61,267 nt of DNA from a virus (Duplodnaviria; Caudoviricetes), in the IMG/VR virus record IMGVR_UViG_3300018080_000191, positions 1 through 61,267 of that record. The stretch is one strand, 5' to 3'. The translations under genes and the position numbers were made by a program. Below the pieces are notes generated by a model. It was not told the DNA's origin. It saw only the letters and a list, made by a program, of their open reading frames with translations, and ran no database searches. Positions 1 through 61,267 of the stretch are shown in pieces; within the stretch, counting starts at the first letter, position 1; the number at the start of each line of letters is the position of its first letter.

Positions 1-1218
1 ACAGAGATAAAACGAGTGCTGAAAAAAGACGGTACGTGCTGGGTGAATATAGGGGATAGTTATAGCAATTATAAAGATTGTAAATCTATTGGACAAACCA
101 TAGCAAAAAATACTTCCAGAGAAAATGCACATTATATTGAAAAGGGTAAATCTGTAACACGCAATTCAAGAATGTTAAAAAAAATGGGATTGCCTGATAA
201 ATCTCTCTGTTGCATCCCTTTCCGCTTCGCTATCCGCATGATAGACTCTGGCTGGATACTCCGTAATACAATAATATGGCACAAGCCGAATTGTATGCCG
301 TCAAGCGTTGGGGATCGATTTACGGTGGATTTTGAATATCTTTTCTTTTTCAGTAAATCAAACACAGCATTATATTGGACAAATGAAAAGACAATGAAGT
401 TGGTGGATAAACAGCCATTGGGAATACATGGTAAAGAAGGGGAAGATTGGGAGTGGATAGAATGTCCTAATTGTGAGAGTAAAGGGATGACAGCAAATGG
501 GAAAATGTGTAAACGGTGCAAAGGAAAAGGCGGAATAAGGCGTAGTTTTTGGACGGGGCATGATTATTATTTTGAGCAGCAATTCGATCAATACAATAAG
601 CCTTTAAATCGATGGGGTGGGGACAGGACAAGGGATACCGATTATTCGAAAGGTGATGATTTTGCAGTTAAAGAAAGAGCTGGCAGGGAAAGAAGGCCCG
701 ACGGGAGGGGAAGAAATAAAAGGACCGTATGGAGTATTAACGTTTCTAGATATCCTGGAACTCATTTTGCTGTTTTCCCTGAAGAACTCCTTGTAGCGCC
801 TATAAACGCTGGATGCCCTGAGTATATTTGCAAGAAATGTGGAAAGCCGAGAGAAAAAGTATATGAGTATGCGGAAGATGAAAATTGGGGGGGCAATAGT
901 GCTAGGGCCGGCAAGACCGTTGAGGAAATGGGTGGTTCCGGTAAGTGGCGTGGCGATAGGACTGTCGGCAGGGTTAAGATGGGACCGATGCCAAGGGAAA
1001 GAGGGACGATTGGTTATACTGATTGTGGCTGTGGGACTGGATTTAGGCCCGGGGTAGTTTTGGACCCGTTCATGGGCAGTGGAACGACAGCTTTAACAGC
1101 CTTAAAGATGGGGAGGCGGTTTGTGGGGATTGAGCTTAATTCTGAGTATATAGAGATGGCAAACAAGCGCATAGAGCCGTATTTGGAACAGTCAAACTTA
1201 TTTTTGGAGGTAATATGA
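1..1218 (+). CDS. DNA methyltransferase (N4-C/N6-A, beta class) with Cys-rich insertions; 5'-truncated
   Basis: Frame is open from base 1 (TEIKRVLKKDGTCWVNIGD). Motifs LRNTIIWHKPN, HFAVFPEEL and SAM-binding VLDPFMGSGTT...GIELN are present. The catalytic PPY motif would lie upstream of the window. Confidence 0.92.
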   Translation, partial: TEIKRVLKKDGTCWVNIGDSYSNYKDCKSIGQTIAKNTSRENAHYIEKGKSVTRNSRMLKKMGLPDKSLCCIPFRFAIRMIDSGWILRNTIIWHKPNCMPSSVGDRFTVDFEYLFFFSKSNTALYWTNEKTMKLVDKQPLGIHGKEGEDWEWIECPNCESKGMTANGKMCKRCKGKGGIRRSFWTGHDYYFEQQFDQYNKPLNRWGGDRTRDTDYSKGDDFAVKERAGRERRPDGRGRNKRTVWSINVSRYPGTHFAVFPEELLVAPINAGCPEYICKKCGKPREKVYEYAEDENWGGNSARAGKTVEEMGGSGKWRGDRTVGRVKMGPMPRERGTIGYTDCGCGTGFRPGVVLDPFMGSGTTALTALKMGRRFVGIELNSEYIEMANKRIEPYLEQSNLFLEVI

Positions 1219-1565
1219 AGATAGAAGATTATTTCGGAAAAAAAATTGATCTTGACGAAACGTATTTTCTGTTTTTCCCGGAAAAGCCGAGAGAGATGAG
1301 CAGGCAACAGAGGGAGGAGTATGATCGAATCTGTAAGCTGCCGGAACGATTTAAGCGCGAGCTGCTAGCGAAGCTTTCCCCGAAAGACAATCCTAATGTT
1401 GTTGAGGTCACGGGCAAGCAACTTATTGAGATTACCGAAAAATCGAAGAGTATACCGTATTTTTGTATGAATTTCGAAAAGAATAAACGGTTAATGTTGG
1501 CCCCTGCCGAGCATATTGACTTTTACGTCCGACACTCAAAAGTATTAGCTGGAGGAGAAAAATGA
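1215..1565 (+). CDS. hypothetical phage protein
   Basis: GGAGG SD, ATGA overlap with the upstream gene, 116 aa. Confidence 0.75.
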   Translation: MKIEDYFGKKIDLDETYFLFFPEKPREMSRQQREEYDRICKLPERFKRELLAKLSPKDNPNVVEVTGKQLIEITEKSKSIPYFCMNFEKNKRLMLAPAEHIDFYVRHSKVLAGGEK

Positions 1566-1879
1566 AGATAGAGATAGAAGGGGAACTAAAAGAGGAATTA
1601 AGTGATAGCCAAAAGGATATCTGGACCGTATGTACAAGGTTGGGGCATTTTCTATCAGAGAAGAATAAAAATTATGGTAATAGCGCACTGAACCCGATGA
1701 GGGTATTCAGCGATCTGAATCCCGAAGAACAGCTCCGGGTCCGGATAGATGACAAGCTTTCTCGAATACGGAATAATCCAGGTGAACCCAGGAAAAACGA
1801 TATCGTTGACCTGATGGGATACTTGGTTCTGTTTTGTGTTCGCCGGGATTGGAAGGATTTTAAGGACTTACTGGATTGA
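1562..1879 (+). CDS. DUF1599/Nmad1-like (nucleotide-modification-associated) protein
   Basis: EKNKNYGNS...RVRIDDKLSRI...DLMGYLVL pattern, GGAGG SD. Confidence 0.75.
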   Translation: MKIEIEGELKEELSDSQKDIWTVCTRLGHFLSEKNKNYGNSALNPMRVFSDLNPEEQLRVRIDDKLSRIRNNPGEPRKNDIVDLMGYLVLFCVRRDWKDFKDLLD

Positions 1880-1888
1880 GGGGGCGTT

Positions 1889-2146
1889 ATGGAGATTGTT
1901 AAAGTATTTCATGTAGAGGGATATCAAATAATAAACGGTAATATCAAAGTTAGCCTTGAGGTTGATGTTGTCAGAGATCGGATATCTATAAAATCGAAAA
2001 TGCCTGATGGTAAATTTTTGTTTGAGAAGTCAGATCCTACTCTTGCTGAGCAAGTTGGTGAAACGATTATGCGTGCAGCAAATAAGGGTCGGAGGATATT
2101 GACGGTAAGAAGAGGGCAAGACCATTTTGGAGAGGGGCTTGAGTAG
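1889..2146 (+). CDS. hypothetical protein
   Basis: GAGGGGG SD, tight gene packing. Confidence 0.7.
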   Translation: MEIVKVFHVEGYQIINGNIKVSLEVDVVRDRISIKSKMPDGKFLFEKSDPTLAEQVGETIMRAANKGRRILTVRRGQDHFGEGLE

Positions 2147-2346
2147 TGATGGTGGTGCGGTTATTGTGTAAGTCAATCATGTTTTATGCCAGGTTGCATC
2201 TTTTGGAGCGGAAACTCAAAAAAAAGGAAAAACGCTCGCTATTGTTGCTGCAGAAGTGTGACGGGAATAAGTGTTTTTATTATAAGGGATATCTCAAGGG
2301 TGTTGACGAGTGTAGAAGTGAGCTCAGAAAAATATGGAGAAAATAG
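2146..2346 (+). CDS. hypothetical protein
   Basis: Coupled to the upstream stop and fills the gap. Confidence 0.5.
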   Translation: MMVVRLLCKSIMFYARLHLLERKLKKKEKRSLLLLQKCDGNKCFYYKGYLKGVDECRSELRKIWRK

Positions 2347-2579
2347 TTGTATTCCCGGAAGTTACAGACCCGCGAGTGAGAAAATCACTTGATAGGCTTG
2401 ATAAGAATATGAAGAAACCGAAATCATATAATTGTTTTATTTGTCAGAGAGAGGTTGATTTTGAGGATCTGTGGTTTCTGAAAAAGAGTGGGAGAGGGGA
2501 AATGGGCCTTTGTTTAAAATGTTTTCTGGCTGAAAGTAGTAGTGCGAAAAAGAACAGCTTAATAATAGAAAATTCATAG
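2334..2579 (+). CDS. hypothetical Zn-finger protein
   Basis: CFIC...CLKC cysteine pairs. Confidence 0.6.
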   Translation: MEKIVVFPEVTDPRVRKSLDRLDKNMKKPKSYNCFICQREVDFEDLWFLKKSGRGEMGLCLKCFLAESSSAKKNSLIIENS

Positions 2580-2587
2580 GGGGAAGC

Positions 2588-3079
2588 ATGAAGAAGCGTA
2601 TTAGAAAGTTCAGAGAGTATTATCATAATGCTGTAGATGAATACTTTCCGGTATCTGATGTTTTACGGCTTGAGCACAAGGGACTATATAATAAGGATTT
2701 TCTAATGTTAATCGTTCTTTGGAATCATGAAGCCATGATGAATCCGGAGAATTGTGACGACTATGTGATAATAAAAAATGATGAGGAAATTGAAATTATA
2801 CCAAACCCCCATCGGGAGCCCGAAAACGTTCAGAAGGTTAAAGAACGAAAGGGAGAGCGTAAAAGCAAAAAGCAACAAGAGAAGCTCCAAGAGCCCGATG
2901 TAGATGACGGGGAAAATCTCCAGGGCGGAAGGGTGGAAGATGGGAAAGGACGGGAAAGAAAAGTCGACAACAATGAAAACGGAAACGGGAGCACTGATGG
3001 TAACGGAAAAGCCAGTAACGCTTCAGGCACGAGTAAAGTCGAAGTTGAGTCAGGAGCAAACTCCGGATACGAGGCATGA
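2588..3079 (+). CDS. hypothetical protein with low-complexity C-terminus
   Basis: GGGGGA SD; stop lies 7 nt before the likely terS TTG start. Confidence 0.6.
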   Translation: MKKRIRKFREYYHNAVDEYFPVSDVLRLEHKGLYNKDFLMLIVLWNHEAMMNPENCDDYVIIKNDEEIEIIPNPHREPENVQKVKERKGERKSKKQQEKLQEPDVDDGENLQGGRVEDGKGRERKVDNNENGNGSTDGNGKASNASGTSKVEVESGANSGYEA

Positions 3080-3086
3080 GGTAAGG

Positions 3087-3608
3087 TTGAGTCCCAGGCA
3101 GCGGCTTTTTGTCTTAGAGTATTTAAAAGACTTTAATGCTACCCAGGCCTATATGCGAGCTGGCTATAAATCGAAGGGAGAGGCAGCGTGGACAAATGCA
3201 TCAAGGTTGCTTAATAGTGATAAGATTCAGTCAGTTCTGAGGGGGATTTTAAAGGAAATTATCGATTCAAAGCAAATAGAGGCCGAATATCGGGTGCGAA
3301 ATGAGGTTATGGAAATTGCTCTTGCTGATATTTCAGAGTTTGTGGATGTTTCCGGAAACAGGCTGTATGTTAAGAATTTTGACGAGATTGGTAGTACCAG
3401 GCCGATTAAGTCGGTAAGGGAGAAGAGGACCACCAGGACAACAAAAAATGGGGATGTTGTTGAACATGTTGATCTTGAATTTACAATGCACGATAAACTA
3501 CGGGCACTTGAGAGCGCGATAAAGATACTGGAAATAGTAAAAGAGGGGGATCCTGGCGAGCCGAAAAAAATGATCATAAAGCTGGTTAAGGGAACAGAGG
3601 ATTGGTAG
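3087..3608 (+). CDS. terS: terminase small subunit
   Basis: LSPRQRLFVLEYLKDFNATQAYMRAGY HTH signature directly upstream of terL. TTG start at 3087 with GAGGT SD preferred over ATG 2904. Confidence 0.9.
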   Translation: MSPRQRLFVLEYLKDFNATQAYMRAGYKSKGEAAWTNASRLLNSDKIQSVLRGILKEIIDSKQIEAEYRVRNEVMEIALADISEFVDVSGNRLYVKNFDEIGSTRPIKSVREKRTTRTTKNGDVVEHVDLEFTMHDKLRALESAIKILEIVKEGDPGEPKKMIIKLVKGTEDW

Positions 3609-5032
3609 TAATTGATGATAAAATAAGGCTGACTGAAAAACAGCTATGTGGCGCGGAGTTGCTTGCTGACGTGACCAAAAAGTATATTCTTTTTTATGGT
3701 GGCTCTCGGTCCGGGAAAACCTTTTTGGCGTGCCATTTTATTCGGCATCGGGCTAGGAAGTATGCTGGCAGCAAGCATCTTATCGCTAGATACTCATTTG
3801 CAAATGCGAAAAAAACGGTTTGGATACAAACCCTTCGACCGCTTCTTCGTGAAGATGAACGCAGGGGGCTTTGCTCAATAAATGAAACGACGGGAATCAC
3901 CACATATAAAAACGGTTCTATTGTTGTTCTAGGGGGCCTTGAACCTTCTAGAATAGATAGCGTATTGGCTGCGGAATATGCAACGATATTTATTACCGAG
4001 GCAAATGAAAATAAATTTTCTGACGTTGAACAGCTCTTTTCACGGCTGAATGATACGGCTATGGATGAGGATGGGAATATTATCCCGTTAAGGTTTATTT
4101 GTGACCTGAACCCTACAGTCAATAGTCACTGGACAAATATATTATTTAGAGCTGGCCTGGACCCGCAGACCAAGGAGCCGAGAGCAAACTATCACGAATT
4201 TGGATTTTTGCATTTTCGTCCCGAGGACAATGAGGAGAATCTGGCAGGGGGATATATTGAGTCATTACGATCATTGTCGCCGGCTATGAAGAAAAGATTT
4301 TACGAGGGGGAATACGGGGCTTACGAGGGACTGGTGTATCAGCTCGACGAGCCAGTTCATATAGTTGATGATTTTGGAATACCAAGACAGTGGGCTAGGG
4401 GAATGGCGATTGATTTTGGGTATACGCATGCGTTCGGGTGCTTATGGGGTGCTCTTGATGAATCGAATGAGACATTATATATTTATAAGGAATATAAACA
4501 GAAAAGAATTACTGTTCGACAGCACTCAATTGTTCTCAAAGAGATGATGGGCTGGAATGGTGAAGGCCATTTCAGGCAAGAAGATTATGTATCGTGGATT
4601 GTTACAGATCATGATGCTGAAGATCGAGCTACCCTAAAGGAAAATGAAATTATTACATTACCGGCGAACAAAGAAGTTTTGGTGGGTATTGACAATGTTG
4701 TGGATTTGCTGTATCATGATGAAGATAAAAAGACGAATATAAAGATTTTTCGCTCCTGTACGGAGCTTATTTCGGAAATGTATTCATATCGGTGGAAAGA
4801 GCAAACAACTGTTAGGCTTCCGAAGGACAGGGAGGTCGTTAAAGAGGATGATGATTTATGTGATTGCCTGCGGTATCTAGTAATGAAGTTTTTTCCTGAT
4901 AACAAGCTTCCGGGGTATATTCTGGGAAGTGGATATAAGGAAAAAAAGAGGGAGTTGGAGAAGCAGGGTCAGTCACCAGGCTTTATTTTTGGGGGGAACC
5001 CGTATGACTACCTAATAAGGAGCAAGAGATGA
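3602..5032 (+). CDS. terL: terminase large subunit (PBSX-like)
   Basis: Walker A YGGSRSGKT, Walker B-like IFITEANE, DLNP motif, nuclease IDFG...DDLCDCLRY. Confidence 0.95.
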   Translation: MVVIDDKIRLTEKQLCGAELLADVTKKYILFYGGSRSGKTFLACHFIRHRARKYAGSKHLIARYSFANAKKTVWIQTLRPLLREDERRGLCSINETTGITTYKNGSIVVLGGLEPSRIDSVLAAEYATIFITEANENKFSDVEQLFSRLNDTAMDEDGNIIPLRFICDLNPTVNSHWTNILFRAGLDPQTKEPRANYHEFGFLHFRPEDNEENLAGGYIESLRSLSPAMKKRFYEGEYGAYEGLVYQLDEPVHIVDDFGIPRQWARGMAIDFGYTHAFGCLWGALDESNETLYIYKEYKQKRITVRQHSIVLKEMMGWNGEGHFRQEDYVSWIVTDHDAEDRATLKENEIITLPANKEVLVGIDNVVDLLYHDEDKKTNIKIFRSCTELISEMYSYRWKEQTTVRLPKDREVVKEDDDLCDCLRYLVMKFFPDNKLPGYILGSGYKEKKRELEKQGQSPGFIFGGNPYDYLIRSKR

Positions 5033-5202
5033 AGCAAAAAACTTATAACAGGATAATGGTGGCATGTTGTATATTGCTGCTGGTTGTTGCGTATATGTTT
5101 GGTCGTAGATCGAAAGTAAAAGAAATCGAACAGCCGTGTAAAAAGATTGGCGAGATTCAGGCTGAACTTGATCAAATTAAAAATTTGTTAAAATGCAAAT
5201 AG
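5029..5202 (+). CDS. small membrane protein (57 aa, not in ORF track)
   Basis: AAGGAG SD, ATGA overlap; MKQKTYNRIMVACCILLLVVAYMFGRR... with one TM segment. Confidence 0.6.
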   Translation: MKQKTYNRIMVACCILLLVVAYMFGRRSKVKEIEQPCKKIGEIQAELDQIKNLLKCK

Positions 5203-5250
5203 AAACGGGCAGAGCGCAGGTGAGGGGAGATAACCGAACAGGGTAAGATT

Positions 5251-6912
5251 ATGAATGATGAAATTGAACAATATGCGTCATTTCTCGGGGTTTCCCCAGA
5301 AGAATTGATAGATAATTTTGGCTTAATAAAGGCAGACAAGCAGGGTTCTACCAAGAGGCCCGGGTATGTAGTTCCTCTCCGAGGAGCACTTGAGAGCCAA
5401 ATGGGAATGTATAGTCCTACGGGAGTGAAGCAGGGATTTTTTTATATCCAAGACAATATCCTGCGCGAGGTGGAAAGGAAAAATGCGATTGTTGGAATAG
5501 TAACTAATACAAGGTGTATGCAGATGGTAGAGTTTGCACGGCCCCAGAGCGATCCCGATAAACCCGGGTTTAGGATTAAGCTGAGGGATGAAGAGAAAAA
5601 CCCGAATAATGCAGAAAAGAAAGAGATGGCAGAGCTCGAGGAGTGGTTTTGTATGACGGGGCGTACCGATTTTGAAGGCAGCGAAGAAAGAGAGGACAAT
5701 ATTCTCGATATGATGAAACAGGCCGTAAGGGATTATCTGACGATTGATAAGATCGCGGTTGAGCTCAGGCGGGACCGTGGAGGTAGGATTGTTGATTTCT
5801 GGATGTTGGATCCCGCAACGATCAAGAGGGTTATCCAGGGGGGGTATCGCGGACAGAAAACGGATTTTGATCCGAGAGTGTATATGTTTAATGATGAATT
5901 TATGGAAAAGCTAACGGAGGCAAAGCTTAAAATCATTCCCCCGCTGGAGAAAATAGCATTTGTGCAGGAGATAGATGGTCGCCTGGTTGCTGCATTTTCG
6001 CGGGAGGACCTTATTTTTGATGTTATGAGTAGAAGAACAGATGTTAGATATAAGGGTTGGGGTTACGCTCCAGCGGAACAGGCCATGAATATGATTACCG
6101 GGTTTTTGTATGCGATAGCCTTCAACAATGAGGCTTTCAATGGGGCTGCTATTCCAAAGCTAGCCATTGCGTTTGAGCAGGGCGATTATACGCAGGCACA
6201 GCTCCAGGAATTGTCGGACGAATGGTTGGCAAATTTTCAGGGGGTTATGGGACAGTGGAGGATGCCGTTTTTTACGGGGAAGGTCCAGGCCATTGATTTA
6301 ATGAAATCAAATCGGGAAATGGAGTATCAGAAATACCTGGAGTTTACGGCTTCCCTGATAGGAGCAATATATGGGTTTGACCTGATGGAGTCGGGTCTAA
6401 AGTTTTTCTCGACAACGAACGCATTGAGCGAGAACGCGGATGCCAGGCAACAATTCTCGAAGGATCGGGGGCTAAAAAGCTTGCTCGGGCAATTAGCCAA
6501 GGTTAATAACATGATTTTGAAGAAAATGGGCCTGTCCGACAGATACGTGTTTGATTATACTGGCCTTGAGCCAAAAGATCGAGAATTTGAACAGAAGTTG
6601 CGACAGGAGAGGGTGAAGTCATACATGACGGTTGACGAGATTCGAGCTGAGGCGGATCTTGAACCCCTGCCGGACGGGAAAGGCGATTTAATCCTGGACA
6701 GTATATATATGCAGAATATTCAGGCCCAGCAGATGGCCGAGCAGGGTGGTGGTTTTGGTGACGAAGGGGAAGAGGGCTTTGGCGAAGAAGAGGGTGCTGG
6801 AGAAGAGGAGTTTGGGGCTGAACACGTAGATGAGGCCATGGACGAGGTTATGGATGAGGCCGGCCTGGAAAAAGCAGCAAAACATATAAAGGCACGAACA
6901 CTTTTGATGTGA
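5251..6912 (+). CDS. portal protein
   Basis: Follows terL; LDPATI, GYAPAE, REMEY, MTVDEIRAEADLEPLPDGKGD motifs; acidic tail. Confidence 0.92.
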   Translation: MNDEIEQYASFLGVSPEELIDNFGLIKADKQGSTKRPGYVVPLRGALESQMGMYSPTGVKQGFFYIQDNILREVERKNAIVGIVTNTRCMQMVEFARPQSDPDKPGFRIKLRDEEKNPNNAEKKEMAELEEWFCMTGRTDFEGSEEREDNILDMMKQAVRDYLTIDKIAVELRRDRGGRIVDFWMLDPATIKRVIQGGYRGQKTDFDPRVYMFNDEFMEKLTEAKLKIIPPLEKIAFVQEIDGRLVAAFSREDLIFDVMSRRTDVRYKGWGYAPAEQAMNMITGFLYAIAFNNEAFNGAAIPKLAIAFEQGDYTQAQLQELSDEWLANFQGVMGQWRMPFFTGKVQAIDLMKSNREMEYQKYLEFTASLIGAIYGFDLMESGLKFFSTTNALSENADARQQFSKDRGLKSLLGQLAKVNNMILKKMGLSDRYVFDYTGLEPKDREFEQKLRQERVKSYMTVDEIRAEADLEPLPDGKGDLILDSIYMQNIQAQQMAEQGGGFGDEGEEGFGEEEGAGEEEFGAEHVDEAMDEVMDEAGLEKAAKHIKARTLLM

Positions 6913-6926
6913 GGGGGTGTAGTGTT

Positions 6927-7805
6927 ATGAGTATCCTTAAAAGTCGCATTTCGCTTTGGAAGGTTCTTTATGAGCGATTTTACGATCCAATTAGGCTCTT
7001 AATGTGCTTTGCCCTTTTTATGGTGATTTTCGGCATATTAAGTTGCGTTAGTTATAAAATCAGGGAGGCGAGCCTGAATAAGGGCGGTGGACGAGAAAAA
7101 TATTACGACTATCATGAATACCGGGCATACAAGGTCCAGTATAAATGGCTTACAGAGGAAATATTTCGGATTGTGTGGGATGAGGCTGTAGAACGTGGTT
7201 TGGAAAGGAGAGCGATATTTGCTATCATTCAGGCAGAATCCGGAGGGCGTAATGTGGTATCCAGGAGAAATCGTAATGGAACCCGGGATTATGGATTGAT
7301 GCAGATTAACTCTGTTCACTCTCCCAAGAACCCTTGGGTCTTGTTAAATGTTAGAGTTAATGTTCGAACGGGTTGTTGGTATTTTTCGCGATGTATTAAA
7401 AAGTCTGGCGGAGTGTTGAGCGAGGCTGTTCGTTATTATAACGCCGGACTGGGTAGTAAAAGGAAAAGCTACAAAAACTGGAGACACGTATACCGGGTGG
7501 TCGCGCATTACAAAAGGAGTGCGAATTATCTCGGGCGTATCGCAATAGGAGTAGAGCGTGAAAAAACCTATCATTTTAGCTTTGTTTCTAGTGGCAGTTT
7601 TAAGGCCAGTGTATGCCGAATCCGAAACACCCAAGAGTTACGGAGTACGATGGGACAGAACCCTGCATTGGCAGTTTGGCACCCTGTCATCGATGTGCAC
7701 AACGCAGTGGTCGATGAGATATCTGAACGTGAAAGAGGATTACAAGCTTTGGGGTATAGGACTAGGGACGGCAACATTTTTGGGTATTACGAAAGAGTAT
7801 CTTGA
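6927..7805 (+). CDS. lytic transglycosylase (SLT) with N-terminal TM segment
   Basis: AIIQAESGG, DYGLMQIN, NVRTGCWY, YYNAG motifs; the last ~83 codons overlap the next gene. Confidence 0.88.
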   Translation: MSILKSRISLWKVLYERFYDPIRLLMCFALFMVIFGILSCVSYKIREASLNKGGGREKYYDYHEYRAYKVQYKWLTEEIFRIVWDEAVERGLERRAIFAIIQAESGGRNVVSRRNRNGTRDYGLMQINSVHSPKNPWVLLNVRVNVRTGCWYFSRCIKKSGGVLSEAVRYYNAGLGSKRKSYKNWRHVYRVVAHYKRSANYLGRIAIGVEREKTYHFSFVSSGSFKASVCRIRNTQELRSTMGQNPALAVWHPVIDVHNAVVDEISERERGLQALGYRTRDGNIFGYYERVS

Positions 7806-7911
7806 CCACAGGACCCTGGATATTAGGGATTGGCCAAAAGATGCGAGATACGATCTCCTGAGTTTCGTTATAGGCGGTATATGCGGTAGGTTTTTGACGT
7901 ATACCTTTTAG
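7558..7911 (+). CDS. exported/membrane protein, YfiM/DUF2279-like
   Basis: GGAG SD plus GTG start; signal peptide; DRTLH...GITKEYLD...DLL pattern. Confidence 0.6.
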   Translation: MKKPIILALFLVAVLRPVYAESETPKSYGVRWDRTLHWQFGTLSSMCTTQWSMRYLNVKEDYKLWGIGLGTATFLGITKEYLDHRTLDIRDWPKDARYDLLSFVIGGICGRFLTYTF

Positions 7912-7935
7912 GTCGGATAAGGGGAGGACGTTTCG

Positions 7936-8826
7936 ATGATTAAAACACTTTGGCTACAGTGCTTATTGCTGGAGAAAGAATTAAGAAGGAGGGGTGAGGA
8001 GATAAGCCGAATAAAAATACAGGAAGCCTTTAGCGTTCCCCAGGCGTTAGCACAGAATATTGTGTTTGCCTTAAAAAATAGGGATTTAATTCAAATTAAA
8101 CCGGAAGCATTTGAGGGTGTTGGCAAAAGGGTTCTCGTTATTGCCGATTTGCACATACCGTTTTCTGATAAGCTATGCGTGGAAACCGTACTGGAATATG
8201 CTGACGAGTATAAGCCAGATATTATTGTGATTTTGGGAGATCTTGTGGATTTTTACAAGATTTCGAAATATGTTAAGAATCCATTGAAAAAGTCGGTTTC
8301 CGGCGAACTTCAAGAGGGCGGAGGGTTCCTTGTAGATTTGCGGAATAGATATAGGAATAGTGAAATTATTTACAAACAAGGGAATCATGAGGATCGGATG
8401 ACAAGATATATAATGGAAAACGCGAAAGAGATATACGATTTGGTTTCTGACTTGTTACCGCAAAAACTCAGATTGAATGAATTAAATATTAAATATATAG
8501 TGGAGCCCTTCAGGATTGGTCGCTTGTGGTTGCTGCATGGCCATGAAAAGGTTGGGGGATCTTATAATCCGGAATATATCACAAACGTGATGTGGAAATA
8601 TATTCACGATCATTTTCTGGTTGGCCATTATCACAGGAACCAGGAAAAGATTTTCAAGAATATTGAGGGCAAACAGTTTTGGGGAGCTGCAGTGGGATAT
8701 CTAGCGGGAGAGCTTGATTGGGCAATTCTCCATAATTGGACCCATGGGTTTGCGACAATTGATTTTGATAATAGAGGAAATTTCAGGGGACGGGTGCGAA
8801 CGGTACAGGGTGGTGAAATATTCTGA
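7936..8826 (+). CDS. calcineurin-like metallophosphoesterase
   Basis: IADLH, LGDLVD, GNHE, HGH, GHYH motifs. Confidence 0.92.
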   Translation: MIKTLWLQCLLLEKELRRRGEEISRIKIQEAFSVPQALAQNIVFALKNRDLIQIKPEAFEGVGKRVLVIADLHIPFSDKLCVETVLEYADEYKPDIIVILGDLVDFYKISKYVKNPLKKSVSGELQEGGGFLVDLRNRYRNSEIIYKQGNHEDRMTRYIMENAKEIYDLVSDLLPQKLRLNELNIKYIVEPFRIGRLWLLHGHEKVGGSYNPEYITNVMWKYIHDHFLVGHYHRNQEKIFKNIEGKQFWGAAVGYLAGELDWAILHNWTHGFATIDFDNRGNFRGRVRTVQGGEIF

Positions 8827-8969
8827 TGGCAGGTAAAAGAAGAAGGAAGCAAAGGGAGAAGAGGTCGCCAACGCAAAAAACGGGGAAGCGGTTAGATACA
8901 CCAGCCCCTAGGGTGATTACTCCCAAAAATGTATATAACAGGAAAAAGAAGCACAAGGGGGAGGTATGA
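8826..8969 (+). CDS. small basic protein, ArfA-like C-terminal motif (47 aa, not in ORF track)
   Basis: MAGKRRRKQ...PRVITPKNVYNRKKKHKGEV; start and stop both coupled to the flanking genes. Confidence 0.55.
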   Translation: MAGKRRRKQREKRSPTQKTGKRLDTPAPRVITPKNVYNRKKKHKGEV

Positions 8970-9796
8970 TTTTCAAAAAACTCTTGAAAGCTTTGTATGC
9001 GATCCAAAGAGCGAAGGGCCTGGTTTGTGATTATTTGAAAAAGAGAGAAAAACTAGTTAGGCTTATTGCTTTGGGGTTGATAGCATGGGTTATGTCAACC
9101 CTCTTTACAACGTTTGTAATTTATAAGACGTTGAATAGCGGTGAGTATGATAATGGCAGGCGGAATAGGATAAAGGCAAGCAGGGCGGTACGCCATGGGT
9201 CTGTGCGAGAGCAACTTAAAGAATTAAGAAGATCTCATGATGCGTATAGAAAGGCAACACCCGGACAACTCCTTGATGTTTGGACAAACAGGTTCATTGA
9301 TGCTGAGTATAGACGAAATGGAAATGTAAAATTTAGGCAGTATGATTGCATTTCTGCTGTTTATCATTTTCTTGTTGATGACTGGGGAGCAAACCTGGTC
9401 ATGGAGAATGTGGAGGGCCTTAATGGAAGGGCTGAAAAGCTAAACAAGGATGGTCGATTGAAAATCAGAAAGTCATATAACGATATTTGTCCCGGAGATT
9501 TGATTATATTTACGCCAATTAGCGGTCGATGGCATGTTGGGGTGGTATATGATAAGAAATCGACCAGGGGCGGGAGAAGGATTTATTATGTGGACGTGAA
9601 CGCTTATGATCGCGGGATGGGTGTGTATAGCCTTGAACACAATTCCTCCCGTATTCATAAGATTATCGAGGTTTCCTATGCACTCTGGATTGGGGATCTC
9701 TATGACGAGTGGGTTGAAGAGGAGAAGGGAATAAGAGAAAAAATTGAGACTCTCGAGGAGATTCTTCAGGTATACAAAAAGGAGCTGGGGACATGA
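8966..9796 (+). CDS. membrane-anchored NlpC/P60-like cysteine peptidase
   Basis: TM helix, then YDCISAV...PGDLIIF...WHVGVV catalytic Cys/His layout; GGAGG SD. Confidence 0.65.
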   Translation: MIFKKLLKALYAIQRAKGLVCDYLKKREKLVRLIALGLIAWVMSTLFTTFVIYKTLNSGEYDNGRRNRIKASRAVRHGSVREQLKELRRSHDAYRKATPGQLLDVWTNRFIDAEYRRNGNVKFRQYDCISAVYHFLVDDWGANLVMENVEGLNGRAEKLNKDGRLKIRKSYNDICPGDLIIFTPISGRWHVGVVYDKKSTRGGRRIYYVDVNAYDRGMGVYSLEHNSSRIHKIIEVSYALWIGDLYDEWVEEEKGIREKIETLEEILQVYKKELGT

Positions 9797-10005
9797 TAGC
9801 AATATTGGAGAGGTTGGTTTTTCTGGTGTTGGGGGAAGAAAAGTTTGTTACCTGGAAAACCAGGAAGGCGTTGAAAAGGATGTATTCTGCAATGAGGCAC
9901 TTGGAGGCGGTTGATGCGAAAGAGGCGTGGTTAATTAAAAACATATTATCACAAAGTATTCACGATTTGAAAAAGTCATGCAAAACAAAAAAAGCGCAAC
10001 GATAG
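9793..10005 (+). CDS. hypothetical protein
   Basis: ATGA coupling to the upstream gene. Confidence 0.6.
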   Translation: MIAILERLVFLVLGEEKFVTWKTRKALKRMYSAMRHLEAVDAKEAWLIKNILSQSIHDLKKSCKTKKAQR

Positions 10006-10259
10006 TAGCAATAAACGCGTACGTGCTCCCGAATGGTCGCTGGTATGCCGAAACAGCCCTGGGGTATATTGACAATATGGTATTTTACTCTGATGTAATT
10101 AAGGTTGGCGGAAGGGTGGAGTTTATGGGCTCGGTTTCGATGGAGGTTAATGCGGTTAGGACCATCGGGAATACCATGATCTGTACCATTCCAACGGAGT
10201 CAGAGGCCATAAAATATGTAGTTGGGGATATAAAACGTGAGGAGGGGCGAGATGGATAG
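9978..10259 (+). CDS. hypothetical protein
   Basis: Operon packing. Confidence 0.6.
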   Translation: MQNKKSATIVAINAYVLPNGRWYAETALGYIDNMVFYSDVIKVGGRVEFMGSVSMEVNAVRTIGNTMICTIPTESEAIKYVVGDIKREEGRDG

Positions 10260-10665
10260 GTTAAGAAAGGATGATTTTATATACATGTACTGGGTAATAT
10301 TGCCTGCAAACAGAGATATTAGGCCAGCCAGCACATTTTGGCTTGTAAGACGGCAAGATGAGCTGATTTTTCAGGGGATATACAACAACACGGATTATTT
10401 TTGGACGCATTTTCCCTACAGGAGTGTAGACCAGGTTGAGGCTATACAGCGAGCCATCGGTGCTATGGGGTTGAGGGAGATTCCCGTATATACGGACTAT
10501 AATCGCATGTCGGTTGAGTATCGCACGTTTCTCAAGGGGCAATTTGATATATTTGATGAAATGAGCGCGAAAAGGGAAGAGGAGTTGGCAAGGTTAAAAG
10601 AGAAAAAGGCACAATTGCAAGATAAACCAGTTAAGGAAGGAAAAGATGAGAGTATTGCAAACTAG
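10252..10665 (+). CDS. hypothetical protein
   Basis: GGAGGGG SD before ATG 10252. Confidence 0.7.
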   Translation: MDRLRKDDFIYMYWVILPANRDIRPASTFWLVRRQDELIFQGIYNNTDYFWTHFPYRSVDQVEAIQRAIGAMGLREIPVYTDYNRMSVEYRTFLKGQFDIFDEMSAKREEELARLKEKKAQLQDKPVKEGKDESIAN

Positions 10666-11158
10666 AAAAATTTTTGCACTAACGGCCGTGTTTTTGCTGG
10701 TTGGCATAGTGGGGCTTGAGCCAAAGTGTAGCAGCATGAAGGAAAAAGAAGCGTTAAAAATTGTTGCTGGTATCAGGTCGCAAGCAAATTGGGAAGCAAA
10801 ACAGCAGTTTGACAGGTTTGACAAGGTTTTGATGCCATATATGAAGGGCCAAGAGGCAAGCGACTTAAAAACGGTTTTGGTGGTTATTGTTGACAATTTC
10901 GGGTTACCATCGCTCTCGGGACATCAGAAATATTATACCGGATATAAAGGTGTTAGGAGCGATATTGGATATCCGCTAGAAGTGAAAGACTTGGTTGTGT
11001 GTGTATATTTGTTTTATTGGAATAAGGGTGGGGATGAAACTGGTAATTTAGATCCGTATTTTGGGATAATACGGTTAAGCACAAAATATGATTTATTGCT
11101 CTTGGTGTTTATCAATGATGAGATTTTGATAGTTCGTGATATTCAATGCATGAGATAG
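10646..11158 (+). CDS. putative exported protein or lipoprotein
   Basis: Basic N-terminus, hydrophobic stretch, then Cys. Confidence 0.6.
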   Translation: MRVLQTRKIFALTAVFLLVGIVGLEPKCSSMKEKEALKIVAGIRSQANWEAKQQFDRFDKVLMPYMKGQEASDLKTVLVVIVDNFGLPSLSGHQKYYTGYKGVRSDIGYPLEVKDLVVCVYLFYWNKGGDETGNLDPYFGIIRLSTKYDLLLLVFINDEILIVRDIQCMR

Positions 11159-11589
11159 CTATGATGTATTTTGATAACATAATAAGAGAGCTCGAGGAAA
11201 AGGAGTCAAAACTGCTCGAAATTAAAAATCCCCAGGACATACTAGCTGCAACGGTTGATGTTGATATGGAAATGCACAAACTGGCTTACAATATAAAGAT
11301 ATTGAGCCAGCTCAAGAGATTGGCGGGTGAAGAGGCGGTCCGGCTCGAGAGAGAGTATAACAAGAGAACCATGGAGAAGGCCAAGGAGCTGACAGAGGAG
11401 CAGCTCAAGGCAATGGGAATTGTTAGGTCGGACAGGTTTAAACTCATAAAGACGATGTTGTATGATGAATATGCGGATCTTGAGAATATGAGGGTTAAGG
11501 CAAAGTATTTTGGTGATATGCGTGATACCTACATTGAGTGGATTATGGTTTATAAAAAAACAAGGGGTATTGAAAACGATAGATGGTGA
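11146..11589 (+). CDS. helical coiled-coil hypothetical protein
   Basis: 147 aa, helical composition, operon packing. Confidence 0.65.
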   Translation: MHEIAMMYFDNIIRELEEKESKLLEIKNPQDILAATVDVDMEMHKLAYNIKILSQLKRLAGEEAVRLEREYNKRTMEKAKELTEEQLKAMGIVRSDRFKLIKTMLYDEYADLENMRVKAKYFGDMRDTYIEWIMVYKKTRGIENDRW

Positions 11590-11861
11590 GAATCGTAAAG
11601 ATAGAAAAAACGAGTAATTGCTATCCTGCGAGGTGGGAGGGGTATACTGACGATAATAGGCCGGTATATATTAGCTACAGACGCGGATATTTGCATGTTG
11701 TCGTTGGAAATCCCGGAGAAAGCTCTAAGTTTATGAGTATGCACAAGGTTTTTCGGCAAAAGATTGGCGAGATTTGTAATGGCTTTCTGAATTATGATCA
11801 GCTCAGGGAGCGTTGTTTTGGTTTTGCGATTTTTCCGGATCGAGAAATAAAAAAGGTTTGA
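11583..11861 (+). CDS. hypothetical phage protein
   Basis: CYPARWEG...YISYRRGYL; operon packing. Confidence 0.65.
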   Translation: MVRIVKIEKTSNCYPARWEGYTDDNRPVYISYRRGYLHVVVGNPGESSKFMSMHKVFRQKIGEICNGFLNYDQLRERCFGFAIFPDREIKKV

Positions 11862-11892
11862 AAAAACCATAGAGGGGGAATAAAAAACAGGT

Positions 11893-12573
11893 ATGATTAT
11901 TGACAGGAAACATGTTGATCCTACCTGGAGATTTATAACACACAATGGTGTTCCGATTAAAGAATATGATGCCTACGGATTTTTTGAGGGATTGCGATAT
12001 TATTGGGGAAAATCGGCCAGCATCAATCTTGATTATTATGTTGAGAGAAATGGTCGCCGTTATCGGGAGGACGAGGACCAGGGGCATAGGTGTTTTTTCT
12101 ATAGATTTGAAAATGAGAAACGGGACGGCTTTAACAAATGCTTTTATCATTCTTACGGCAGGTTGACGTTTGGTTGCAAGAGGATACCGGTTTTTGATAC
12201 ATATTTGAGCTGGAGAAGGGAACACGTACTGCAATTTATTATAGAAAGGGGAGAGGTGTTTTGGTTCCAGTGTGGGGTTGCAATAAAGGGGAAGTGGTAT
12301 ATCGATAAGGAGATACTGAAGGATATCGCCAGGGAGACATCGGGGGATTGTCGGAGCTGTCCCATATTTTACGAGAGCGAGGTACTTGATATCATAGATG
12401 AATTACCGCAGGTGACGCAGATCGAGAACAATCCCTTTTTCGAGTTCGTAAGAATTAACCAGATAGCAGATAGGCCGTTGCTGCAGTATTTTGAGGATAG
12501 GAAGATCAGCCCCACATATATGGTATTGAGGAGATTTAAAAATAGATATCGGATGTGTGATATTGGATTATAA
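11893..12573 (+). CDS. hypothetical protein
   Basis: 226 aa ORF, aromatic-rich. Confidence 0.65.
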   Translation: MIIDRKHVDPTWRFITHNGVPIKEYDAYGFFEGLRYYWGKSASINLDYYVERNGRRYREDEDQGHRCFFYRFENEKRDGFNKCFYHSYGRLTFGCKRIPVFDTYLSWRREHVLQFIIERGEVFWFQCGVAIKGKWYIDKEILKDIARETSGDCRSCPIFYESEVLDIIDELPQVTQIENNPFFEFVRINQIADRPLLQYFEDRKISPTYMVLRRFKNRYRMCDIGL

Positions 12574-12574
12574 A

Positions 12575-13468
12575 ATGGGATTTAAAAAATATCAACATAT
12601 TGAACGATTCGGAACCGACGAGGTTGAGGGAATAGAATTAGGCGAATGTTATGTATTCCCAAAAATTGACGGTTCAAATGGTAGTGTGTGGCAAAACGAT
12701 TATGGTTCGGTTTGTGCTGGTTCCAGAAATAGGGAATTATCTCTCGATAACGATAATGCTGGATTTATGGAATACGCCATTAAACATGAAGGCATTAAGC
12801 AATATCTACGGCGTCACCCAAACCGTAGACTTTATGGCGAATGGCTTGTGCCTCACAGTTTAAAAACATATCGAGAAGATGCATGGCGAAAATTTTATGT
12901 ATTCGACATTCAGGATGAGGAAGATAACTATATCCCATACGATGTCTATAAAGAAGAGCTTGATAAATGCGGGGTTGACTACATTGTCTTACTTGCGAAA
13001 ATCAAAAATGGTTCTTATGAGCAGTTTATTCACCAACTGCAAAATAATGTGTTTCTCGTCGAGGACGGCAAAGGAGTGGGCGAGGGTATAGTAATTAAAA
13101 ACTATGGTTTTTATAATCGTTTTAACCGCCAGACATGGGCAAAGATAGTCACTTCTGAATTTAAGGAAAAAGCCCATAAAGAGATGGGAGCACCGGAAAT
13201 CGCTGGGAAGAGGATGGTAGAGGAGGAATTTATTGAGGAATATTGCACACATGCATTGATAGAAAAAGTTTATCAAGGAATTGTTTCTGAATGTAACGGA
13301 TGGAGGAGCCAATACATACCTAGGCTTTTAAGTACCGTGTTTCACGATATGGTGACTGAGGAAACCTGGCACTTTATTAAAAAGAATAAGAATCCTGTTA
13401 TTAACTTTAAAACGCTTAATCATCTTCTTGTAAGCAAAGTTAAAAATGTGAAGTGCGAACTGTTTTGA
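12575..13468 (+). CDS. ATP-dependent RNA ligase, Rnl2-like
   Basis: Motif I KIDGSN, then SRNREL, LYGEW, FYVFDI, motif IV GEGIVIK and motif V WAKIV. Confidence 0.88.
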   Translation: MGFKKYQHIERFGTDEVEGIELGECYVFPKIDGSNGSVWQNDYGSVCAGSRNRELSLDNDNAGFMEYAIKHEGIKQYLRRHPNRRLYGEWLVPHSLKTYREDAWRKFYVFDIQDEEDNYIPYDVYKEELDKCGVDYIVLLAKIKNGSYEQFIHQLQNNVFLVEDGKGVGEGIVIKNYGFYNRFNRQTWAKIVTSEFKEKAHKEMGAPEIAGKRMVEEEFIEEYCTHALIEKVYQGIVSECNGWRSQYIPRLLSTVFHDMVTEETWHFIKKNKNPVINFKTLNHLLVSKVKNVKCELF

Positions 13469-13491
13469 TTTGTAAAAATGTTGGAGGCTTT

Positions 13492-13625
13492 ATGAAGTAT
13501 GCACAGAATACAAGCGTTTCAGCAGATCGCTCTCGGGACGAAAGCGAGAGGATCTTGATGCGGTATGGGGCCACGCGGAGATGTATAGCACGGGGAAAAG
13601 CATACCCTTATTGCCTATGTCATAA
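13492..13625 (+). pseudogene. internally deleted, frameshifted remnant of a phage protein
   Basis: GGAGG SD; N-terminus MKYAQNTSVSADRSRDESERILMRYGA abuts EMYSTGKSIPLLPMS* in another frame, resembling the two ends of a longer phage family. Confidence 0.45.
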
Positions 13626-13628
13626 GAG

Positions 13629-14420
13629 ATGGGAATACCAAAAGATATATTGAGAGAGCATAGTTATTTGGATAAGCACTCCATTCTGATTGGATATCGA
13701 GGATCGGTGGCTCATGGCATGTATATTCCTAACTCCGATCCGGATTCTATTGACGATATTGACGTTATGGCCGTGGTCGTGATGCCGATAGATTATTATT
13801 TCGGCTTGAAACAGTTTGGCTCTCGGGGTACGAAAGAACATTTTATCCGGGAGTGGGATATTGTTGCGTATGAGCTGAAAAAATATATCAGCCTCCTGGT
13901 AAAGGCGAATCCAAACGTATTAAGCTTGTTGTGGTTGGAAGATTGTCACTATTTGAAAAGGACTGCAGAAGGCCAGTATTTGATTGATAACAGGAGTATT
14001 TTTGCTACAAAACAGGCGTATCATTCATTTACGGGGTATGCGTATGGCCAGCTCAAAAGGATGACCAATTTCAGTTTTGAGGGCTATATGGGGGAGAAGA
14101 GAAGGGCCCTGGTTGAGAAGTATGGCTATGATGTGAAAAATGCAGCTCACCTGATCCGGCTGCTCCGGATGGGGATTGAGTTTCTGAATGAGGGGGAGTT
14201 GTATGTATTGAGAAAAGATGCCCCACTATTGCTAGGAATTAAGACAGGGGGGCGGTCTCTCGATGAGGGAAAGAGGGAGGCAGAAAGACTCGTTAAGAGG
14301 ACCGAGGATGCTTACGATAGGTCTAAGCTGCCTAATCGGCCTGACATGAAAAAAGTAAACGATTTATGTGTGAATCTTTTGTCTGAAGGATTGGGGGTAA
14401 AACATGGGCAATGTATTTGA
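13629..14420 (+). CDS. Pol-beta nucleotidyltransferase, RlaP/YcgL-like
   Basis: GYRGSVAHG...DDIDV, KANPNVL, YDVKNAAHLIRLL motifs. Confidence 0.88.
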   Translation: MGIPKDILREHSYLDKHSILIGYRGSVAHGMYIPNSDPDSIDDIDVMAVVVMPIDYYFGLKQFGSRGTKEHFIREWDIVAYELKKYISLLVKANPNVLSLLWLEDCHYLKRTAEGQYLIDNRSIFATKQAYHSFTGYAYGQLKRMTNFSFEGYMGEKRRALVEKYGYDVKNAAHLIRLLRMGIEFLNEGELYVLRKDAPLLLGIKTGGRSLDEGKREAERLVKRTEDAYDRSKLPNRPDMKKVNDLCVNLLSEGLGVKHGQCI

Positions 14421-14474
14421 TAATGTGACTGAGGAAGAGCTAACCTGAGCTCTGATCTAAGGACATAAGGACAG

Positions 14475-15371
14475 TTGAAGATCTTAATAATAAACATCGA
14501 CAGTAAAATCCCGAATTATGCTTTAAAGAAAATTGAGGCATATCACCGGGATCGGAAAGATGAAGTTATCTGGGACTTTCCGCTTGCGAAATACAGCGTG
14601 GACAGGATCTACGTTTCTTGTATTTTCGCCAAGAATAAAGCTTTGTGTAATGAATATGAGATTATGGATAACGCCTTTATTGGTGGAAGTGGCTATGATT
14701 TGGATACCAACCTCCCGGATGATATTGAATCTGTGAAACCCAGGATAAACCTTGGGTTTACGACTCGTGGCTGTATAAGAAAATGCGGATTTTGCGTTGT
14801 CCCCCGAAAAGAGGGTAATATAAGAGTTGTTGGTGACTTATTGGATTTATGGGATGGTCTGGCAAAAAAGATTGTGTTGTTGGATAACAACATACTTGCT
14901 ATGCCAGAGCATTTTCGTTTGATATGTAAGCAGGCTCGGGATAATAAGATAGCTTTGGATTTTAACCAGGGCCTGGATCACCGCCTGATTGACGATGGTG
15001 TTGCAAAGGAGCTGAAATCGGTATCGCACGAGTTTTATCGACTAGCCTTTGATCACCCATCTTATTTTAAGAATGTAGAGAAAGCTATCGATATTCTTCA
15101 TGCCCATGGACTGATATATAATATCTGGTATGTTTTGGTTGGTTATGATGCCACCATTGAAGAAGATTTATTCAGATTGAACTATTTGAGAAATAGGAGG
15201 GAGAGAGTATTTCTTCAGAGATATAGGCATGATCCTATTTACGTTCCTATGGCACAGTGGGCTAATAACCGGAGCTGGTTTTCGAAAATGACATTTGATT
15301 ATTTTATCAGGAATCATTCGAAAGGCGTGAGATATAAGGAACTCTATCGAGATATTTTGAAAATTGCGTGA
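14475..15371 (+). CDS. radical SAM protein
   Basis: TTRGCIRKCGFC CxxxCxxC motif, LLDNNIL, FNQGLD. Confidence 0.9.
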   Translation: MKILIINIDSKIPNYALKKIEAYHRDRKDEVIWDFPLAKYSVDRIYVSCIFAKNKALCNEYEIMDNAFIGGSGYDLDTNLPDDIESVKPRINLGFTTRGCIRKCGFCVVPRKEGNIRVVGDLLDLWDGLAKKIVLLDNNILAMPEHFRLICKQARDNKIALDFNQGLDHRLIDDGVAKELKSVSHEFYRLAFDHPSYFKNVEKAIDILHAHGLIYNIWYVLVGYDATIEEDLFRLNYLRNRRERVFLQRYRHDPIYVPMAQWANNRSWFSKMTFDYFIRNHSKGVRYKELYRDILKIA

Positions 15372-17398
15372 TGAATCCATATATCGACATAAAAGAAGAG
15401 AACGATATTAAGTATCTGGATGATTTGGCGACAGATATCACTCATTACGTGTCGCAGCTCATTTTGAATGTTTATAACGGTGTTGCCGAGAATGTCGGTG
15501 TTCCGGATCCGGATAAACTTGCGGTTCAACCTCCCAGAAAACTTAAAAAGGCTACCAGCCCGGATATACGGATATATTGCGACATGGATGGTGTACTGAC
15601 CGATTGCGAAGGGCATTTTTATGCCCATACGAGAGTGCGGATGCGTGAGTACGAGCTGGAGTTTGGCGAAGATGCGATGTGGGAGAGGGTAAACAAGATA
15701 GGTCATTTTTGGCTTGATATGCCGTGGACGCCAGAGGGTAAAAAACTATGGGGCCATATCAAAGATTATAATCCGATTTTATTGACCGCTCCAGCGAAGG
15801 GGGTAGATGACTGCCGGCAGGATAAGATTGAGTGGGCAAGGAGAGAGCTTGGACCAGATGTTAAAGTGATTTTCTCGCATAATAAATACAGGTATGCTGA
15901 CGGGAAATCGATCTTGATTGATGATTTTAACTCTAATATTAAGAACTGGCAAATGGCCGATGGGATAGGTATTAGACATAATTCTGCTGCCGAAACCATA
16001 TCGATGCTTGAGGAAAAACTGAACGATATGGTAACGGTTTCGAACCATTCGGGAACGGTTCCGAATGATTCGGGAATGATTCTAAAGGGTTTCCTCTCGG
16101 GTCTGAAAGATGTGGCGAAAAAGATTATCAGGTTTGTTGGGCGTAGGCGGAAAATGGAACCGTTCAAGATTAAGGACATGGTATTATATAAACGTGGAAA
16201 ACCGCTTACACAGGCTCAGTGGGATCGGTTTGAAAAGCGTGTAATAGATTATTTGAAGCCGTATTTACTTGATATCAATGAAGAGATGGCCGTGAAGGGG
16301 GTGCTCCTGGCGATGGTATCGGCAGAGGCCGAGGAGCAGCAAAAGCAGGTAAAGGAATATGGCAAAAAGAGCCTTGAACAGGTAGAAAATGAGCAGTTCA
16401 GGGGGTATATTCCGGATGACATCAGGACAGCCAGGGAAAGGCTGAAGATAGGCCGAGATACAGAAAAATCGATGGTTATGGCGTATGATAGGGCTGCAGC
16501 GTATGTGCAAAAGGTTAGCGATGATGTGAGGACGGCGATAAAGCAGCAGGTTATAAATGCTCACAGGCTCGGGAAAACACCGCAGCAGCTCGCATCGGAT
16601 CTGTATTGGATGAAGGATGAAGTTCCGGAGATGAAACAGTATACGGCTCAACACCTCCTCAGGGATTGGCACAGGGTAGCGGTAACGGAACTGCAGCATA
16701 TTCACAACATGGGGAAATTCGGGAAAACAGAGCACCAGGCCCGGGAGAGCCTGGAGAAACCCGAGCTTGCTGTTTATTTCGTTTTTTCCAGGGGAACCTG
16801 CGAATGGTGTCGAGCTCACCATGGTACGATAGTGCGACAGATACCCATGGATGCAGTGGGGAGCGAGGTCGATGATAGCTTATCGAGCCGGGGCATAAGG
16901 GATCCGTATACCGATATCGCGGTTTGGCAGGGAAAGAATAATGTAGGATACAGGAAGGCAAGCTGGCGGGTGTGTGTACCAGCTCACCCCTGGAATACCG
17001 CGAACTTGGTGAGAATACATCCTGATGCCCAGGAGTACGATAAAAGGACGCATCAGATTAAATTTAAGGATGAACAGGGTCTTGAGAAGTATTTACCTGA
17101 GGGATTCAGGGGGGATCTGGAAGCTGCAAGGAAAAGAAACCTGGAGCGAAAAGAGAGGGCTGTAGCGGACACCAGAGAGGGGGTTCACAAGAAGTGGAGT
17201 AAATATTTTGACGAGAAGGGCGAGCTCAAAGGTACTGACGAAAAGGGTCGTCCTCTGGCGGAGCGCGAGGGTAGGGTATATGTTGGTGTTCCCCAGGAAG
17301 AGGTGGGGAAAGAGCTCGAGGCCTGGAGGGCTGACAGCTCGAGGCCGATTCCGATAGGGACCGGGCAGAAAAACTATACTAGACTGTTTGGGGGGTAA
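15368..17398 (+). CDS. MuF-like head morphogenesis protein with inserted HAD 5'(3')-deoxyribonucleotidase-like domain
   Basis: HAD motifs IYCDMDGVLTD...LTAP...K...LIDD at ~15565-16020; MuF RDWHRVAVTE...CEWC...PAHPW in the C-terminal half. Confidence 0.8.
   Translation: MMNPYIDIKEENDIKYLDDLATDITHYVSQLILNVYNGVAENVGVPDPDKLAVQPPRKLKKATSPDIRIYCDMDGVLTDCEGHFYAHTRVRMREYELEFGEDAMWERVNKIGHFWLDMPWTPEGKKLWGHIKDYNPILLTAPAKGVDDCRQDKIEWARRELGPDVKVIFSHNKYRYADGKSILIDDFNSNIKNWQMADGIGIRHNSAAETISMLEEKLNDMVTVSNHSGTVPNDSGMILKGFLSGLKDVAKKIIRFVGRRRKMEPFKIKDMVLYKRGKPLTQAQWDRFEKRVIDYLKPYLLDINEEMAVKGVLLAMVSAEAEEQQKQVKEYGKKSLEQVENEQFRGYIPDDIRTARERLKIGRDTEKSMVMAYDRAAAYVQKVSDDVRTAIKQQVINAHRLGKTPQQLASDLYWMKDEVPEMKQYTAQHLLRDWHRVAVTELQHIHNMGKFGKTEHQARESLEKPELAVYFVFSRGTCEWCRAHHGTIVRQIPMDAVGSEVDDSLSSRGIRDPYTDIAVWQGKNNVGYRKASWRVCVPAHPWNTANLVRIHPDAQEYDKRTHQIKFKDEQGLEKYLPEGFRGDLEAARKRNLERKERAVADTREGVHKKWSKYFDEKGELKGTDEKGRPLAEREGRVYVGVPQEEVGKELEAWRADSSRPIPIGTGQKNYTRLFGG
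16021..16082. repeat. helically phased GAA-N3-TTC-like array inside the MuF gene
   Basis: Units start at 16021, 16032, 16042, 16053, 16063 and 16074 (spacing 11/10/11/10/11). Confidence 0.7.
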
Positions 17399-17400
17399 AA

Positions 17401-17574
17401 ATGTTTTATTTAGGGATAGCTTTATTGATGTTGTTTTCAACTGCCACCCTCTATAACCTAAAGATGGCGTTAAGCGAGGATGAGGTAGAGGATAGGGTTT
17501 TGCGTTTTCTGGGGGTAATTGTTACGGGGCTTGTGTCGTTTTATGTAGCCCATACATTAGGGTTTTTGGGGTGA
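17401..17574 (+). CDS. small two-TM membrane protein (57 aa, not in ORF track)
   Basis: GGGGG SD; two hydrophobic segments. Confidence 0.5.
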   Translation: MFYLGIALLMLFSTATLYNLKMALSEDEVEDRVLRFLGVIVTGLVSFYVAHTLGFLG

Positions 17575-17595
17575 TAAGATAGGGGGGGTATTCGG

Positions 17596-17919
17596 ATGAA
17601 AATAGCAATAATCGGGACAACGGCATACCAGAACAGGATGACCGAACATGCCCAGAACTTGCTGAAAGAGGGGCACGAGGTCAAGATGCCTGCGTTTGAT
17701 AGTATAGAGGGAGATGAGTATGCCATCTGCAAATACAACAGGAGCGCGATAGAATGGAGCGATAGGGTCCATGTTCTCTGGGATGCGCGGAGTGTGGGTA
17801 CTATATTTGACCTGGGGATGTGTTTTGCGATGAGGAAGCCGATAGACGTAATATTTATGCAGCCGAAAAGGTTTCCTAATTTTGTGGAGCAATATGAAGA
17901 GCGGGGGAGTGATGGATAA
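17596..17919 (+). CDS. nucleoside 2-deoxyribosyltransferase-like protein
   Basis: AIEWSDRVHVLWD..SVGTIFDLGMCFAMRKPI pattern. Confidence 0.7.
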   Translation: MKIAIIGTTAYQNRMTEHAQNLLKEGHEVKMPAFDSIEGDEYAICKYNRSAIEWSDRVHVLWDARSVGTIFDLGMCFAMRKPIDVIFMQPKRFPNFVEQYEERGSDG

Positions 17920-18008
17920 CGGGGAACTGTTAGGTGAGGCAATTATAAATTAAGGGGGTCGTAAAGTGAAAACAATTTCAGGGAACACCAAGATGGTGGA
18001 GTAAGGCA

Positions 18009-18674
18009 GTGATGAGTAAGATTGAATGGTGTGACATGACCTGGAACCCGGTTTGGGGTTGTAAAAACAATTGCCCGTATTGCTATGCCAGGAAGATAGC
18101 GAAGCGGTTTGGCACAACGCCAGAGATGAGAAATTTTGAGCTGACGTGGATGGAGAAAAACTATACCAAGAGGTTTCCTGCGAAGCCGAAGCGCATTTTT
18201 GTCAATTCGATGTCGGATATTTATTTCTGGGAACATGGCTGGGTCGAGCGGGTTTTTGAGAGAATAGTTGATTACCCGCAACACGTATTTATGTTTCTTA
18301 CGAAGTTTCCGGAGTCTTATGGAATATGGAGTCAGCTTATATTTCCCGAGAACTGCTGGCTCGGGATAACGTGTACAACGTTTGAGAGGCTTGTCGAGGT
18401 GGTGCTGGATATGAATCATATCGCCAGGGGGAACACTTTTTTTATTTCAGCGGAACCATTACAGAATGACATCGGAAATGAGATAGGTCGTGTTGGTATC
18501 AGAGAAAACTTTGATTGGCTTATTGTTGGTGCCGAAACAGGCAACAGGAAAGGGAAAACAATCCCGCAGCGGGAGTGGATCGAGGAACTGGTGGACATTG
18601 ATATTCCCCTATTTATGAAGGATAATCTTCGCCCGTATTGGGATGGGAAATTTCGCCAGGAGTGGCCGGGATAA
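18009..18674 (+). CDS. DUF5131 (Gp37/Gp68) radical-SAM-like protein
   Basis: SKIEWCDMTWNPVWGCKNNCPYCYA, FVNSMSD, FLTK, SAEPL, WLIVGAETG motifs. Confidence 0.92.
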   Translation: MMSKIEWCDMTWNPVWGCKNNCPYCYARKIAKRFGTTPEMRNFELTWMEKNYTKRFPAKPKRIFVNSMSDIYFWEHGWVERVFERIVDYPQHVFMFLTKFPESYGIWSQLIFPENCWLGITCTTFERLVEVVLDMNHIARGNTFFISAEPLQNDIGNEIGRVGIRENFDWLIVGAETGNRKGKTIPQREWIEELVDIDIPLFMKDNLRPYWDGKFRQEWPG

Positions 18675-18694
18675 GTAAGTCGATAGGGGGTGAT

Positions 18695-18940
18695 ATGAGT
18701 AAATGGATAAGTGTTAAAGATAGGTTGCCGGAATTTGAAGAGGATGTATTGATACATTATATACTTCAGGGTGGCGATCGAGTATTACATTGTTATGATG
18801 TAGGTTATTTGCAAGCAATAACTGAACGGAAATCCACTGATGGGAGTACCTATATAACGGAGTGGTGGAGTCAGTCCCGCTCGGCACACGAGCCTACCCA
18901 CTGGATGCCATTGCCCGATCCACCGAAGGAGGGGATATGA
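18695..18940 (+). CDS. DUF551-family protein
   Basis: MSKWISVKDRLPE...THWMPLPDPP. Confidence 0.88.
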   Translation: MSKWISVKDRLPEFEEDVLIHYILQGGDRVLHCYDVGYLQAITERKSTDGSTYITEWWSQSRSAHEPTHWMPLPDPPKEGI

Positions 18941-19245
18941 CGAATAAACAAGCACAAAAAAGGGCGTTAAAAAATTATGAGGGATTGATTCGCTGTTTGG
19001 AGACGTTTCCAAAACGAGCAAAAATACATTCCGAGTCAGATATGTTAATGGAGTTATGGAGTGTTTTTATTTATCCCTGCTCATATTGTAAAAAATACAA
19101 ACACTACTGTGTAGAGTGTGTGTTGAAGGTTGATGGTGGTTGTTGTGGTGGTTTGTTTGAATCCATGACAAGTGCTGAAACTTATGGACAGGCATTAAAA
19201 TATGCCAAAGCAATCCATAAGTTCATTCAGGAGAAAGGGATATGA
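18937..19245 (+). CDS. Cys-rich hypothetical protein
   Basis: GGAGG SD; CSYC, CVEC and CC motifs. Confidence 0.65.
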   Translation: MTNKQAQKRALKNYEGLIRCLETFPKRAKIHSESDMLMELWSVFIYPCSYCKKYKHYCVECVLKVDGGCCGGLFESMTSAETYGQALKYAKAIHKFIQEKGI

Positions 19246-19279
19246 GACGGACAATATAGTATTTATTGGGTAAGGGGAT

Positions 19280-19597
19280 ATGGGAACATCACCACAGAAC
19301 GACCGAATGGAGATACAAGAGAAGTATAAGATAGCTGGCTTATGGGTTCCCGTTTTAGTTGTTGATGCAACAATACTGGGGGATGACCGAGGGAGATTGC
19401 AAACGATAAATGGAGAATTAACCATATTGTTGGCTGATAACATGGGAGGCCAGATGCGCGAAACAACGCTGATACACGAGATTTTTGAGGCTATTAACTT
19501 CTTGTTTGAAATAGATCTTGAGCATAATAAAATAAGTACGCTCGAGGCAGCGTGGTATCAGGTTTTGAAAGATAATTTTCTCTTAAAGAGTAGATAA
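19280..19597 (+). CDS. zincin-like small protein
   Basis: ETTLIHEIFEAI (HExxE variant of HExxH). Confidence 0.6.
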   Translation: MGTSPQNDRMEIQEKYKIAGLWVPVLVVDATILGDDRGRLQTINGELTILLADNMGGQMRETTLIHEIFEAINFLFEIDLEHNKISTLEAAWYQVLKDNFLLKSR

Positions 19598-19694
19598 AGG
19601 GTGGAGTAGGGATTATGGGATAGAGAAGAGAGGGTAAACCGCCAGCGGAATTGAATATGGAATTGAAAGCGAGAATTGCGGAATTAGAAAGTGG

Positions 19695-19765
19695 AGCGGG
19701 GTAGAGTAGTGGTTACTCGGGGGTCTCATACGCCCTCCAGGCTGGTTCAATTCCAGCCCCCGCCA
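19695..19765 (+). tRNA. tRNA-Met(CAT), initiator-like, CCA not encoded
   Basis: Cloverleaf: acceptor AGCGGGG/CCCCGCC, D stem GAGT/ACTC, anticodon stem GGGGT/GCCCT with loop CTCATAC, T stem GCTGG/CCAGC with loop TTCAATT, discriminator A. Confidence 0.9.
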
Positions 19766-19787
19766 ATGAAAGAAACAATAGGGGGAT

Positions 19788-19846
19788 GGTTCGGAACGAT
19801 ACCTGAACGATTCGGAATCGTTAGGGAACGATAAGGAATGATAAGG
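19788..19846. repeat. helically phased GAA(C/T)GAT-type array next to the tRNA
   Basis: GAA(C/T) units start at 19794, 19805, 19815, 19826 and 19836 (spacing 11/10/11/10). Confidence 0.7.
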
Positions 19847-20024
19847 GTTTTATGGCTCATCTGTGAGACGATAACCATTAAACGTCTCATATATGACAAT
19901 GCTAACCATCAGAGAACAATGGGTAGAAAATCGAGCATATATATTATGTCCTGAATGTACGAAAGCGGTTGAGGAATTTATAAAACATGGGCGGAGTTGA
20001 AACCTATGAATGGGGGTAGATAGG

Positions 20025-20378
20025 ATGAAAGCATTATCCGTTAAACAGCCCTGGGCCACTATGATTGCCGAGGGGGAAAAGACGATTGAGACGCGGACCT
20101 GGGATACCGATTATCGAGGTGACCTGATTATCTGTTCATCAAAGCAGCCTAAAGTTACCGGTCATCTCGCGGGGTTTGCACTTTGTGTTGTCGAGCTTTA
20201 TGACGTAAGGCCCCTGAAGCCGGCAGATGAGGACCGAGCCCGATGCAGGTATTTCCCTGGTGGTTATGCTTGGTGTTTAAGAAATCTCCGCGATATTATC
20301 CCGAAGGTTCCGGTCCGGGGGCAGCTCGGGATATTTGAACTGGAGTTTAAAGATTCAATAAGGATGGTGAGGAAATGA
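20025..20378 (+). CDS. ASCH domain protein
   Basis: MKALSVKQPWA.MIAEGEKTIETRTW...RGDLII...PVRGQLGIF. Confidence 0.92.
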   Translation: MKALSVKQPWATMIAEGEKTIETRTWDTDYRGDLIICSSKQPKVTGHLAGFALCVVELYDVRPLKPADEDRARCRYFPGGYAWCLRNLRDIIPKVPVRGQLGIFELEFKDSIRMVRK

Positions 20379-20659
20379 AGATAGTAATAAGAATTAGCGA
20401 GGAACAGGCTCGGGCCATGCTGAAGGTGGTGGGGATGCAGGATAATAATGACTGTAACCTGGAGAAGCTTAAAAAGCATGGTTTTGTTGAGAAGTCTGCA
20501 CTCGACAAAGCGAGGGAGGAAAAAGAGAAAATAGCGCAACATGATGACTCTGTTATTGGTGTTAGCTGGGCCATAAAAATAGCCAACATGTATGAGCGGG
20601 CCATTAAAGAGATCCAGGAAATGGGGGATGAGAGAAATGAACTATCTTGCGATAGGTAA
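20375..20659 (+). CDS. hypothetical protein
   Basis: ATGA coupling to the upstream gene. Confidence 0.6.
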   Translation: MKIVIRISEEQARAMLKVVGMQDNNDCNLEKLKKHGFVEKSALDKAREEKEKIAQHDDSVIGVSWAIKIANMYERAIKEIQEMGDERNELSCDR

Positions 20660-20864
20660 TGACGAATTGAAAAACCGCCCCGAAGTGCATGATGGCGACA
20701 TGATTACATGTCCCCGGTGTGGTCGTACCCATGCACTCTACGCAGCAAAAGATGATAAAGGCGAAAAAGATGAGACAATTCTTGCCTATAAGTGCGGAGG
20801 GGTTGTGTGTTTAGCTGCAGTAAATTGTAAGCTATTACCTAAAATAGAGAGGGCGATACAATGA
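20637..20864 (+). CDS. Zn-ribbon hypothetical protein
   Basis: CPRCGRTH...YKC. Confidence 0.6.
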   Translation: MNYLAIGNDELKNRPEVHDGDMITCPRCGRTHALYAAKDDKGEKDETILAYKCGGVVCLAAVNCKLLPKIERAIQ

Positions 20865-20953
20865 CTTTTATTGCTGGTTTTATCTGCGGTGCTATTGCCG
20901 TGGCGGTTGTTGTTCTTTATTGCATCGTCCGCCTGGTAATCGGGAGCTGGTAA
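20861..20953 (+). CDS. 30-aa hydrophobic peptide
   Basis: GAGGG SD, ATGA coupling, single TM segment. Confidence 0.45.
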   Translation: MTFIAGFICGAIAVAVVVLYCIVRLVIGSW

Positions 20954-21064
20954 ATGTTCCGTAAATATCGCAAAATAGGAAGGCTATTGATCGCCCTGGT
21001 TGTTGTGGTGATTTACGGGGTGATGGTCTTGGTTTATATGAAGGTGTTTGATGAAAGAACTTGA
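20954..21064 (+). CDS. 36-aa membrane peptide
   Basis: GGAG SD, basic N-terminus plus TM segment. Confidence 0.45.
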   Translation: MFRKYRKIGRLLIALVVVVIYGVMVLVYMKVFDERT

Positions 21065-21239
21065 GCAACAATACGGTATTGAGAAGGCCGAGGAGATCCA
21101 GGAATCCGTTAAGGACTTCATGAGTCGAATTAAGATATTTTATCGAGGCGAGGCCAAGATCAAGAGGATCGGGTTCGAGATTGAGGTTGAGGGGGTCCAG
21201 GTCGTTGTTTTCTCGGATGATATCACGAAGCCGTATTAA
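21048..21239 (+). CDS. hypothetical protein
   Basis: AAGGTG SD; last gene before the promoter region. Confidence 0.6.
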   Translation: MMKELEQQYGIEKAEEIQESVKDFMSRIKIFYRGEAKIKRIGFEIEVEGVQVVVFSDDITKPY

Positions 21240-21247
21240 ATGGAGCG

Positions 21248-21275
21248 ATTTTTTAAGGAAAGTTCCTTAAAAAAT
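21248..21275. promoter_or_regulatory. perfect 13-bp inverted repeat (putative operator)
   Basis: ATTTTTTAAGGAA-AG-TTCCTTAAAAAAT, 22 bp upstream of the -35 box. Confidence 0.6.
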
Positions 21276-21297
21276 ACTTTGTTGTGACTGGCAACTA

Positions 21298-21326
21298 TTG
21301 ACAAGTGGTGAAGAATGTAATATAAT
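21298..21326 (+). promoter_or_regulatory. consensus sigma70-type promoter
   Basis: TTGACA-17 bp-TATAAT, exact consensus. Confidence 0.9.
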
Positions 21327-21348
21327 GTCTTGAACTGAGGCTCATAAA

Positions 21349-21633
21349 TTGATGGAAAATGAAGCTTCCAGCCCCAATCATATCAGTAGGGAATTGTATG
21401 AGCAATATATATTCCTGATGGGGTGGAACGTACTAAGATATAAGACAAAGCATAATCTGTCAGTTCATGATTTAAAAGATAATTTTCGATGTACCGCGAG
21501 AAGTCGCGGTGAGGGTAGAGGCTATAAACACAGGGAAAGCTTTTACTACAAAAAAAAGTTAATAATCACAATCCAGCTTGAATATTGTGATAGTAGGTGG
21601 GAGTGGAAAATACTTGCAAGTAGCATTGTTTAG
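21349..21633 (+). CDS. hypothetical protein (or structured leader RNA)
   Basis: 94-aa ORF with weak start; overlaps hairpins. Confidence 0.3.
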   Translation: MMENEASSPNHISRELYEQYIFLMGWNVLRYKTKHNLSVHDLKDNFRCTARSRGEGRGYKHRESFYYKKKLIITIQLEYCDSRWEWKILASSIV

Positions 21634-21647
21634 CCCGGGAGAGCTTT

Positions 21648-24600
21648 TTGAAAAGCGATTTAGCGGAATTTAAGTCTTTTATTGGTCGGGACTTCTCAGA
21701 AATAAAATATCATCTGCACACTCAGGGATATGAGTTCGCCTGGGGTAGCACATATTCAATCAATGATGTGCGTAAGGCAATTATGGATCGCCAGCCCGTT
21801 TTTGTTCAGTTGTCTGGACACACGGGCCTGGTTGTTGGTGAGAATCCCGATAGCCTTGTAGTCCATGATGGGAGAAAGATCCTTGAAATTCCCGATTCCA
21901 GGCTTATGAAGTCGTGGACTGGAAATGCTATTATTGTTCAGGAATCCGTAAATGAAACAGAGAACAACGGTAACCCCCTGGTCCTGTTTACCCCGGAGCG
22001 GGATAACTGGCCGGCAGAATGGGAATTGCAGAAACTGGCAACAAACAGGATTTTGAGAACGCTGCAGCTCGATGAGCCCTTTCTCCCGCCACATCCGATT
22101 ATTGTATCATACATAAAACCAACCCAAAACGAGATATCAAAAGGGATTAAGGCTATGCTCCTGGGGGCCGAAGTCAACATTTACGATCCCTCAGATCCCC
22201 TGACCGAGTTCTTGCATGAGCTGGGGCATCTGTATTGGTATACCAGGCTCACGAAAGAAGAAAAACAGGAATGGATTGATTATCACAATACCCTATCGAA
22301 AAAGAACGCTTCTGCAATATTTGCGGGAAAGGCGGGGATGCAGACCGTTGAAGAGGCTTTTGCGACTATCTATATGTGGTATCTGAAGAGCAAGGTTATC
22401 CATGAGGGTTATGGTCGCATTTTGCGATTTCAAGAGCCGAAGGGTCTTGGGCTCCTTGAGAACGTTGTCGAGAGAGTCCGGTACGAGAACCAGGCCGTGG
22501 ATAAGTACAGGGAAAACGAGCAGCTTCTTGCCGAGTGGGTAGAAGCAGAACCGCGCGTGATGAGGCTCGCGGGGGGTTCCAGGATTATCAAGGCTAGGTT
22601 TGGCAGTAAGCCGGCGGAAAAGATACCATTCCCCAGGGTAATAAAACACACAATTAACGAGAGAGAGGATGGCAGAGTATTTATAACCGTAAATGAGGGC
22701 TTGCTGAAGGGTAAGGAACTGGTTGTCAAGGACGGCTTTATCGAGCTGGGTTATGAACCGCTGCTGAAGGCCGGTCCGGGGAAGAAAGATACAACGAAGC
22801 TTGTCAGGAAGGTTATTACCAACAAGAAGGGGCATCGGCAGACAGTTTGGGTCCGTCCTGGGGAGAAAGAGAAAAAGAGAAAGCCTAGTAGTGGTGGGGG
22901 GTTGAAGGAAAAACTACTGGCGAGTACCATCAATGAGGATTACAAAAAGGAGTGGGAGGAGAATAATCGTTTAACTCTACTCGGCCAAAAGGTTACGAAC
23001 GCGAACGATCTCGCGTACTTGGCTAGGATATACAGGAACCCTCAGTATGAAACGTTCCGGATATTTATGCTTAACGACAAGGATGAGGTTGTTGCACAAA
23101 CAGGTATATCGCTGAGGTTGCCTGGGGCTGCGACACCTTTTGTAGAGCCCGAATGTCCGCCAAGGTCGTGGATGTATTACAAATCGATGATGAAAAACTC
23201 GGGAGCAACAAAGTATTACCTGCTGCATAACCACCCAAGCGGACGAACAACACCGTCTATGGCGGACGAGGTTGCAACGCGAGCATTTATCAACCAGATT
23301 CCCGGATTTAAGGCCCATATCGTTATCAATCATGACGAGTATACGAAAATCCAAGCTTTTCCGGACAGCAGTCAGCTTGATATTGAAAAGTCACATTACA
23401 GTCCCCAGGGAGACGACAAATATCATCAAAAAGGCGAAGTTCATCCCCTGGTGGGGGTCAAAATTCTTGATCCCGATCAGTTGGTAGACTTGGCAAAACA
23501 TGCAGAATTTAACAGTAAACGTTATATTTCGCTAATTTCTACTGATGTATACGGAAAGGTAAGCGGGATCATGCAGGTGCCGAAAAACTATTTTCGTGGT
23601 TTTGCCGATAAGGGTTATGATTCCATTCGCGATTTTGCCAGGACAGTCGGGAGTATGAGAATATTTATGATTGGTGGTGGTGAATATGGTAAGTGGGAGA
23701 AAAATTATGATTGGTCTACAGTATATAGAAATGCGATAAAAAGGGGTTATCTTACGGATGCCGTTACCGGTGACGGGAAAAGCTTGTCAGAGCGAGTAGC
23801 ATATATTCGCGACATCAGGCCGGACCCTGGTTATCTTATGGGGGTAAAATTCAGCGAGGCGAAGCCCACGGTCCACGAGGCTGTAAGGAAAGCCAGGGAC
23901 TTTATTTTAAAAGCCAAGGATATTTCGAAGCTCGTTAAAAAGGTTATTATAAATAAAAAAGGAAAGCAGCAGACGGTCTATGTAAAGCCGAGTTCAGGAG
24001 AATATAAAAAGAAGCCGTGGGAATTAACGAAAGAGGAATTTATAAAGAATACGCCAGAGGGATTCAATTATAGTAATTTAATTAAACATGAAGCTGATCG
24101 TCATACAAAACCACCATTGATCACTGTTGGTGATAAATTTTTTAAACTTACACCAATTGAAAGAGAACATGTAATAATCCATGAAAGAGGTCATGAGCTT
24201 TCAGACAAAATGCTTAAAGATGGAAGTGCATTTAAGCTTGCTGACTCTGGGGCATTTGGGCCAAAATATAAAGATGGCACAATAAATGGTATAAATGGGC
24301 AATTCACCCCCGGAGAGAATGTTGCTGAGGCTTATGCGATGTTAATCAGCAATTATAGATGGTTAAAAGAAAAATATCCAATAGTATATAAAAAAATAGG
24401 GGAAAAGGCAATGAGTTATGGCCTGGATATTCCCTTTGCCGTTCAAAAGGAACTTGGGATTATTAAAGTAGATAAAAATCAAAGCAAAAAAAAGAAGAAA
24501 GTGAAAATACTTCCCCAAAAAGTTCGCGAGAATATTGTTGAAAAAGCAGAATTTAAGAAGTGGTTCGGGAACAGCAAGGTTGTTGACGATAAAGGGAAGC

Positions 24601-27407
24601 CACTGGTCGTATATCACGGGACAACAGCAGAGGGCTTTACCGAGTTCGCAGCCGGTAGCGATGTTTCAGGGGAGAGCGATGAATATTATCGTACTGGTAG
24701 TGGTGGCGATCCTACAACTTTTCTCGGAAGCCATTTTGCAGACAGCTCCCTGGTCGCGGGGAAGTTTGCACGGGGCCTGTACGGAGAGCGGGAGTTTTCT
24801 GATAAGGGTGGCAGGATTATGCCGGTTTATCTGAAGATGGAGAACCCGCTGAGGGTTGACGAATCAGAGATGTTTGATATGATGTATCGAGAGTCATATA
24901 ATGCGCCCATTATCGAGAGTATCCTAGAGGGGGAAGCGTATGACGAAGATGTTGAGCCAGAGGAGATTTACGAGCGGTATGATACAGATGAGAAATACAG
25001 GAAAGATATAAATAAGCGAGCTCTCGAGGAGGAGAATCGGGCAGAGGAGCCCATATTTGAGCTCGCACAGGAAATGGCAGATACACTCAGGTCGAAACTG
25101 ATAGATGATGGCCATGACGGTATTATCTATGATAATGAAGTTGAGGGTGGGGTGTCGTATGTCGTATTCGAGTCAACACAGGTGAAATCAGCGACAGGGA
25201 ATCGGGGGACGTTTGATCCGAAGAATCCGGATATAACAAAGGCGTTTCGGGAGATCCTGAAGGCCCCGAAAGACGTTGCGAAGCTAGTTAAGAAAGTTAT
25301 TATCAATAAGAGAGGGAAAAAACAGACCGTTTACGTGAAGCCAGTCGGAGCTAAATCGGAGCCCAAAACGAGGCCTGTTAAGACGGAGTTCAAAAAGAAG
25401 TCCAAGAAGGGGAAAGCAATACACTCTCCTGCGTTCAAGGCCTGGTTCGGGGATTGGGAAAAGGGAGAAGGGAGCCGGGTGGTTAAGAAGGACGGAAGCC
25501 CGCAGGAAACCCATCACCTGGAGAGTTATCCGGACGAAAAGGGAGAGCCGATTAAGGTGTATCACGGGACGGAGAAGGGTGGTTTTACTGAATTTGATGA
25601 AAATGCGATAGATCCCGATGCCCTCTATGGAGCCGGATTTTATTTTACTGAGGATGAAAAAATTGCAGAAGAGTATGCTGGGGGTGGCTTGTATGATGGC
25701 GAGTATACGGTTGTAAAAAGCGATGGCATGAATCATGTGCTATCGTTTGAAGATGAGGACGATCTCGACGATTATACTTCGCAGATGCCAGATGACGAGT
25801 ATAATGCTGCAAAGCAGTACGAGAAAGACGGAAAGTATTTTCTGGAATATAGTGCTGGTCCCGAGAGCGAGGTTTACGAGGTTTATCTTAATATCAGAAA
25901 GCCATTTGATATTGATAATGGTATCATACCGTTTGAGAAATTGAGAGATTTTGTTGAAAAGACAGGTTTGCTGAAGCAGGAAAAGAAAAAGAGTGCCATG
26001 GGGCAGTTGGATGATCCCGATAAACAGGTTGACTATAAATACGAGCATGCGAGTTGGTTGCTCGGTGGTGATGTAGACATAGTAAATGCATTGCTGAAGT
26101 CTATTGGTCATGATGGTCTTACCCATATGGGTGGCAGGAGAGTGGGTACTCGCGATCATCGCGTCTGGATAGCCTTTAAGCCAAACCAGATAAAAGCCAC
26201 AACCGCAGAAGAGTTTGATCCCGGCAGCAATAACATCTATAAGGCAGTGGAGCAGCTCAGGAGCCTTCTGGAAATTGACCTCTCTGGGCTGGGGGAGCGA
26301 TATAGTCATGACTTTAAGAGGTTAGGGACTGAGTTCGGGGACGTGCTCAGGAAGGGGATAAGCTATGCTGATTTGAGGAAGCGCGTTAAAGCCACTGAAA
26401 CCAGCCCAACCGAGGCCCAAAAGCGGGCCGGAAACTATAAAAAGGCGAAGATCCCCTGGAATGGTCTGACTATTTCAATCGAAAACCCGAAGGGTTCCTA
26501 TCGCTCGGGTGTTGATAGGAGCGGGCAGGAGTGGAAATCAAAACTGCATCATGATTATGGCTATATAAACCGGACCGAGGGAGGGGACGGAGATCATGTT
26601 GATGTATTCATCGGCAAGGATGTTGATAGCGATAAAGTTTTCGTCATTAACCAGGTGGATCCGGAGACTGGCCGATTCGATGAGCACAAGGTCATGATCG
26701 GGTTTATGAGTGAGGACGATGCGAGATCTGGATATTTGGCAAACTATGAGGATGGCTGGAATGGAATCCGTGATATTGTTACCCTCTCTTTGGACCAGTT
26801 TAAGAAGTGGTTGAATTTTGGAAATACAAAGGAGTCGTTGATAAGAGAGGCCATTGCAAAGCTTAATACTGTTATTAAGGCAGCAAAAGATAAATCGCAT
26901 CTTACGCCGACCAAAGTTACCAGGAAAGATGGGGTAATTACTACGGTTTACAAGAATCTCAACAAAAAGGTAGAGATAGCAAATTTTGTACGTGATGCAA
27001 TAAAAAATCCACACGGGTATCCTCATACTTTTGAATATGGAGAGGTTGACAAAAAGGAGAATGAGAGGTATAAGAAAATCGGCTTTGACCTGGAGGGGTA
27101 TATACACGTATTAGATAGGTCGGGTATCAGGCATATACATAAAAGGCATGGTGTTGGAAATGAAACGGACCAGAAACTTTCTCCGGTTAAAACCAAACAT
27201 ATCAGGATGATTCCCGATATAGTGAAAAATCCGGACCGCGTTGAATATGCTGGTACTGATGATACTATGGGGCATGATGTTTTACGATATATTCGTAGAA
27301 TAAACGGGGACGTAGTTTATGTTGAAGAAATAAGGATTGGGAAGAAAAGGGTGTTGGCAACGAAGAGTATGAGAATAGAAAAGAGGAGACGCTCTGATGT
27401 CAAATGA
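21648..27407 (+). CDS. 1919-aa polyvalent protein: C39-like, zincin, JAB/RadC, zincin, 2x ART-PolyVal-like, inorganic PPase, PBECR-like RNase
   Basis: HELGH at 22215; HNHPSG..PS.AD at 23226; HERGH at 24180; FKKWFG..VYHGT at ~24552-25240 and FKAWFG..VYHGT..GFYFT at ~25434-26240; PTEAQKRAGNY...IENPKG...DGDHVDVF at ~26400-26820; IRHIHKRHG...IPDIVKNPD...YVEEI at ~26970-27385. Confidence 0.88.
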   Translation: MKSDLAEFKSFIGRDFSEIKYHLHTQGYEFAWGSTYSINDVRKAIMDRQPVFVQLSGHTGLVVGENPDSLVVHDGRKILEIPDSRLMKSWTGNAIIVQESVNETENNGNPLVLFTPERDNWPAEWELQKLATNRILRTLQLDEPFLPPHPIIVSYIKPTQNEISKGIKAMLLGAEVNIYDPSDPLTEFLHELGHLYWYTRLTKEEKQEWIDYHNTLSKKNASAIFAGKAGMQTVEEAFATIYMWYLKSKVIHEGYGRILRFQEPKGLGLLENVVERVRYENQAVDKYRENEQLLAEWVEAEPRVMRLAGGSRIIKARFGSKPAEKIPFPRVIKHTINEREDGRVFITVNEGLLKGKELVVKDGFIELGYEPLLKAGPGKKDTTKLVRKVITNKKGHRQTVWVRPGEKEKKRKPSSGGGLKEKLLASTINEDYKKEWEENNRLTLLGQKVTNANDLAYLARIYRNPQYETFRIFMLNDKDEVVAQTGISLRLPGAATPFVEPECPPRSWMYYKSMMKNSGATKYYLLHNHPSGRTTPSMADEVATRAFINQIPGFKAHIVINHDEYTKIQAFPDSSQLDIEKSHYSPQGDDKYHQKGEVHPLVGVKILDPDQLVDLAKHAEFNSKRYISLISTDVYGKVSGIMQVPKNYFRGFADKGYDSIRDFARTVGSMRIFMIGGGEYGKWEKNYDWSTVYRNAIKRGYLTDAVTGDGKSLSERVAYIRDIRPDPGYLMGVKFSEAKPTVHEAVRKARDFILKAKDISKLVKKVIINKKGKQQTVYVKPSSGEYKKKPWELTKEEFIKNTPEGFNYSNLIKHEADRHTKPPLITVGDKFFKLTPIEREHVIIHERGHELSDKMLKDGSAFKLADSGAFGPKYKDGTINGINGQFTPGENVAEAYAMLISNYRWLKEKYPIVYKKIGEKAMSYGLDIPFAVQKELGIIKVDKNQSKKKKKVKILPQKVRENIVEKAEFKKWFGNSKVVDDKGKPLVVYHGTTAEGFTEFAAGSDVSGESDEYYRTGSGGDPTTFLGSHFADSSLVAGKFARGLYGEREFSDKGGRIMPVYLKMENPLRVDESEMFDMMYRESYNAPIIESILEGEAYDEDVEPEEIYERYDTDEKYRKDINKRALEEENRAEEPIFELAQEMADTLRSKLIDDGHDGIIYDNEVEGGVSYVVFESTQVKSATGNRGTFDPKNPDITKAFREILKAPKDVAKLVKKVIINKRGKKQTVYVKPVGAKSEPKTRPVKTEFKKKSKKGKAIHSPAFKAWFGDWEKGEGSRVVKKDGSPQETHHLESYPDEKGEPIKVYHGTEKGGFTEFDENAIDPDALYGAGFYFTEDEKIAEEYAGGGLYDGEYTVVKSDGMNHVLSFEDEDDLDDYTSQMPDDEYNAAKQYEKDGKYFLEYSAGPESEVYEVYLNIRKPFDIDNGIIPFEKLRDFVEKTGLLKQEKKKSAMGQLDDPDKQVDYKYEHASWLLGGDVDIVNALLKSIGHDGLTHMGGRRVGTRDHRVWIAFKPNQIKATTAEEFDPGSNNIYKAVEQLRSLLEIDLSGLGERYSHDFKRLGTEFGDVLRKGISYADLRKRVKATETSPTEAQKRAGNYKKAKIPWNGLTISIENPKGSYRSGVDRSGQEWKSKLHHDYGYINRTEGGDGDHVDVFIGKDVDSDKVFVINQVDPETGRFDEHKVMIGFMSEDDARSGYLANYEDGWNGIRDIVTLSLDQFKKWLNFGNTKESLIREAIAKLNTVIKAAKDKSHLTPTKVTRKDGVITTVYKNLNKKVEIANFVRDAIKNPHGYPHTFEYGEVDKKENERYKKIGFDLEGYIHVLDRSGIRHIHKRHGVGNETDQKLSPVKTKHIRMIPDIVKNPDRVEYAGTDDTMGHDVLRYIRRINGDVVYVEEIRIGKKRVLATKSMRIEKRRRSDVK

Positions 27408-27453
27408 CGACCTCCAGCTCTACGGCCCCAACCCGCTTTCCCCTCTTTCCCGT
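27378..27453 (-). ncRNA. candidate ~75-nt antisense structured RNA over the RNase 3' end
   Basis: 12-bp closing stem 27439-27450/27378-27389 pairs fully only on the minus strand (two G-U pairs), directly downstream of a minus-strand promoter. Confidence 0.45.
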
Positions 27454-27459
27454 AAAGAT

Positions 27460-27488
27460 AATTTACTATTACTTAGCGTGAATGTCAA
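27460..27488 (-). promoter_or_regulatory. minus-strand sigma70-type promoter
   Basis: TTGACA (27488-27483), 17 bp, TAAATT (27465-27460). Confidence 0.6.
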
Positions 27489-27526
27489 TACCTAAATGGG
27501 AAAAAATAAGCCTTTTGGCATAAATC

Positions 27527-27757
27527 TTGTTAAGGGAGCTATCGATGGAGTTTATGAAGAAAAGAGAACTCAAAGACATCAGGCGGGATATTAAGGTAAT
27601 GTACCTGCTACTGATCGTGAGCAACATAGTGGTTGGTGTTTTTGGTTATTACCTATATCAGGCAATGAGTGCGTATGGCTATTACCTGGCTGTTGCTTTT
27701 AAGCAGATCGGCAAGCTAAAGCAAGCATTGGGCATACTGTTTATGCTTATGAAATAG
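27527..27757 (+). CDS. small membrane protein
   Basis: One or two hydrophobic segments; true start probably an ATG near 27545-27554. Confidence 0.6.
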   Translation: MLRELSMEFMKKRELKDIRRDIKVMYLLLIVSNIVVGVFGYYLYQAMSAYGYYLAVAFKQIGKLKQALGILFMLMK

Positions 27758-27764
27758 CGTAATA

Positions 27765-27809
27765 TCGACACGTATATTTTATGTGTAGATAATCGCTTTA
27801 AAAGCGATT
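27765..27809 (+). promoter_or_regulatory. possible promoter overlapped by a palindrome
   Basis: TCGACA-17 bp-GATAAT, followed by AATCGCTTT-A-AAAGCGATT (27791-27809). Confidence 0.4.
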
Positions 27810-27844
27810 GTTTCGAAATGGGTATTTATATAGGGGATAAAATC

Positions 27845-30800
27845 ATGAAATTAGCGGAACTACTCAATAAAGCTCGAAAAAATACGTTACGCAAAGGGAA
27901 ACCTCCCGGGAAGCTTGATACGTCTAAACTGGTCAGGAAACAGATCATTGACAAAACAGGGCGTAGAACGACCAAGTGGGTCCGTGTCGTAAAAGAGGAA
28001 AAGAAGTCTATCTGGGATATTATTTCCGGTTTTTTTAAGAATCGGGATCCAATACGTGTAGTGCATGAAGAATATGACAAGCACAGAATAAAAGATAGGT
28101 TTGGGATAAACATGAAGTCCTGGACAGAACATTTTGTCGAATATTTCAAGAATAAGGCGAAGTGGGATAAGCTGTTCGGTAAAACCAAAACTACTACCGG
28201 TGGTGGTGGCGGAAAAACCGGTGGTGGCGGTGGCAAAACTGGCGGTGGTGGGGAGAAGGCAACCCCAACGCTTAATCGCAATGTTATGAAGTTTCTCTAT
28301 GAAACTTATGGAAATTTAAGGGAGGCAAAAGATGGAAAAGATCAACCTGGTGCTGGACGAGAGGTACTTTCCGAGGCTGGCGAGGATGAACGCGGAAAGG
28401 CTCAGGCAAAAGTTAGTGTCGCTGTGCCAGATGCACAACCTTCCGATCACGGAAGCCAATCTACGGTCAGTGGCAGCGGATCTGGAATCGGATCTGGCAA
28501 CAAGTCTTGGAAGCAAGGATTGAAAGAAATTAAGGATATTCGGGCCCAATGCCTGGAGATTCTTAAAAAGTCTGATGAGGAAATAACTTACGATGATTTA
28601 CAGATTTTGCGACAATATGAGGGCATTGGCGGAGTTGAGAGCGAGGGTCGTGGGATATTAGATCAGTATTACACTCCCCACAAAGTTATTAGCAAGATGT
28701 GGGATTTGGTAGCCAAGTATCCCCAACGCAGGCAATCTGGGAAGTGGAACTCTCGCGTCCTGGAGCCTGCAGCAGGAACAGGGCGGTTCGCGGATGGTAT
28801 AAGCGGGGATGTAAATTTTGACATGATAGAGCCGGATCCGATTGCAGCTCGGATCAACAAGTTGTTGCATCCGGATGCAAACGTTATTGAGGGTGAATTT
28901 CAATCACTGTTTTTTAAAGAGGGCCGTCTCCATCAGAAAAAATATACGGGCAAAAAGTATGATGTCGTTATCGGTAATCCGCCGTATAGGCCCTATGAGG
29001 GTAAATGGAAAGGTATGGGTGAGGGTAAAGGCCATACCCAGATGCACGAATATTTCATTGATCGGGGCCTGGATACCCTGATAGCAGGTGGTATCCTGGC
29101 CATGATAGTGCCATCAGGTTTCCTCAGAAGTGCGAACAGTAAAGTAAAAGAGGAGATCGCCAAGAAGGGTCGGTTGCTTGAGGCGTATAGGCTCCCGAAC
29201 GGTACATTTAACACAACGGCGGTGGGGACCGATATCCTGATTATCCGAAAAGAAGAAGGCGGGAGCACCGAGCACTTTTTTGATGACAATTACTTTAATG
29301 ACAATCCCACACATATCCTGGGAGAGGAGTCTACGAGGACGGGCAAGTTTGGTCCCGAAAGGTTTGTATCTCTGAGGACCGGCCAAACGTTTGATAGCAC
29401 TATTGACATGATTAACGTAAATGCTGTTGAGCGTGTTGGCATGGGTGAGAAAACGCTATCTGAAGAGGCAAAGGAAAAAATATCTCTGGCATTGATGGGG
29501 AATAAAAACGCCGAAAAGGAGATACATGAAGAGCACAAGGACAACTTCAAAGAAGCCCACAAGGGTGAGAGCGTGGAACTCTTGGAGTCGCTCCTGGGAG
29601 CCGAGAAGGCGAACGAGGCCAAGGACCAGGCCAGGGTAGAAGCCCTCCAAGAGATGGTTGATCAAAGGAAAAAGACAAAATATAATGATGTTGGCACCTG
29701 GAATCTGAAGAAGTTTCACAGGGAATTGAGCGAAAGTATAAAAACTGGTGGTGTTCACGAAAGCGACCTGGAGCAGGCCAAAAAGAACCTGACCGAGATG
29801 GAAGTGGAACTGCAAAAAAGGCAGGAGTGGACGAAAGAGGATGAGAAAAAGGCGAAGCAGCGCGAGAAGATTAAAAAGCAGGAAGCAACGGCACCGGAAG
29901 CCACAGAGAAGAAGAAAAAGGAGTTCTATACTCTAGATGAGTTTATAAAACAATATGGCGGAAAGTTTGACGAGCTTGACCTGAAGATATGGCGACATAC
30001 CAAAAATGATGGCTCGATAGATATATCGCAGACCCCCTGGAACAAGGACAGTAAGGGCCGTATCTGCTATTTGGGTGGAAAGTATTATCACAATACGAAC
30101 TATGCCAGCGGGAATGTAATTGAAAAGCTTAAAAAACTTGAAGAGGAAAAAGACGAGATCATAAAGAAGTTTGGCAAGGAGCAATATACGAGACAGAAGG
30201 AACTTCTGGAGAGCGTCAAACCCGAATATAAAACCACGAAAGAAATTGTGATGTCCCCATTGTCCAGTTTTGTGAGGGATTTTAGATTCGAATGGGATAA
30301 AGACGAAAACGATAGTCAAAAGTCCCTGATTCAGTTATTCTGGGATTGGTGTGGTGTCGAAAGTAATTGGAGGGGAACCAACTTTAACGGTGGTGCCACT
30401 CCTCACGATCTTACTGGCGGGATAGATTGGGATGATATTGTTGAATATGTCAACAGGGTACCCAGGAAAAAGTCGCAGCATGAAACGAAGGAATTTGTTG
30501 GACAAATTAAAGCCAAAAGGCGTGAAAATGCGGAGAGGCTGTTTAATCGCTTTATCCAGGAGGGGCTCTCGGGTAAGTATAAAGAGGATTTTGAGAATAG
30601 ATTCAACGAGCGTTTCAACAGCAATGTAAATGCCGATTTTGCGAATATCCCGGTATTTGTGGATGGGTTATCAAAAACCTTTAAGGGAGACAAGCTACAG
30701 GTAAAGGACGTTCAGCTCGAGGGTGCAGCGTATTTGACCAATAAGGGGGCCGGACTATTGGCGTATGAGGTTGGGGTTGGAAAGACTTTAACGGGTATTC

Positions 30801-33238
30801 TGGCCACTGTGCAGCAGTTACAGTTGGGGCGTGCTAAAAAACCGGTTATTGTCGTTCCAAAGGCAACTTATAAGGGATGGTTAAGCGAAATCCGGGACCT
30901 GTTCCCAAACCTGAAGATTAACGAGCTAGACAATTTACGTGGGTACAATAAAGATAATATGCCGGATATTAAAGATGGAACGCTATCGATATGTACCTAC
31001 CAGGCTCTTGACAACCTGACATTTAAAGATGATACGCTTTTTGAGTTGTCAGAGGATCTTGAGGATACTATGGCCAATCCGTTTGGTGTTGACATAAAGG
31101 CCGGTAGTGCAGAAGAGAAGCGCAGAGAAAAGGAACGGGAGCGTATAAAGACAAAATTAGGCGAGGGAGCGAGCGTTGTAAGTGACGTTATTCATGTTGA
31201 GGATCTGGGATTTGACCATATTACGGTTGATGAAGCTCATAACTTTAAGAACGTGTTCTCGAAAGCTGAGGCCGAAAAGAATCAGGATGGCTCGAAGGCT
31301 GCAAACGAATATTCTACAGTAACGGGATCGTCCAGTGTGCGCGGGTCTAAGATGTTTATGTTATCGCAGTATATACAGCGCAAGAATGAGGGGCGAAATG
31401 TGTTTATGTTGACAGCAACACCGTTTACGAACTCCCCCTTGGAGATTTATAACATGCTATCATTCATGGCGCGGGATAAGCTGAAAGAGATGGGAATTTA
31501 CAACATCAATCAGTTTCTCAGTGCTTATGCCAAGGTCCAGGACGAATGGGCAGTGTCTCATACGGGACAAATTACGAAAAAGGGCGTAATCAAGGAGTTC
31601 CATAATGTTGGTGCTCTTCAAAAGCTGATAAAGCAGTATATCGATTTTAAGGGAATCGATGACATTAACGAAAGAGCTGGTTACGAAGCCATAAAGAGAC
31701 CGAAGAAATTTCAGCATCTTGTCGAGCTCCCGAATAATCCCGAGTTGGAAAGCATACTAGAGGGTGAACAGAGAAGAATGACGGATATCGAAGAAATACG
31801 AAAGGGCGGGGTGCTGAAGGGGATTAACACGTCTAGGACGGCAACGCTCTCTCCGGCCCTAGTGGCAAGCAAGCTCGATGATTTTCATAGTGCTGATGTT
31901 CGGACAAAAAAATGGGATTTGGTTGAGGACAGCCCAAAGCTGAAATTTAGTTTTGGCCTCACCGCCGAAATGTACAAAAAGAGGCCGGATTTGGGGCATG
32001 TAATATACATTCCCCAGGGGGTGGAGAAATTCAAGGAGATGACCGAGCACCTGGTTAAGCAGGGCGTTCCCAAGGATGCAATTGCAACTATTCATGGCGG
32101 TATGAGTGGCGATAAGGGAGCTGAGCGAATTGAGGCGATTAAGAAAGAATTTAACGATCCTGACGGGAAAATTAAGGTTTTAATCGGCAGCTCCACTATT
32201 CTGGAGGGTATCAATCTGAACGGCAATACGGCATTTTTGCATAATACAATGTTGGGGTGGAACGCCAGCGAAACGGTGCAGCTCGAGGGCCGGTCATGGA
32301 GACAGGGAAATAGACAGGAGAATGTTCACATAATTACTCCCGTTATTCATGATTCGATTGATTCTGTGATGTATCAAAAACATGATGAAAAAAAATCGCG
32401 GTTTGCGGAAATCCATAACTTCAAGGGCGATAAAATGGATGCTGGTGAGATTGACTACAAGGACGTAAAGTTTGATCTTATTAAGGATCCGGAGAAAAAA
32501 GCTCAATTTAGGATCGAGCTCGAAACCGAGAGGTTGAACGATCAAAAGCTGGAGAAGAGAATTTTGAAAGACGGGATTGGCAATATTGCCAAGCAGCGTG
32601 ATGAAAGTATAAATGAGATACCGAGACTGGAAGAGGATATAAAAGAGCATGATCAGAAGATGGAGGAGCTCAAAGGGGCTATTGATAAGGCGCGAGCTGA
32701 AATTAAGGAGATGCCAAACGAAACTGATGAGCAGCTTAGTGCGATTGAGCGAAAAAAGAGGTTTGAGGTTGACTATGTAAAGGATGACTACGATCACGAG
32801 AAGCGATATCGGGATAATAAAAAGAAAAAGATTGAAACCCTGAAGGTGCAGATTGAGGTTTTTAATAAAAAAATGAACGAGTTGGGTGGCGAGGATATCA
32901 ATGCCACCATTGCGAATCTTGACCAGGAGATAGACGAGATCAATAATACGATTAAGGGATTCCAGGAGAAAAAGAGCCAATATGTCGAGGAGGCAAAAAG
33001 GGATATAGAGCGCAAGAAAAAAGTGGTCCCTGGCGTAAATGAACAAATAACCAAATATGCTGAAATGCTATTGGAAAACGTGGAGTACAGCAAGGAGTAT
33101 CAGGAATTACTCGAGGAGTCTAAGAAAAAGTATAAGGTTGGCAAAAAGGTTGTAAAGGCACATGTTCTGCCAAAAGCCAGAAAAGAGCCCCGGACGTATA
33201 TTTTTGGGGGTGTAACATATAGAATGATAGGAGAGTAA
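27845..33238 (+). CDS. DarB-like protein: N6-adenine methyltransferase plus SNF2/SF2 helicase
   Basis: MTase QYYTP, LEPAAGTG, VIGNPPY, AYRLP..TF; helicase EVGVGKT, DEAHNFKN, LTATP, EGINL, QLEGRSWRQGN; C-terminal coiled coil. Confidence 0.9.
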   Translation: MKLAELLNKARKNTLRKGKPPGKLDTSKLVRKQIIDKTGRRTTKWVRVVKEEKKSIWDIISGFFKNRDPIRVVHEEYDKHRIKDRFGINMKSWTEHFVEYFKNKAKWDKLFGKTKTTTGGGGGKTGGGGGKTGGGGEKATPTLNRNVMKFLYETYGNLREAKDGKDQPGAGREVLSEAGEDERGKAQAKVSVAVPDAQPSDHGSQSTVSGSGSGIGSGNKSWKQGLKEIKDIRAQCLEILKKSDEEITYDDLQILRQYEGIGGVESEGRGILDQYYTPHKVISKMWDLVAKYPQRRQSGKWNSRVLEPAAGTGRFADGISGDVNFDMIEPDPIAARINKLLHPDANVIEGEFQSLFFKEGRLHQKKYTGKKYDVVIGNPPYRPYEGKWKGMGEGKGHTQMHEYFIDRGLDTLIAGGILAMIVPSGFLRSANSKVKEEIAKKGRLLEAYRLPNGTFNTTAVGTDILIIRKEEGGSTEHFFDDNYFNDNPTHILGEESTRTGKFGPERFVSLRTGQTFDSTIDMINVNAVERVGMGEKTLSEEAKEKISLALMGNKNAEKEIHEEHKDNFKEAHKGESVELLESLLGAEKANEAKDQARVEALQEMVDQRKKTKYNDVGTWNLKKFHRELSESIKTGGVHESDLEQAKKNLTEMEVELQKRQEWTKEDEKKAKQREKIKKQEATAPEATEKKKKEFYTLDEFIKQYGGKFDELDLKIWRHTKNDGSIDISQTPWNKDSKGRICYLGGKYYHNTNYASGNVIEKLKKLEEEKDEIIKKFGKEQYTRQKELLESVKPEYKTTKEIVMSPLSSFVRDFRFEWDKDENDSQKSLIQLFWDWCGVESNWRGTNFNGGATPHDLTGGIDWDDIVEYVNRVPRKKSQHETKEFVGQIKAKRRENAERLFNRFIQEGLSGKYKEDFENRFNERFNSNVNADFANIPVFVDGLSKTFKGDKLQVKDVQLEGAAYLTNKGAGLLAYEVGVGKTLTGILATVQQLQLGRAKKPVIVVPKATYKGWLSEIRDLFPNLKINELDNLRGYNKDNMPDIKDGTLSICTYQALDNLTFKDDTLFELSEDLEDTMANPFGVDIKAGSAEEKRREKERERIKTKLGEGASVVSDVIHVEDLGFDHITVDEAHNFKNVFSKAEAEKNQDGSKAANEYSTVTGSSSVRGSKMFMLSQYIQRKNEGRNVFMLTATPFTNSPLEIYNMLSFMARDKLKEMGIYNINQFLSAYAKVQDEWAVSHTGQITKKGVIKEFHNVGALQKLIKQYIDFKGIDDINERAGYEAIKRPKKFQHLVELPNNPELESILEGEQRRMTDIEEIRKGGVLKGINTSRTATLSPALVASKLDDFHSADVRTKKWDLVEDSPKLKFSFGLTAEMYKKRPDLGHVIYIPQGVEKFKEMTEHLVKQGVPKDAIATIHGGMSGDKGAERIEAIKKEFNDPDGKIKVLIGSSTILEGINLNGNTAFLHNTMLGWNASETVQLEGRSWRQGNRQENVHIITPVIHDSIDSVMYQKHDEKKSRFAEIHNFKGDKMDAGEIDYKDVKFDLIKDPEKKAQFRIELETERLNDQKLEKRILKDGIGNIAKQRDESINEIPRLEEDIKEHDQKMEELKGAIDKARAEIKEMPNETDEQLSAIERKKRFEVDYVKDDYDHEKRYRDNKKKKIETLKVQIEVFNKKMNELGGEDINATIANLDQEIDEINNTIKGFQEKKSQYVEEAKRDIERKKKVVPGVNEQITKYAEMLLENVEYSKEYQELLEESKKKYKVGKKVVKAHVLPKARKEPRTYIFGGVTYRMIGE
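28196..28258 (+). repeat. 21-nt tandem repeat encoding TGGGGGK linker (~3 copies)
   Basis: TGGGGGK TGGGGGK TGGGGEK. Confidence 0.75.
28332..28523 (+). CDS. candidate overprinted 63-aa gene inside the DarB-like linker
   Basis: GGGAGG SD 7 nt before ATG; helical-looking product; the host frame here is a low-complexity linker. Confidence 0.4.
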   Translation: MEKINLVLDERYFPRLARMNAERLRQKLVSLCQMHNLPITEANLRSVAADLESDLATSLGSKD

Positions 33239-33243
33239 TAGCG

Positions 33244-35379
33244 ATGAAGGCTGAAACTGAGAATCTGAAGGCTTTATTGAAAGCCGGCGGGCATAAGTAT
33301 ATCAAGAGATTACCGCACCCGAGCCCGAAGCCTGGAAGGAAGTACATCTATTTCTACAACCAGGAGCAGATTAAGAAGTATAAGGAAACAGGCGAGATCC
33401 CGGGAGACGAAAAGGGTGAAAAAAAGAGCAGCGTACTTGGTACGATAATGAAATTTTTTGGGTTCAAGCGCGAGACTGAAGCGGATGCAAAGGTAAGGGC
33501 GGTAAATGCAGAGTTGAGTGATGCTGGCCTTCATGTTGGATATACTACAACGCTGGAGCACATGGCCGAGTATTTTTCCAATAAGGCCAAGTGGGATGCC
33601 AGGTTCTCGAAAAAAAGCGGTGGTGCTAAGTCCGGAGCAGGATCGGGTGAGAAAAAGACTGGTGGCGGAGCCAAACCCGAGAAGAAATGGAATACTAACG
33701 TTATGAGGTTCCTGTACCAAAAATACGGCAGTGGCGGAGGGGCTAGCGATGACCAGGCCAAGAAAGAAAAGGAGTTGCGCGAGCTTGGTATAGCAGAAGA
33801 TGTAATTGAGCAACGAAAAGAAGAGGATGGCGATCTGGATACCCTTTACGATGAGTCAATGGGGGTGGGAGAGGAAAATGCTGATAAAATGAGGGAAGAT
33901 CTGAAAAAGGATATCAATGGCCTGCTCGACAAATATGAATCTGCAGAGGGCAAGGAAAAGGAAAAACTTGCCGGCCAGGTAAAGGAGAAGTTTGGGCAGC
34001 TCTCGAAGGAAGACAAGGAGAAACTGCTCGATGAGCGGAAAAGGAGTGGTGAAAAGGGTAAACCAGAAGAGAAGAAGGGAGATGTTGACGATTCCAATGA
34101 TTTTGGTGTGGATAGACTGAAAGAAAATGAGAAAAAGTTATTGCTTGAGATAACTGGCGATAAGGATGTGAAAAAGGTTCTTGAAAAATGGAAGGCAATT
34201 GACGATGGCATTTTCAATGATAAAGAGTTAGTCGTTTTAAATGGGATAGTTTATCACAAGCTAGACTCAAATAAAAGGCCATTAGCAGGTGCAGTTAATT
34301 ATAAAAAGTTTAAGGAAGAATATCCTCATTTTGTTTCGAATGATATGCTGCATAAAGATTCTTTAATTCACGGTGGGGTATTTGTACTGACCCCAAAAGG
34401 TGAAGATGTGCTAAAAGGCAGAGTCCGGAGATTATTGACTAAGTTTGGCAAGGGGAAAGAGAAGGGCATACCTCAAGACGAGAAGCTTTCCAAGCGTGAA
34501 GAGCAACTCTCCAGGATGGTTGAGAAGCATGAAAAAGGAGTTGATAAGGAGACCCAGAAAAAGACCGAGGAGATCGCCGAAGGGGCGGGAGTTGATACGG
34601 GTAAGGTACCTGATGAGCCAGGCACAGAATACGGTCATCCGTCCATCGAGGGTACCCTGGTCCACGGCGATGCCGATACTGTTTTAAAGAAACGGTCCAA
34701 CCCGAAGAAAGCCCTTGAGCCTGGAGTTGCAGATTTATCAGACCATTTTGGCATACACATGATGAACGAAGCTCTCGAAAAAGATGGAATCTATACCAAC
34801 ACCAAATTTATGATTATTGATGATCCTAAAAACGTTAAAGACATATACGAGAAGAACAGGGAAAAATTTATTGATAGCCGGGTCAAGGATATTAAAAAAT
34901 CCGTAAGTAAGGGAGATGGTGAACCCTTGTCTGATGAAGAGGCCCGAGAATTGGCGATAAAGAATCTTGAAGATGAAATGAATAATGCCAAAAAACTGCC
35001 CTGGCAAAGTGCTGTGCCGAAGGAGAAGGATATCCCCAAGAAGGAGGCGCAGATTATTGGCGGATACAAGACTGCTCAGGCAAAAATGTGGTGCTCTCTC
35101 CTCTCTGATGGGGAAAATCATGCTTTTGTCCAGAATGACTACATTGCAATGTTCAGGAAGCGGTATCCTGGTGCAAGATTTAAAGTAACAAGCAGCAAGG
35201 GGGCCGGGAAAAGTCCTGTTGTTGTCGAGAAAGATGGCAAAATGGTAGGTGTTGTTATGCCTATACTGATGGGATCGAATGCTGGCGAGGCTCGGGATCA
35301 CCTGCTGGAGCAGCAAAAGAAGCGGGGCCTGAAAAAAGCACTTGGCGAACCAATTGAAATATTTGGGATAAGGGTATAG
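33244..35379 (+). CDS. 711-aa putative virion cargo protein; C-terminus possibly beta-clamp-like
   Basis: N-terminal domain shared with neighbours; C-terminal YIAMF...SPVVV...VGVVMPI; tail KALGEPIEIFGIRV. Confidence 0.7.
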   Translation: MKAETENLKALLKAGGHKYIKRLPHPSPKPGRKYIYFYNQEQIKKYKETGEIPGDEKGEKKSSVLGTIMKFFGFKRETEADAKVRAVNAELSDAGLHVGYTTTLEHMAEYFSNKAKWDARFSKKSGGAKSGAGSGEKKTGGGAKPEKKWNTNVMRFLYQKYGSGGGASDDQAKKEKELRELGIAEDVIEQRKEEDGDLDTLYDESMGVGEENADKMREDLKKDINGLLDKYESAEGKEKEKLAGQVKEKFGQLSKEDKEKLLDERKRSGEKGKPEEKKGDVDDSNDFGVDRLKENEKKLLLEITGDKDVKKVLEKWKAIDDGIFNDKELVVLNGIVYHKLDSNKRPLAGAVNYKKFKEEYPHFVSNDMLHKDSLIHGGVFVLTPKGEDVLKGRVRRLLTKFGKGKEKGIPQDEKLSKREEQLSRMVEKHEKGVDKETQKKTEEIAEGAGVDTGKVPDEPGTEYGHPSIEGTLVHGDADTVLKKRSNPKKALEPGVADLSDHFGIHMMNEALEKDGIYTNTKFMIIDDPKNVKDIYEKNREKFIDSRVKDIKKSVSKGDGEPLSDEEARELAIKNLEDEMNNAKKLPWQSAVPKEKDIPKKEAQIIGGYKTAQAKMWCSLLSDGENHAFVQNDYIAMFRKRYPGARFKVTSSKGAGKSPVVVEKDGKMVGVVMPILMGSNAGEARDHLLEQQKKRGLKKALGEPIEIFGIRV

Positions 35380-35381
35380 AA

Positions 35382-38300
35382 ATGCAACCGATACTATTTG
35401 AGATCGCAGATTGTGATGACCATATCGGTAAATTAAAAGAACTTCTTAAAGCTGGCGGTAAGAAGGACATCAGCAAGCTCCGGAAGGAAGTCATTACCAA
35501 TAAGCGCGGGAAGAGGCAGACCGTATATAAGAAAATCCATGAAGATGAGAAAAAAAACGTTTTTGACATCATCATGGAATTTTTCGGATTTAAAAAGAAA
35601 AACGAGGTGCTGCAGCAGCTTGATAGCGATTACAAGAAACATGATATCGCAACAAAATTCAATCTGTCACACGATCAGTGGACCAGTCACTATCTGGAGT
35701 ATTTTAAGCACAAAAAGAGATGGGATGCTGCATTTGCCAAAAAAAAGACTACCGAAGGTGGTGGAGAACGCAAAAAGGGTGGTGAAAAGAAAACAGGGGG
35801 TGGCGATGAGAAAAAGAAAGGCATTACCTGGAACAGGGACGTGATGAAGTTTTTGCACGAACTCTACGGGAAAGGGAAGCCGGAGACAGAAAAAGAGGTG
35901 GGGAAATACAAGGACCTGGTTGGTAAGAAATTTAAAATATCTACTACCATGGTCAGCGGTTCGAGCATGAAGCCCGAGAAGATAGATAGCGAGATAGTTG
36001 TTGAAAAGATAGATGACTCAGGGATACATTACCGGGATGCCAAGGATGTTGGAAAACCCGCCCACGAGGGTGGTAGTGGATTTATGACTTTTAATGGTTT
36101 TAACAGGATGGTTGCTGCAGGCGAGATGATGGAGATAAAGCCTGATGTCACCGAAAAAGTTAAGGAGTTGCTAACCACAAAAAAAGAGCGGAAAAGAAAA
36201 CCACTCAGCAGCGGGGAAGGGGAGAAAGAAGAGAGCAAGCCCCGGGGCCCTACCGAGGAAAAGAAGAAATATCTTGATGTTGGCGAAAAGATAGGCGGAG
36301 CCAGGAAAGATATCGCAGCACTGATGAACATGTATAAAACCGAAAAAGATAAGGCTGTATCCATGACAGATCTGGAAGCCATTGAAGAGTCTGGCGAAGC
36401 CGGCTTGCTGATAAATAGAGAACGCCAGTTCGGAGGCAAGAAAGCCATTGTTGATATGATGCGCTCTGTGGGAGCTGATTCTGGGGCTACATATATTGTT
36501 TGGAGACTGGCATCGAGCATCGAAAAAATGCCTGCCGATAACCCAGAGTCCCGGAAAAAATATGTATTGGGAATTGAGCGATTGCTAAAAACAGTTGTGA
36601 ACTGGACTGATGTAAGTGCAGCAAGAGAGGGGTTGAGTATTATACAATCCGAACTTAACGGATATTATTATACAGATAGTGAGCTTGCAACATCGAAGGC
36701 AATAGACGAAAGGACATCAAAAATCAAGTCTGAGATAAATAAGATATGGAATCAAATATATATTCCCAAATATAAAGGTACAGGCGGGGACTGGAGAAGA
36801 AAAGCATCAGATATTTTCTGGAAGGACCCGGATGTTGTTAAGCTAGAAAAGCAAAAAGATGAGCTAAGGAAGGAATTTTTAAAAATAAGAAAAGTGGCGC
36901 AAGAGAGATCGGATAATGACCCCATGTCTCCGGCAAACCTGTATAAGGCACTCGGGAAAAGCTTTACCGAACTTATTGCCCCTCCATGGAGATCGAAGAG
37001 GAGAGATACGCTTATAAATAATGCCTACAAAAATGATGACTGGAAGTGGGCGGGAGGGGCGAAGGAAACCGGCGAAGAGGAAAAGGAGCGCAAAAAGAAG
37101 AGTCGAGAAAGGTTGAAGTGGAGACGTGAGGTTCCCGAGGAAGTTGAACGCGTGTCTCAGGCTGGGACCAAGGATTACGAATCAAAAACGCTTATGAATG
37201 ATTTCGGGCTCAGGGCTGTTGAATACGGCAACTGGATGGATATAGAATCGAGCAAGATCCATACACAGCGAGCTGGCGAAGCCCTGGCGGACCTGGCCTA
37301 CCTTTTTGGTGTGGATAAGAAGCTGATATCCCTGAACGGCAGGCTCGCAATAGCGTTTGGAGCTCGAGGGAAAGGTAAAGCCTCAGCTCATTATGAACCC
37401 GGGAGAAAGGTTATCAACATCACAAAAGAGAGGGGTGGCGGGTCCCTGGCGCACGAATGGGGGCATGCCCTAGACAATATCCTGTCCATAGTGGCTTATA
37501 AAGAAGCCGGCCAGGAGGGGGGCAATATTTCTTTTATGTCCGATTCGGACTATAAGAATAAGTATTCTCATACACTGGGAACGGTTCAAACTGCGTTAGA
37601 CAAGGTTAATGATGCCATACATAAGGGCAGTTTTGTGATGCGGAAAACCATCAATCTGAAGGGAAGCGAAAGATATCAACATAGTACTTTCTGGAAGTAC
37701 GAGGAAAGAACCGCAATAGGGCTTTATGGGGAGCCAAATGAGAAGGGCAGGTTACAAGAAATATGGAAAGAGGTTAAAACCACCAACGATAAATATAAAG
37801 GTGATAACGAAGCCCACAAAAAGCCGGAGTTTTATGATGATCTATTTGCTCATAAAGACCTACAGCATCCAGTAGACAGAGCAAGGATGCGTGAGTTCAT
37901 TGAGGGTGATATTTTATACCGTAGCGATTTTGCAATGAAACACGTTTGGGAACTTGTGCCAGGTGAAGGCATTATTGACTGGAAAACCGTTGATGTCGGT
38001 AAACTCGGGGAATACTTGCAGAAAAAGGCTGATGAATATGTTGATACAAGGAAAAGTCAATATGATGACGATTATTTTAAAAGAAAATATTTAGAAAAGG
38101 ACTGGGATCGTCTTGACAAAAGGGTGGCTTATGAATTCAGGAAAGAGAGTGATGCTGACTATATAATGTCAAAACTTTATCATGATGGAGACAAAAAAGA
38201 GCCGATCACCATTAACATGAAAAGCGTTCGTCCTGTTGGGGGCAAGTCCAACTACTTTTCCACTGCAAGCAAAATGGGGGGGTATTGGAAAAGGCCTCAT

Positions 38301-38612
38301 GAGTTATTTGCCCGCGCATTTGAAAGCTACGTTTACGATAAGCTCAGGGAAAAGAACATGAAGAACAGCTATCTTGTTTCTGGTGTGTCGAAAGAGGCTG
38401 CTGCGAATTGGGGGAAAAAGGCCAAGGAGCTCGAGGGCGAGGGTGGGGTGACAAGCATATACCCCCTGGGAGACGAGAGAGAGCGTATTAACGCTGCTAT
38501 GGATGAACTGGTGGAGGCAATCAAGGAACACGAAGTTTTGGCAAAAGCAATTCAGATCCTGGATGCTCAGCTCCTAAAAGCTCCTATCGAAATTTTTGGG
38601 ATTAAGGTGTAA
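35382..38612 (+). CDS. 1076-aa LPD1-type polyvalent protein with zincin motif
   Basis: DVGEKIGGARKD, VEYGNW, LAIAFGARG, AHYEP, SLAHEWGHALD, YWKRPHELFARAFESYV, YP.G.ER. Confidence 0.85.
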   Translation: MQPILFEIADCDDHIGKLKELLKAGGKKDISKLRKEVITNKRGKRQTVYKKIHEDEKKNVFDIIMEFFGFKKKNEVLQQLDSDYKKHDIATKFNLSHDQWTSHYLEYFKHKKRWDAAFAKKKTTEGGGERKKGGEKKTGGGDEKKKGITWNRDVMKFLHELYGKGKPETEKEVGKYKDLVGKKFKISTTMVSGSSMKPEKIDSEIVVEKIDDSGIHYRDAKDVGKPAHEGGSGFMTFNGFNRMVAAGEMMEIKPDVTEKVKELLTTKKERKRKPLSSGEGEKEESKPRGPTEEKKKYLDVGEKIGGARKDIAALMNMYKTEKDKAVSMTDLEAIEESGEAGLLINRERQFGGKKAIVDMMRSVGADSGATYIVWRLASSIEKMPADNPESRKKYVLGIERLLKTVVNWTDVSAAREGLSIIQSELNGYYYTDSELATSKAIDERTSKIKSEINKIWNQIYIPKYKGTGGDWRRKASDIFWKDPDVVKLEKQKDELRKEFLKIRKVAQERSDNDPMSPANLYKALGKSFTELIAPPWRSKRRDTLINNAYKNDDWKWAGGAKETGEEEKERKKKSRERLKWRREVPEEVERVSQAGTKDYESKTLMNDFGLRAVEYGNWMDIESSKIHTQRAGEALADLAYLFGVDKKLISLNGRLAIAFGARGKGKASAHYEPGRKVINITKERGGGSLAHEWGHALDNILSIVAYKEAGQEGGNISFMSDSDYKNKYSHTLGTVQTALDKVNDAIHKGSFVMRKTINLKGSERYQHSTFWKYEERTAIGLYGEPNEKGRLQEIWKEVKTTNDKYKGDNEAHKKPEFYDDLFAHKDLQHPVDRARMREFIEGDILYRSDFAMKHVWELVPGEGIIDWKTVDVGKLGEYLQKKADEYVDTRKSQYDDDYFKRKYLEKDWDRLDKRVAYEFRKESDADYIMSKLYHDGDKKEPITINMKSVRPVGGKSNYFSTASKMGGYWKRPHELFARAFESYVYDKLREKNMKNSYLVSGVSKEAAANWGKKAKELEGEGGVTSIYPLGDERERINAAMDELVEAIKEHEVLAKAIQILDAQLLKAPIEIFGIKV

Positions 38613-38615
38613 GTT

Positions 38616-39758
38616 ATGGATGGAATATCAATGCTTAAATCAAAACTTGAGGAAACTGCTCACAAATCCCCGCCGAAGGAATATCGAGAAGAGGGGGCAG
38701 CAGATCGGGGGGATTATGCAGACCCAAAACGATATAAATACCCTCTCCATACGGAAAAGAATGTTCGGGCTGCAATCAGCTATTTTGCTCAACCCGATAA
38801 TCACGGGATGTATTCTCCAGAAGAGCGAAAAAGTATAGCCAGGAAAATTTTTAACGCAGCCCGGAAGTACAATATTGAAGTAAGTGATGACTGGAAGGAA
38901 AAGTTTAACCTATCCAAGGCGATGGGCCAGGATGGGGAACGAGAGCAAACAGGTGGTACAGGTTTTTGTGTATGCCCGAAGTGTGGACATAGAGCAAAGC
39001 ATGACAGGGGAAAGCCCTGCAATACATTAACCTGCCCCGAGTGTGGTGTTGCACTGACGGGGGAGGGGACCGCTGGAAGTAAACTCAAAAAGAGTAAGGT
39101 AATTAAGACGCGTGTAATTCTTACCCGAGATGGTAAAATGCTTATGAAAAGCCGGACCGGAAAAAAGGAAAATCCTGCAATAACAGTAATAACAAAAATG
39201 GTAAATGAATATGAGATAAACGGTGGAGACCCGGCTGTAGCAATTGAAAGTATTCGGAACGTCGTGAATAGCCATAAGGATCGGCTCCCGAACCTATCAA
39301 AAGTCCTGGAGGATGAATTTGGAAGTAGAACGCTGAAGGCGAAAGATACGTCCAGGTTAATTAAAAAGCAGATTATCAACAAGCAGGGCAAGAAGCAAAC
39401 AGTATACGTGAGGCCCGGGGAAGATCCCCAAAAACAGGTCCAAGGGCAGCAACAACCCGGGGTGCAGCAGGCCAGAAAAGATTCTGATACCGCGAAAGAG
39501 GAGAAGAAAAAGTCAAAACGGGACATGTTTAAAAACGCTATTAAAAATTTGATTGAGACGATGACGCAGGTATTTTCGGGCCAAGGTGGGACAGAGCAGG
39601 CAACGGGCACGGCACAGCAAGCTGGCGAGGATGCGTCAAGGGTTGGCATTGCACAGAGGAAGGAAAAAACTGCGAAAAAACGAGAGAAGCAAGCAGAAAA
39701 GAAAACAGAGAAAAAGTCTGGAAAAGATTATTATACAGGAACCCTGTTTGAATTATGA
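38616..39758 (+). CDS. 380-aa multidomain protein: DUF6582-like, Zn ribbon, basic tag
   Basis: KYPLHTEKNVRAAISYF; CVCPKCG..H..G.PC...CPECG; KDTSRLIKKQIINKQGKKQTVYVRP. Confidence 0.75.
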   Translation: MDGISMLKSKLEETAHKSPPKEYREEGAADRGDYADPKRYKYPLHTEKNVRAAISYFAQPDNHGMYSPEERKSIARKIFNAARKYNIEVSDDWKEKFNLSKAMGQDGEREQTGGTGFCVCPKCGHRAKHDRGKPCNTLTCPECGVALTGEGTAGSKLKKSKVIKTRVILTRDGKMLMKSRTGKKENPAITVITKMVNEYEINGGDPAVAIESIRNVVNSHKDRLPNLSKVLEDEFGSRTLKAKDTSRLIKKQIINKQGKKQTVYVRPGEDPQKQVQGQQQPGVQQARKDSDTAKEEKKKSKRDMFKNAIKNLIETMTQVFSGQGGTEQATGTAQQAGEDASRVGIAQRKEKTAKKREKQAEKKTEKKSGKDYYTGTLFEL

Positions 39759-39979
39759 AAAACGGAATTGAAATAGTAAACGGTAAAATCGTTCTCGATA
39801 AAGTCGAGAAAAAGATAATGTGTCGGCAGTGTCGAAAGATTATTGCACTTAAAAATAGAAACACCCTTTTATATAAGGGGATGGTGGCCCATGTTCAGGA
39901 TTCGGCACTTGTCCGATGTGACAGATGTAAAACATATAATGTGATTCGCTTAAATGACAAAAAAGAGGAAAAAAAGTAG
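39755..39979 (+). CDS. Mu Com-like zinc-ribbon protein
   Basis: CRQCRK...VRCDRCKTYN, located just before the head operon promoter. Confidence 0.6.
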   Translation: MKNGIEIVNGKIVLDKVEKKIMCRQCRKIIALKNRNTLLYKGMVAHVQDSALVRCDRCKTYNVIRLNDKKEEKK

Positions 39980-40028
39980 AAAATCTGCATTTTTTTTATT
40001 TTTGGCACGGGATATCCATTCTCGGGGA

Positions 40029-40057
40029 TTGACAAAAGAGGAACTTTGTGGTAAGAT
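40029..40057 (+). promoter_or_regulatory. sigma70-type promoter of the head/tail operon
   Basis: TTGACA-17 bp-TAAGAT with extended -10 TG. Confidence 0.8.
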
Positions 40058-40126
40058 GTCCTCAAAATAGGGGTAATTGTTAAAAACGCCCCATCTCGCT
40101 GCTTATAGTAAGTGGCATAAGAAATT

Positions 40127-40185
40127 AAAAAGCCACCATAGATATCATGCGTTAGCGTGTGCTCTATCTCTCGGTGGCTTTTTTT
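40127..40185 (+). terminator. long hairpin with T-tract (terminator/attenuator-like)
   Basis: AAAAAGCCACC...GGTGGCTTTTTTT with inner ATAGA/TCTAT and CATGC/GCGTG pairing. Confidence 0.6.
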
Positions 40186-40216
40186 ATGAAATCAATTTAG
40201 CGGAATATTTACCTCA

Positions 40217-41083
40217 ATGAGAATCGTAATCGGTAATTTTCAACTTCAAAAGGCTGATAGGCCTGAGGATGATAAATATGTATACGTCCGGATGATTGCC
40301 AATCGGCTTGATATTGATAAAGAAAACCAGCAGATTTTACCCCAGGCATTTAGTAAGGCAACCATTGAGAATTTTCTGAAAAACGGGATTATCGACTGGC
40401 ATCATCAGAGTGTCCTAGGGAAAACCAGCGAGGAAAGAGCTAAGGCTATCCTGGGGGAACCTTACGATTTCAAGTGGGAAGATGGTTTGCCGGTTGTATA
40501 TGCCAGGTTAACCAAGGGCCATCCTATAGTACGAGACTCTATTCTTCCCCATCTTGATGCTGAGCAGCGGGTATTCAGCGCGAGTGTTGGTGGGTCTATC
40601 AAAAAGATCAAAAAGTTTTTTGATAAGGCGATCAATACGGCGAAAGAGGAAATTTTGGCTATCGATTGGAACCATTTGGCGATAGCTGCCACACCGTATG
40701 TTATTTCTGCTGGGTCCGCGGTGAGTATGGTTAAGGCCCAAAACGATCTGTGCGTTGAGTTTAGCGATGTGTCTGCATTTGAGAGCGAAATAGATATTAT
40801 CACGAAAGAGGGGGAATTGCGTAAGGCCCTCCAGATGGGAGCTGGAACAGATGTATCGAGTTTAGCCGGGGCTGACGCTCTCAGGATGCAAAGCCTGGAG
40901 GGGGATCGGCAATATAACCGATTACGAGATGATGTTATGTTTGCCATTATGGATGGAACAATTACGCCATCTCGGGACAGCGTAATGATGTTTTTAAAGG
41001 CCAAAGGTGTTCCCGAGAGAGAATCAAGGGATTTCCTGTCTCAATTTTTAAAAAGCATACGAAACGCCATTCAAACCATTTAA
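40217..41083 (+). CDS. prohead (capsid maturation) protease
   Basis: DKENQQI, IDWHH, FSASVGG, LAIAATP motifs; precedes scaffold and capsid. Confidence 0.82.
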   Translation: MRIVIGNFQLQKADRPEDDKYVYVRMIANRLDIDKENQQILPQAFSKATIENFLKNGIIDWHHQSVLGKTSEERAKAILGEPYDFKWEDGLPVVYARLTKGHPIVRDSILPHLDAEQRVFSASVGGSIKKIKKFFDKAINTAKEEILAIDWNHLAIAATPYVISAGSAVSMVKAQNDLCVEFSDVSAFESEIDIITKEGELRKALQMGAGTDVSSLAGADALRMQSLEGDRQYNRLRDDVMFAIMDGTITPSRDSVMMFLKAKGVPERESRDFLSQFLKSIRNAIQTI

Positions 41084-41097
41084 GGAGGAAATATATA

Positions 41098-41790
41098 ATG
41101 AAAGGCGATGAAATTAAAGTTCTCTCGGATTTACTTAATCTCGAAAAGCTGTCAAAGGCTGAAGAGGTTAATGATGACGAAGAAAGAGATGATGAGGACG
41201 AGTATAACGAGGAATACATGAAGAAATACATGAAGAAGTTCATGAAGAGCAACCGGGACTATGTTGCCAAGTGTTCTGAGGATCTCGGATTCGTCAAAAA
41301 GGCTATCGATACCGAAGTGGAAAATATCGAAGGTATTGAAGAGGCCGATGCAACACTGGTCGATGGGACAAGTTTTATCAATGCCCTGTCTGACGGTATG
41401 GGTGTACTCGCTAAGGCTGTGGCCGGGATTATCGAAGAGATGGCAGAACTGAGAAGTGAGCTTGAGTATCAAACCGAACTGTCAAAGGCTTCTGGCGGTG
41501 TTCTTGTGAAAGCTGCTGAGGCACTGGATGAGCTCTCATCTGCACCTCTCGAAAGGCGTGGTCACGATTTTGCACCGCAAGACAGGAGTGCTGATGGCGG
41601 TGGTAACGGGTCTGCACTTCGAAAAGCAAAAAACCTTAGCGTAGATGAAATCAAGAGAATGGCCTTAAGGGCTGCCCAGGAAGGTGACAACAGAGCTGCT
41701 TCGCTGGTTACAGATCTGGACTGCTGCAATGGCAATCTCGGGATGTTGAGAAAGGCCTCAATAAATCTGATTGAAGAATTAGCAAGCTAA
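41098..41790 (+). CDS. capsid scaffold protein
   Basis: Acidic helical protein between protease and capsid; seven hydrophobic-x-KA motifs. Confidence 0.7.
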   Translation: MKGDEIKVLSDLLNLEKLSKAEEVNDDEERDDEDEYNEEYMKKYMKKFMKSNRDYVAKCSEDLGFVKKAIDTEVENIEGIEEADATLVDGTSFINALSDGMGVLAKAVAGIIEEMAELRSELEYQTELSKASGGVLVKAAEALDELSSAPLERRGHDFAPQDRSADGGGNGSALRKAKNLSVDEIKRMALRAAQEGDNRAASLVTDLDCCNGNLGMLRKASINLIEELAS

Positions 41791-41812
41791 GAGATAAAGG
41801 GGGAATATTAGG

Positions 41813-43306
41813 ATGGAAATTACAAATCAAAAAGAGTATTGGGAAGGTTTCGGGCAATCGAGCGCAGAAGATGTCCAGAACCTTTTAAAGGCTCTTCAGG
41901 CCCAGGAAGGGATTACGGACGTTGCGAACCTGATTGGCGTAGGAGCCCTCCAGCCTCAAAGCCTGGAAGGAACTCTCGCTCTTCTCACATTTCAGGAAAA
42001 GCACCTTGCCCTGTGGCGAGATATCCCGAAGGGGATGGCTGAAAGCACACTCGAAGAATACTCCGTGCAGCTCGGGTATGGCCAGGATTCGAGTGGCTGG
42101 GTCCAGCAAATGGAATCGGCTCTTGAGTCTGATGCTGAGCTTGCTCGCGAATATGCGATCATGAAGTATCAGCGACAGATGTGGAAATTTTCGGATGTTG
42201 CCGGAATCGTTAAGACCATTAGCCCTGTTGAACGTGTTCAAAAACAGGCTGCTGCTCTCAGGTGTTTGCGAAACATGAACAGAACGCTGTATTCTGGCGA
42301 CTCCAATATGATTTCTGAATCGATTGACGGTTTTGAAAAGACCATTCTGAACAATGGCTCTTCTGATCACGTAATCGATTTGCGTGGTGCTTCGCCTGCT
42401 CAAAAGAATTTTCGAGAAGCTGCAGAGCTGATAACGGCGAATTTTGGTAATGTCGAAGGTGCTGGACTGTATATGTCTCCTGGGGCCCTGACGACTATTA
42501 GCCAGATCATCGAGACTAATCAGCGGTATGCACAGAACCAATTGGGGGCCGATGGAAACCTGAGCCTGGGGCACAGAATCAATGTGATTCATACCGATTT
42601 TGGCTCCATCACGCCTAAGGTCGATATCTTTCTTGCGGGTGAATATGACGGAAGAACCGTTCCCAAGATAGCAAGCCCTTCGAACCCGAAGGTCCTTGTT
42701 GAGGGTGCTACTTCTGAGCGAGCTCCCGGGATGCCGTCAATAGCGGTTACTGCCCAGGGTGCAACGGTATCGGGTTCCTTGTGGAGTGACACCGGTACTC
42801 GTCCGTCTGCCAAGACATACAACTTTCGAGTGGCTGCTGGAAACAGGTTTGGTTTAAGCAAGGCTTGTGCTTCTGCAAATGCGGGTGAGAACGTGGTTGC
42901 AAATGGTTCTCTTACCATCACCATTACCCCGTCTGGGGCAAGCAACTATCCTGCAACCTACTACGAAATTTATTCCGAGCAGGTCGCTGGATCGGGCGTT
43001 TTCCGCTTTCTTGCACGAGTTAAGGATAGTGGTGCCGGAACTACCAGCTATGTGGATCTGAATAAATACATTCCTGGGACTTCGCGGATGTTCTTGCTTG
43101 ACCTTACCTCTCTCGGGGATCTGAGAACCTTCATGCTGAAGAGGCTGGCCCCGATGCACTCGAAAGAGTATGCAAGAATTGGTGAGTTTCGCTGGGGAAG
43201 CGTGAACCTCTATGCTACTCCTCAGTATTACGCACCGTTGCGTTTCGTACTTTTTATCAACGTTCCGGTTGGCGTACAGAGCAAGTCCTCAAGAATTGAC
43301 CTGTAA
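41813..43306 (+). CDS. major capsid protein (SPO1/Twort-like) with Ig/FN3-like insertion
   Basis: LLKALQ...GALQPQSLEGTL, STLEEY; beta-rich insert YNFRVAAGNRFG..YYEIY. Confidence 0.9.
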   Translation: MEITNQKEYWEGFGQSSAEDVQNLLKALQAQEGITDVANLIGVGALQPQSLEGTLALLTFQEKHLALWRDIPKGMAESTLEEYSVQLGYGQDSSGWVQQMESALESDAELAREYAIMKYQRQMWKFSDVAGIVKTISPVERVQKQAAALRCLRNMNRTLYSGDSNMISESIDGFEKTILNNGSSDHVIDLRGASPAQKNFREAAELITANFGNVEGAGLYMSPGALTTISQIIETNQRYAQNQLGADGNLSLGHRINVIHTDFGSITPKVDIFLAGEYDGRTVPKIASPSNPKVLVEGATSERAPGMPSIAVTAQGATVSGSLWSDTGTRPSAKTYNFRVAAGNRFGLSKACASANAGENVVANGSLTITITPSGASNYPATYYEIYSEQVAGSGVFRFLARVKDSGAGTTSYVDLNKYIPGTSRMFLLDLTSLGDLRTFMLKRLAPMHSKEYARIGEFRWGSVNLYATPQYYAPLRFVLFINVPVGVQSKSSRIDL

Positions 43307-43316
43307 GAGGTAGAAA

Positions 43317-43631
43317 ATGGATTTCCAGAACGGATTACCGAGATCGCAAAATAGAATTATTCTTTCTCCCCAGGACATAGCTTCCGCGAGACTGAATAAC
43401 CAATTTGCGGTATATGGCACGGATCCATCGTTTACGGGTGACAATAAAATTGTGTTTTTGGAATATGTGGCGCACGGTGGGAGCCTTGTCATTAAAGACA
43501 AGGACTCCAACGCCGTGTCCGGCACAATAACGGGAACGCTTGATCTGTCGTGTGCTCCCATGAGGCTGGATGGGGGTGTTGTATTGACAGGTTCAGTATT
43601 GATCGCAAAAGGGTTCTTTATTGAAAAGTAA
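43317..43631 (+). CDS. putative virion protein
   Basis: GAGG SD; follows the capsid gene. Confidence 0.6.
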   Translation: MDFQNGLPRSQNRIILSPQDIASARLNNQFAVYGTDPSFTGDNKIVFLEYVAHGGSLVIKDKDSNAVSGTITGTLDLSCAPMRLDGGVVLTGSVLIAKGFFIEK

Positions 43632-43651
43632 TATAAGGGGGAAAGGGATAG

Positions 43652-44080
43652 ATGAATAATCCTAATTTGAATAAAATCATCGAACTGGCTTCTCAACTTG
43701 AGAGCGGGAATGTTCTCAGGGAAAAGATTGTCAAGGGCGTGTACGATTTTTCAGTGCAGGGAGGCGCACAGGGGACATATAGCCTGGGCGTAGAATTGCC
43801 TATACATGCTGTTGTAACACGCAGTTATGTTGACGTTCTTGCAACCGTACTTCCCGATTCTGCTGTTCTTGGGGTCGGCTCTGCTTCTGATGCTGATATA
43901 GTTGCTGCTTCTGCTGCTGGCAGTGTTTTTGAGATTGGGCAATCTGAAGGAGTTCAAACCGGAACTGCTGCAAGCATGCTCAAGATGACGGCCAAAAAAA
44001 CCGTATACGTGAAAATTGCTACGGATGACGTGACGGCTGGAAAGTTTAACGTGTTCATTGAATATCTTAATTCCGAGTAG
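43652..44080 (+). CDS. putative head decoration protein
   Basis: Beta-rich, ends AGKFNVFIEY; position after capsid. Confidence 0.6.
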   Translation: MNNPNLNKIIELASQLESGNVLREKIVKGVYDFSVQGGAQGTYSLGVELPIHAVVTRSYVDVLATVLPDSAVLGVGSASDADIVAASAAGSVFEIGQSEGVQTGTAASMLKMTAKKTVYVKIATDDVTAGKFNVFIEYLNSE

Positions 44081-44086
44081 CAGACA

Positions 44087-44224
44087 ATGGCTAGTTGGGA
44101 TGCGTTAATTCTTATTCATGATGTGGCAGCCAGCAAGATCGCTACAAAGTTTATCTACCAAGCAATTTTCGTAGTGGCTGCCTTTATATTCGGCTTTTTG
44201 GCCGGTAAATGGTATAAGAGATAA
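44087..44224 (+). CDS. 45-aa membrane peptide
   Basis: TM segment AIFVVAAFIFGFLAG; no clear SD. Confidence 0.35.
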   Translation: MASWDALILIHDVAASKIATKFIYQAIFVVAAFIFGFLAGKWYKR

Positions 44225-44313
44225 AGGGGGGTCTCCCCAATCGAACAGTCTCCGGACGGTGGCGTGCCTTACAACAGTAAGGAGTAGAGCGGGGAGACAA
44301 AACAAAATAAGAT

Positions 44314-44679
44314 ATGTCACTGAAAGCAACAATTTCCGGCGAGTTCACAATTGTCAATGAAAGCTCAAATGAAAAGCTTTTAAACCTTTCATTATCGAGC
44401 ATATTTGGCAATGTATCAAGCATAAAAGAACACGTATTTGTAGAGAGGCAAATCAGTAGTGGTGACGGAGCGGTTTCTGTCCATACCGGGGGTATTGGCA
44501 CTATTAAGGGGTTTCTCCTTGTTGTTGAGAGTGGAACCGTAACAGTCAAGCACGACTCAAACAGTACCGGTATCGATATTACCAGCAGTGCCCTGGTCTT
44601 GTTTGGGAAGCTTGCCAGCATAACTATTGAAACCTTATCTGCAACAGACATTAGCGTGAAGTATGTACTTTTCGGATAA
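44314..44679 (+). CDS. putative virion protein
   Basis: Beta-rich, inside the structural operon. Confidence 0.65.
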   Translation: MSLKATISGEFTIVNESSNEKLLNLSLSSIFGNVSSIKEHVFVERQISSGDGAVSVHTGGIGTIKGFLLVVESGTVTVKHDSNSTGIDITSSALVLFGKLASITIETLSATDISVKYVLFG

Positions 44680-44686
44680 TGACAGA

Positions 44687-44716
44687 ACGGGCGTGCTGGT
44701 TTTTCAGCACGCCCGT
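44687..44716. other. perfect 12-bp intergenic hairpin
   Basis: ACGGGCGTGCTG-6 nt-CAGCACGCCCGT; no U-tract on either strand. Confidence 0.65.
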
Positions 44717-44739
44717 AAATCTATGAAAGAGATGTTTCA

Positions 44740-45627
44740 ATGGATGAAAGAAAGGGCTTTGCATTTGACAATCCCGATCTGGAAAATGATAAATATTATA
44801 CCGATTGGGGGTTAGTAGTAACACCTGATGAATTACGATACATTGTGGCGTGGGGGACGAAGCTTGTAGCAACTGATGCAAGCCAAACATTTACTGATAA
44901 TAACTTACAATACTATATTGATAATGCAATTGATATTGTCGAAGCTGATTTACAAATTGATCTTTACCCCCGCGTAGTTCGGTATGAAGATCCAATCGAT
45001 CCGGAAACGGGAGCGAGAACTCCCAGGAGCGGTATTTCAGATGACGTTAACCAGATACGGGAGCTCGGGTATCCTTTTAGGGAAAGGTTGGCCGACCATT
45101 ATTTGTATGTTAAACTAAAAAGAAGGCCTCTCCAAGAAGTCATATCTGCCAAGCTTGTAGATCCAGTACGAAATACGTTGATTGACATTTATCCCTGGAG
45201 GAGGGAGCTTTCTGGGTTAGAAGCTACTGTTCGATTTTTCCCGCAGGTCGGTTCCGGTCTTGTCGGGATACCCTTCATGAGCCAGAACCTGTTACGGTTG
45301 TACTATCCTTTTAAAGATTTCCCAAACGCAATTATGATTGATTATAAAACCGGTTACGAGCGGGCCGATAAAGTTCCGCGTGATCTGGTGGAAGTTGTCA
45401 GAAAGCTGGCAGGTATTATGCTGCTTAATGATTTTGGTGATGGTCGGTCCGCAGCTCTGGCAAGTGCAAGCGCATCATTAAACAGTATATCTGAAAGCTT
45501 TAACACCACCATGAGTGCGACCAATGCAATGTACGGGGCCAGGATATTGCAGTGGCAGAAGGAGTTGAAGCAGTGGTGGCAACGAAATCATAATCGTTAT
45601 CGGCGGTCTATATTTGGTGTGTTATGA
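44740..45627 (+). CDS. head-tail adaptor/neck protein
   Basis: YIDNAI..VE..L.I; DYKTG...VP.DL; SLNSISESF...SATNAMYGARI; position. Confidence 0.75.
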   Translation: MDERKGFAFDNPDLENDKYYTDWGLVVTPDELRYIVAWGTKLVATDASQTFTDNNLQYYIDNAIDIVEADLQIDLYPRVVRYEDPIDPETGARTPRSGISDDVNQIRELGYPFRERLADHYLYVKLKRRPLQEVISAKLVDPVRNTLIDIYPWRRELSGLEATVRFFPQVGSGLVGIPFMSQNLLRLYYPFKDFPNAIMIDYKTGYERADKVPRDLVEVVRKLAGIMLLNDFGDGRSAALASASASLNSISESFNTTMSATNAMYGARILQWQKELKQWWQRNHNRYRRSIFGVL

Positions 45628-46121
45628 TAAAACGTGAAATCGGAGAATTAGGTGGTGATAAATTAACGTATTGCCAGGCCGAATCAATCGACGAGGCCCA
45701 GAGGGAAGGGTTTCCCCAGGGGCTGTATTTTTGCTGGGAGTATAAAGGAGAGCGCATATTTAGTCCCGGTAAGATTATTTCCATGGTTCAAGACAGTGTA
45801 CGCAATGGTGTGTTTGAACCACAAAAACTGATTAACAAGAATGATATTCAGAAAGTCTACAACGAACTGGTGAGCAACCAGAAAAAAAATATCGTTGAGC
45901 AATTAACAAAAATTCTGAAGAGATACGAAAACGAAAATGCCCCTAAAGAGGTTATAGAAGCCATTAAGAACACGATAGAAAGCTACAAAAACCAGGTCTT
46001 TCCCGATCGGGATGGAATTGTGAGGCCAAACAGGAAACAGGCTGAAAGCCTGGCGGGCAGTGAAGAGCAGCTCAAAAGCATTTTTGATTCAAGTATAATA
46101 GAAAGGGAGTTTGGCCGATAA
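45624..46121 (+). CDS. hypothetical protein
   Basis: Coupled gene in the neck region. Confidence 0.65.
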   Translation: MIKREIGELGGDKLTYCQAESIDEAQREGFPQGLYFCWEYKGERIFSPGKIISMVQDSVRNGVFEPQKLINKNDIQKVYNELVSNQKKNIVEQLTKILKRYENENAPKEVIEAIKNTIESYKNQVFPDRDGIVRPNRKQAESLAGSEEQLKSIFDSSIIEREFGR

Positions 46122-47335
46122 TGCAGGATCGCCATGTAGGAAGAGAAACCCCGGTTTTCGTTATTGAGGGACATCCGGATAAGTTTATAGGGCTGATTCA
46201 GCGACATGGTGTTTTATCCAGGATTATGCGAGCTCGCAGGTGTCCTTGTGCTACTTCCACGGGATCGCCGGATATTTACTGCGATTTATGTATGGGTGAC
46301 GGGATGATATACGATTTTCAACGAAAGATGTTGCAGGCTGATGAGGACAGCGATATTGGCGTTGATTCATCTGTTGTATATCCATTTCGAATACCTGTTA
46401 TTGAGCCGGTTCGGGTGGAGCGTTTACTGGCTCCCGAGCAGGGTGGCATTAAAGAATATACCATTGACGAGTATACCGCTAGTGAGATCAGGATATCAGG
46501 CAACCCTCTCCCGCGCAAGTATGAAAAGATGAGGGTTACATATTATTTTGACAGATTTGAATATGTGCAAGACGAACTGGTTACTGTCGATGCTGCAACT
46601 AGAATATTAACAACGAAAGGGACTGCATTTGATGGTGGTCATAGGTCAAGTAATTTTTTTAATGTTCATGGTGACATAGCGGTTGTTGAAAAGGTGTATG
46701 ATACTGAAAAATCGCATACTTATACAAATTATACGTTCAGAAAAAATAAGATATATGTTGATCCTGGCGAGCCGGCACCTACTCCCGATAAAGTGCAGGT
46801 GTCATATTATTATGTGCCACCTGCACGCGTTCTCACTTCAGATATTGAGGTCAGGCAATTAAAGCAGGAAAAGTGGACATCGGAACTGCCAGAGGGGGAG
46901 TGTAGAATGGCCATGGAGCCCTGGTTTGAACTCGGAGAGGGAGATATTATAACGTTATTAACCCCAACCCTGTATAAGAATGAAATTATTAAGCATAGTG
47001 GTGTTATTGACAAACTAATAGAGTTTGATGTTGCACGAATTGATGAAATAATTTTTGATGAGGACGGAAAGCGGTATGAAGTTAATATCGATTTTGTTCT
47101 CAAAGGCTTCAGGGATATATCCTGGATAGGAAACCAGCCCGTTCCCGGGAAAAGGATATCAGTCAGGTACGGATATCATCCGACATACGTTGTTTTCCAG
47201 GATCACCCGATGCCCAATACTCTAGAGAACAAGCAGTATCCCCAGGTTGTGCGTGCAAAGATTTGGGCGAAAACCCTGAGTAAAGATATCGAGACAATGA
47301 AACCCCTGGATAGCGATTTTGGATATGCCAGTTAG
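46121..47335 (+). CDS. neck/head-closure protein
   Basis: RRCPC...CDLCMGDG N-terminal motif seen in SPO1/Twort-type neck proteins; position. Confidence 0.65.
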   Translation: MQDRHVGRETPVFVIEGHPDKFIGLIQRHGVLSRIMRARRCPCATSTGSPDIYCDLCMGDGMIYDFQRKMLQADEDSDIGVDSSVVYPFRIPVIEPVRVERLLAPEQGGIKEYTIDEYTASEIRISGNPLPRKYEKMRVTYYFDRFEYVQDELVTVDAATRILTTKGTAFDGGHRSSNFFNVHGDIAVVEKVYDTEKSHTYTNYTFRKNKIYVDPGEPAPTPDKVQVSYYYVPPARVLTSDIEVRQLKQEKWTSELPEGECRMAMEPWFELGEGDIITLLTPTLYKNEIIKHSGVIDKLIEFDVARIDEIIFDEDGKRYEVNIDFVLKGFRDISWIGNQPVPGKRISVRYGYHPTYVVFQDHPMPNTLENKQYPQVVRAKIWAKTLSKDIETMKPLDSDFGYAS

Positions 47336-48059
47336 AGAATTTAACATACTACGTGGGCCGAGTGCCAGAGCTGTTATGGGAATATTCCAAGCAGCAGGAA
47401 AGGATCTTCCATCTCAGGCGATGGGACTCGCAAACCTGATTGCATCCAAGGCGAGCGAGTTCTGGCAGAATAAAGCTGAAGGTGCCTCTCCCTGGGGTAT
47501 AAAGTATGCGCGAGCAATAACATGGGAGCCGATGACTAGGCTTAGCGAGAGCGCAAGTGTTTTTGTTGATGATGAAATGGTAGATTCTCGCAGCGGGAAA
47601 CCCTCAATTCTATTCGTACACATGACAGAAAGCGGGGTAAAACCTTTCTCAATTAAAGAGGGGCTTCTGAGCAGTAAGCGGGTTAAAACTAGCAGCAAGG
47701 GTGTTAAGTATATAGTTGTACCGTTTCGATGGCGAACGCCGAAAAAGGGGCAGGTCCCGTCTGATGCGTTCTCGGGCGTGCAGCCAGGGGATGTTTACAA
47801 AATCGTGAAGAGCGGGATTCCCCTGAAGGGTGAAGAATATGGTCACATGGCGGGCCTCCAAAAGATTGAGAAGCCCAGGCATAGCCAGTATTTTACTTTT
47901 CGAGCTGTAAGTGAAAAATCAACAGGGTGGCAACATCCAGGCAAGGAGGCTACTCCGGTTTTTGAGGATGTACTTGATAAAGTTGAAAAAATGATTGAAG
48001 GAACTATCGAAAATTATTTGCAGGCCTATATCAAAAAATTGGAGTCAACATCCAAGTGA
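47325..48059 (+). CDS. tail completion/neck protein
   Basis: PFSIKEGLL, YIVVPFR, YFTFRAVSEKS..W.HPG; position. Confidence 0.65.
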   Translation: MPVREFNILRGPSARAVMGIFQAAGKDLPSQAMGLANLIASKASEFWQNKAEGASPWGIKYARAITWEPMTRLSESASVFVDDEMVDSRSGKPSILFVHMTESGVKPFSIKEGLLSSKRVKTSSKGVKYIVVPFRWRTPKKGQVPSDAFSGVQPGDVYKIVKSGIPLKGEEYGHMAGLQKIEKPRHSQYFTFRAVSEKSTGWQHPGKEATPVFEDVLDKVEKMIEGTIENYLQAYIKKLESTSK

Positions 48060-48823
48060 ATGTGATAGCGAAATATACTGATTATCTGATATTTTCGCCA
48101 GATTTTTTTATCGACTATATCAGTACCGAGATACATGACAGAGATATCAGTGGTCTCACCAATGGCAGGGTAAGCGCGATCAATGTAACCGGGGAGCACC
48201 CTATGGTACAGCTCGTGGGTTCAATCATGAGCACTGGAGATCCGAATTTTGCGGGACTGCTACCATCAATCAGTGTTACCGAGAGCGATGAAAATGAGGA
48301 AAACACGACAATAGGGCATGGTTTGAGAGAATATGAATCGGTTGATCAAACCTGGGTTGACAATATTAAGAATAATTATCCGAAGCTACGGGATAGGACC
48401 AGGGAAGGGATAATAACCGATAAGCAAATCCAAGCAATCGAAACAGCTCTCACGAACAGCACAGAGGGAAAACTCATTACCGAAGTACGTCAGTTTTACG
48501 AGAGGCAATCTGTTTTTATATCGCTTTGGACTCACAATATTCACGAACGTCAAATTATCGGAGGCCTTCTGCGTTCAATATTATATGATTTGCGGTTGGA
48601 AATGATTGAGAAGAAATTACGGGATATTAGCATCAAAACCTCAAAGGGGCTGGTGAATTTTAATTTTGGTCGAGTACTGTATGGTCAGGAGTCCGAAATC
48701 AGTTATATGAGCTCATTCAGGAATTTTACAGTGTATGACGAAGAAGAGATCGATCACGATCTTGCAGTTAAGGGCGAATTTACGACCATCAACAGTCTTG
48801 ATGAAACTTATAAATTCAGCTAA
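48056..48823 (+). CDS. tail terminator-like protein
   Basis: LPSISV...E motif; upstream of the sheath gene. Confidence 0.55.
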   Translation: MNVIAKYTDYLIFSPDFFIDYISTEIHDRDISGLTNGRVSAINVTGEHPMVQLVGSIMSTGDPNFAGLLPSISVTESDENEENTTIGHGLREYESVDQTWVDNIKNNYPKLRDRTREGIITDKQIQAIETALTNSTEGKLITEVRQFYERQSVFISLWTHNIHERQIIGGLLRSILYDLRLEMIEKKLRDISIKTSKGLVNFNFGRVLYGQESEISYMSSFRNFTVYDEEEIDHDLAVKGEFTTINSLDETYKFS

Positions 48824-48827
48824 AGGG

Positions 48828-49022
48828 ATGGTTATGGAAATGAGACAATCAAAAAGTGAGAAAATTCCGGTAGGAGCATTTTTAGCCAACTCAAAGCTGG
48901 TGAGGAAACATAGTAACTATCTCATTGCCGGCTTTCAGGCATATATCAAAAAAGAAGGTATCCCATATCATCAGACATTTGGGGAGTGGGAAAAGTTGTA
49001 TAAGAAATTTATTACATCGTAA
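48828..49022 (+). CDS. small hypothetical protein
   Basis: Fills the gap before the sheath gene. Confidence 0.55.
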   Translation: MVMEMRQSKSEKIPVGAFLANSKLVRKHSNYLIAGFQAYIKKEGIPYHQTFGEWEKLYKKFITS

Positions 49023-49031
49023 AGGAGAAGA

Positions 49032-50792
49032 ATGATGGGAATAGATCAGGAATTTGAAGGCATCAAAACTAATATACCAGGCGTGTATTCAAAAAGCGAG
49101 TACCCGCCTTCGCTGGGCGCAATAGGTGCAGCAAGTAATGTTGTTGCCATTATTGGCGAAGCAAAGGGCGGAGTTCCACATAATGCGTCTGTTGACGATG
49201 CCCAAAAAATTAACGTAATTACATCTCTCGGGCAGGCTGTGGATCTTTTGGTTGGCGGTCCCGGTTTCTATATGACCGAATTTTATCTTACACCAACAAA
49301 AGAGGAGAATCTCGCAAAGCCGAGCCAGTGTTATTTTGTGCGTGTTAATCCCGCAACTCAGGCCATAGCAACACTGGTTGACGCATCAAGTGACGAGATT
49401 ATTAAATTATCGTCTACCCGATACGGGGTTCTCGCAAACCAGATATCGAGAAAGATAGAAGCTGGCACCAACAAGGGGAAAAAGGTCACGGTTAAGTTTA
49501 AGGGCTCAACACTGGTTGCAAAAGATGATATTGCTCAGGAATATATGGAATTGCTATACAGTGGAGGCGGAAGTCCCGCAACGGTGTCAATCAATAGTGT
49601 TGGCTTAACAACGAGTTGTACTGGGGCAACTACCGATGATTTGTCGTTGGCCTTTGCCGATTACCCAAAATTGGGCGATCTCGTTAATTATATTCATCAG
49701 CAAGCAAATTATACCTGCACCTTGACGGGAAAGGAAGACGCAGCAACAGCGAATTTTGACGCAGTTGCCGATGTTGACATGACAACCACTGCTGCGTTAG
49801 ATGCAAACGTGCAGGCCCTCATCGACTTTTTTAATGATGAAAGTGGTGGGGAAATTAAAGCCGAGCTCGTAACTGGAGCTGATCGGGATCCAATTACCAA
49901 TGACTCAAATTTCGTATTTCTCACTGGGGGTTCGGAAGGCACGACATCCAACAATCACTGGGCAGCAACCCTGGAATTGCTGGAGAAGTTTAAGATAAAT
50001 CATATTCTCGTTGCGAGCGGTGATTCTGCCATACATGCGATGGTTGACACACACATTATCGAACAGTCAAGTATCGAGAACAGGAATAATCGCTCCGCCG
50101 GGGCTGGAGCTGGTTCGTCTACCAGCACCAAGGCTGCGAGAATCGCCGAGATGAAGGCTCTCAATTCTCCAAGACTTGAATATTGGTGTACCCCGTTTTA
50201 CCGATACGATATCGTGAACGGGAACGTAAAAAAGGAGTTTGAACCTTTTTATCTATCTGCGTTGGGAGCTGGTATCAGGTTTGGGAACCATCAGACAACA
50301 ACTGCTACGTTCAGGGCGTTAAATATTCTCGGCATAAAAGAGGAATACACGAGGCAAGACAAAAAAGATTATATTGCTGCTGGTGGTTCTATACTTGAAA
50401 GAAATGAACGCGGGATTTGCGTTGTTCATAACGTGAGCACATACCAGGGCTCAAACCTGATATTGAACCTCCCGCCTGCGCTCAGGACGGCAGATTATAT
50501 TACTCTCGATATCCAAGCAAAGCTGACGGCAATGTTGAATAGTCTGACCAAGGCCCCAAACAGCCTGGTTATAAAGTCGATTCAAAACTATATCATAACA
50601 AATCTGCTGCCTGGATACGTGAACGATGGACTGTTGATGTCGGATCCGAACACCGGGGCTCCGGCGTTCTCCGATGTCGAGTTTTCGCTTTCGGGTGATA
50701 GGTTCGATGTGAGCTTTACGGGTATTGTTGCTGTACCGCTCCATTTCATATTCATAAAACAAAAATTTATTGTTGTTGGATTTAACTCATAA
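49032..50792 (+). CDS. tail sheath protein
   Basis: IPGVYS, IIGEAKGG, LTGGSEG, C-terminal PLHFI; precedes the tube gene. Confidence 0.92.
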   Translation: MMGIDQEFEGIKTNIPGVYSKSEYPPSLGAIGAASNVVAIIGEAKGGVPHNASVDDAQKINVITSLGQAVDLLVGGPGFYMTEFYLTPTKEENLAKPSQCYFVRVNPATQAIATLVDASSDEIIKLSSTRYGVLANQISRKIEAGTNKGKKVTVKFKGSTLVAKDDIAQEYMELLYSGGGSPATVSINSVGLTTSCTGATTDDLSLAFADYPKLGDLVNYIHQQANYTCTLTGKEDAATANFDAVADVDMTTTAALDANVQALIDFFNDESGGEIKAELVTGADRDPITNDSNFVFLTGGSEGTTSNNHWAATLELLEKFKINHILVASGDSAIHAMVDTHIIEQSSIENRNNRSAGAGAGSSTSTKAARIAEMKALNSPRLEYWCTPFYRYDIVNGNVKKEFEPFYLSALGAGIRFGNHQTTTATFRALNILGIKEEYTRQDKKDYIAAGGSILERNERGICVVHNVSTYQGSNLILNLPPALRTADYITLDIQAKLTAMLNSLTKAPNSLVIKSIQNYIITNLLPGYVNDGLLMSDPNTGAPAFSDVEFSLSGDRFDVSFTGIVAVPLHFIFIKQKFIVVGFNS

Positions 50793-50803
50793 GGGGGAAT
50801 ATT

Positions 50804-51262
50804 ATGTTTGAAGGAACTGCAAGCAATCCCGAAGGTCCTGTCGGTGCTGGTCTTGACAGTATATTGATACAGGATGGGAAAATAGTTGTCTACGCATCTG
50901 GAGTCAACTATAGCGTTGACTGGGAAATAGAAGGGATTCGAACGCTTGGATTTCATGGAGATAGAAGCTTTAAATCGTTGGGGATGACCGGAAATCTGAC
51001 GATAGACACTTATCTCTTGCGTGGCAAAAATGTTGATGGCGCCCTACAGACACCGGGGTATCAGAGTGATGGGTCATGTAATATAAATTCGGCTGGGGAG
51101 TTTGATTTTGCTATTCTCGATCTTCACAGTCTCGAGGTTCTGGTCACTCTTCTCGGGGTTAAGCTTGGAAGCGAGGATGTTCAGTTTCCGGCCAGGGGCC
51201 TGAACACAAAGTCAACATCGTGGCGATTTTCACGTTATGCGCCAGGTTTAAATTCGAGCTAA
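50804..51262 (+). CDS. tail tube protein
   Basis: 152 aa directly after the sheath gene, beta-rich. Confidence 0.8.
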   Translation: MFEGTASNPEGPVGAGLDSILIQDGKIVVYASGVNYSVDWEIEGIRTLGFHGDRSFKSLGMTGNLTIDTYLLRGKNVDGALQTPGYQSDGSCNINSAGEFDFAILDLHSLEVLVTLLGVKLGSEDVQFPARGLNTKSTSWRFSRYAPGLNSS

Positions 51263-51289
51263 AAAACGTCTTTAACGTTGGAGGGGGAA

Positions 51290-51676
51290 ATGAGCGAGAA
51301 ATATGAAGTGCGAAACATGCTGTTCCTGGATGATGACAGGAAAAAGAACATATCAATAGGTAAAGATAAATTTATCATCAGGGCATTGTTTCCAAAAGAC
51401 AGGAAGGAAATAGCAAGACGAATGAGTGTCGAGCAGAACGGTCTGCCGGCAAATTCTTTCAGTATTGATGATCGGTATATGTTTGAACGAAGTGCTATAA
51501 TCGATCAGGGAATGGTCGAGAGTCCGGATTGGTGGAGCAATGCCGACGAATGTCCCGATGAGGATGTACTGGAATTTCTTTATGTCGAAATAATGAAGTG
51601 GACAGCAGAATTTCAGGAAAAATTAAAAAAAAATAGACTTAATAAAAGAAAGCCTGAAGAACAAGTATCTGGTTGA
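51290..51676 (+). CDS. tail assembly chaperone (G-like)
   Basis: Between tube and tape measure; PDWW motif; A9 tract near the 3' end. Confidence 0.75.
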   Translation: MSEKYEVRNMLFLDDDRKKNISIGKDKFIIRALFPKDRKEIARRMSVEQNGLPANSFSIDDRYMFERSAIIDQGMVESPDWWSNADECPDEDVLEFLYVEIMKWTAEFQEKLKKNRLNKRKPEEQVSG

Positions 51677-52169
51677 TGGCTTCTTTATGCGAACGTTCAA
51701 GCAGTTTCCAGATGGCTGCGATCCCCACAATCTCCTTGAAATCCAGAGAGAATTTATCATGTACCTGGTTGCTGCAACACCATCGGTTGACGCATTAAGC
51801 GTCTGGTTGCAATACATGGAAGAAAAACATAAGATCGATAGCGAGGACTTCCTGGGTAAGATTGGTCAGAGCGAACTTACCTTGAAGATGGCTGCAGACA
51901 AAAAGGGAATGTCGGTCGAGCGGTATAAAAAAGAAGTCATCAAAACAATGAAAGAAGAAAAAATTAAACAGCTAAACAAGAAGTATGGCTATGGGGATAG
52001 CGAAGAGAAAGAAAACCAGGTTGAAAGTGCGGTGGACAGGATCCGGAGGTTCTCAGAGCAACTCTCCCAAAGGGAAAATGACGGCCAGCAGCTAAGAAAA
52101 CTGATATTCGAGAAACCAGAAGGCCTAAGAGAAGGCCTAAGAGAAGGCCTAAGGGTAGAAGATGGCTAA
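51627..52169 (+). CDS. tail assembly chaperone frameshift extension (T-like)
   Basis: Frame opens at 51627 within the A9 tract; ATG 51687 lacks an SD. Confidence 0.65.
   Translation, partial: KKIDLIKESLKNKYLVDGFFMRTFKQFPDGCDPHNLLEIQREFIMYLVAATPSVDALSVWLQYMEEKHKIDSEDFLGKIGQSELTLKMAADKKGMSVERYKKEVIKTMKEEKIKQLNKKYGYGDSEEKENQVESAVDRIRRFSEQLSQRENDGQQLRKLIFEKPEGLREGLREGLRVEDG
52118..52153 (+). repeat. 12-bp tandem repeat x3 (AGAAGGCCTAAG)
   Basis: Three exact copies encoding EGLR. Confidence 0.85.
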
Positions 52170-53727
52170 GGAATACAAAATAGACATTGGTGTCGGTGTT
52201 AAAGAAGATCGAAAAGGGGTGTCCGATTTACGCGAGCGCATCAGCCAGGCCAGGGAGATCAGAAAACAAGCGGGAAAGGGCACTGGGTGGGGTATTGAAA
52301 CCTCTAATTTTCAGCTTAATAAAAACATCCAGAAAATAGTAAAATCCAATGAGGATTTGATTCGTGCCTTGAAGGAAAATACAAGGACCGCTAGAAGAGG
52401 AGATGGTGGGCGTAGGGGTGGTCCTAGTGGACGGGGTATTGATGGAGCTTCAGGCGTGGGTATATCTCGGATAGGCGCATCGACCATTATCCCAGGGCTT
52501 GGTCTTGCTCTTGGTATAGCTGGATTCGCAATACATCAAATGATGCGAGTGGGGAAAGCGCATCTTGCCAAGGCACAAGAACAGATTATGACTGCCGGTA
52601 TAGCGGGAACGCGAACCGGAATGGAGAGTTATTTTAGCGCAGCTCAGGCTGGCGAGTTTGTAAAAGCCCGACGAATGGCTGCAGGAACTTATAAGTCACC
52701 CGGGGGCGATCAAAGAATGACTGCCCTCTATGCAAAAAGATTCGGACTGAGCGGAGCCGATGTCGGGAAACAGCTCGGGATAATGGATCTGATGACGGGG
52801 GGATATGGTGGTAAGAATTTTGCTCGAATAATTGAGACAGCTCACCAGAAAGGGATACAGACCGAAATGCCTCTCATGATCAACATGATTACGGATTCCC
52901 TGGAGCAAGCCGTGGAGGCGGGTGTTAATGCCTCAAATCTCGCAACTGATTTGGCTGGTGAGATATCGAGAAATGCAGCATATTCTCCCAATGCCTCTAT
53001 TCGACCCATTATCGCAATGACCAGAAATTTGATGCAGTTACAACAGCAGGTTTCCAGGGGACAATACAGCGGAGTGTCCAACTGGAGAATGTTTGAAGCT
53101 GGTCGTGAAAAAGTTACCAAAGCCGTACTGGGTAGGGGCGGTAAAACCGGAGATAGAATTGTTCAGTCTCTTATCGCTGGTGGAACAATAACTCAGAGAG
53201 AGGTTGAGCAAATCAGAAAAGCTGGCAATATATCGCCTATTGTAATGGAATACCTAACCCGAAGTTATTTACAAAAAACACCAGAAGAGGCTAGAACAGC
53301 ATACATGAAAGATATTGTTGGTACGCTCGGGAAAGGGAAAACGGGACTGCAGCGAAGGGCAATGCTGGCAAATAGGGCAAGACAGTTCGGGATAACCGAA
53401 AATGTTGCGGAAACTGATTATTATTATCGTGTTGCCACGGGCCAAAAAATTAGCGATAGGTTTACAGATGTGAAACGCCCAGCATTTGACGAAGGCAAAT
53501 GGCAACAGACGACTGCATTTGCAGCCCAGGGATTACAAAACGCAAGAGAGGCATTTTTACTAACCAGTAAGGCTGCACAGTATTCCGCACGCCAGGTCAT
53601 AAAGTTTGAAAAAATATTGATACAGCTCGCAACAACGCTAGAGGGAACGGTTTCAAAATCCTTGAATGATTTATTGAAGCGTACAAATAAGAAATCATCG
53701 TCATTTCTTGATATCATTACAAATTAA
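52162..53727 (+). CDS. tape measure protein (short)
   Basis: Ala/Gly-rich helical protein with a hydrophobic stretch, following the chaperones. Confidence 0.7.
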   Translation: MAKEYKIDIGVGVKEDRKGVSDLRERISQAREIRKQAGKGTGWGIETSNFQLNKNIQKIVKSNEDLIRALKENTRTARRGDGGRRGGPSGRGIDGASGVGISRIGASTIIPGLGLALGIAGFAIHQMMRVGKAHLAKAQEQIMTAGIAGTRTGMESYFSAAQAGEFVKARRMAAGTYKSPGGDQRMTALYAKRFGLSGADVGKQLGIMDLMTGGYGGKNFARIIETAHQKGIQTEMPLMINMITDSLEQAVEAGVNASNLATDLAGEISRNAAYSPNASIRPIIAMTRNLMQLQQQVSRGQYSGVSNWRMFEAGREKVTKAVLGRGGKTGDRIVQSLIAGGTITQREVEQIRKAGNISPIVMEYLTRSYLQKTPEEARTAYMKDIVGTLGKGKTGLQRRAMLANRARQFGITENVAETDYYYRVATGQKISDRFTDVKRPAFDEGKWQQTTAFAAQGLQNAREAFLLTSKAAQYSARQVIKFEKILIQLATTLEGTVSKSLNDLLKRTNKKSSSFLDIITN

Positions 53728-53729
53728 CT

Positions 53730-55463
53730 ATGCCAAATATAACCGACATAAAGAATAAGAAAATAGTCTATAATGCAGGCTATGAGGCGGTTAATGAGTA
53801 CATGGACCGGGGTAAGGTCAAAAAACGATCCCCAAAAATTATGTTGCTCGTTGCCCCCTTTGGTATCCCCTTTGTTCCGATAGAGTTGGTTAGCGAGGAC
53901 ATGGGTGGTATTATACAATCGTGTGAGTGGATGAAGTCGAGATCGGTTCCGGGCGGTTCGGTATCGATTACCATGGCCGGGGACGAGAAGGCGTTAAGGG
54001 GTCTCGGTTTTGTTTTAAGTAAGCCTCTTGAAGCTCTCTGGAAGCACCTGGGGCCTGACTTGCGAGACCTTCTCAAGCCGAGAACGTTATGCCAATTATG
54101 GTTAGACGGATATCACGTCATGACCGGGTATGTTCGATATTGCAGGAGGCAGGCAACCCCTGGCAGGGCCATTTATACGGTGCAAATTGATGAGCTTGGC
54201 ACCATTTATCAGCAGAACATCTTGAGTCTAAAGTCAATCTGGTATGGCGAATATCAAAGCATTTTCAGTGATATCAATAGTATGTTGGGAGGTATCTATG
54301 TTGGAGCTCCCCTTTGGCTGGTTATAAATCTTTTCATAAATTCATTTATTATTTCTACTCTCAATTTTGGGTTTGGTGGTTACGTTCGGGCAAGTGACGG
54401 TCTACCGTTAGCGTTCAGGTTAATTGCTTTACCCCCACCTATCGGTGGTATTTCTATGAACTCACTGATATCTCAGGTTGTAACGGATGCGTCTATTTTG
54501 CAAATCAGCGAAGGCGGGAGTATCTGGGATTTTATCAGGAACTTATGTCCGGACCCATTTATGGAATTATTTACTGAGAGCGGAGGTAGAACAATCTGTA
54601 CGGGCAGAGTTTTGCCAGCATCAATGAGTGCTGGAATTTTGCAAGCTGCGACAACAGCAGTCCCTGCCATATCCGGGCTAAACCTTTCCGTGCTCCTTCC
54701 CGGGTTTAATTATATCATAGCACGGACAAGCCCTTACGATATTCCCTGGACGGGGCTATCGTCATGGCTTCAATTATATTCGCTTACCCTGGGAGTGCTT
54801 GATCTCATAATGGCGGGCGATTTTGTTATTATCACAGACGATGACGTAATATCGAAGGATCTTGGTGTTTCTGATGCACAGCAATATACATTATATCATG
54901 TCAGCTACGGCTCAAAATCGGCATCGGGGACACCCGGACAGATCCAAAACAGGCCCTCTGTATCTAGGGGACCGCTTATCCCATTGTTCCCAGGCGGTGT
55001 TAGAACCTATGGCGGGATAGAGCTCAATACGTCAATCGACCCTACAGGCCTAAAATGGGGAGGAGTTGTCGGCCAGGCAATTGAACGTATCAACAACTAT
55101 ACAGGAATACCAACAAATATACCGGCCTTATCTACGCTTCTCAATGTCTGGTTCCGAAATGCTGGAAAATTTAATGAGGGTACAATTGTTACGAGGGCTA
55201 TTCCCTATGCGAGGCCCGGTATGGTTTTGCTTTATTTACCAAGTCTCTCGGGATCGGGGGTTGACAATAGCAGGGATATCGGGTTATACTATATAGATAA
55301 TATTGACTATAGATACGAAATTGGCAAGGTGGATACTACGACATTTAGCGTTATACGGGGTGTGCCAATCCCTATGAACGCATCTGCGCTAGCCATGCTT
55401 ATGATGGACTGGGAGGTTTTACCACCAGGTCTGAATTTAACTGATATTGATAACATTCTCTAA
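53730..55463 (+). CDS. baseplate hub protein
   Basis: PFMELF; C-terminal ARPGM...YYIDNIDY.Y...TT..V.RG; position. Confidence 0.7.
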   Translation: MPNITDIKNKKIVYNAGYEAVNEYMDRGKVKKRSPKIMLLVAPFGIPFVPIELVSEDMGGIIQSCEWMKSRSVPGGSVSITMAGDEKALRGLGFVLSKPLEALWKHLGPDLRDLLKPRTLCQLWLDGYHVMTGYVRYCRRQATPGRAIYTVQIDELGTIYQQNILSLKSIWYGEYQSIFSDINSMLGGIYVGAPLWLVINLFINSFIISTLNFGFGGYVRASDGLPLAFRLIALPPPIGGISMNSLISQVVTDASILQISEGGSIWDFIRNLCPDPFMELFTESGGRTICTGRVLPASMSAGILQAATTAVPAISGLNLSVLLPGFNYIIARTSPYDIPWTGLSSWLQLYSLTLGVLDLIMAGDFVIITDDDVISKDLGVSDAQQYTLYHVSYGSKSASGTPGQIQNRPSVSRGPLIPLFPGGVRTYGGIELNTSIDPTGLKWGGVVGQAIERINNYTGIPTNIPALSTLLNVWFRNAGKFNEGTIVTRAIPYARPGMVLLYLPSLSGSGVDNSRDIGLYYIDNIDYRYEIGKVDTTTFSVIRGVPIPMNASALAMLMMDWEVLPPGLNLTDIDNIL

Positions 55464-55469
55464 GGCATT

Positions 55470-56249
55470 ATGTATAACGAAGGACAATGGAAAAAGCAGT
55501 TTTGGCGAAGAGGTGGTGACAGTAATCTCTGCTCAATTGAGTATAATGAGAACCGTAAATATAATCACGTTTACCAGCTCAGCCTTGGCGAAGTAGCATT
55601 ACCTCAACCAGAACCGCTTTTCAAGCAGGACATGGTAACAGTCAATCTTGTTAAGGGCGGGATGTTGACAAGTGTGGCATGGCCCGGGCCTAACGTGGTT
55701 TTCCCTGGAGCTGGTATTCATGGGCTCTGGGAGCCCCCTCTACCAGGACAGCAGGTTCTTGTCGGGTTTGTTGATGGGCGGGCATCAGATCCTGTTGTTG
55801 TGCAGAAATATCCCTATAACCCATCGCAGGACCCAGCTCTCGAGGCTGCATACTTTATGCCGATGACGCAGCAAGCACATGGAATTTTTGATATAGTTTT
55901 GGGGCATATTACGGGTTCATATATGGCCTTCAGGACCACGCTCCCGCTGCCCGGTGCCGTAGAAATTAACTCCCCAACTATACTCGATGTAAATTCAACA
56001 ATACAGATGAATCTGAAAACAATTGGAACAATGAGCATTTCGGCTACGATATCAACAATCATAGAGAGCGCATTGGTTACGCTGCAGGATCTCCTGGGAG
56101 TGATGAAAATAGAACTGGGGCCAACGGGAATAAAGCTGACTACCGGTGATGCTGCAGCATGGCAGCCAAACATTATTGCCACCTGCCCGTATACCGGCCT
56201 TCCCCACGGGGGAACTTCCGCTGGAATTGTGTTATTAAAGGGTGGATAA
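55470..56249 (+). CDS. baseplate spike (gpV/gp5-like)
   Basis: PLPGQQVLVGFVDG..SDPVV OB-fold motif, beta-helix-like repeats, terminal CPYTGLPH. Confidence 0.78.
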   Translation: MYNEGQWKKQFWRRGGDSNLCSIEYNENRKYNHVYQLSLGEVALPQPEPLFKQDMVTVNLVKGGMLTSVAWPGPNVVFPGAGIHGLWEPPLPGQQVLVGFVDGRASDPVVVQKYPYNPSQDPALEAAYFMPMTQQAHGIFDIVLGHITGSYMAFRTTLPLPGAVEINSPTILDVNSTIQMNLKTIGTMSISATISTIIESALVTLQDLLGVMKIELGPTGIKLTTGDAAAWQPNIIATCPYTGLPHGGTSAGIVLLKGG

Positions 56250-56253
56250 GTAA

Positions 56254-57171
56254 ATGTCTGTTCAATCCATACTGAAAGCAATTTACGGTACTTATGTGCC
56301 GACCGGGGTTTACTCCTTTGAGTTTAAGGGGGTAGCGGAGATATTTTTTCTGTTACCACCTGAATCAATAACGGTAAGCGAGGGACAGCGAGCCGAACTG
56401 CTCCCCACCCTGGGGGATGGCGCAGGATATTTGTGTGATTACGGTCAGGAATTTAAAGATATTGCGATATCGGGTTCCTTGAATTTCTTCTACGGTGGTT
56501 CGACCAGAAACCCGATCGATCGCGTTCCGGACAGTGCCGTGGACTTGGTTGATGGGTACTCTGAGTTTATCAAGCTCAGGTTCATGTTGTCCAGATATCG
56601 TGATTACACGATGACAAAAAAGGGAAAGCTAATTGCTCCCGATTTTTCGCTTCCCGGCCTGGCATCGGTTAAGAAGTTGAAGGGCTGGGTAAATAAGCAG
56701 GTACGTGATAAGTCTGGGGCACTGGCCGATCAGGTTGATCTGATATGGCATGATTATGATTATGATGATCATTTCAAGGTAAAGGTCGATACCTTTTCAT
56801 TGACTCGGAGCAAGGACGATCCCTGGACGGTTAATTACGATATATCTCTCAAGGCGTATGCGGTTGACGATAGAACAGGCAAAATCGAACTGAAATCTCC
56901 TGAAACAAAGGAAAACACAGCTCAACAAATAGACACTGCTACTTTACTCATGGAAAGCGTAGATGTAGAATTGCCAGATAGCCTTAAAAAGGATATTGGC
57001 AGATATCTCCTGGACCAAAAACTCAGCACTGCAAAGTCTTATTTAACCTGGGCCAACGGGATGATAAAAGCTGGTGTAATGACACCCGAAAGGGCATTGA
57101 GAACATTGAGCGATGTATTCGGTGATACATTAACCGTTGAAGATAACATTATTACGTTAAAGAAATTCTAA
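56254..57171 (+). CDS. baseplate/tail tube initiator-like protein
   Basis: PPESITV...PTLG...DYG; FSLTRSKDDPW..NYDI. Confidence 0.6.
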   Translation: MSVQSILKAIYGTYVPTGVYSFEFKGVAEIFFLLPPESITVSEGQRAELLPTLGDGAGYLCDYGQEFKDIAISGSLNFFYGGSTRNPIDRVPDSAVDLVDGYSEFIKLRFMLSRYRDYTMTKKGKLIAPDFSLPGLASVKKLKGWVNKQVRDKSGALADQVDLIWHDYDYDDHFKVKVDTFSLTRSKDDPWTVNYDISLKAYAVDDRTGKIELKSPETKENTAQQIDTATLLMESVDVELPDSLKKDIGRYLLDQKLSTAKSYLTWANGMIKAGVMTPERALRTLSDVFGDTLTVEDNIITLKKF

Positions 57172-57172
57172 G

Positions 57173-58144
57173 ATGATAGACCAGGTAATAATTAACACAA
57201 TTGATGAATTGCTGAAATCGGTGGAGGCATCGATAGTACCGAAAGGAAGTGCGACCTCTTTTAGTGATGGTGATGAAGCCCTCATTGACTATGTTGAGCA
57301 CGGAGAGCTCGACAAACTTAACTATTACAATTCGCTGATAAAGCAAAAGCTTTATGTATATGGGGTAACGGCAGCAATAATTTCTTCACCAACGAAAAAG
57401 GAGATGCCCATTCAACCGCCAAACAGCAATTTAACTGGCAATGTACTGGATGTGCTTGATATAGACGAGTTTGTGGACCAGGGATATGAAAATCCGGTTG
57501 TAGGGCTTGACCAGGAATACACCTATTATTGCATCGAGCAGGGCGATACACTTCAATCCATTGCTCAGGATTTTTATGAAGATTATCGTCAGTGGACCAG
57601 GATTGCACAGGCAAACCAATTACAAGAAAACGATCTCATTGATGCCGATATGGTTGGCTCATATATTAAAATACCCGTGAGCCAGGCCGGGTCCCTTGTT
57701 CGATCAAACCAAAATTTGGTATATGAAAGCATGTATGATCCCGAGAATGTCAGCTCTATTGAAAGATATCTTTTTGGCACCGATTTTGATGTTGGCAATG
57801 AGAAAATTGAGTCGAGCAGTAAGGGCGATCTGAAGAAAATATCTGGCATTAAAAACGTTTCCCAAAACATTAAAAACCGGTTTAGAGCAGGGAAAGGAAG
57901 TTTAAATCCACTTCACCCGGATTGGGGAATAAGCTTGATGAATGATATGGCTCAAACACCGTGGGTTATTGGCCTGGAACGGCAGATTGCCGACATGGAG
58001 ATTCAGGCTATGCACGATCCGCGGGTTGTGTCATCGACTATTGACAGGGGCAAGCTGGAGCTTGCAGGTGACAGAATTGATATAGAAATTGAGATTGAAC
58101 TACATGGTGGATTTTTAACTACTTGGAAAACGGAGATAACATAA
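57173..58144 (+). CDS. LysM plus gp25-like baseplate wedge protein
   Basis: GDTLQSIA...W..IAQAN...IKIP LysM; GDL...G..N..Q, HPDWG, DPRV gp25-like motifs. Confidence 0.82.
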   Translation: MIDQVIINTIDELLKSVEASIVPKGSATSFSDGDEALIDYVEHGELDKLNYYNSLIKQKLYVYGVTAAIISSPTKKEMPIQPPNSNLTGNVLDVLDIDEFVDQGYENPVVGLDQEYTYYCIEQGDTLQSIAQDFYEDYRQWTRIAQANQLQENDLIDADMVGSYIKIPVSQAGSLVRSNQNLVYESMYDPENVSSIERYLFGTDFDVGNEKIESSSKGDLKKISGIKNVSQNIKNRFRAGKGSLNPLHPDWGISLMNDMAQTPWVIGLERQIADMEIQAMHDPRVVSSTIDRGKLELAGDRIDIEIEIELHGGFLTTWKTEIT

Positions 58145-58145
58145 A

Positions 58146-59555
58146 ATGGCCGAAATATTAAAGGTATTTACGCCGGAACAGCTATATACACTCTTAAAAG
58201 CGAAAATCATTGCCGATAATGTCGGGATTACCGATTTTAACGAGGGATCGGTGATCCGGAGCATGCTGGAGGCTATTGCTCTTATTGAGTCAACAACTGG
58301 TTTTGATTACCTGGAAGCCTTGAGAAACGCGATTCCTGTTGCCCTGTATGATGGGTTGGGATTCACCAGGAAGGGCGCAACCAGGGCAACCGGCTATCTC
58401 AGGTTTTTTCGATTACCAGAATTTACAATTGAGTATACCGGATCCGGATCTGATTGTTTATTGACAATCACCGACACGCATCTTACAACATCATGTACGG
58501 GGGCCAGCGGGGATAACCTGAATATAGCATTTTCGGTTTATGATACGACCCAGAAGGTTAGAGACGAAATCAATGGAACGTCAAACTATACCTGCACAAT
58601 GGTTGGTAGGGGAAATGATGATCCGAAAGATCTCTATCATTATTCCGGTAAGGACATCAAGGGTGCAAAAAACTATCTTGATGGGAATGGTTTTGATGTG
58701 ATGCTGGGGAGCGCATCCCTGGTTTCGATTACATCTGGTGCGCAAGCATCAGTGGATGAGATTTATTTCAAAACAACAGCAAGTGGCTCTATCCCCCTGG
58801 GTGAGTCAACAAGTGATGATATCGCAGTTCAGGCAATTACGGAAGGGTCTAGCGGAAATATTTCAGCGGGAGCAATTGATACCCTGAACGGAAAGGGTGT
58901 TTTGAACACGCCGATTACCGGCGTTGAGTATGTCAAGAATGATTCGGCTTTTACCGGAGGAGAGAACGCGGAAAGCGAGCAAGAAAGGGCAAGGCGGTTC
59001 CAGGTATTCGTACAAGGCCTGGCCGGGGCCACGGTAAAGGGGATTGAGTCTGCAGTGCTGGGCATAACTGGAATAAAATCGGTAACGATACGGGAGCGAT
59101 ATCCGCAACCAGGATATATTACTATCATTGCAGATGATGGGACCGGAAGCCTCAGCAGTTCCCAGATAAGCGAAATAATTAAGGTTGCTAGTGGCGACCC
59201 CAATGATTTTGAGAACTATCCCGGTTATCGAGCTGCAGGAATCCTGCTAAACGTATCGGCCCCATCGGTAGTGGCCGTGGACGTGACGATGACAGTTACC
59301 AGGCTGTCACAGTTTTCAGATGAGAATGAGATTAAAAATGATGTTAAAACAGCCATAGAGAACTACATCAACACCCTGAAACTGGGAGATGATGTAATTT
59401 GTAATAAAATCCGCGAACTGGCCATGGGGGCTCACCCTGCAGTATATGATATTTCGATGTCGGTTCCATCGAGTAATGTGTCAATATCTGATTCGCAAAT
59501 TGCACGGACGGGCTCCGGCACGGGGGGGAGCGTAACAATAACGGTAACAACATAA
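58146..59555 (+). CDS. baseplate J-like wedge protein
   Basis: TDFNEGSV, G..GNI..GAI, FTGGENAES...RRF, YINTLKLGDDV. Confidence 0.9.
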   Translation: MAEILKVFTPEQLYTLLKAKIIADNVGITDFNEGSVIRSMLEAIALIESTTGFDYLEALRNAIPVALYDGLGFTRKGATRATGYLRFFRLPEFTIEYTGSGSDCLLTITDTHLTTSCTGASGDNLNIAFSVYDTTQKVRDEINGTSNYTCTMVGRGNDDPKDLYHYSGKDIKGAKNYLDGNGFDVMLGSASLVSITSGAQASVDEIYFKTTASGSIPLGESTSDDIAVQAITEGSSGNISAGAIDTLNGKGVLNTPITGVEYVKNDSAFTGGENAESEQERARRFQVFVQGLAGATVKGIESAVLGITGIKSVTIRERYPQPGYITIIADDGTGSLSSSQISEIIKVASGDPNDFENYPGYRAAGILLNVSAPSVVAVDVTMTVTRLSQFSDENEIKNDVKTAIENYINTLKLGDDVICNKIRELAMGAHPAVYDISMSVPSSNVSISDSQIARTGSGTGGSVTITVTT

Positions 59556-59556
59556 T

Positions 59557-60216
59557 ATGAGCACAAATGCTGATAAACTAAATAAATACCTGAAAGCGTT
59601 AATTGATGTTACTGACGATTTGTATAAGTCCATAGTATCGGATCCAGACGGCACTCCCGAGTCAACGATTGTTAACCCTGTTGACTTGAATTATGGTTGT
59701 GTTGCGGATCTCCTGGAATGGAATAGGATGCTTACAAAGTCTCTAGTCAGGCAACTCTATTTTGACCAAGCGGAAGGAAAGTTTTTGGACCTGATTTCCC
59801 ATACTCATTTTGGTCTTATTAGAGCCAGCGGAGAAACCGATAGTCAGTATAAGTCGAGAGTAAAAGATATTATCCTGGGACATAAAATAAGTCCCGCATC
59901 TATAATATATCTCACCCGTGGGTATTCCAGCCCCGGGGAACCGCAGCTTATCGAAGGGGAACAAGATTCAGCATTTGCAGATTGCAGCTTTACGGAATGT
60001 TATACCAGTTTTCAGGTGGCAAGTTCCAGCAGCAACAGTTATCAGGTGGGTTGGTGGGTATTCCCGGCAATTGCACTAGCCTCAACGACCTCATTATATT
60101 TCTTTATTTTAATTCTAGAAAATACGCCGTCAAGTCAGGCATTAACGGTGTTGGATATAGTAAACCGCAGCATAGCAGCCGGTATTGATTTCGAGATTTG
60201 GATTAAGAAGGTATAA
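59557..60216 (+). CDS. baseplate wedge protein (gpI-like)
   Basis: AEGKFLD...FGLIR..GETD..Y..R; AAG near the C-terminus. Confidence 0.75.
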   Translation: MSTNADKLNKYLKALIDVTDDLYKSIVSDPDGTPESTIVNPVDLNYGCVADLLEWNRMLTKSLVRQLYFDQAEGKFLDLISHTHFGLIRASGETDSQYKSRVKDIILGHKISPASIIYLTRGYSSPGEPQLIEGEQDSAFADCSFTECYTSFQVASSSSNSYQVGWWVFPAIALASTTSLYFFILILENTPSSQALTVLDIVNRSIAAGIDFEIWIKKV

Positions 60217-60219
60217 GTT

Positions 60220-61267
60220 ATGGGAAAGAATTTGAGATATTTGCAACACGCAAACCGAGCAAAAATTGAATCGGATCTTGTGTTGACGAGGATAGGAGAG
60301 TTATCTATTCGAGATATAGATGCTCTTGCTAGGGGTGCTCTTTACGAAGGAACAGGTAAAGATGCTGTAATTCTCGAGGGCCTTATGGCTACGGCAGCCG
60401 GTGGCATGGATGTGTCTGTAAGTGTTCCTGCAGCAGCGATGCAGATTATTGACGGGAATGATGTGCGATATTGTCTCGATTTTAACGATGGCAGCAATTT
60501 CAGTATTACATTATCGAACTCAGATCCTTCGAATGACAGAATTGATATAATCGAGGCCAGGGTAACGAAGAGTTCGGCTCTCCAGGATGCGCTGGTTGAT
60601 ATTATAGACCCCGTAACGAAATCCGTAACGCCCACATCAAAATATAGAGATTACGAAATTCATTTCGAGCTCCAGAAAAAAGATGGCACACCGGCGGGAT
60701 CGCCCGCTCCCCCGAGTACTACTGCTGCAACAGCGGGTTCTATCACGGGAACGGTTACGATATCGGGTACAATAGACCTCTCCAGCCAGTATCTTTTAAA
60801 TCTCACAATCGGTACTGATGGTGAGTTCACAGAAATAGATTGTAGGGGCAGTACGCCTTCAGCAACAACCTTAACCGAAATAATCAATGCCATAAATGCA
60901 GCAGGTTTTGGCAGTATCGCAAGCAATGACGGAAGCGATCACTTGAAAATCACAGCCCCGGGAACCGGCGAAAATTCAATTATCAAGATACGACCCCCCG
61001 CTGACACGTCAAAGGATGCGTATGCCGAAATCCTGGGCGGAACTGAATCGACTGCTTATTACGATATTTTCCAGGGAGAAAACAAATGGTTTAAGATTGC
61101 AGAAATTGCTGTTGGAGCTGCCGTGAGCTCGGTTACTGATACCGACATCCTGGACAGGACCGAATGTGCACAATGGGCTGCGGAATCGACCAGTATAGTA
61201 GACGGCAAAACGCTTGAAGGACACAGGGATGCTGCCATTCTTGACCATCCCGATGGAAGTATATACT
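60220..61267 (+). CDS. tail fibre/baseplate-attached protein; 3'-truncated (not in ORF track)
   Basis: ATG 60220, MGKNLRYLQ...SDPSNDRIDII; appears open to the window end. Confidence 0.75.
   Translation, partial: MGKNLRYLQHANRAKIESDLVLTRIGELSIRDIDALARGALYEGTGKDAVILEGLMATAAGGMDVSVSVPAAAMQIIDGNDVRYCLDFNDGSNFSITLSNSDPSNDRIDIIEARVTKSSALQDALVDIIDPVTKSVTPTSKYRDYEIHFELQKKDGTPAGSPAPPSTTAATAGSITGTVTISGTIDLSSQYLLNLTIGTDGEFTEIDCRGSTPSATTLTEIINAINAAGFGSIASNDGSDHLKITAPGTGENSIIKIRPPADTSKDAYAEILGGTESTAYYDIFQGENKWFKIAEIAVGAAVSSVTDTDILDRTECAQWAAESTSIVDGKTLEGHRDAAILDHPDGSIY

Follow-up and report, generated by a model that had tools for sequence, protein, structure and literature searches.

A recurrent basic hairpin tag beside capsid-type K-A sites in candidate head-packaged proteins of an uncultured phage

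The 61,267-nucleotide viral DNA analysed here (the window) raises the question of whether a short basic motif, recurring in adjacent genes beside the virion head genes, could serve as an address for proteins carried in the phage head. A sequence-only reading had placed seven copies of this ~30-aa motif, hereafter the tag, in four adjacent genes (4+1+1+1), and each of the ranges it gave translates to the motif (Table 1), two of the seven missing a whole number of codons by a trivial 1-2 nt. A profile built from the seven copies and run against the six-frame ORFs of >=50 aa in the whole window exceeded 8 bits only at those seven places, where it scored 49-64 bits. The recurrence of the motif is far above chance.

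Table 1. Features of the candidate cargo genes and the neighbouring head genes. An arrow marks the putatively cut bond.
Feature	Coordinates	Strand	Description
Portal protein	5251..6912	+	Upstream border of head module
P0001	21648..27407	+	1919-aa polyvalent protein; Pfam and motif domains
Tag copy a, P0001	22761..22859	+	LLKAGPGKKDTTKLVRKVITNKKGHRQTVWVRP; LLK↓AGPGKKDTTKLVRKVITNKKGHRQTVWVRP; 64.0 bits
Tag copy b, P0001	23904..23990	+	ILKAKDISKLVKKVIINKKGKQQTVYVKP; 61.3 bits
Tag copy c, P0001	25254..25343	+	ILKAPKDVAKLVKKVIINKRGKKQTVYVKP; 60.3 bits
Tag copy d, P0001	26871..26958	+	Divergent; VIKAAKDKSHLTPTKVTRKDGVITTVYKN; 49.0 bits
P0002	27845..33238	+	DarB-like; Eco57I-type adenine methylase and SNF2 helicase (with Helicase_C)
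Tag copy, P0002 N-terminus	27887..27990	+	LRKGKPPGKLDTSKLVRKQIIDKTGRRTTKWVRV; LRK↓GKPPGKLDTSKL...; 50.9 bits
P0003	33244..35379	+	711 aa; no family match
P0003 tag position	33271..33360	+	LLK↓AGG leader (start ...LKALLKAGGHKYIKRLPHPSPKPGRKYIYFYN), then a different basic hairpin, HKYIKR...GRKYIYFY
P0003 C-terminal peptide	35335..35376	+	LKK↓ALGEPIEIFGIRV; h-x-K-A site and conserved tail
P0004	35382..38612	+	1076 aa; HEWGH zincin-like region, C-terminal LPD1
Tag copy, P0004 N-terminus	35442..35537	+	LLKAGGKKDISKLRKEVITNKRGKRQTVYKKI; 57.4 bits
P0004 C-terminal peptide	38577..38609	+	LLK↓APIEIFGIKV
P0005	38616..39758	+	380 aa; DUF6582, CxxC...CxxC stretch, tag, low-complexity basic tail
Tag copy, P0005	39330..39416	+	TLKAKDTSRLIKKQIINKQGKKQTVYVRP; 63.6 bits
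P0006	40217..41083	+	Probable prohead protease; D-WHH and AS[VI]GG motifs; N-terminal LQK↓A
P0007	41098..41790	+	Scaffold-like; very acidic N-terminus; 7 h-x-K-A sites
P0008	41813..43306	+	Major capsid protein, SPO1/Twort type (Herelleviridae-like); N-arm site NLLK26↓A27LQAQEG, nt 41888-41893

The core of the tag spans ~27 residues with the consensus K/R-D-x-S/T-K-L-x-K-K-x-I-T-N-K-x-G-x-x-Q-T-V-Y/W-V-x-P, in which the uncharged residues I, T, N, G, Q, T, V, Y/W, V and P are conserved, and is followed by a flexible linker. The 25 residues after the tag are 68% G/P/S/E/K/Q/D/T/N, compared with 59% in random 25-mers from the same proteins. AlphaFold2 models of 19 tags show a helix (residues 2-12) and two strands (20-25, then 31-36), with pLDDT 94 and 85 over residues 21-40, and the tag is confidently predicted to form a beta-hairpin. 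Its 27-aa core carries a mean net charge of +6.05 (range +1 to +10). Given that the conserved uncharged residues of the predicted hairpin lie on both faces, a protein partner or self-association is suggested as much as DNA.

A variant of the tag had also been proposed at the start of the 711-aa protein. Here the LLK↓AGG leader is indeed shared, but the hairpin that follows scores only 1.4 bits against the tag profile, which is no match, and we therefore regard it as a positional stand-in that lies outside the tag family. The orthologue of this protein in viral record L002 has a canonical tag at that position, and Leptospira phage LE1-0015 has a hairpin resembling the one in P0003.

In P0001, an N-terminal domain with HELGH (residue 190) is followed by a tag (369-412), RadC (457-549), a tag (748-789), HERGH (845) with ART-PolyVal (980-1189), a tag (1196-1240), a second ART-like stretch (near 1302) with InPase (1589-1723), the divergent tag (1735-1779) and PBECR3 (1801-1915). 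All four tags lie between Pfam or motif domains, and the earlier placement of the copies at effector-domain boundaries is borne out. The start of P0002 was taken at the ATG at 27845, which aligns with the starts of its paralogues, the listed ORF beginning at 27818. Residues 281-1337 of this protein match P1 darB (NC_005856, tblastn) at 25% identity (E 7e-21), and the match to Leptospira phage LE1-0015 is at 33.5% identity (E 2e-122); by homology, P0002 is a methylase-SNF2 dyad of the P1 DarB type. A ~170-aa N-terminal module is common to P0002, P0003 and P0004. The HExxH motif of P0004 lies at residue 691, in a protein that matches NCBIfam CLCA_X at 117 bits, below the family cut-off of 260, and DUF6582 is the sole family match of P0005. 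A Pfam search of the cargo proteins returned no peptidase family, despite three HExxH motifs (two in P0001 and one in P0004).

Judged by its domains, the repertoire of P0001, P0002 and P0004 fits the polyvalent proteins of Iyer and Aravind, in which disparate activities are combined in single polypeptides. The likeness to the proteins described in the text of Iyer et al. (PMC5512222) extends to ART-PolyVal, InPase, PBECR3, RadC, LPD1, the methylase-SNF2 pair and HExxH, and to genes that adjoin those for the virion head. The kinship with polyvalent and Dar-type proteins to which the sequence-only reading had pointed is supported by Pfam domains, darB homology and location in the head module.

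That location is well defined, with the terminase at 3602, the portal at 5251, the capsid at 41813 and the sheath at 49032. The candidate cargo genes sit between the portal gene and the protease-scaffold-capsid genes, with protease and scaffold directly downstream of the cargo, and viral records L002 and L019 have the identical order of cargo and head genes. The P0006 model, although of modest quality (mean pLDDT 60.3), finds its best PDB matches in T4 gp21 (5jbl_A-C, E 5.7e-4 to 8.4e-4, prob 1.00, TM 0.32/0.50), followed by herpesvirus proteases (E 0.04-0.3). P0006 had no match in Pfam and matched the PHROG head maturation protease at E 0.13 only. Among five P0006 homologues, H62 (in D-WHH) and S123 (in AS[VI]GG) are invariant, and these are the putative catalytic residues. 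Within P0006, residues ~198-230 repeat the N-arm of the capsid protein (ELRK↓ALQMGAGTD...QSLEG). The protein probably has an assemblin-like fold (T4 gp21, HK97 or herpesvirus type) and is probably the prohead protease. P0008 shows full-length homology to phrog_752 (E 1.2e-72) and, in the PDB, to SPO1 gp6.1 (9vel, E 1e-29) and phi812 (5lii, E 2.6e-16).

The h-x-K-A sequence (h, hydrophobic) before the tag agrees with a site that is conserved in the N-arm of capsid proteins of this lineage. At residue ~26, h-x-K-A is retained even by capsid homologues with as little as 26% identity (the window, L011-L016 and SP10), and the equivalent site is K-A in SPO1 gp6.1 and K24-S25 in phi812-type capsids. 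PDB chain 9row_B, from a staphylococcal homologue, comprises 439 of the 463 residues in the 5lii sequence, the first being S25, just behind the equivalent Lys; this chain presumably reflects the mature virion protein. Five protease homologues have an N-terminal h-x-K-A/S and, further in, repeat the N-arm of the capsid protein from the same phage, K-A/S included; K68-A69 is invariant in four scaffolds. The N-arm match, the start of 9row_B and the recurrence in protease and scaffold make K↓A the likely cut, with the hairpin kept on the new N-terminus. The capsid-type KA sites that had been suspected from the sequence are matched in capsid N-arm, protease and scaffold, with the refinement that homology puts the cut bond between the two residues and not behind them. 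A cut at this position would leave the tag on the downstream fragment, unlike the T4 signal, which is removed.

Counts of h-x-K-A exceed the mean of 500 shuffles in the protease (6 versus 0.6), the scaffold (7 versus 0.6) and P0001 (10 versus 2.8), and in these three proteins 0/500 shuffles reached the observed count. By the same shuffle test, the excess is not significant in P0002 (6 versus 2.9, p 0.07), P0003, P0004 or P0005. A tape-measure-like ORF at 52162-53727 also has a significant excess (5 versus 1.0), and so helical K/A-rich proteins can show one without a link to the head. When the window is compared with its L002 orthologues, K-A is the best-conserved K-X dipeptide (21/57), other pairs (n>=16) being conserved at 6-27%. 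The leaders upstream of K-A and the tag are not conserved, and the conserved module is the part C-terminal of the site. In the structural models a helix comes before the hairpin, and K-A may do no more than end that helix.

Use of the seven-copy profile as a search model revealed that the tag is conserved in other viral contigs. Among 8000 scored candidates from a 5.8-billion-protein collection, 92 proteins matched at E<=1e-3, and a 1.84-billion library yielded 749 representative proteins at E<=1e-3 and 65 at E<=1e-10. Placement is at N-termini or between effector domains, both in the window and in hundreds of other proteins, in support of the sequence-only reading. For 239 tags in 204 proteins, the core lies in the first 20 residues in 51 cases, at residues 21-70 in 92 and deeper in 96; 30 of the 204 proteins have 2-4 copies, and in 5/5 proteins checked the tags fall between Pfam domains. 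The partners include RadC, ART, InPase, PBECR3, LPD1/3, Zeta toxin and RelA/SpoT, as well as NUDIX+2H, topoisomerase I, lysozyme and ParB, and the same effector domains exist in two forms, alone behind an N-terminal tag or as parts of fusions whose tags are internal. Portal proteins bear the tag too, behind portal domains of other families (PF05136, DUF935). No Pfam domain was found in 53 of the 92 tagged proteins, and peptidase families occur in P0012 only. A K-[AS] dipeptide stands within 16 residues upstream of 150/239 tags, with mostly L/I/M/F/V at P3. The other 89 include some with K-G or K-T and some that begin at Met, and the portal fusions have ..SEA.. or ..EDRSG.. before the tag instead of K-[AS]. 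Several solo tagged proteins begin M-A-G-R-K-D.. or M-A-K-K-D.., that is, where a cut would leave them.

Searches of Pfam, NCBIfam and the sequences of the PDB did not find the tag, and tblastn against INPHARED found no canonical copy in cultured phages; the profile likewise has no match in a Leptospira LE1-like phage or SP10. No description of it appears in the keyword-searched main text of Iyer et al., the supplements of which could name it, or in a word search of the literature. These results fit the earlier impression that the scheme had no prior description, and we read the tag as an undescribed, portable and putative 'cut-and-keep' address on an already known class of phage cargo.

We give roughly an even chance to the reading that the five neighbouring genes encode head-packaged polyvalent effectors that are cut at K↓A and retain the hairpin as an address. 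Full-length polyvalent proteins would enter the prohead, where P0006 would cut them at h-x-K↓A, the same kind of site as in capsid, protease and scaffold. Each released effector unit would then start with the hairpin, as do the solo effectors of other phages, in which it directly follows Met. Once retained, the hairpin would bind the unit inside the head, most likely to packaged DNA or else to a conserved capsid or portal surface, and the bound unit would leave the head together with the DNA at infection. The sequences themselves show the motif with its family, placement, charge and predicted fold, the setting in the head module and the conserved K-A of capsid, protease and scaffold; packaging, the cut, the cutting enzyme and the hairpin's partner are all inferred. 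One point against this scheme is that the N-terminal fragment of P0001 (the first ~374 residues) would carry no tag, and processing may instead be the work of the zincin-like peptidases built into the proteins.

Several known systems invite comparison. Polyvalent proteins are predicted in the text of Iyer et al. 2017 (PMC5512222) to be delivered with the DNA and processed into units by built-in zincin peptidases; in its searched text, that account lacks the recurrent short tag and capsid-type site that lie between domains here. P1 DarB is described as present in virions, together with other Dar proteins whose genes lie near those for portal and protease, and its first 30 residues are enough to direct a reporter into the capsid (PMC9024508). 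The authors of that study report no consensus among P1 Dar N-termini (PMC9024508), whereas a single consensus here spans co-located proteins (P0003 by its leader only) and hundreds elsewhere, and is also internal and multicopy. By sequence, the tag is unlike the P1 DarB targeting signal: the first 80 residues of P1 DarB have no match to the profile even at E 1000. T4 gp21 cuts at L/I-x-E, and so the P1 residue of the cut site is Glu in T4 and Lys here. The internal proteins of T4 are described as carrying an N-terminal capsid targeting sequence beside a prohead-protease site, and as being packaged and injected (PMC9024508). That signal is upstream of the cut and removed, whereas the module found here follows the putative cut and would stay on the protein. 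Identity with a T4-type targeting sequence was rejected because the conserved module is C-terminal of K↓A and the upstream leaders are unconserved.

In phiKZ-like and SPN3US giant phages, the prohead protease is reported to cut many head-internal proteins at a short consensus site before their ejection (PMC10052503, PMC7411985). Capsid lineage, protease lineage and site all differ from those of the window. We know of no shared retained hairpin in those systems. Encapsulin cargo-loading peptides, which are short and portable and address diverse enzymes into an HK97-fold shell, offer an analogy only, since they are C-terminal, have no basic hairpin and are not tied to proteolysis or ejection. 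To our knowledge, experimental targeting signals for injected effectors exist only for T4 and P1. If the preferred reading holds, one short consensus, coupled to a site common to capsid protein, protease and scaffold, would mark the co-located cargo genes (P0003 again by its leader) as well as 749 or more protein clusters outside the window. The tag could then be used as a sequence handle for picking out virion cargo in metagenomes even when the proteins lack a recognisable domain, and the tag with its K↓A site would challenge the current assumption that zincin peptidases are the processing enzymes. Site and hairpin together might also serve as a compact cassette for putting proteins into phage heads.

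A broader reading, possible but in our view rather doubtful, is that the prohead protease of a whole phage lineage dices polyproteins at K↓A and that each effector keeps a DNA-riding hairpin through the tail into the host, the hairpin pairing in other lineages with other sites (..L-S-E-A..), even on the portal. On that reading, fusion to a ~35-residue site-plus-hairpin cassette would be all that is needed for any enzyme to be packed into these heads and delivered from them. It seems unlikely that the hairpin is instead a nucleic-acid handle for use in the host cell, on phage DNA or on host RNA or DNA, with the proteins' own zincins processing them after injection and K-A being structural only. 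The core charge of +6 and the hairpin fold would suit such a handle, as would the HExxH motifs of P0001 and P0004, the sub-threshold CLCA_X-like zincin region and the MPTase-processing model set out in the text of Iyer et al. 2017 (PMC5512222); the tag behind PF05136 and DUF935 portal domains is, moreover, not bound to one capsid type. However, this proposal leaves unexplained both why h-x-K-A is conserved in the capsid protein, the protease and the scaffold of one and the same phage and why solo forms start exactly behind K-A, and in many tagged proteins no peptidase domain can be recognised (53/92 are without Pfam domains, and only P0012 has peptidase families).

We consider it similarly improbable that the tag is strictly a capsid-targeting signal, docking on scaffold, inner capsid or portal while the prohead assembles, in the manner of the T4 capsid targeting sequence or the P1 DarB N30 signal, with no role after assembly, and that its internal copies are relics of fusions between effector genes that each had a tag. 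The internal tags are conserved as well as the N-terminal ones (60-64 bits), the signal would be redundant in portal fusions, and the tag does not resemble the N-terminus of P1 DarB, even though the P1 DarB signal described in PMC9024508 is of similar size. This proposal does draw support from the 60% of tags (143/239) that lie in the first ~70 residues, from the sharing of the tag by otherwise unrelated neighbouring proteins, from its conserved uncharged residues, from the solo and fused forms of the same effector domains and from the very acidic N-terminus of the scaffold. That the motif is just a passive linker between domains or an element of folding, with no addressing role and spread only by the shuffling of polyvalent modules, would agree with the low-complexity linker that always follows the tag (68% versus 59%). 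We find this very hard to credit, given the strong sequence conservation over 749 representative clusters, the frequent position at the extreme N-terminus, where linkers are useless, and the confident hairpin prediction.

Co-occurrence of the tag with one capsid type, a check proposed with the sequence-only reading, was seen in 5/5 tag- or module-bearing viral records searched, all of which have an SPO1/Twort-type capsid, and the same type is present in L019, L020, L022, L023, L027 and L030. Against INPHARED, P0008 matched 430 records, all at <60% identity, the best among those listed being at 25-29%. Matches to the tag in bacterial genomes are all in Spirochaetota MAGs, and the source phage is probably an uncultured myovirus with an SPO1/Twort-type capsid and a spirochaete host.

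The sequence-only reading had described a basic motif of about 30 amino acids (hereafter the tag) recurring at least seven times in four adjacent genes. Each of these seven stretches translates to the motif, and a profile built from the seven copies matched only those seven sites (49-64 bits) among the six-frame ORFs of the window. Four copies reside in the 1919-aa protein (P0001), and the 1797/1806-aa, 1076-aa and 380-aa proteins carry one each. The copies in P0001 do lie at effector-domain boundaries as proposed, since those at residues 369-412, 748-789, 1196-1240 and 1735-1779 separate six elements (Table). The variant said to open the 711-aa protein (P0003) is retained in part: it shares the leader (..LLKAGG), but its hairpin (HKYIKR...GRKYIYFY) falls outside the tag profile. 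The P0003 orthologue on a related contig (L002) carries a canonical tag where P0003 has this different basic hairpin.

Judged by their predicted domains (ART-PolyVal, InPase, PBECR3, LPD1, RadC and a methylase-SNF2 dyad), the candidate cargo genes encode classic polyvalent proteins as Iyer et al. 2017 (PMC5512222) describe them. P0002 is homologous to DarB: residues 281-1337 share 25% identity with P1 darB (E 7e-21), and identity to LE1-0015, from Leptospira phage LE1, is 33.5% (E 2e-122). An N-terminal module of ~170 residues, comprising the tag, a helical part, a Gly-rich stretch and N-x-N-V-M-K/R-F-L, is common to P0002, P0003 and P0004 (1076 aa), and 12 proteins were found with it as query. 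The DarB-like protein of LE1 has the same module but with a variant hairpin, and this phage, as the nearest cultured system, is a possible experimental stand-in. The replacement hairpin of P0003 (33271-33360) resembles the N-terminus of LE1-0015 (VKYYKRELKAKGGYRYWY; L032:4516-5115, behind F-I-K-G). The notion that this variant constitutes a wide family was set aside, as a word-based search returned one relative only. The 380-aa protein P0005 (38616-39758) combines DUF6582, a CxxC...CxxC zinc-ribbon-like stretch (residues ~118-145), the tag and a long tail rich in Lys, Glu and Gln, whose last residues are ..DYYTGTLFEL.

Table. Features of the window and of compared sequences (arrow, proposed cut; positions are in the window unless stated)
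Feature	Position	Detail
Large terminase	3602-5032	PHROG match
Portal	5251-6912	PHROG match
Auxiliary gene block	7936-17398	Between portal and cargo genes; metallophosphoesterase, RNA ligase, nucleotidyltransferase, radical SAM (PHROG)
Five tagged or leader-bearing cargo-candidate genes	21648-39758	
P0001 element, N-terminal part		HELGH
P0001 element, RadC	residues 457-549	
P0001 element, HERGH + ART-PolyVal	ART-PolyVal residues 980-1189	
P0001 element, second ART-like region		
P0001 element, InPase	residues 1589-1723	
P0001 element, PBECR3	residues 1801-1915	
P0003, C-terminal h-x-K↓A peptide	35335-35376	LKK↓ALGEPIEIFGIRV
P0004, C-terminal h-x-K↓A peptide	38577-38609	LLK↓APIEIFGIKV
L002, C-terminal h-x-K↓A peptides	L002 ORFs 9989-12409, 12412-15801	LLK↓ALYSKPLEFFGIRI, LRK↓AVDIHGIEI
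Three further head genes (P0006, P0007, P0008)	40217-43306	
Tail sheath, baseplate, other tail genes	downstream of 43306	PHROG
Capsid N-arm site, window		NLLKALQAQEG
Capsid N-arm site, SP10		NLNKALEAGYG
Capsid N-arm site, SPO1 gp6.1		ALNKALEAGH
Capsid N-arm site, phi812-type		VVK24-S25
Capsid N-arm site, Leptospira LE1-like phage		IKKS
Capsid N-arm sites, other homologues		SLLKALSAQ, GLAKALLAP, SLSKALSAP, EIKKAFEAN, LELEKALEAG
Tags, contig L002		Five adjacent tagged genes
Tags, contigs L008 and L009		Four tag copies in three genes
Tags, contigs L006, L007, L010		One tag each

The tag consensus is h-x-K-A-(0-5 residues)-K/R-D-x-S/T-K-L-x-K/R-K-x-I-T/I-N-K-x-G-x-x-Q-T-V-Y/W-V-x-P. In the AlphaFold2 prediction from a 19-row alignment, a helix runs up to K-A and, after a brief turn, is followed by a hairpin of two strands (20-25 and 31-36); pLDDT reaches 94 and 85 over residues 21-40, against 73 for the whole model. 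Net charge averages +6.05 in the 27-residue core and is negative in none, and the low-complexity sequence after the tag contains 68% small or charged residues, compared with 59% in random 25-mers from the same proteins. Conserved hydrophobic residues occupy both faces of the hairpin, and therefore the hairpin is unlikely to work as a free two-stranded element and should lie on a partner.

The seven tag stretches matched no Pfam family at E≤10, one tag and the N-terminal module found nothing relevant in NCBIfam, a 19-tag profile produced only a chance 8-residue match among PDB sequences (5zuh, E 1.4), and residues 1-175 of P0004 had no usable match in the ESM Atlas. A tblastn search with one tag and the P0004 N-terminal module returned zero matches in 50,697 INPHARED records; no cultured phage with a canonical tag was found. 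Pattern scans did find the tag on other IMG/VR viral contigs (Table). Three contigs retrieved through the N-terminal module at 25% identity (L003, L004 and L005) had no tag above 8 bits; a later profile search gave a weak match (E 4.1e-5) in the L005 record and none in the L003 record. With the 19-tag profile, a word-indexed search yielded 92 proteins at E≤1e-3 among 8000 scored candidates, and an exhaustive search of 1.84 billion representatives yielded 749 at E≤1e-3, of which 65 reach E≤1e-10 and 4 reach E≤1e-30. The 204 proteins listed from both searches, including P0001, contain 239 tags scoring at least 20 bits (one tag in 174 proteins, two in 26, three in 3 and four in 1). The hairpin core begins no later than residue 20 in 51 of these tags, between residues 21 and 70 in 92, and beyond that in 96.

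Precomputed Pfam domains are present in 39 of the 92 tagged proteins from the word-indexed search. Partners in this set include RadC, ART-PolyVal, InPase, PBECR3, LPD1, LPD3, DUF5661, Zeta toxin/AAA_33, RelA_SpoT, NUDIX+2H, eukaryotic-type topoisomerase I, M48, lysozyme, ParB, DUF6908 and DUF5856, together with lambda-type portal domains in six proteins and a Mu-type portal with an intein in one; in tagged portal proteins the tag comes after the portal domain. Nine tagged proteins were scanned against Pfam, of which two had no match and five have tags between or beside domains. This placement indicates that the same effector domains occur alone with an N-terminal tag and in polyproteins with internal tags. 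DUF5661 (PF18905) precedes the tag in P0012, P0014 and P0016, in two cases directly adjacent to it, and may be part of the same delivery apparatus. Portal-tag-cargo fusions occur in other metagenomic phages (P0017, P0060, P0073, P0077, P0080, P0085 and P0042; L026:7229-10087), with the tag directly behind the lambda- or Mu-type portal domain and a long extension after it.

Source names and a scan of bacterial genomes point to spirochaetes. The scan confirmed five loci of 91 pattern matches, all in Spirochaetota MAG contigs (labelled Leptospiraceae, Leptonemataceae, Spirochaetaceae twice, and Spirochaetota). One of these loci, L019 on a 157-kb contig, keeps the gene order seen in the window (five tagged genes, then protease, scaffold and capsid), its protease and capsid being 59-65% identical.

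The K-A that precedes the tag looks like the maturation site of the capsid lineage. An h-x-K-A site is kept at about residue 26 in all capsid homologues examined, though overall identity drops to 26%. The phi812-type protein is represented in the PDB by 463 residues (5lii) and by a 439-residue chain (9row_B; also 9rox and 9roz) that starts exactly at S25, directly after Lys. We read the shorter chain as the mature protein, which would place the cut between K and A/S. The HK97 capsid protein is likewise cleaved after a Lys. The literature searched offered nothing usable on the mature N-terminus of Herelleviridae capsid proteins. The Felix O1 capsid protein is reported to be unprocessed, but that phage encodes a ClpP-type protease, and LE3/LE4, for which proteomics has been published, are unrelated to the phages studied here.

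The probable prohead protease (P0006) has no match in Pfam or the PDB by sequence, and its structural model, of modest confidence (pLDDT 60.3), best matches T4 gp21 and then herpesvirus proteases; BLAST against the SP10 protease aligned only a capsid-N-arm-like stretch. Five P0006 homologues keep D-WHH, AS[VI]GG and an N-terminal h-x-K-A/S, and each also contains, internally, a copy of the N-arm from its own phage's capsid, K-A/S included, which follows the capsid sequence from phage to phage. In P0006 (40217-41083) the copy occupies residues ~198-230 (ELRKALQMGAGTD...ALRMQSLEG, versus NLLKALQAQEGITD...ALQPQSLEG in capsid protein P0008); copies in other phages are LRKALEAPQSVAD (capsid LSKALSAPASSDD) and FCKSLNAGSGTD (capsid LEKALEAGYGTD). 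Through this copy the protease may become incorporated into the prohead before its release. A parallel idea, in which the tag too mimics the N-arm of the capsid, was abandoned because the sequences after K-A are unrelated.

The h-x-K-A motif is enriched in several of these proteins relative to 500 composition-preserving shuffles. The protease has 6 sites (0.6 in shuffles), the scaffold-like P0007 has 7 (0.6), one of them invariant in four homologues, and P0001 has 10 (2.8); in each case 0 of 500 shuffles reached the observed count. The excess is not significant for P0002-P0005, and most of the other 52 ORFs have no such site. However, a tape-measure-like ORF (52162-53727) also shows an excess (5 versus 1.0), indicating that helical K/A-rich proteins can yield one; either the motif count is unspecific or this protein is processed as well. 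Of the K-X dipeptides compared between the window and its L002 orthologues, K-A is conserved best (21/57, versus 6-27% for pairs with n≥16), and the conserved sites include those before tags and others lying 10-14 residues from the C-termini of P0003, P0004 and their orthologues. There, a conserved tail of 9-14 residues (..P-I/L-E-I/F-F-G-I-K/R-V/I) follows the site and is absent from every other ORF or protein compared. The tail could be a removable peptide, perhaps a second address.

Across the larger family, K-[AS] occurs within 16 residues upstream of 150 of the 239 tags (A in 127, S in 23), with mostly L/I/M/F/V at P3. Some of the others have K-G or K-T. Others are strictly N-terminal, and several of these read M-A-G-R-K-D.. 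or M-A-K-K-D.., matching what a cut would expose. A last group, the portal fusions, has ..L-S-E-A.., ..L-E-E-A.. or ..E-D-R-S-G.., which hints that the site varies with phage lineage and the hairpin stays constant. Searching with the fusion protein P0080 matched no genomic locus, an alignment of portal fusions gave only tag matches in contigs already known, and a metagenome scan gave one true portal-fusion contig, which ends just past the gene.

From these sequence features we infer packaging, cutting and addressing as functions associated with the tag. The proteins of these genes are probably head cargo, given their homology to packaged P1 DarB, their polyvalent repertoire and their position in the head module, and they would be packaged in full. 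It is fairly likely that the prohead protease would then cut them at K-A, in which case every unit set free would retain the hairpin at its N-terminus. Whether that retained hairpin would serve as the unit's address inside the head we judge to be about evenly balanced, leaning slightly in favour. The mechanism as a whole, from head cargo through cleavage to a retained address, we give an even chance.

We favour packaged DNA as the partner because the hairpin is charged, would be retained after the putative cleavage, occurs several times in a polyprotein and is also fused to portals, for which a targeting signal would be redundant. That redundancy also counts against one rival, in which the tag is purely an assembly-time targeting signal like those of T4 and P1 DarB. 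A conserved protein surface is a serious alternative to DNA, and the invariant uncharged residues of the hairpin speak for it. Further rivals to a DNA address inside the head are a nucleic-acid tether acting within the host, coupled to zincin autoprocessing, and a passive linker.

The class of polyvalent, DarB-like cargo is already known, as is the principle of a short signal beside a prohead-protease site. Precedents for that principle are the T4 capsid targeting sequence, the N30 signal of P1 DarB (PMC9024508) and the trimming that ejection proteins undergo in phiKZ-like phages. The P1 authors report no consensus among Dar N-termini, whereas the tagged genes here share one. What seems undescribed is the conserved hairpin itself, its position downstream of a putative capsid-type K-A site where it would be kept and not removed, its use at every polyprotein unit boundary and on portals, and its breadth of at least 749 clusters. 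A keyword search of the main text of Iyer et al. 2017 (PMC5512222) found no description of the tag, and a literature word search with tag pentamers and hexamers returned no phage paper.

The window comprises an entire IMG/VR virus record of 61,267 bp with an estimated completeness of 46%, and the + strand holds nearly all long ORFs. P0008 matches phrog_752 (E 1.2e-72) and two capsid proteins of solved structure, from SPO1 (9vel, E 1e-29) and from staphylococcal phi812 (5lii, E 2.6e-16). All 430 matching INPHARED records are below 60% identity, the best listed (25-29%) including Leptospira LE1-like, Bacteroides DAC and Bacillus SPO1-like phages. The auxiliary block is unusual for a head module, and its genes could serve RNA repair or nucleotide modification; the block also encodes a 676-aa protein with a deoxyribonucleotidase-like domain. 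The tape-measure-like ORF encodes 521 aa, includes a hydrophobic segment rich in Gly and Ala, and matched no family. GC skew is strongly positive (0.06-0.34) throughout the 61 kb, with virtually all genes on the same strand.

Follow-up and report, generated by a model that had tools for sequence, protein, structure and literature searches.

In type III toxin-antitoxin systems (ToxIN, CptIN, TenpIN), the toxin is an endoribonuclease whose sole partner is a small structured RNA. The RNA gene is located upstream of the toxin gene on the same strand, and carries tandem repeats that are cut by the toxin. These modules are self-contained and occur in phage-defence and mobile contexts. In type I systems, most toxins are small membrane peptides, and the RNA works by base pairing. 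The type I pairs txpA/RatA and bsrG/SR4 overlap convergently at their 3' ends, and RalR/RalA has an enzyme as its toxin. CdiA and Rhs proteins carry C-terminal polymorphic-toxin cassettes, each with a downstream immunity gene.

Among the predicted RNases in the polyvalent proteins of phages and plasmids, PBECR domains are some of the most common. To our knowledge, nothing is known about the control of these RNases. The passages on PBECR in the study of polyvalent proteins (Iyer et al. 2017, PMC5512222) present it as a predicted RNase delivered by injection along with the DNA, and no RNA partner is named there. No paper on such a partner came up in full-text searches for PBECR terms. The MuF toxins of temperate phages are described (PMC5576092) as C-terminal toxin cassettes with a downstream immunity gene. 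Here, we analysed a 61,267-nt stretch of DNA from a virus of the Caudoviricetes (the window), in which a polyvalent gene ends in a PBECR3 domain and is followed by a candidate RNA gene on the opposite strand.

The polyvalent gene and the minus-strand element at its end

The window encodes terminase, portal, major head, sheath and baseplate proteins, and every gene lies on one strand. Among these virion genes, we found a gene for a 1919-aa protein with four domain families, as expected of a polyvalent protein: InPase (194 bits), ART-PolyVal (152), PBECR3 (67.4) and RadC (28). The PBECR3 match is well supported, with a curated cut-off of 30 bits for PF18812. In a 24-sequence alignment (A1, columns numbered by position on the window sequence), the window's domain has the invariant or near-invariant columns G33, H50, H55, E60, D84, K104, E115 and R117. 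Following PMC5512222, all of these except G33 may have a catalytic role. The next polyvalent protein after this gene combines an Eco57I-type methylase with an SNF2 helicase.

The closest protein relative (L002) shows 42% identity, and PBECR3 is internal there. Because we found no close relative of this phage, there is no covariation for the window's own lineage.

The sequence-only reading had proposed a promoter, a 12-bp stem and inner pairing on the minus strand, and all three are present. TTGACA (27488-27483) is separated by a 17-nt spacer from TAAATT (27465-27460), pointing back to the gene end. The -10 hexamer ends 8 nt before the 5' arm of a stem, formed by GGAAAGAGGGGA (27450-27439) and TCTCCTCTTTTC (27389-27378), with 12 bp and a 49-nt loop. 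Its two G-U pairs exist on the minus strand, with A-C mismatches at the same places on the plus strand, and a further G-U pair lengthens the stem to 13 bp. The TGA stop codon of the polyvalent gene (27405-27407) sits within the 49-nt loop.

The minimum-energy fold of the candidate RNA (-29.3 kcal/mol) is a three-way junction with two inner hairpins, and its 5' end would be set by the promoter position (Table 1). In the inner hairpin of P3, GUCG-UCAUU-UGAC at 27399-27411, the loop contains the stop codon in complementary form. Counted back from the last base of the stop codon, the 3' arm of P1 lies at a distance of 18-30 nt, so the predicted RNA covers the last 6-10 codons. There is no canonical terminator after the P1 3' arm (P1') at the window site. 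Tandem repeats found by TRF at the site come to just a 9-nt x 2.2 repeat (27432-27451), with no tandem array.

The sequence-only reading had seen no obvious protein immunity gene after the domain. A 70-aa ORF does follow the gene (Table 1), but it has no Pfam family and no homologue in 153 related loci. As far as sequence comparison goes, it is outside the module in the relatives.

Table 1. Features around the end of the polyvalent gene, in positions of the window.
Feature	Positions	Strand	Basis
Polyvalent (multi-effector) phage protein gene, 1919 aa: RadC/JAB, ART-PolyVal x3, InPase, C-terminal PBECR3	21648..27407	+	ORF, translation, Pfam
PBECR3 RNase domain, residues 1801-1915, last domain of the 1919-aa protein	27048..27392	+	Pfam PF18812
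Candidate small RNA, ~75 nt, three-way junction P1-P2-P3	27377..27453	-	MFE fold, model R3, descriptor
P1 3' arm, TCTCCTCTTTTCT; reverse complement of ..EKRR.. codons near the gene end	27377..27389	-	
P3 hairpin domain	27391..27420	-	fold
60-mer with the window's strongest excess of C over G; on the minus strand, the G-rich body of the candidate RNA	27392..27451	+	composition scan
P2 hairpin CGG-GUUGGGG-CCG, then UAGAG	27423..27435	-	fold, descriptor, R3
P1 5' arm, GGGAAAGAGGGGA	27439..27451	-	
Sigma-70-like promoter TTGACA-17-TAAATT, aimed at the gene end	27460..27488	-	consensus match
70-aa ORF, Shine-Dalgarno AAGGGAG, one hydrophobic segment	27545..27757	+	

A covarying RNA family behind PBECR3 domains

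PBECR3 is C-terminal in 85 of 150 loci and internal in 64. Among 62 unique low-GC loci with a C-terminal domain, a Bacteroidetes promoter box was found 50-150 nt after the stop codon in 50 on the minus strand vs 5 on the plus strand; random 100-nt stretches have the box in 8%. Behind these genes we defined a PBECR3-associated convergent RNA class (class A). It is a three-way junction with a closing stem P1, a hairpin P2 (CGU-loop-ACG) and a hairpin P3. In the class-A relatives, a promoter box or a -10-like hexamer is located 4-17 nt upstream of the RNA, and the RNA 3' end falls between -49 and +54 nt from the stop codon.

The sequence-only reading had named covariation behind PBECR domains as the check on its proposal, and at the level of the family the outcome was positive. 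In an alignment of 23 class-A rows (A9), 95.1% of cells are paired vs 69.1±2.3 in shuffles (0/500 reach this value), and sliding the partner lowers the figure to 29-55%. All six P1 pairs vary on both sides. In P2, GC and AU are exchanged in two rows. Read in the RNA sense, P1 has 6 G-U cells vs 1 A-C cell. The stretch between P2 and P1' folds as a hairpin domain in 23/23 rows. The P3 loops of the relatives read GCAA, GAAA and UUCG in the minus sense, and G-rich tracts are a regular part of the family in that sense.

Covariance models were made without the window sequence. Model R2 recovers held-out members with E-values from 3.8e-9 to 0.012. For model R3, 24/24 matches lie opposite to the gene strand, 23 of these being its training rows. 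In five whole genomes (16.7 Mb), 5/7 R3 matches adjoin a PF18812 gene convergently, and 5/6 PF18812 genes have an R3 match; the sixth shows the RNA by eye. The covarying RNA was found with PBECR3 in Bacteroidota, Melainabacteria and high-GC phage contigs, behind solo RNase genes (~160 aa, Bacteroidota and other bacteria) as well as large phage proteins. Taken together, this data shows that the RNA family exists, covaries, and is linked specifically and autonomously to PBECR3.

The family is previously undescribed. Rfam 15 gave no match at the window site and 0 matches in 20 related loci at the gathering score, and at E<=1 it gave nothing at the element in 13 related loci. Furthermore, 10 upstream and 10 downstream neighbour proteins include no recurring Pfam family and no known antitoxin. 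Two of the 10 downstream proteins have no Pfam match.

We also examined how the RNA is distributed among the domains. The proposal that it travels with the domain holds for C-terminal PBECR3, as a self-contained module, but fails where the domain is internal. There, no such convergent RNA gene behind a stop codon can follow the domain. The RNase can therefore exist without this RNA partner. At L050, an RNA copy of its own stands behind each of three PBECR3 genes, even one that is a 71-aa fragment.

Some further observations were made at single loci. A fourth PBECR3 gene at L050 extends past the locus end. L019 has extra RNA copies beside fragments similar to gene ends, a hint of cassette turnover. 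The whole-genome search also returned an orphan RNA of the class beside uvrA, without an RNase gene.

Placement of the window's candidate RNA and alternative explanations

RNA classes track protein clades in a quick, weakly supported PBECR3 tree, where the window's domain falls in the clade with all 23 class-A loci. In this clade, 23/27 C-terminal rows have a class-A RNA. The window lies within the range of the family in position (on the opposite strand, between about -50 and +125 nt relative to the stop codon where a gene ends in PBECR3) and, by consensus match, in the distance from promoter to P1. The order of elements also matches class A: promoter, P1, A-rich spacer, P2, UAGAG, G-rich tract, P3, CG and P1'. 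The 13-bp P1 is followed by the spacer AAG, and ...GAGCG stands directly before P1'. The minimum-energy fold of the interior has one unbranched hairpin domain in the place of P3, a helix that is outside the covariance model. Class-A P2 consists of C-G, R-Y and U-A pairs, a loop of 5-6 nt and then U. In the window, the third pair is G-C vs U-A in 23/23 relatives, and the loop has 7 nt; U follows. A descriptor based on the relatives matches the window at 27377-27451(-).

The covariance model weakly supports membership. R3 aligns 27384-27444(-) over its full length with 10.0 bits (rank 2 of 10 matches in the window), and part of this score stems from P1, the feature by which the site was chosen. 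The E-value is 4.4 across the 61 kb and 0.019 when the search is confined to the 261 nt in which the relatives have their RNA. Elsewhere, R3 scores 18.5 for its sole untrained match (L023:2081-2144) and 31.7-56.9 for training rows. R2 scores the site at 8.6 bits and has no match at E<=10 window-wide; R1 finds nothing in the window. On sequence and structural resemblance, the window's RNA is probably a divergent member of the PBECR3-associated family. The idea of a candidate RNA antitoxin beside the RNase is partly supported: a covarying convergent RNA exists at the family level and the window has the same layout, while the score of the window itself is weak.

The alternative that survives best is that these are chance features of an ordinary intergenic spacer, with no RNA gene in this phage. 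A hexamer pair and a purine/pyrimidine stem arise readily beside K/R/E-rich codons, and none of the window's promoter, stem and fold energy exceeds chance when taken alone. In 15 kb there are 31 promoter-like sites vs 25.5±5.8 in shuffles. The promoter was the only one that the sequence-only reading had noticed on the minus strand, but it scores 10/12 and is equalled by three other minus-strand sites. The minus strand has 7 stems of 12 bp or more that contain no more than two G-U pairs and have a loop of 3-60 nt, vs 3.8±2.6 in shuffles. The fold z-score of the minus strand is -1.65, and 12/200 shuffles fold equally well. Moreover, an R3 noise match at 31389-31439 (13.2 bits) outscores the site, and 4/27 C-terminal rows of the same clade have no class-A RNA.

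However, chance must jointly reproduce the strand, the distance from the stop codon, the spacing of promoter and P1, the order of three helices, UAGAG after P2 and CG before P1'. The E-value of R3 in the expected zone also speaks against it. The two-hairpin interior of the family appeared in 14/3000 shuffles of the 49-nt interior, by criteria set after the window was seen. The site is also the strongest C-over-G stretch of the 61 kb, a feature absent from the sequence-only reading: 27392-27451 has 27 C and 8 G, a value of +0.32 vs a mean of -0.10 (sd 0.09) over all 60-mers of the window. We therefore regard chance as an unlikely source of the whole arrangement, though one that deserves some weight.

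The RNA could instead be a real family member that is no antidote. It might regulate the 3' end of the polyvalent mRNA in antisense or act as a terminator element there, serve the RNase as substrate or cofactor, or persist as what is left of a solo cassette that was captured and is decaying. At L019, L081, L086, L061 and L101 the RNA extends into the final codons of the gene, as predicted for the window; terminator hairpins at solo loci span the stop codon and could act both ways. The cassette turnover suggested at L019, the orphan copy beside uvrA and the internal PBECR3 domains that manage without the RNA point in the same direction. Yet P2 and P3 are kept in sequence and structure across phyla and the overlapped segment varies freely, which fits protein recognition better than simple antisense. 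Moreover, the RNase appears to be active and has no conserved partner other than this RNA, and we give these non-antidote roles a low probability.

It is improbable that the plus strand is the functional one, with the C-rich, G-poor tract as a Rho-loading (rut) site or a Pro-rich linker relic of a truncated longer protein: the tract is the extreme of the window, its plus-strand fold is weak (z-score -0.50), the frame beyond TGA reads as a Pro-rich 15-codon tail and internal-PBECR3 relatives run on into P/S/T-rich linkers, but this leaves the minus-strand promoter at the family spacing and the P1-P2-P3 match unexplained, G-rich tracts are regular in the RNA family in the minus sense, C-terminal relatives have no general C-rich tract after the stop codon, and a rut site and an RNA gene could coexist.

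Proposed function and comparison with known systems

On balance, we favour the reading of 27377-27488(-) as a small RNA gene, a divergent member of the PBECR3-linked family and a candidate antidote of the RNase. The host-type promoter would start a transcript of ~75 nt that reads back through the stop codon into the final codons of the polyvalent gene. It would fold into a three-way junction with a P1 of 12-13 bp, P2 as the short hairpin and P3 as the longer one. We infer that this RNA is transcribed and is the cognate antidote of the PBECR3 RNase. Direct binding to the RNase domain, as in type III systems, is favoured over pure antisense action. In the phage, the RNA would keep the RNase quiet in the virion-producing cell, and the protein, injected without the RNA, would then act on the next host.

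With a covarying RNA and no conserved protein partner, this would be a new family of RNAs and a candidate for a new class of toxin systems with an RNA antidote. The RNA may explain how phages carry such an RNase safely. A speculative reading of the window has become a specific prediction. A broader suggestion, which we make tentatively, is that PBECR3 and the convergent three-way-junction RNA form a new kind of toxin-antidote module with a structured RNA as immunity factor, perhaps a hairpin that occupies the active site as a pseudo-substrate. The RNA would also take the part of an "immunity gene" for exchangeable C-terminal toxin cassettes on phage polyvalent and MuF-type proteins. If true, a polymorphic-toxin-like system would for the first time have an immunity element made of RNA, and phages could package an armed RNase in their virions and still keep the producer cell from dying too early.

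The module resembles type III systems in pairing an RNase with a small structured RNA as its only partner, and we propose direct inhibition of the protein by the RNA here. In contrast to the tandem-repeat RNA upstream of type III toxins on the same strand, the PBECR3 RNA is a single-copy, convergent three-way junction with its own promoter. The toxin folds also differ, BECR here and ToxN there.

The predicted layout is that of type I pairs whose antitoxin RNA is read toward the toxin gene, with an overlap at the 3' end of that gene; here, the predicted RNA has complementarity to the 3' UTR, the stop codon and the final 6-10 codons. Unlike the small hydrophobic peptides of type I systems, the partner is an RNase domain of ~115 aa, within a 1919-aa protein here and a soluble ~160-aa protein in relatives. 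The overlap is short or absent in the family, and the RNA core is structurally conserved across phyla.

With its JAB, ART, InPase and PBECR3 domains, and with virion genes around it, the carrier is a textbook case of a polyvalent protein. As in polymorphic toxins, a variable, putatively toxic C-terminal domain sits on a large carrier with a candidate protective gene directly after it, and L019 has remnants of displaced cassettes downstream. The protective gene of polymorphic toxins is a same-strand protein gene, whereas the conserved follower of PBECR3 is an RNA on the opposite strand.

The candidate RNA and its surroundings

The elements that the sequence-only reading had named (a promoter-like site, a stem and inner pairing) were all found where it had placed them. 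The two G-U pairs of the stem form on the minus strand only, and the minimum-energy fold of the element contains two inner hairpins. The promoter-like site was the only minus-strand one that this reading had noticed; three further minus-strand sites also score 10/12. There are 31 promoter-like sites in 15 kb (25.5±5.8 in shuffles) and 7 comparable minus-strand stems (3.8±2.6 in shuffles), and the fold z-score of the element is -1.65. In a scan by minimum free energy only, on a 20-nt grid, the nearest grid frames (minus-strand starts 27361 and 27381) take ranks 728 and 329 among 6118; the element in its own frame (-29.3 kcal/mol) would rank higher. Taken alone, none of promoter, stem and fold is above chance, and on the window evidence by itself the finding would probably be ordinary.

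Locally, one property alone is unusual: among all 60-mers of the window, positions 27392-27451 have the greatest excess of C over G. As the main account of the site, a rut site or a relic Pro-rich linker was set aside, and it stays a minor rival; the Pro-rich tail encoded past the TGA resembles linkers found behind internal PBECR3 domains in relatives. Rfam gave no match at the element site. A tRNA-like or att site was rejected, with ARAGORN giving only a tRNA-Met (CAT) at 19695-19765 (+). We also rejected the 70-aa ORF as a protein immunity factor: it matches no Pfam family, and none of the related PBECR3 genes has a homologue of it nearby.

The IMG/VR record comprises 61,267 bases, with a completeness estimate of 46%, and the one DNA sequencing run containing it, possibly from the source sample, is labelled as a sediment metagenome. 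The long ORFs are all plus-strand, and that strand is richer in G than in C along its whole length. The predicted products include large terminase, portal, major head, tail sheath and baseplate proteins, which mark the virus as a contractile-tailed phage. The 1919-aa protein fits the polyvalent definition of Iyer et al. 2017 (PMC5512222). The perfect consensus promoter upstream of its operon suggests that the host uses sigma-70-type promoters. Further downstream, the DUF3800-IX RNA is the sole Rfam family detected in the window, and the hairpin at 44687-44716 may terminate transcription between blocks of genes.

Features of the window and of related PBECR3 loci
Sequence	Feature	Position	Strand	Description
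Window	Hairpin	21248-21275	+	Perfect, 12 bp; upstream of the operon with the polyvalent gene
Window	Consensus sigma-70 promoter	21298-21326	+	TTGACA-17-TATAAT, perfect; after the preceding hairpin
Window	Polyvalent protein gene	21648-27407	+	1919 aa: RadC/JAB, three ART-PolyVal stretches, InPase, PBECR3
Window	PBECR3 domain	residues 1801-1915		C-terminal in the 1919-aa protein
Window	Stem	27450-27439 with 27389-27378	-	12 bp, extendable to 13 bp
Window	Promoter-like site	27488-27483 and 27465-27460	-	TTGACA, 17-nt spacer, TAAATT
Window	Pro-rich tail	27408-27455	+	In frame past the TGA: 15 codons (RPPALRPQPAFPSFP), then TAA
Window	Spacer			138 nt, after the polyvalent gene
Window	70-aa ORF	27545-27757		3' of the polyvalent gene and spacer
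Window	Hairpin	27787-27813		3' of the 70-aa ORF
Window	Second polyvalent protein			After the preceding hairpin; Eco57I-type methylase and SNF2 helicase
Window	21-nt tandem repeat	28196-28251	+	2.7 copies, within the second polyvalent protein; encodes a repeated Gly-rich (GGGGGKT-like) linker
Window	DUF3800-IX RNA (RF02968)	44232-44301	+	42.6 bits (gathering score 36.8), E 9.3e-06
Window	Palindromic hairpin	44687-44716		Perfect, 12 bp, 6-nt loop; strongest stem of its kind in the window
L050	PBECR3 paralogue array	114-329 (fragment), 1567-1881, 2089-2541, 2746 onwards		Bernardetiaceae contig, locus 1-3163
L050	RNA copies	467-527, 1906-1972, 2596-2647
L050	Two small overlapping ORFs	715-963, 947-1258	-	Between modules
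L019	Class-A copies	1834-2727		Three to four, behind one 415-aa PBECR3-ending protein; high-GC viral contig
L152 (G004:C355)	Class-A match	1216-1277	-	33 bits, without RNase ORF; in a 500-nt gap from uvrA to a 303-aa membrane-protein-like ORF (likeness not from Pfam)
L153 (G003:C291)	Class-A match	1263-1321	-	26 bits, E 0.0016; convergent to a 227-aa ORF (546-1229), itself preceded by a 183-aa ORF extending beyond the locus start

Convergent RNA genes behind C-terminal PBECR3 domains

No close relative of the phage turned up when viral and metagenome contigs were scanned with single proteins, the exact two-arm DNA pattern had no match in viral contigs, and blastn against phage records returned the InPase region only. 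The best non-self PBECR3 match in protein searches had 40% identity, and a sequence-profile search of the PDB gave no match. Because no close relative is present in the collections, we used a six-sequence alignment to gather distant PBECR3 loci, of which 29 are viral, 41 genomic and 80 metagenomic. A profile search on the locus translations placed the domain C-terminally (at most 40 aa from domain to stop) in 85 of the 150 loci and internally in 64, and in 1 it is cut off. Solo proteins (≤260 aa) account for 61 of the 85 C-terminal cases.

We found conserved opposite-strand sequence in the DNA downstream of the C-terminal loci. Among the 67 unique loci, 62 have a G+C content below 0.55, and 50 of these 62 carry a minus-strand Bacteroidetes-type promoter box (TAnnTTTG) 50-150 nt past the stop. 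The same box occurs on the plus strand in 5/62 and in 8% of 100-nt stretches drawn at random from these loci. At solo loci, the predicted transcript would terminate at a hairpin spanning the stop codon. By eye, the RNA sequences were sorted into three classes. Class A occurs in Bacteroidota and a small number of other bacteria, as well as in high-GC phage contigs, where the proteins have 317 to 630 aa or more. A second class, the gut class, comes from gut Bacteroidales, and class B, whose promoters are of the sigma-70 type, from Melainabacteria and low-GC phage contigs. The latter two, described by eye only, were undetected by the class-A covariance models R2 and R3. The gut-class RNA is about 100 nt long, highly conserved and convergent behind solo PBECR3 genes (L042, L046, L088 and about 30 further gut or rumen Bacteroidales loci), with an outer stem TCGCGG/CCGCGA that covaries in L058 and an inner hairpin CGU-RARGG-ACG. 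Rfam searches on related loci gave no match in 20 at gathering score and none in 13 at E≤1.

The class-A structure is a three-way junction of a closing stem (P1), a short hairpin (P2) and a hairpin domain (P3) between P2 and the 3' arm of P1 (P1'). Models R1, R2 and R3 were grown from four starting sequences, with the window excluded from training throughout; the alignment finally obtained, A9, comprises 23 rows. Paired cells in A9 reach 95.1%, compared with 69.1±2.3 in column shuffles (0/500 reach it) and 29-55% once the partner is slid, counts that lean towards structure, as does the covariation, because A9 was fitted to the model. The covariation check proposed from the sequence alone was positive for class A, with double-sided changes in all six P1 pairs. 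P2 reads C-G, R-Y, U-A, with GC-AU exchanges in two rows, and the P2-P1' stretch folds as one hairpin domain in 23/23 rows. R2 recovered untrained members at E 3.8e-9 to 0.012, and extra copies in L019, L023 and L050. The P3 loops are often GCAA, GAAA or UUCG in the minus sense, and the P1 cells hold 6 G-U against 1 A-C; both observations speak for a functional RNA on the minus strand. RNAalifold gave no structure on the crude MAFFT alignment A3, which was out of register, and the ragged 3' end of A4, the full MAFFT alignment, kept it from being used for a model.

To link the RNA to the RNase, we searched five whole genomes (16.7 Mb) with R3 and obtained 7 matches at E≤0.01. Five of them directly adjoin a PF18812 (PBECR3) gene in convergent orientation. 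Conversely, six PF18812 genes lie above cut-off; five have an R3 match beside them, and the sixth carries the RNA by eye. The remaining two matches are an orphan beside uvrA and one after an unrelated gene. The 10 upstream and 10 downstream neighbour proteins of solo modules showed no recurring Pfam family: 18 belong to housekeeping or otherwise unrelated families, and 2 downstream proteins have no match. In L050, three PBECR3 genes, one a 71-aa fragment, each have their own RNA copy behind them; a fourth extends beyond the locus end. In L019, ORF fragments lie among the RNA copies and, when translated, are similar to the protein's C-terminal tail; they look like displaced cassettes. In a quick domain tree, with weak support, class A, class B and the gut class each occupy a part of their own. 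Taken together, the genome matches, the variable neighbours, the L050 and L019 copies and the class/clade split indicate that RNase domain and RNA behave like a self-contained module when the domain is gene-terminal. The proposal that they travel as one cassette holds where PBECR3 ends the gene; it fails for the 64/150 loci with an internal domain, where no convergent RNA gene is possible. At the family level, the result is strong.

The RNA in L152 may be an orphan after loss of the RNase gene; an intact module, in L069, also adjoins uvrA. The ORF pair in L153 recalls ATPase-nuclease defence genes by eye, and this weaker match may be due to chance, or class-A RNA may also be paired with other nucleases.

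The window element compared with class A

In the quick, weakly supported tree, the window domain lies within the clade holding all 23 class-A rows, and 23 of the 27 C-terminal rows of this clade carry the RNA. The window domain is closest to that of L002 (42% identity), which is internal. We compared 11 unique large C-terminal proteins: five have class-A RNA by model (L019, L023, L081, L086, L132), three class B by eye (L009, L073, L145) and two class-A-like RNA by eye only (L026, L060), and one group (L123) is without RNA.

The minus-strand order of the window is that of the family: promoter, 8 nt, 13-bp P1, AAG, P2, UAGAG, G-rich tract, P3, ...GAGCG and P1'. The UAGAG after P2 is also present in L086 and L074, the inner hairpin of P3 resembles that of L069, and the 3' arm extends 23-30 nt into the gene (compare L019 at -23). 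The window P2 (CGG-GUUGGGG-CCG) differs from all 23 relatives in its third pair and loop length. R3 aligned over its full length at 27384-27444 (-) with 10.0 bits. By rough E-values, this match has E 4.4 window-wide (rank 2/10, below a 13.2-bit noise match) and E 0.019 in the 261-nt zone where relatives carry the RNA. R2 scored 8.6 bits at the site, and R1 with default filters had no match in the window. With P1 held, 14/3000 dinucleotide shuffles of the 49-nt interior gave the two-hairpin interior of the family, by criteria set after the window had been seen. We consider the window element likely to be a real, divergent member of the family. The interpretation offered by the sequence-only reading found no support in the window alone, and gained real though indirect support through the relatives.

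Proposed role and known systems

We hypothesize that the RNA is the antidote of the PBECR3 RNase. The conserved His/Glu/Arg positions are kept in solo PBECR3 proteins, and nothing but the RNA is conserved beside them, which makes an antidote the simplest reading. Such an antidote would more likely bind the RNase directly than act by antisense pairing, since the conserved P2, P3 and junction lie outside the overlap, and many loci have only a short overlap or none. We speculate that P2 mimics a substrate hairpin. In the producing phage-infected cell, the RNA could restrain the RNase domain. The internal domains of 64/150 loci, which a convergent RNA gene is unable to follow, speak against its being needed everywhere.

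No RNA partner of PBECR/BECR is described in the full-text literature covered, which excludes one 2026 bioRxiv preprint mentioning PBECR3, and the family-level result is apparently new. Among known systems, the nearest are type III toxin-antitoxin systems, where the RNase is inhibited by an RNA; type I pairs, where the two genes converge and overlap at their 3' ends; and polymorphic-toxin cassettes followed by an immunity gene. Each of them differs from the PBECR3 modules in a defining feature.

Follow-up and report, generated by a model that had tools for sequence, protein, structure and literature searches.

A shared basic N-terminal module on three adjacent giant proteins of an uncultured myophage: a possible handle for capsid loading and processing

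Three neighbouring genes of an uncultured phage encode giant proteins whose C-terminal cargoes differ and whose N-termini look alike, which raises the question of what a common domain does on such cargoes. The window analysed here is the whole 61-kb (61,267 nucleotides) myophage record, which contains the phage hallmarks terminase, portal, capsid, and sheath. The genes of P0001, P0002, and P0003 are adjacent and lie between the portal gene and the protease-scaffold-capsid genes; together with those of P0004 and P0007, they are probably co-expressed. The genes that concern us are the following:

2904-5032: terminase
5251-6912, + strand: portal protein, start of the head module
21648-27407, + strand: P0004, polyvalent protein with Pfam domains, 1919 aa
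27818-33238, + strand: P0001, 1806 aa, module plus DarB-like adenine methylase/SNF2 helicase
33244-35379, + strand: P0002, 711 aa, module plus about 540 aa without a Pfam, NCBIfam, or PHROG family
35382-38612, + strand: P0003, 1076 aa, module plus HExxH zincin and LPD1
38616-39758, + strand: P0007, 380 aa, DUF6582, zinc ribbon, hairpin cassette, and Lys/Gln-rich tail
40217-41083, + strand: prohead protease candidate, gp21-like fold, 6 h-x-K-A
41098-41790, + strand: acidic scaffold candidate, net charge -20, 7 h-x-K-A
41813-43306, + strand: major capsid protein (MCP), phrog_752 E 1.2e-72

The true start of P0001 is likely the ATG at 27845, with an AGGGG box upstream of it.

The preliminary description had claimed that the three giant proteins share an uncharacterised N-terminal domain of about 100 residues. 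The common domain was confirmed by BLASTP of the whole proteins, which related P0001 to P0003 (42% identity over 162 aa, E 1.7e-23), P0002 to P0003 (31% over 178 aa, E 2.4e-13), and P0001 to P0002 (45% over 69 aa, E 9e-9), and by a three-way alignment with 36 invariant columns and a mean column identity of 60%. Only the first ~165 residues are common to the three proteins; pairwise BLASTP found no similarity beyond the N-termini with E < 0.05, the nearest being the final 12 residues of P0002 and P0003 (75% identity, E 0.069). The peptides quoted in that description were recovered in P0001 (28001-28024 and 28274-28312), P0002 (33421-33444 and 33688-33729), and P0003 (35550-35573 and 35829-35870). 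The shared unit is thus real, but its size had been underestimated: it comprises about 150 aa and begins 5' of these peptides, with a leader, an h-x-K-A motif, and a beta-hairpin motif. In all copies, a short leader ending in h-x-K-A is followed by a basic beta-hairpin, a helical bundle, a Lys/Gly-rich loop, and a closing helix:

27845-28318, + strand: module copy 1 (P0001), E 6.6e-47
27863-27874, + strand: copy 1 h-x-K-A
27905-28000, + strand: copy 1 hairpin
28001-28183, + strand: copy 1 helical bundle
28184-28276, + strand: copy 1 basic loop
28277-28318, + strand: copy 1 closing helix
33244-33735, + strand: module copy 2 (P0002), E 1.9e-37
33274-33285, + strand: copy 2 h-x-K-A
33286-33423, + strand: copy 2 hairpin, K-Y-I-K-R type
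33424-33612, + strand: copy 2 bundle
33613-33693, + strand: copy 2 loop
33694-33735, + strand: copy 2 closing helix
35382-35453, + strand: copy 3 (P0003) leader, 24 aa, ending in L-L-K-A (35442-35453), helix 12-24 in the model
35454-35549, + strand: copy 3 basic beta-hairpin, net charge +6, strands 33-39 and 45-51, pLDDT 88-93
35550-35741, + strand: copy 3 helical bundle, helices 60-119, pLDDT 91-97
35742-35834, + strand: copy 3 Lys/Gly-rich loop, net +5, low model confidence
35835-35876, + strand: copy 3 closing helix W-N-x-x-V-M-K-F-L-x-x-x-Y-G, helix 152-163, pLDDT 95

The helical bundle of copy 3 belongs to the part of the module that had been spotted before. The Lys/Gly-rich loop, taken at that time for a linker, is probably disordered, and in the model it does not join the cargo but lies inside the domain, since the last helix packs back. 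The copy 3 leader is a candidate capsid-targeting leader and a candidate protease site. The module has a net charge of +14 to +21 and a pI of about 10, and the scaffold has a net charge of -20.

We aligned the copies, built a profile and searched with it, listed the fused cargoes, and predicted the structure, as had been proposed. The module had no credible match in Pfam, NCBIfam, PHROGs, PDB, or BFVD: Pfam at E<=5 returned chance-level rows only (best E 0.0027, 18 bits against a cut-off of 42), NCBIfam at E<=1 gave nothing credible, and the best PHROGs match had E 0.022. The domain is therefore uncharacterised, as had been stated, and its profile did not credibly match, in curated families, a known domain of unrelated function, the outcome named beforehand as speaking against the claim. 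The fold of the helical bundle had no informative match either (best VIA Z 4.1, rmsd 3.3 over 60 residues), and thus the structure gives no clue to function.

The cargoes do differ. P0001 contains Eco57I (E 1.3e-11), SNF2-rel_dom (E 1.5e-12), and Helicase_C (E 2e-7) domains in Pfam and matches phrog_10089 (DarB-like antirestriction) with E 1.4e-75; by sequence, it has the dyad of the P1 DarB family, an EcoKI/TaqI-like adenine MTase fused to a SWI2/SNF2 helicase. A G-I-G-G stretch was seen by eye just upstream of this MTase. The remainder of P0002 has no Pfam family, and P0003 carries LPD1 (E 3.3e-23, Pfam) and a CLCA_X-like HExxH zincin (NF041907, E 9.5e-26, 90.8 bits, below the cut-off of 260). 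The hairpin part alone occurs 3-4 times in P0004, where every cassette sits between Pfam domains (RadC, two ART-PolyVal, InPase, and PBECR3), and once in P0007. P0004, P0003 (LPD1), and P0001 (MTase and SNF2) thus have the domain content of polyvalent proteins and are encoded together with the portal-terminase packaging system. The cassettes, and the motifs found at the C-termini of the three carriers, are located as follows:

22755-22952, 23901-24041, and 25242-25403, + strand: P0004 site and hairpin cassettes; a weaker one at 26853-27077
39330-39428, + strand: P0007 hairpin cassette
33149-33235, + strand: P0001 C-terminal h-x-K-A sites (33149-33160 and 33167-33178) and tail
35329-35376, + strand: P0002 C-terminal h-x-K-A (35329-35340), then a 12-aa tail common to P0003
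38538-38609, + strand: P0003 C-terminal h-x-K-A sites (38538-38549 and 38571-38582), then the shared 9-aa tail

The module defines a protein family. Its profile recognised 173 representative protein clusters at E<=1e-3 and 92 at E<=1e-10, with 137 full modules in 133 external proteins, four of which contain two full modules in one chain. Among the 145 members scanned for cargo, LPD1 (27), SNF2 (19), Eco57I-type MTase (18), DUF5661 (9), and ART-PolyVal (6) were found, as were RadC, InPase, ParB, PBECR1, and SAM lyase, a list that corresponds to the polyvalent or early-effector repertoire in the consulted text of Iyer et al. (2017; PMC5512222). A homologue of the portal, capsid, protease, or sheath of the window lies within 10 kb on the same strand in 36 of the 42 related viral loci, and the remaining 6, as well as one locus in a bacterial genome, have homologues of the polyvalent genes of the window instead. 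A 71-kb IMG/VR contig carries the same three genes in synteny. In the cultured Leptospira phage LE1, the module is located on gp15 ('putative methylase'), between the portal and the major head protein, and a second copy is found elsewhere in the genome. Besides the two module proteins of LE1, there are three in the window, three in locus L001, and at least two in nine further viral loci (with the module profile, L003, L004, L007, L012, L013, L014, and L032); many phages have a single one.

The h-x-K-A motif is not restricted to the module. It was spotted first and tested afterwards, and thus its statistics are exploratory. The 9 proteins of the head set contain 40 copies of [LIVMF]-x-K-A, where 12.7 would be expected (sd 3.6, maximum 25 in 1000 shuffles, which preserve composition and not helical periodicity), whereas the other 55 ORFs contain 16 against 14.2 expected; the enrichment of h-x-K-[A/S] in head proteins is threefold. 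The scaffold alone bears 7 (0.49 expected) and the protease 6 (0.65 expected). The MCP has L-L-K-A at aa 24-27 (41882-41893), a candidate maturation site by sequence; of 10 distinct MCP homologues, 9 retain it and one has F-M-K-S. As a counter-case, the non-head ORF 52162-53727 also bears 5 motifs. In the family, h-x-K-[AS] stands ahead of the hairpin in 140 of 157 hairpin-bearing domains, compared with about 0.2 per window expected from background, although this conservation could be structural instead of proteolytic. A site is also present in the last 40 residues of 71 of the 112 members of at least 600 aa, against 13/112 in mid-protein control windows. The hairpin-only profile recognised none of these 112 C-terminal tails, and an arrangement of site plus hairpin at both ends is thus unsupported. 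The flavour of the motif varies by lineage: in LE1, the MCP, 4 scaffold sites, and both termini of gp15 show F-x-K-S/G, the L005-L014 clade has M-x-K-A in scaffolds and modules alike, and the clade of the window has L-x-K-A.

An enzyme that might read this motif is encoded in the same head module. The model of ORF 40217-41083 has T4 gp21 (5jbl) as its top Foldseek match (E 5.5e-4, prob 1.00, TM 0.55 on the target, with a middling model pLDDT of 69), followed by herpesvirus proteases, and the ORF has an invariant Ser123 (A-S-V-G-G) and a near-invariant His62. According to this model, the product is a serine protease of the gp21/assemblin fold.

Taken together, these data lead us to favour, with moderate confidence, that the common N-terminus serves injected effectors as a handle for capsid loading and processing. 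By analogy with the short loading tags of T4 and P1, it would most likely be their larger, folded counterpart. The handle would mark unrelated effectors for incorporation into the procapsid and for trimming by the gp21-like prohead protease, with the leader and h-x-K-[A/S] acting like a T4 capsid targeting sequence (CTS). The protease would cut at the motif, probably after Lys, by analogy with the T4 cut of L/I-x-E before a small residue; the hairpin would not be needed for recognition, because the capsid and scaffold sites have no following hairpin. After the cut, the strongly basic hairpin, bundle, and Lys-rich loop would be kept on the mature cargo and would hold it on the acidic scaffold first and then on the packaged DNA, and the cargo is therefore proposed to leave with the DNA at infection. 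These are the roles that we infer for the hairpin and the helical bundle. The module starts within the first 60 residues in 96/137 cases and beyond residue 150 in 28/137; since the latter are internal, a strictly N-terminal leader of the T4 type cannot be the sole loading determinant. In P0004 and in fused relatives, the site and hairpin cassette between effector domains suggests that these polyproteins would be cut into cassette-headed units. More tentatively, and as a possibility rather than an expectation, a 'cut here, hold here' grammar can be envisaged, in which a protease site and a basic hairpin open each deliverable unit, be it a gene or a polyprotein segment, and the bundle and Lys-rich loop form a hitherto unknown fold that takes the cargo over from the acidic scaffold and passes it to the packaged DNA, with which it is expelled. 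If true, this would make the module a portable, folded handle with which arbitrary proteins could be loaded into phage heads for delivery, and would give the protease of this clade a Lys-specific cleavage code.

The marked basicity of the module is also compatible with a post-injection nucleic-acid tether that holds the effectors on the incoming phage DNA, in cis, with packaging decided elsewhere. The commonest cargoes, the methylase-helicases, act on DNA, and DarB is described, in the consulted part of Iyer et al. (PMC5512222), as protecting phage DNA in cis. This explanation, which overlaps with the loading handle, seems to us rather unlikely, since LPD1/zincin proteins carry the module just as commonly (27/145), ART proteins, without an obvious need for DNA, carry it too, and its model matched no known DNA-binding fold; moreover, the conserved h-x-K-[AS] ahead of the module and the enrichment in scaffold, protease, and capsid would be left unexplained.

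The adjacency and probable co-expression of the genes, and the presence of several module proteins in one phage, would also suit an oligomerisation domain uniting the three proteins with P0004 and P0007, for example in an ejection conduit or an inner-body-like assembly. We consider it improbable, given that many phages have a single module protein and that two modules in one fused chain fit the tagging of units better than a stoichiometric assembly. No more probable than that is a regulatory or chaperone-like intramolecular domain, without trafficking, that silences the effectors in the producer cell, to which injected ARTs, nucleases, and peptidases could be harmful. The motif, which does belong to the conserved module, would then be a structural helix cap, but a single domain would need to block enzymes whose folds are unrelated, and the motif is independently enriched in the scaffold, the protease, and the capsid N-terminus, all of them without the module. 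The preliminary description had proposed docking, oligomerisation, or translocation and compared the domain with a secretion-system trafficking domain; docking or trafficking is still the best reading, while the likeness to secretion is unsupported. A common N-terminus with variable C-terminal cargo does resemble polymorphic toxins, a likeness mentioned in the text seen of Iyer et al. (PMC5512222). Nevertheless, it is highly improbable that the module addresses its cargo to a cellular secretion or conjugation machinery: the DNA of the window is that of a phage, the 49 of its ORFs scanned for families included no secretion or conjugation component, and 36/42 related loci lie in phage head or tail modules.

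Compared with known systems, the cargo-bearing genes agree with the polyvalent proteins in the sections consulted of PMC5512222 in their domains (LPD1, ART-PolyVal, InPase, PBECR3, RadC, and MTase-helicase), their portal-terminase head-module position, and their predicted injection with DNA and proteolytic processing. The head anchors named there are MuF and portal fusions and the likely processing enzymes are zincin peptidases (Iyer et al., 2017), whereas here no MuF family (Phage_Mu_F/SPP1 gp7) was found among the 49 window ORFs (E<=0.01/0.001), and the motif statistics implicate the prohead protease. The module may be identical to one of the 40 LPDs of Iyer et al. that is absent from Pfam. 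LPD36 was considered and rejected on its description in that source (it adjoins a methylase and has a GxGU motif).

In functional terms, the nearest analogue of the module is the CTS found on the T4 internal proteins and on P1 DarB. According to the consulted text of Gonzales et al. (2022; PMC9024508), 30 residues from the N-terminus of DarB are enough for a reporter to enter capsids, and a CTS is present in T4 IPIII; the T4 tag is also cited there as about 10 residues ending in L/I-x-E. As in T4, where the CTS of IPI-III and Alt is removed by gp21, unrelated cargoes carry a common N-terminal tag, the motif that ends the tag, here a candidate cleavage site, is repeated many times in the scaffold and is present at the N-terminus of the capsid protein, a gp21-fold protease is encoded, and a basic cargo goes with an acidic scaffold. 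In contrast with T4, the motif is h-x-K-[A/S], which would work similarly and belongs to a different sequence family, a conserved folded module of ~140 aa follows it and would stay on the cargo, and the cassette is also found inside polyproteins. P0001 has the same methylase and SNF2 helicase dyad as P1 DarB. In the portion seen of PMC9024508, the authors found no N-terminal consensus among the P1 Dar proteins and describe P1 as having no separate scaffold, in contrast with the scaffold encoded here. Also unlike P1, at least three cargo proteins here bear an obvious common module. In giant phages of the phiKZ/SPN3US type, the prohead protease cuts after x-E, and a short motif is common to head proteins, scaffold, protease, and packaged enzymes. 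The phage studied here resembles them in its short shared motif, with the difference that the residue at position P1 of the cleavage site would be Lys (or Ala) instead of Glu.

On its gene content, the window phage is of the myovirus type, since terminase, portal, head protein, sheath and baseplate J genes were identified by Pfam and PHROGs. The record is linear (61,267 bases; CheckV completeness 46%), all its long ORFs lie on the + strand, and its GC skew is strong.

Structural and candidate cargo genes of the window phage
2904-5032, +, small and large terminase (Pfam, PHROGs)
5251-6912, +, portal (Pfam, PHROGs)
21648-27407, +, polyvalent protein P0004
27818-33238, +, DarB-like protein P0001
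33244-35379, +, P0002
35382-38612, +, P0003, zincin-like region and LPD1
38616-39758, +, DUF6582 protein P0007
40217-41083, +, protease candidate
41098-41790, +, scaffold candidate
41813-43306, +, major head (capsid) protein (phrog_752, E 1.2e-72)
49032-50792, +, tail sheath (Pfam, PHROGs)
58146-59555, +, baseplate J (Pfam, PHROGs)

The genes of P0001, P0002 and P0003 lie within the head module, with the portal on one side and the capsid gene on the other. The capsid protein shares less than 60% identity with every one of 404 matching phage records, its top matches being Leptospira LE1-like phages (29%). A block of accessory genes (7936-20864) separates the portal from the polyvalent proteins and includes a metallophosphoesterase, an RNA ligase (12557-13468), an RlaP-type nucleotidyltransferase (13629-14420), a radical-SAM-like ORF, DUF5131, ASCH and a 676-aa protein that is partly 5'-3' deoxyribonucleotidase-like; this is an unusual location for an RNA-repair-like gene set. 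In addition, ORF 27527-27757 and P0001 are separated by a perfect inverted repeat of 9 bp with a loop of 2 bases (27791-27810), which could serve as a terminator or as a regulatory hairpin ahead of the cargo genes.

The preliminary description had proposed that three unrelated giant proteins share their N-terminus, and the peptides it described were found in the window sequence where it had placed them. Whole-protein BLASTP bore the proposal out for all three pairs: P0001 and P0003 share 42% identity over 162 aa (E 1.7e-23), P0002 and P0003 share 31% over 178 aa (E 2.4e-13), and P0001 and P0002 share 45% over 69 aa (E 9e-9). These alignments are all N-terminal, and beyond the N-termini no pairwise BLASTP match below E 0.05 was obtained. 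The cargoes also differ according to Pfam, as had been claimed. P0001 encodes an Eco57I-type methylase with SNF2 and Helicase_C domains and is DarB-like (phrog_10089, E 1.4e-75), P0003 contains LPD1 and an HExxH region (CLCA_X zincin-like, below cut-off), and P0002 matched no family in Pfam, NCBIfam or PHROGs.

The common module comprises about 150 residues and begins upstream of the peptides first noticed, being larger than the ~100 aa originally estimated. An AlphaFold2 model of P0003 residues 1-173, based on a 42-sequence alignment (mean pLDDT 78.8), predicts the following parts.

Predicted parts of the module in P0003 (AlphaFold2)
Residues 12-24, leader helix, low confidence
Residues 33-39 and 45-51, beta-hairpin, pLDDT 88-93
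Residues 60-119, helical bundle, pLDDT 91-97
Residues ~120-151, Lys/Gly-rich stretch, low confidence
Residues 152-163, last helix, pLDDT 95

The Gly/Lys stretch had been taken for a linker. The model shows a conserved helix after it, and therefore this final helix is part of the domain and the stretch is predicted to be an internal loop of the module, not a cargo linker. Across the family the hairpin occurs in two interchangeable sequence types, K-D-x-S-K-L-x-K-K-x-I-x-N-K-x-G-x-x-Q-T-V-Y-V (type 1; P0001 and P0003) and K-Y-I-K-R-x-P-x-x-x-G-K-G-Y-x-Y-F-Y (type 2; P0002). Each module is preceded by a motif consisting of a hydrophobic residue, any residue, Lys and Ala, and this four-residue pattern recurs often in the head proteins. 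Downstream of this motif the module has a net charge of +14 to +21 and a pI of about 10; the net charge of the scaffold candidate is -20. A complex prediction of scaffold and module scored 0.00 against a mark of 0.32, which is no evidence either way.

As judged by profile searches, the module is in none of Pfam (E<=5), NCBIfam (E<=1) and PHROGs (E<=0.1), which returned chance-level rows only. Foldseek found no match to the model at E<=1e-3 in PDB and BFVD, the ESM Atlas search with the module gave no usable match, and the best VIA-align result among 48,161 chains (7ygv_A, Z 4.1, rmsd 3.3, 60 aligned) was background for helical models; the absence of a VIA-align match shows neither fold novelty nor function. 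In an excerpt of Iyer et al. 2017 (PMC5512222), LPD36 is a domain N-terminal to the methylase in DarB-like proteins, with four helices and a GxGU motif. Compared by this description, LPD36 was rejected as the identity of the module because it adjoins the methylase, in another region of P0001. The module may equal another LPD of the same paper that is absent from Pfam.

When 1.84 billion representatives were searched exhaustively with a profile, 173 clusters matched at E<=1e-3, of which 92 reached E<=1e-10 and 9 reached E<=1e-30. This kind of search was needed, since a word-indexed protein search found 2 relatives among 309 candidates. The best 150 of the 173 clusters provided 147 external proteins, 133 of which match the module over at least 90 profile positions. 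Among the matches listed there are 137 modules, starting within the first 60 residues in 96 cases, at 61-150 in 13 and beyond 150 in 28, and 4 proteins have two full modules each. Because 28/137 modules are internal, a strict N-terminal position is not obligatory. When 50,697 phage records were searched by tblastn with the module of P0003, no match at E<=1e-3 was obtained, and phage LE1 was detected only with a more central family member as query.

Cargo families among the 145 listed members scanned with Pfam (45 + 47 + 53)
LPD1, 27 members
SNF2-related, 19 members
Eco57I-type methylase, 18 members
DUF5661, 9 members
ART-PolyVal, 6 members
LAGLIDADG_3, 4 members
DUF6908, DUF6496 and LPD3, 3 members each
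InPase, 2 members
ParB domains, 1-2 members
RadC, PBECR1, SAM lyase and glutamine synthetase C, 1 member each

From these counts, the module therefore repeatedly accompanies the polyvalent/early-effector repertoire; among the first 45 members scanned, 16 had no Pfam family whatever. Some DarB-like members (P0014, P0041 and two more) contain LAGLIDADG/homing-endonuclease domains inside the helicase region, a location that suggests inteins.

On a 71-kb IMG/VR contig the three module genes stand in identical order, and after them come homologues of P0007, protease, scaffold and capsid. A broader scan identified 41 viral loci, which together with this contig makes 42; in 36 of the 42, a homologue of the window phage's portal, capsid, protease or sheath is encoded on the same strand no more than 10 kb away. 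The 6 loci without such a structural match have P0004-like or P0001-like neighbours. A search with a five-row alignment found a syntenic P0004/P0001/P0002-like set in one Spirochaetota MAG contig. In LE1 (NC_048892), a cultured phage of Leptospira biflexa, the module forms the N-terminus of gp15, a protein of 1971 aa annotated as 'putative methylase' and encoded between the portal gp10 and the major head protein gp24, and a second copy lies at 28656-29183. The LE3/LE4 proteomics paper, in its excerpted text, deals with unrelated phages (PMC6078989). Since the sole bacterial-genome hit and the sole cultured-phage hit are spirochaetal, and the capsid protein matches Leptospira phages best, the window phage may have a spirochaete as its host.

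The hairpin alone is present in the 1919-aa P0004, in three strong copies and one weak copy, each between Pfam domains, and as a single copy in P0007. The site and hairpin cassettes of P0004 (near aa 372, 753, 1203 and 1742) delimit five units, i.e., an N-terminal HExxH region, RadC, a second HExxH region with ART, ART with InPase, and PBECR3; on this layout P0004 looks like a polyprotein meant for cutting into five effectors. P0007 (38616-39758), whose gene is immediately upstream of the protease, is composed of DUF6582, a four-Cys zinc ribbon, the hairpin cassette and a Lys/Gln-rich tail. In other loci, a gene downstream of the DarB-like one encodes a ~420-aa protein whose hairpin is N-terminal.

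The motif was tested only after being noticed, and its statistics are thus exploratory. [LIVMF]-x-K-A occurs 40 times in the nine head proteins (portal, P0004, P0001, P0002, P0003, P0007, protease, scaffold and capsid) versus 12.7 expected (sd 3.6, maximum 25, 1000 per-protein shuffles), and 16 times in the remaining 55 ORFs versus 14.2 expected. Seven of the motifs lie in the scaffold candidate (0.49 expected) and 6 in the protease candidate (0.65 expected), with the caveat that the non-head ORF 52162-53727 has 5 motifs too. Of 10 distinct homologues of the capsid protein, 9 keep its motif (residues 24-27) where it aligns, and the other one has F-M-K-S. Within the family, h-x-K-[AS], where h is hydrophobic, stands ahead of 140 of 157 hairpin-bearing domains, and several of the other 17 are truncated gene starts or near-variants. 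The motif is also present in the last 40 residues of 71/112 members of at least 600 aa, including P0001, P0002 and P0003, versus 13/112 mid-protein control windows. The flavour of the motif follows lineage, as observed clade by clade.

Motif flavour by lineage
Window clade, L-x-K-A, scaffold and modules
Clade of loci L005-L014, M-x-K-A, scaffold and modules
Clade of locus L015, mostly K-S in the protease-scaffold fusion, both K-S and K-A before hairpins
LE1, F-x-K-S in the capsid protein and four scaffold sites, F-x-K-G at both gp15 ends

Basic/hydrophobic tails of 5-30 residues are common after the C-terminal motifs (71/112). The possibility that they are extra hairpin copies was rejected, since a hairpin-only profile matches 0/112 tails. 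The tails of P0002 (35341-35376) and P0003 (38583-38609), directly after an h-x-K-A motif, are near-identical (9/12 residues, BLASTP E 0.069), and those of the orthologues on the 71-kb contig are similar. At the other end, the longest ORF of P0001 begins at 27818, and an AGGGG box lies 8 bases before a later ATG (27845); starting at this ATG, the leader ahead of the motif would have 10 residues, the same length as the T4 CTS.

Across 11 homologues, ORF 40217-41083 shows an invariant Ser (A-S-V-G-G) and a His that is nearly invariant. The top match of its model (pLDDT 69) is T4 gp21 (5jbl, E 5.5e-4, prob 1.00), with herpesvirus proteases ranking behind it. Taking together the enrichment, the conservation and this gp21-like protease, h-x-K-[A/S] is most simply explained as a putative cleavage signal of the prohead protease. 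T4 prohead cleavage takes place at hydrophobic-x-Glu, before a small residue, and by analogy the cut would probably occur after Lys; alternatively, it may occur after Ala/Ser. Since the scaffold and capsid sites have no hairpin, the hairpin is unnecessary for cleavage itself. Residues ~198-228 in the C-terminal part of the protease (after L-R-K-A) resemble the N-terminal region of the capsid protein at residues ~24-55 (after L-L-K-A), the protease profile matches capsid ORFs in several loci, and phrog_752 weakly matches the protease (E 0.03); this likeness may reflect a common docking segment.

We infer that the module is a handle for head cargo, a proposal that includes packaging, cleavage, the scissile bond and the binding partners and that we hold to be slightly better than an even chance. 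P0001-P0003, P0004 and P0007 would be internal head cargo, and the short leader with the motif would put them under the prohead protease in a T4 CTS-like manner. The basic hairpin, bundle and loop would stay as the new N-terminus after the cut, and this remainder would hold the cargo to the acidic scaffold first and to DNA afterwards. The cargo would then leave with the DNA and act early in infection, supplying an antirestriction methylase-helicase, a peptidase, ARTs, an RNase and others, and in P0004, as well as in relatives with fused genes, the site and hairpin cassette would guide cleavage into individual effectors. According to an excerpt of PMC9024508, the first 30 residues of P1 DarB are enough to load a reporter into capsids, the DarB partner proteins have no N-terminal consensus, and T4 IPIII carries a CTS. 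Iyer et al., as excerpted, predicted that polyvalent proteins are packaged and proteolytically processed (PMC5512222).

Other explanations partly overlap with this proposal. A DNA tether acting after injection is compatible with it and consistent with the charge of the module and with DarB acting in cis, but leaves the motif statistics and the non-DNA cargoes unexplained. The module could instead be a putative oligomerisation domain or an inhibitory pro-domain. Concerning a secretion-system signal, the preliminary interpretation stands in so far as a common module is carried by unrelated cargoes, but its comparison with secretion systems has the phage context against it.

To our knowledge, how proteins are chosen for head loading and injection is known in detail for few model phages only. 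If the head-cargo handle is correct, the module and motif would be a sequence signature predicting the injected proteins of these phages, and Lys at the cut site would be a candidate new specificity for gp21/assemblin-type head proteases. The module might also become a handle for loading foreign proteins into capsids, and the parts catalogue of polyvalent proteins would gain a domain family not in Pfam. The T4 tag has ten residues. From sequence and model, the module would resemble the T4 CTS and P1 DarB signals in its working, but it differs from them in sequence membership, with another motif and a tag that is a folded module of ~150 residues. The system stands out by its large conserved domain, its Lys-type motif and the availability of a cultured relative; throughout the clade that includes LE1, many different anti-defence enzymes seem to carry one recognisable folded module of 150 residues.
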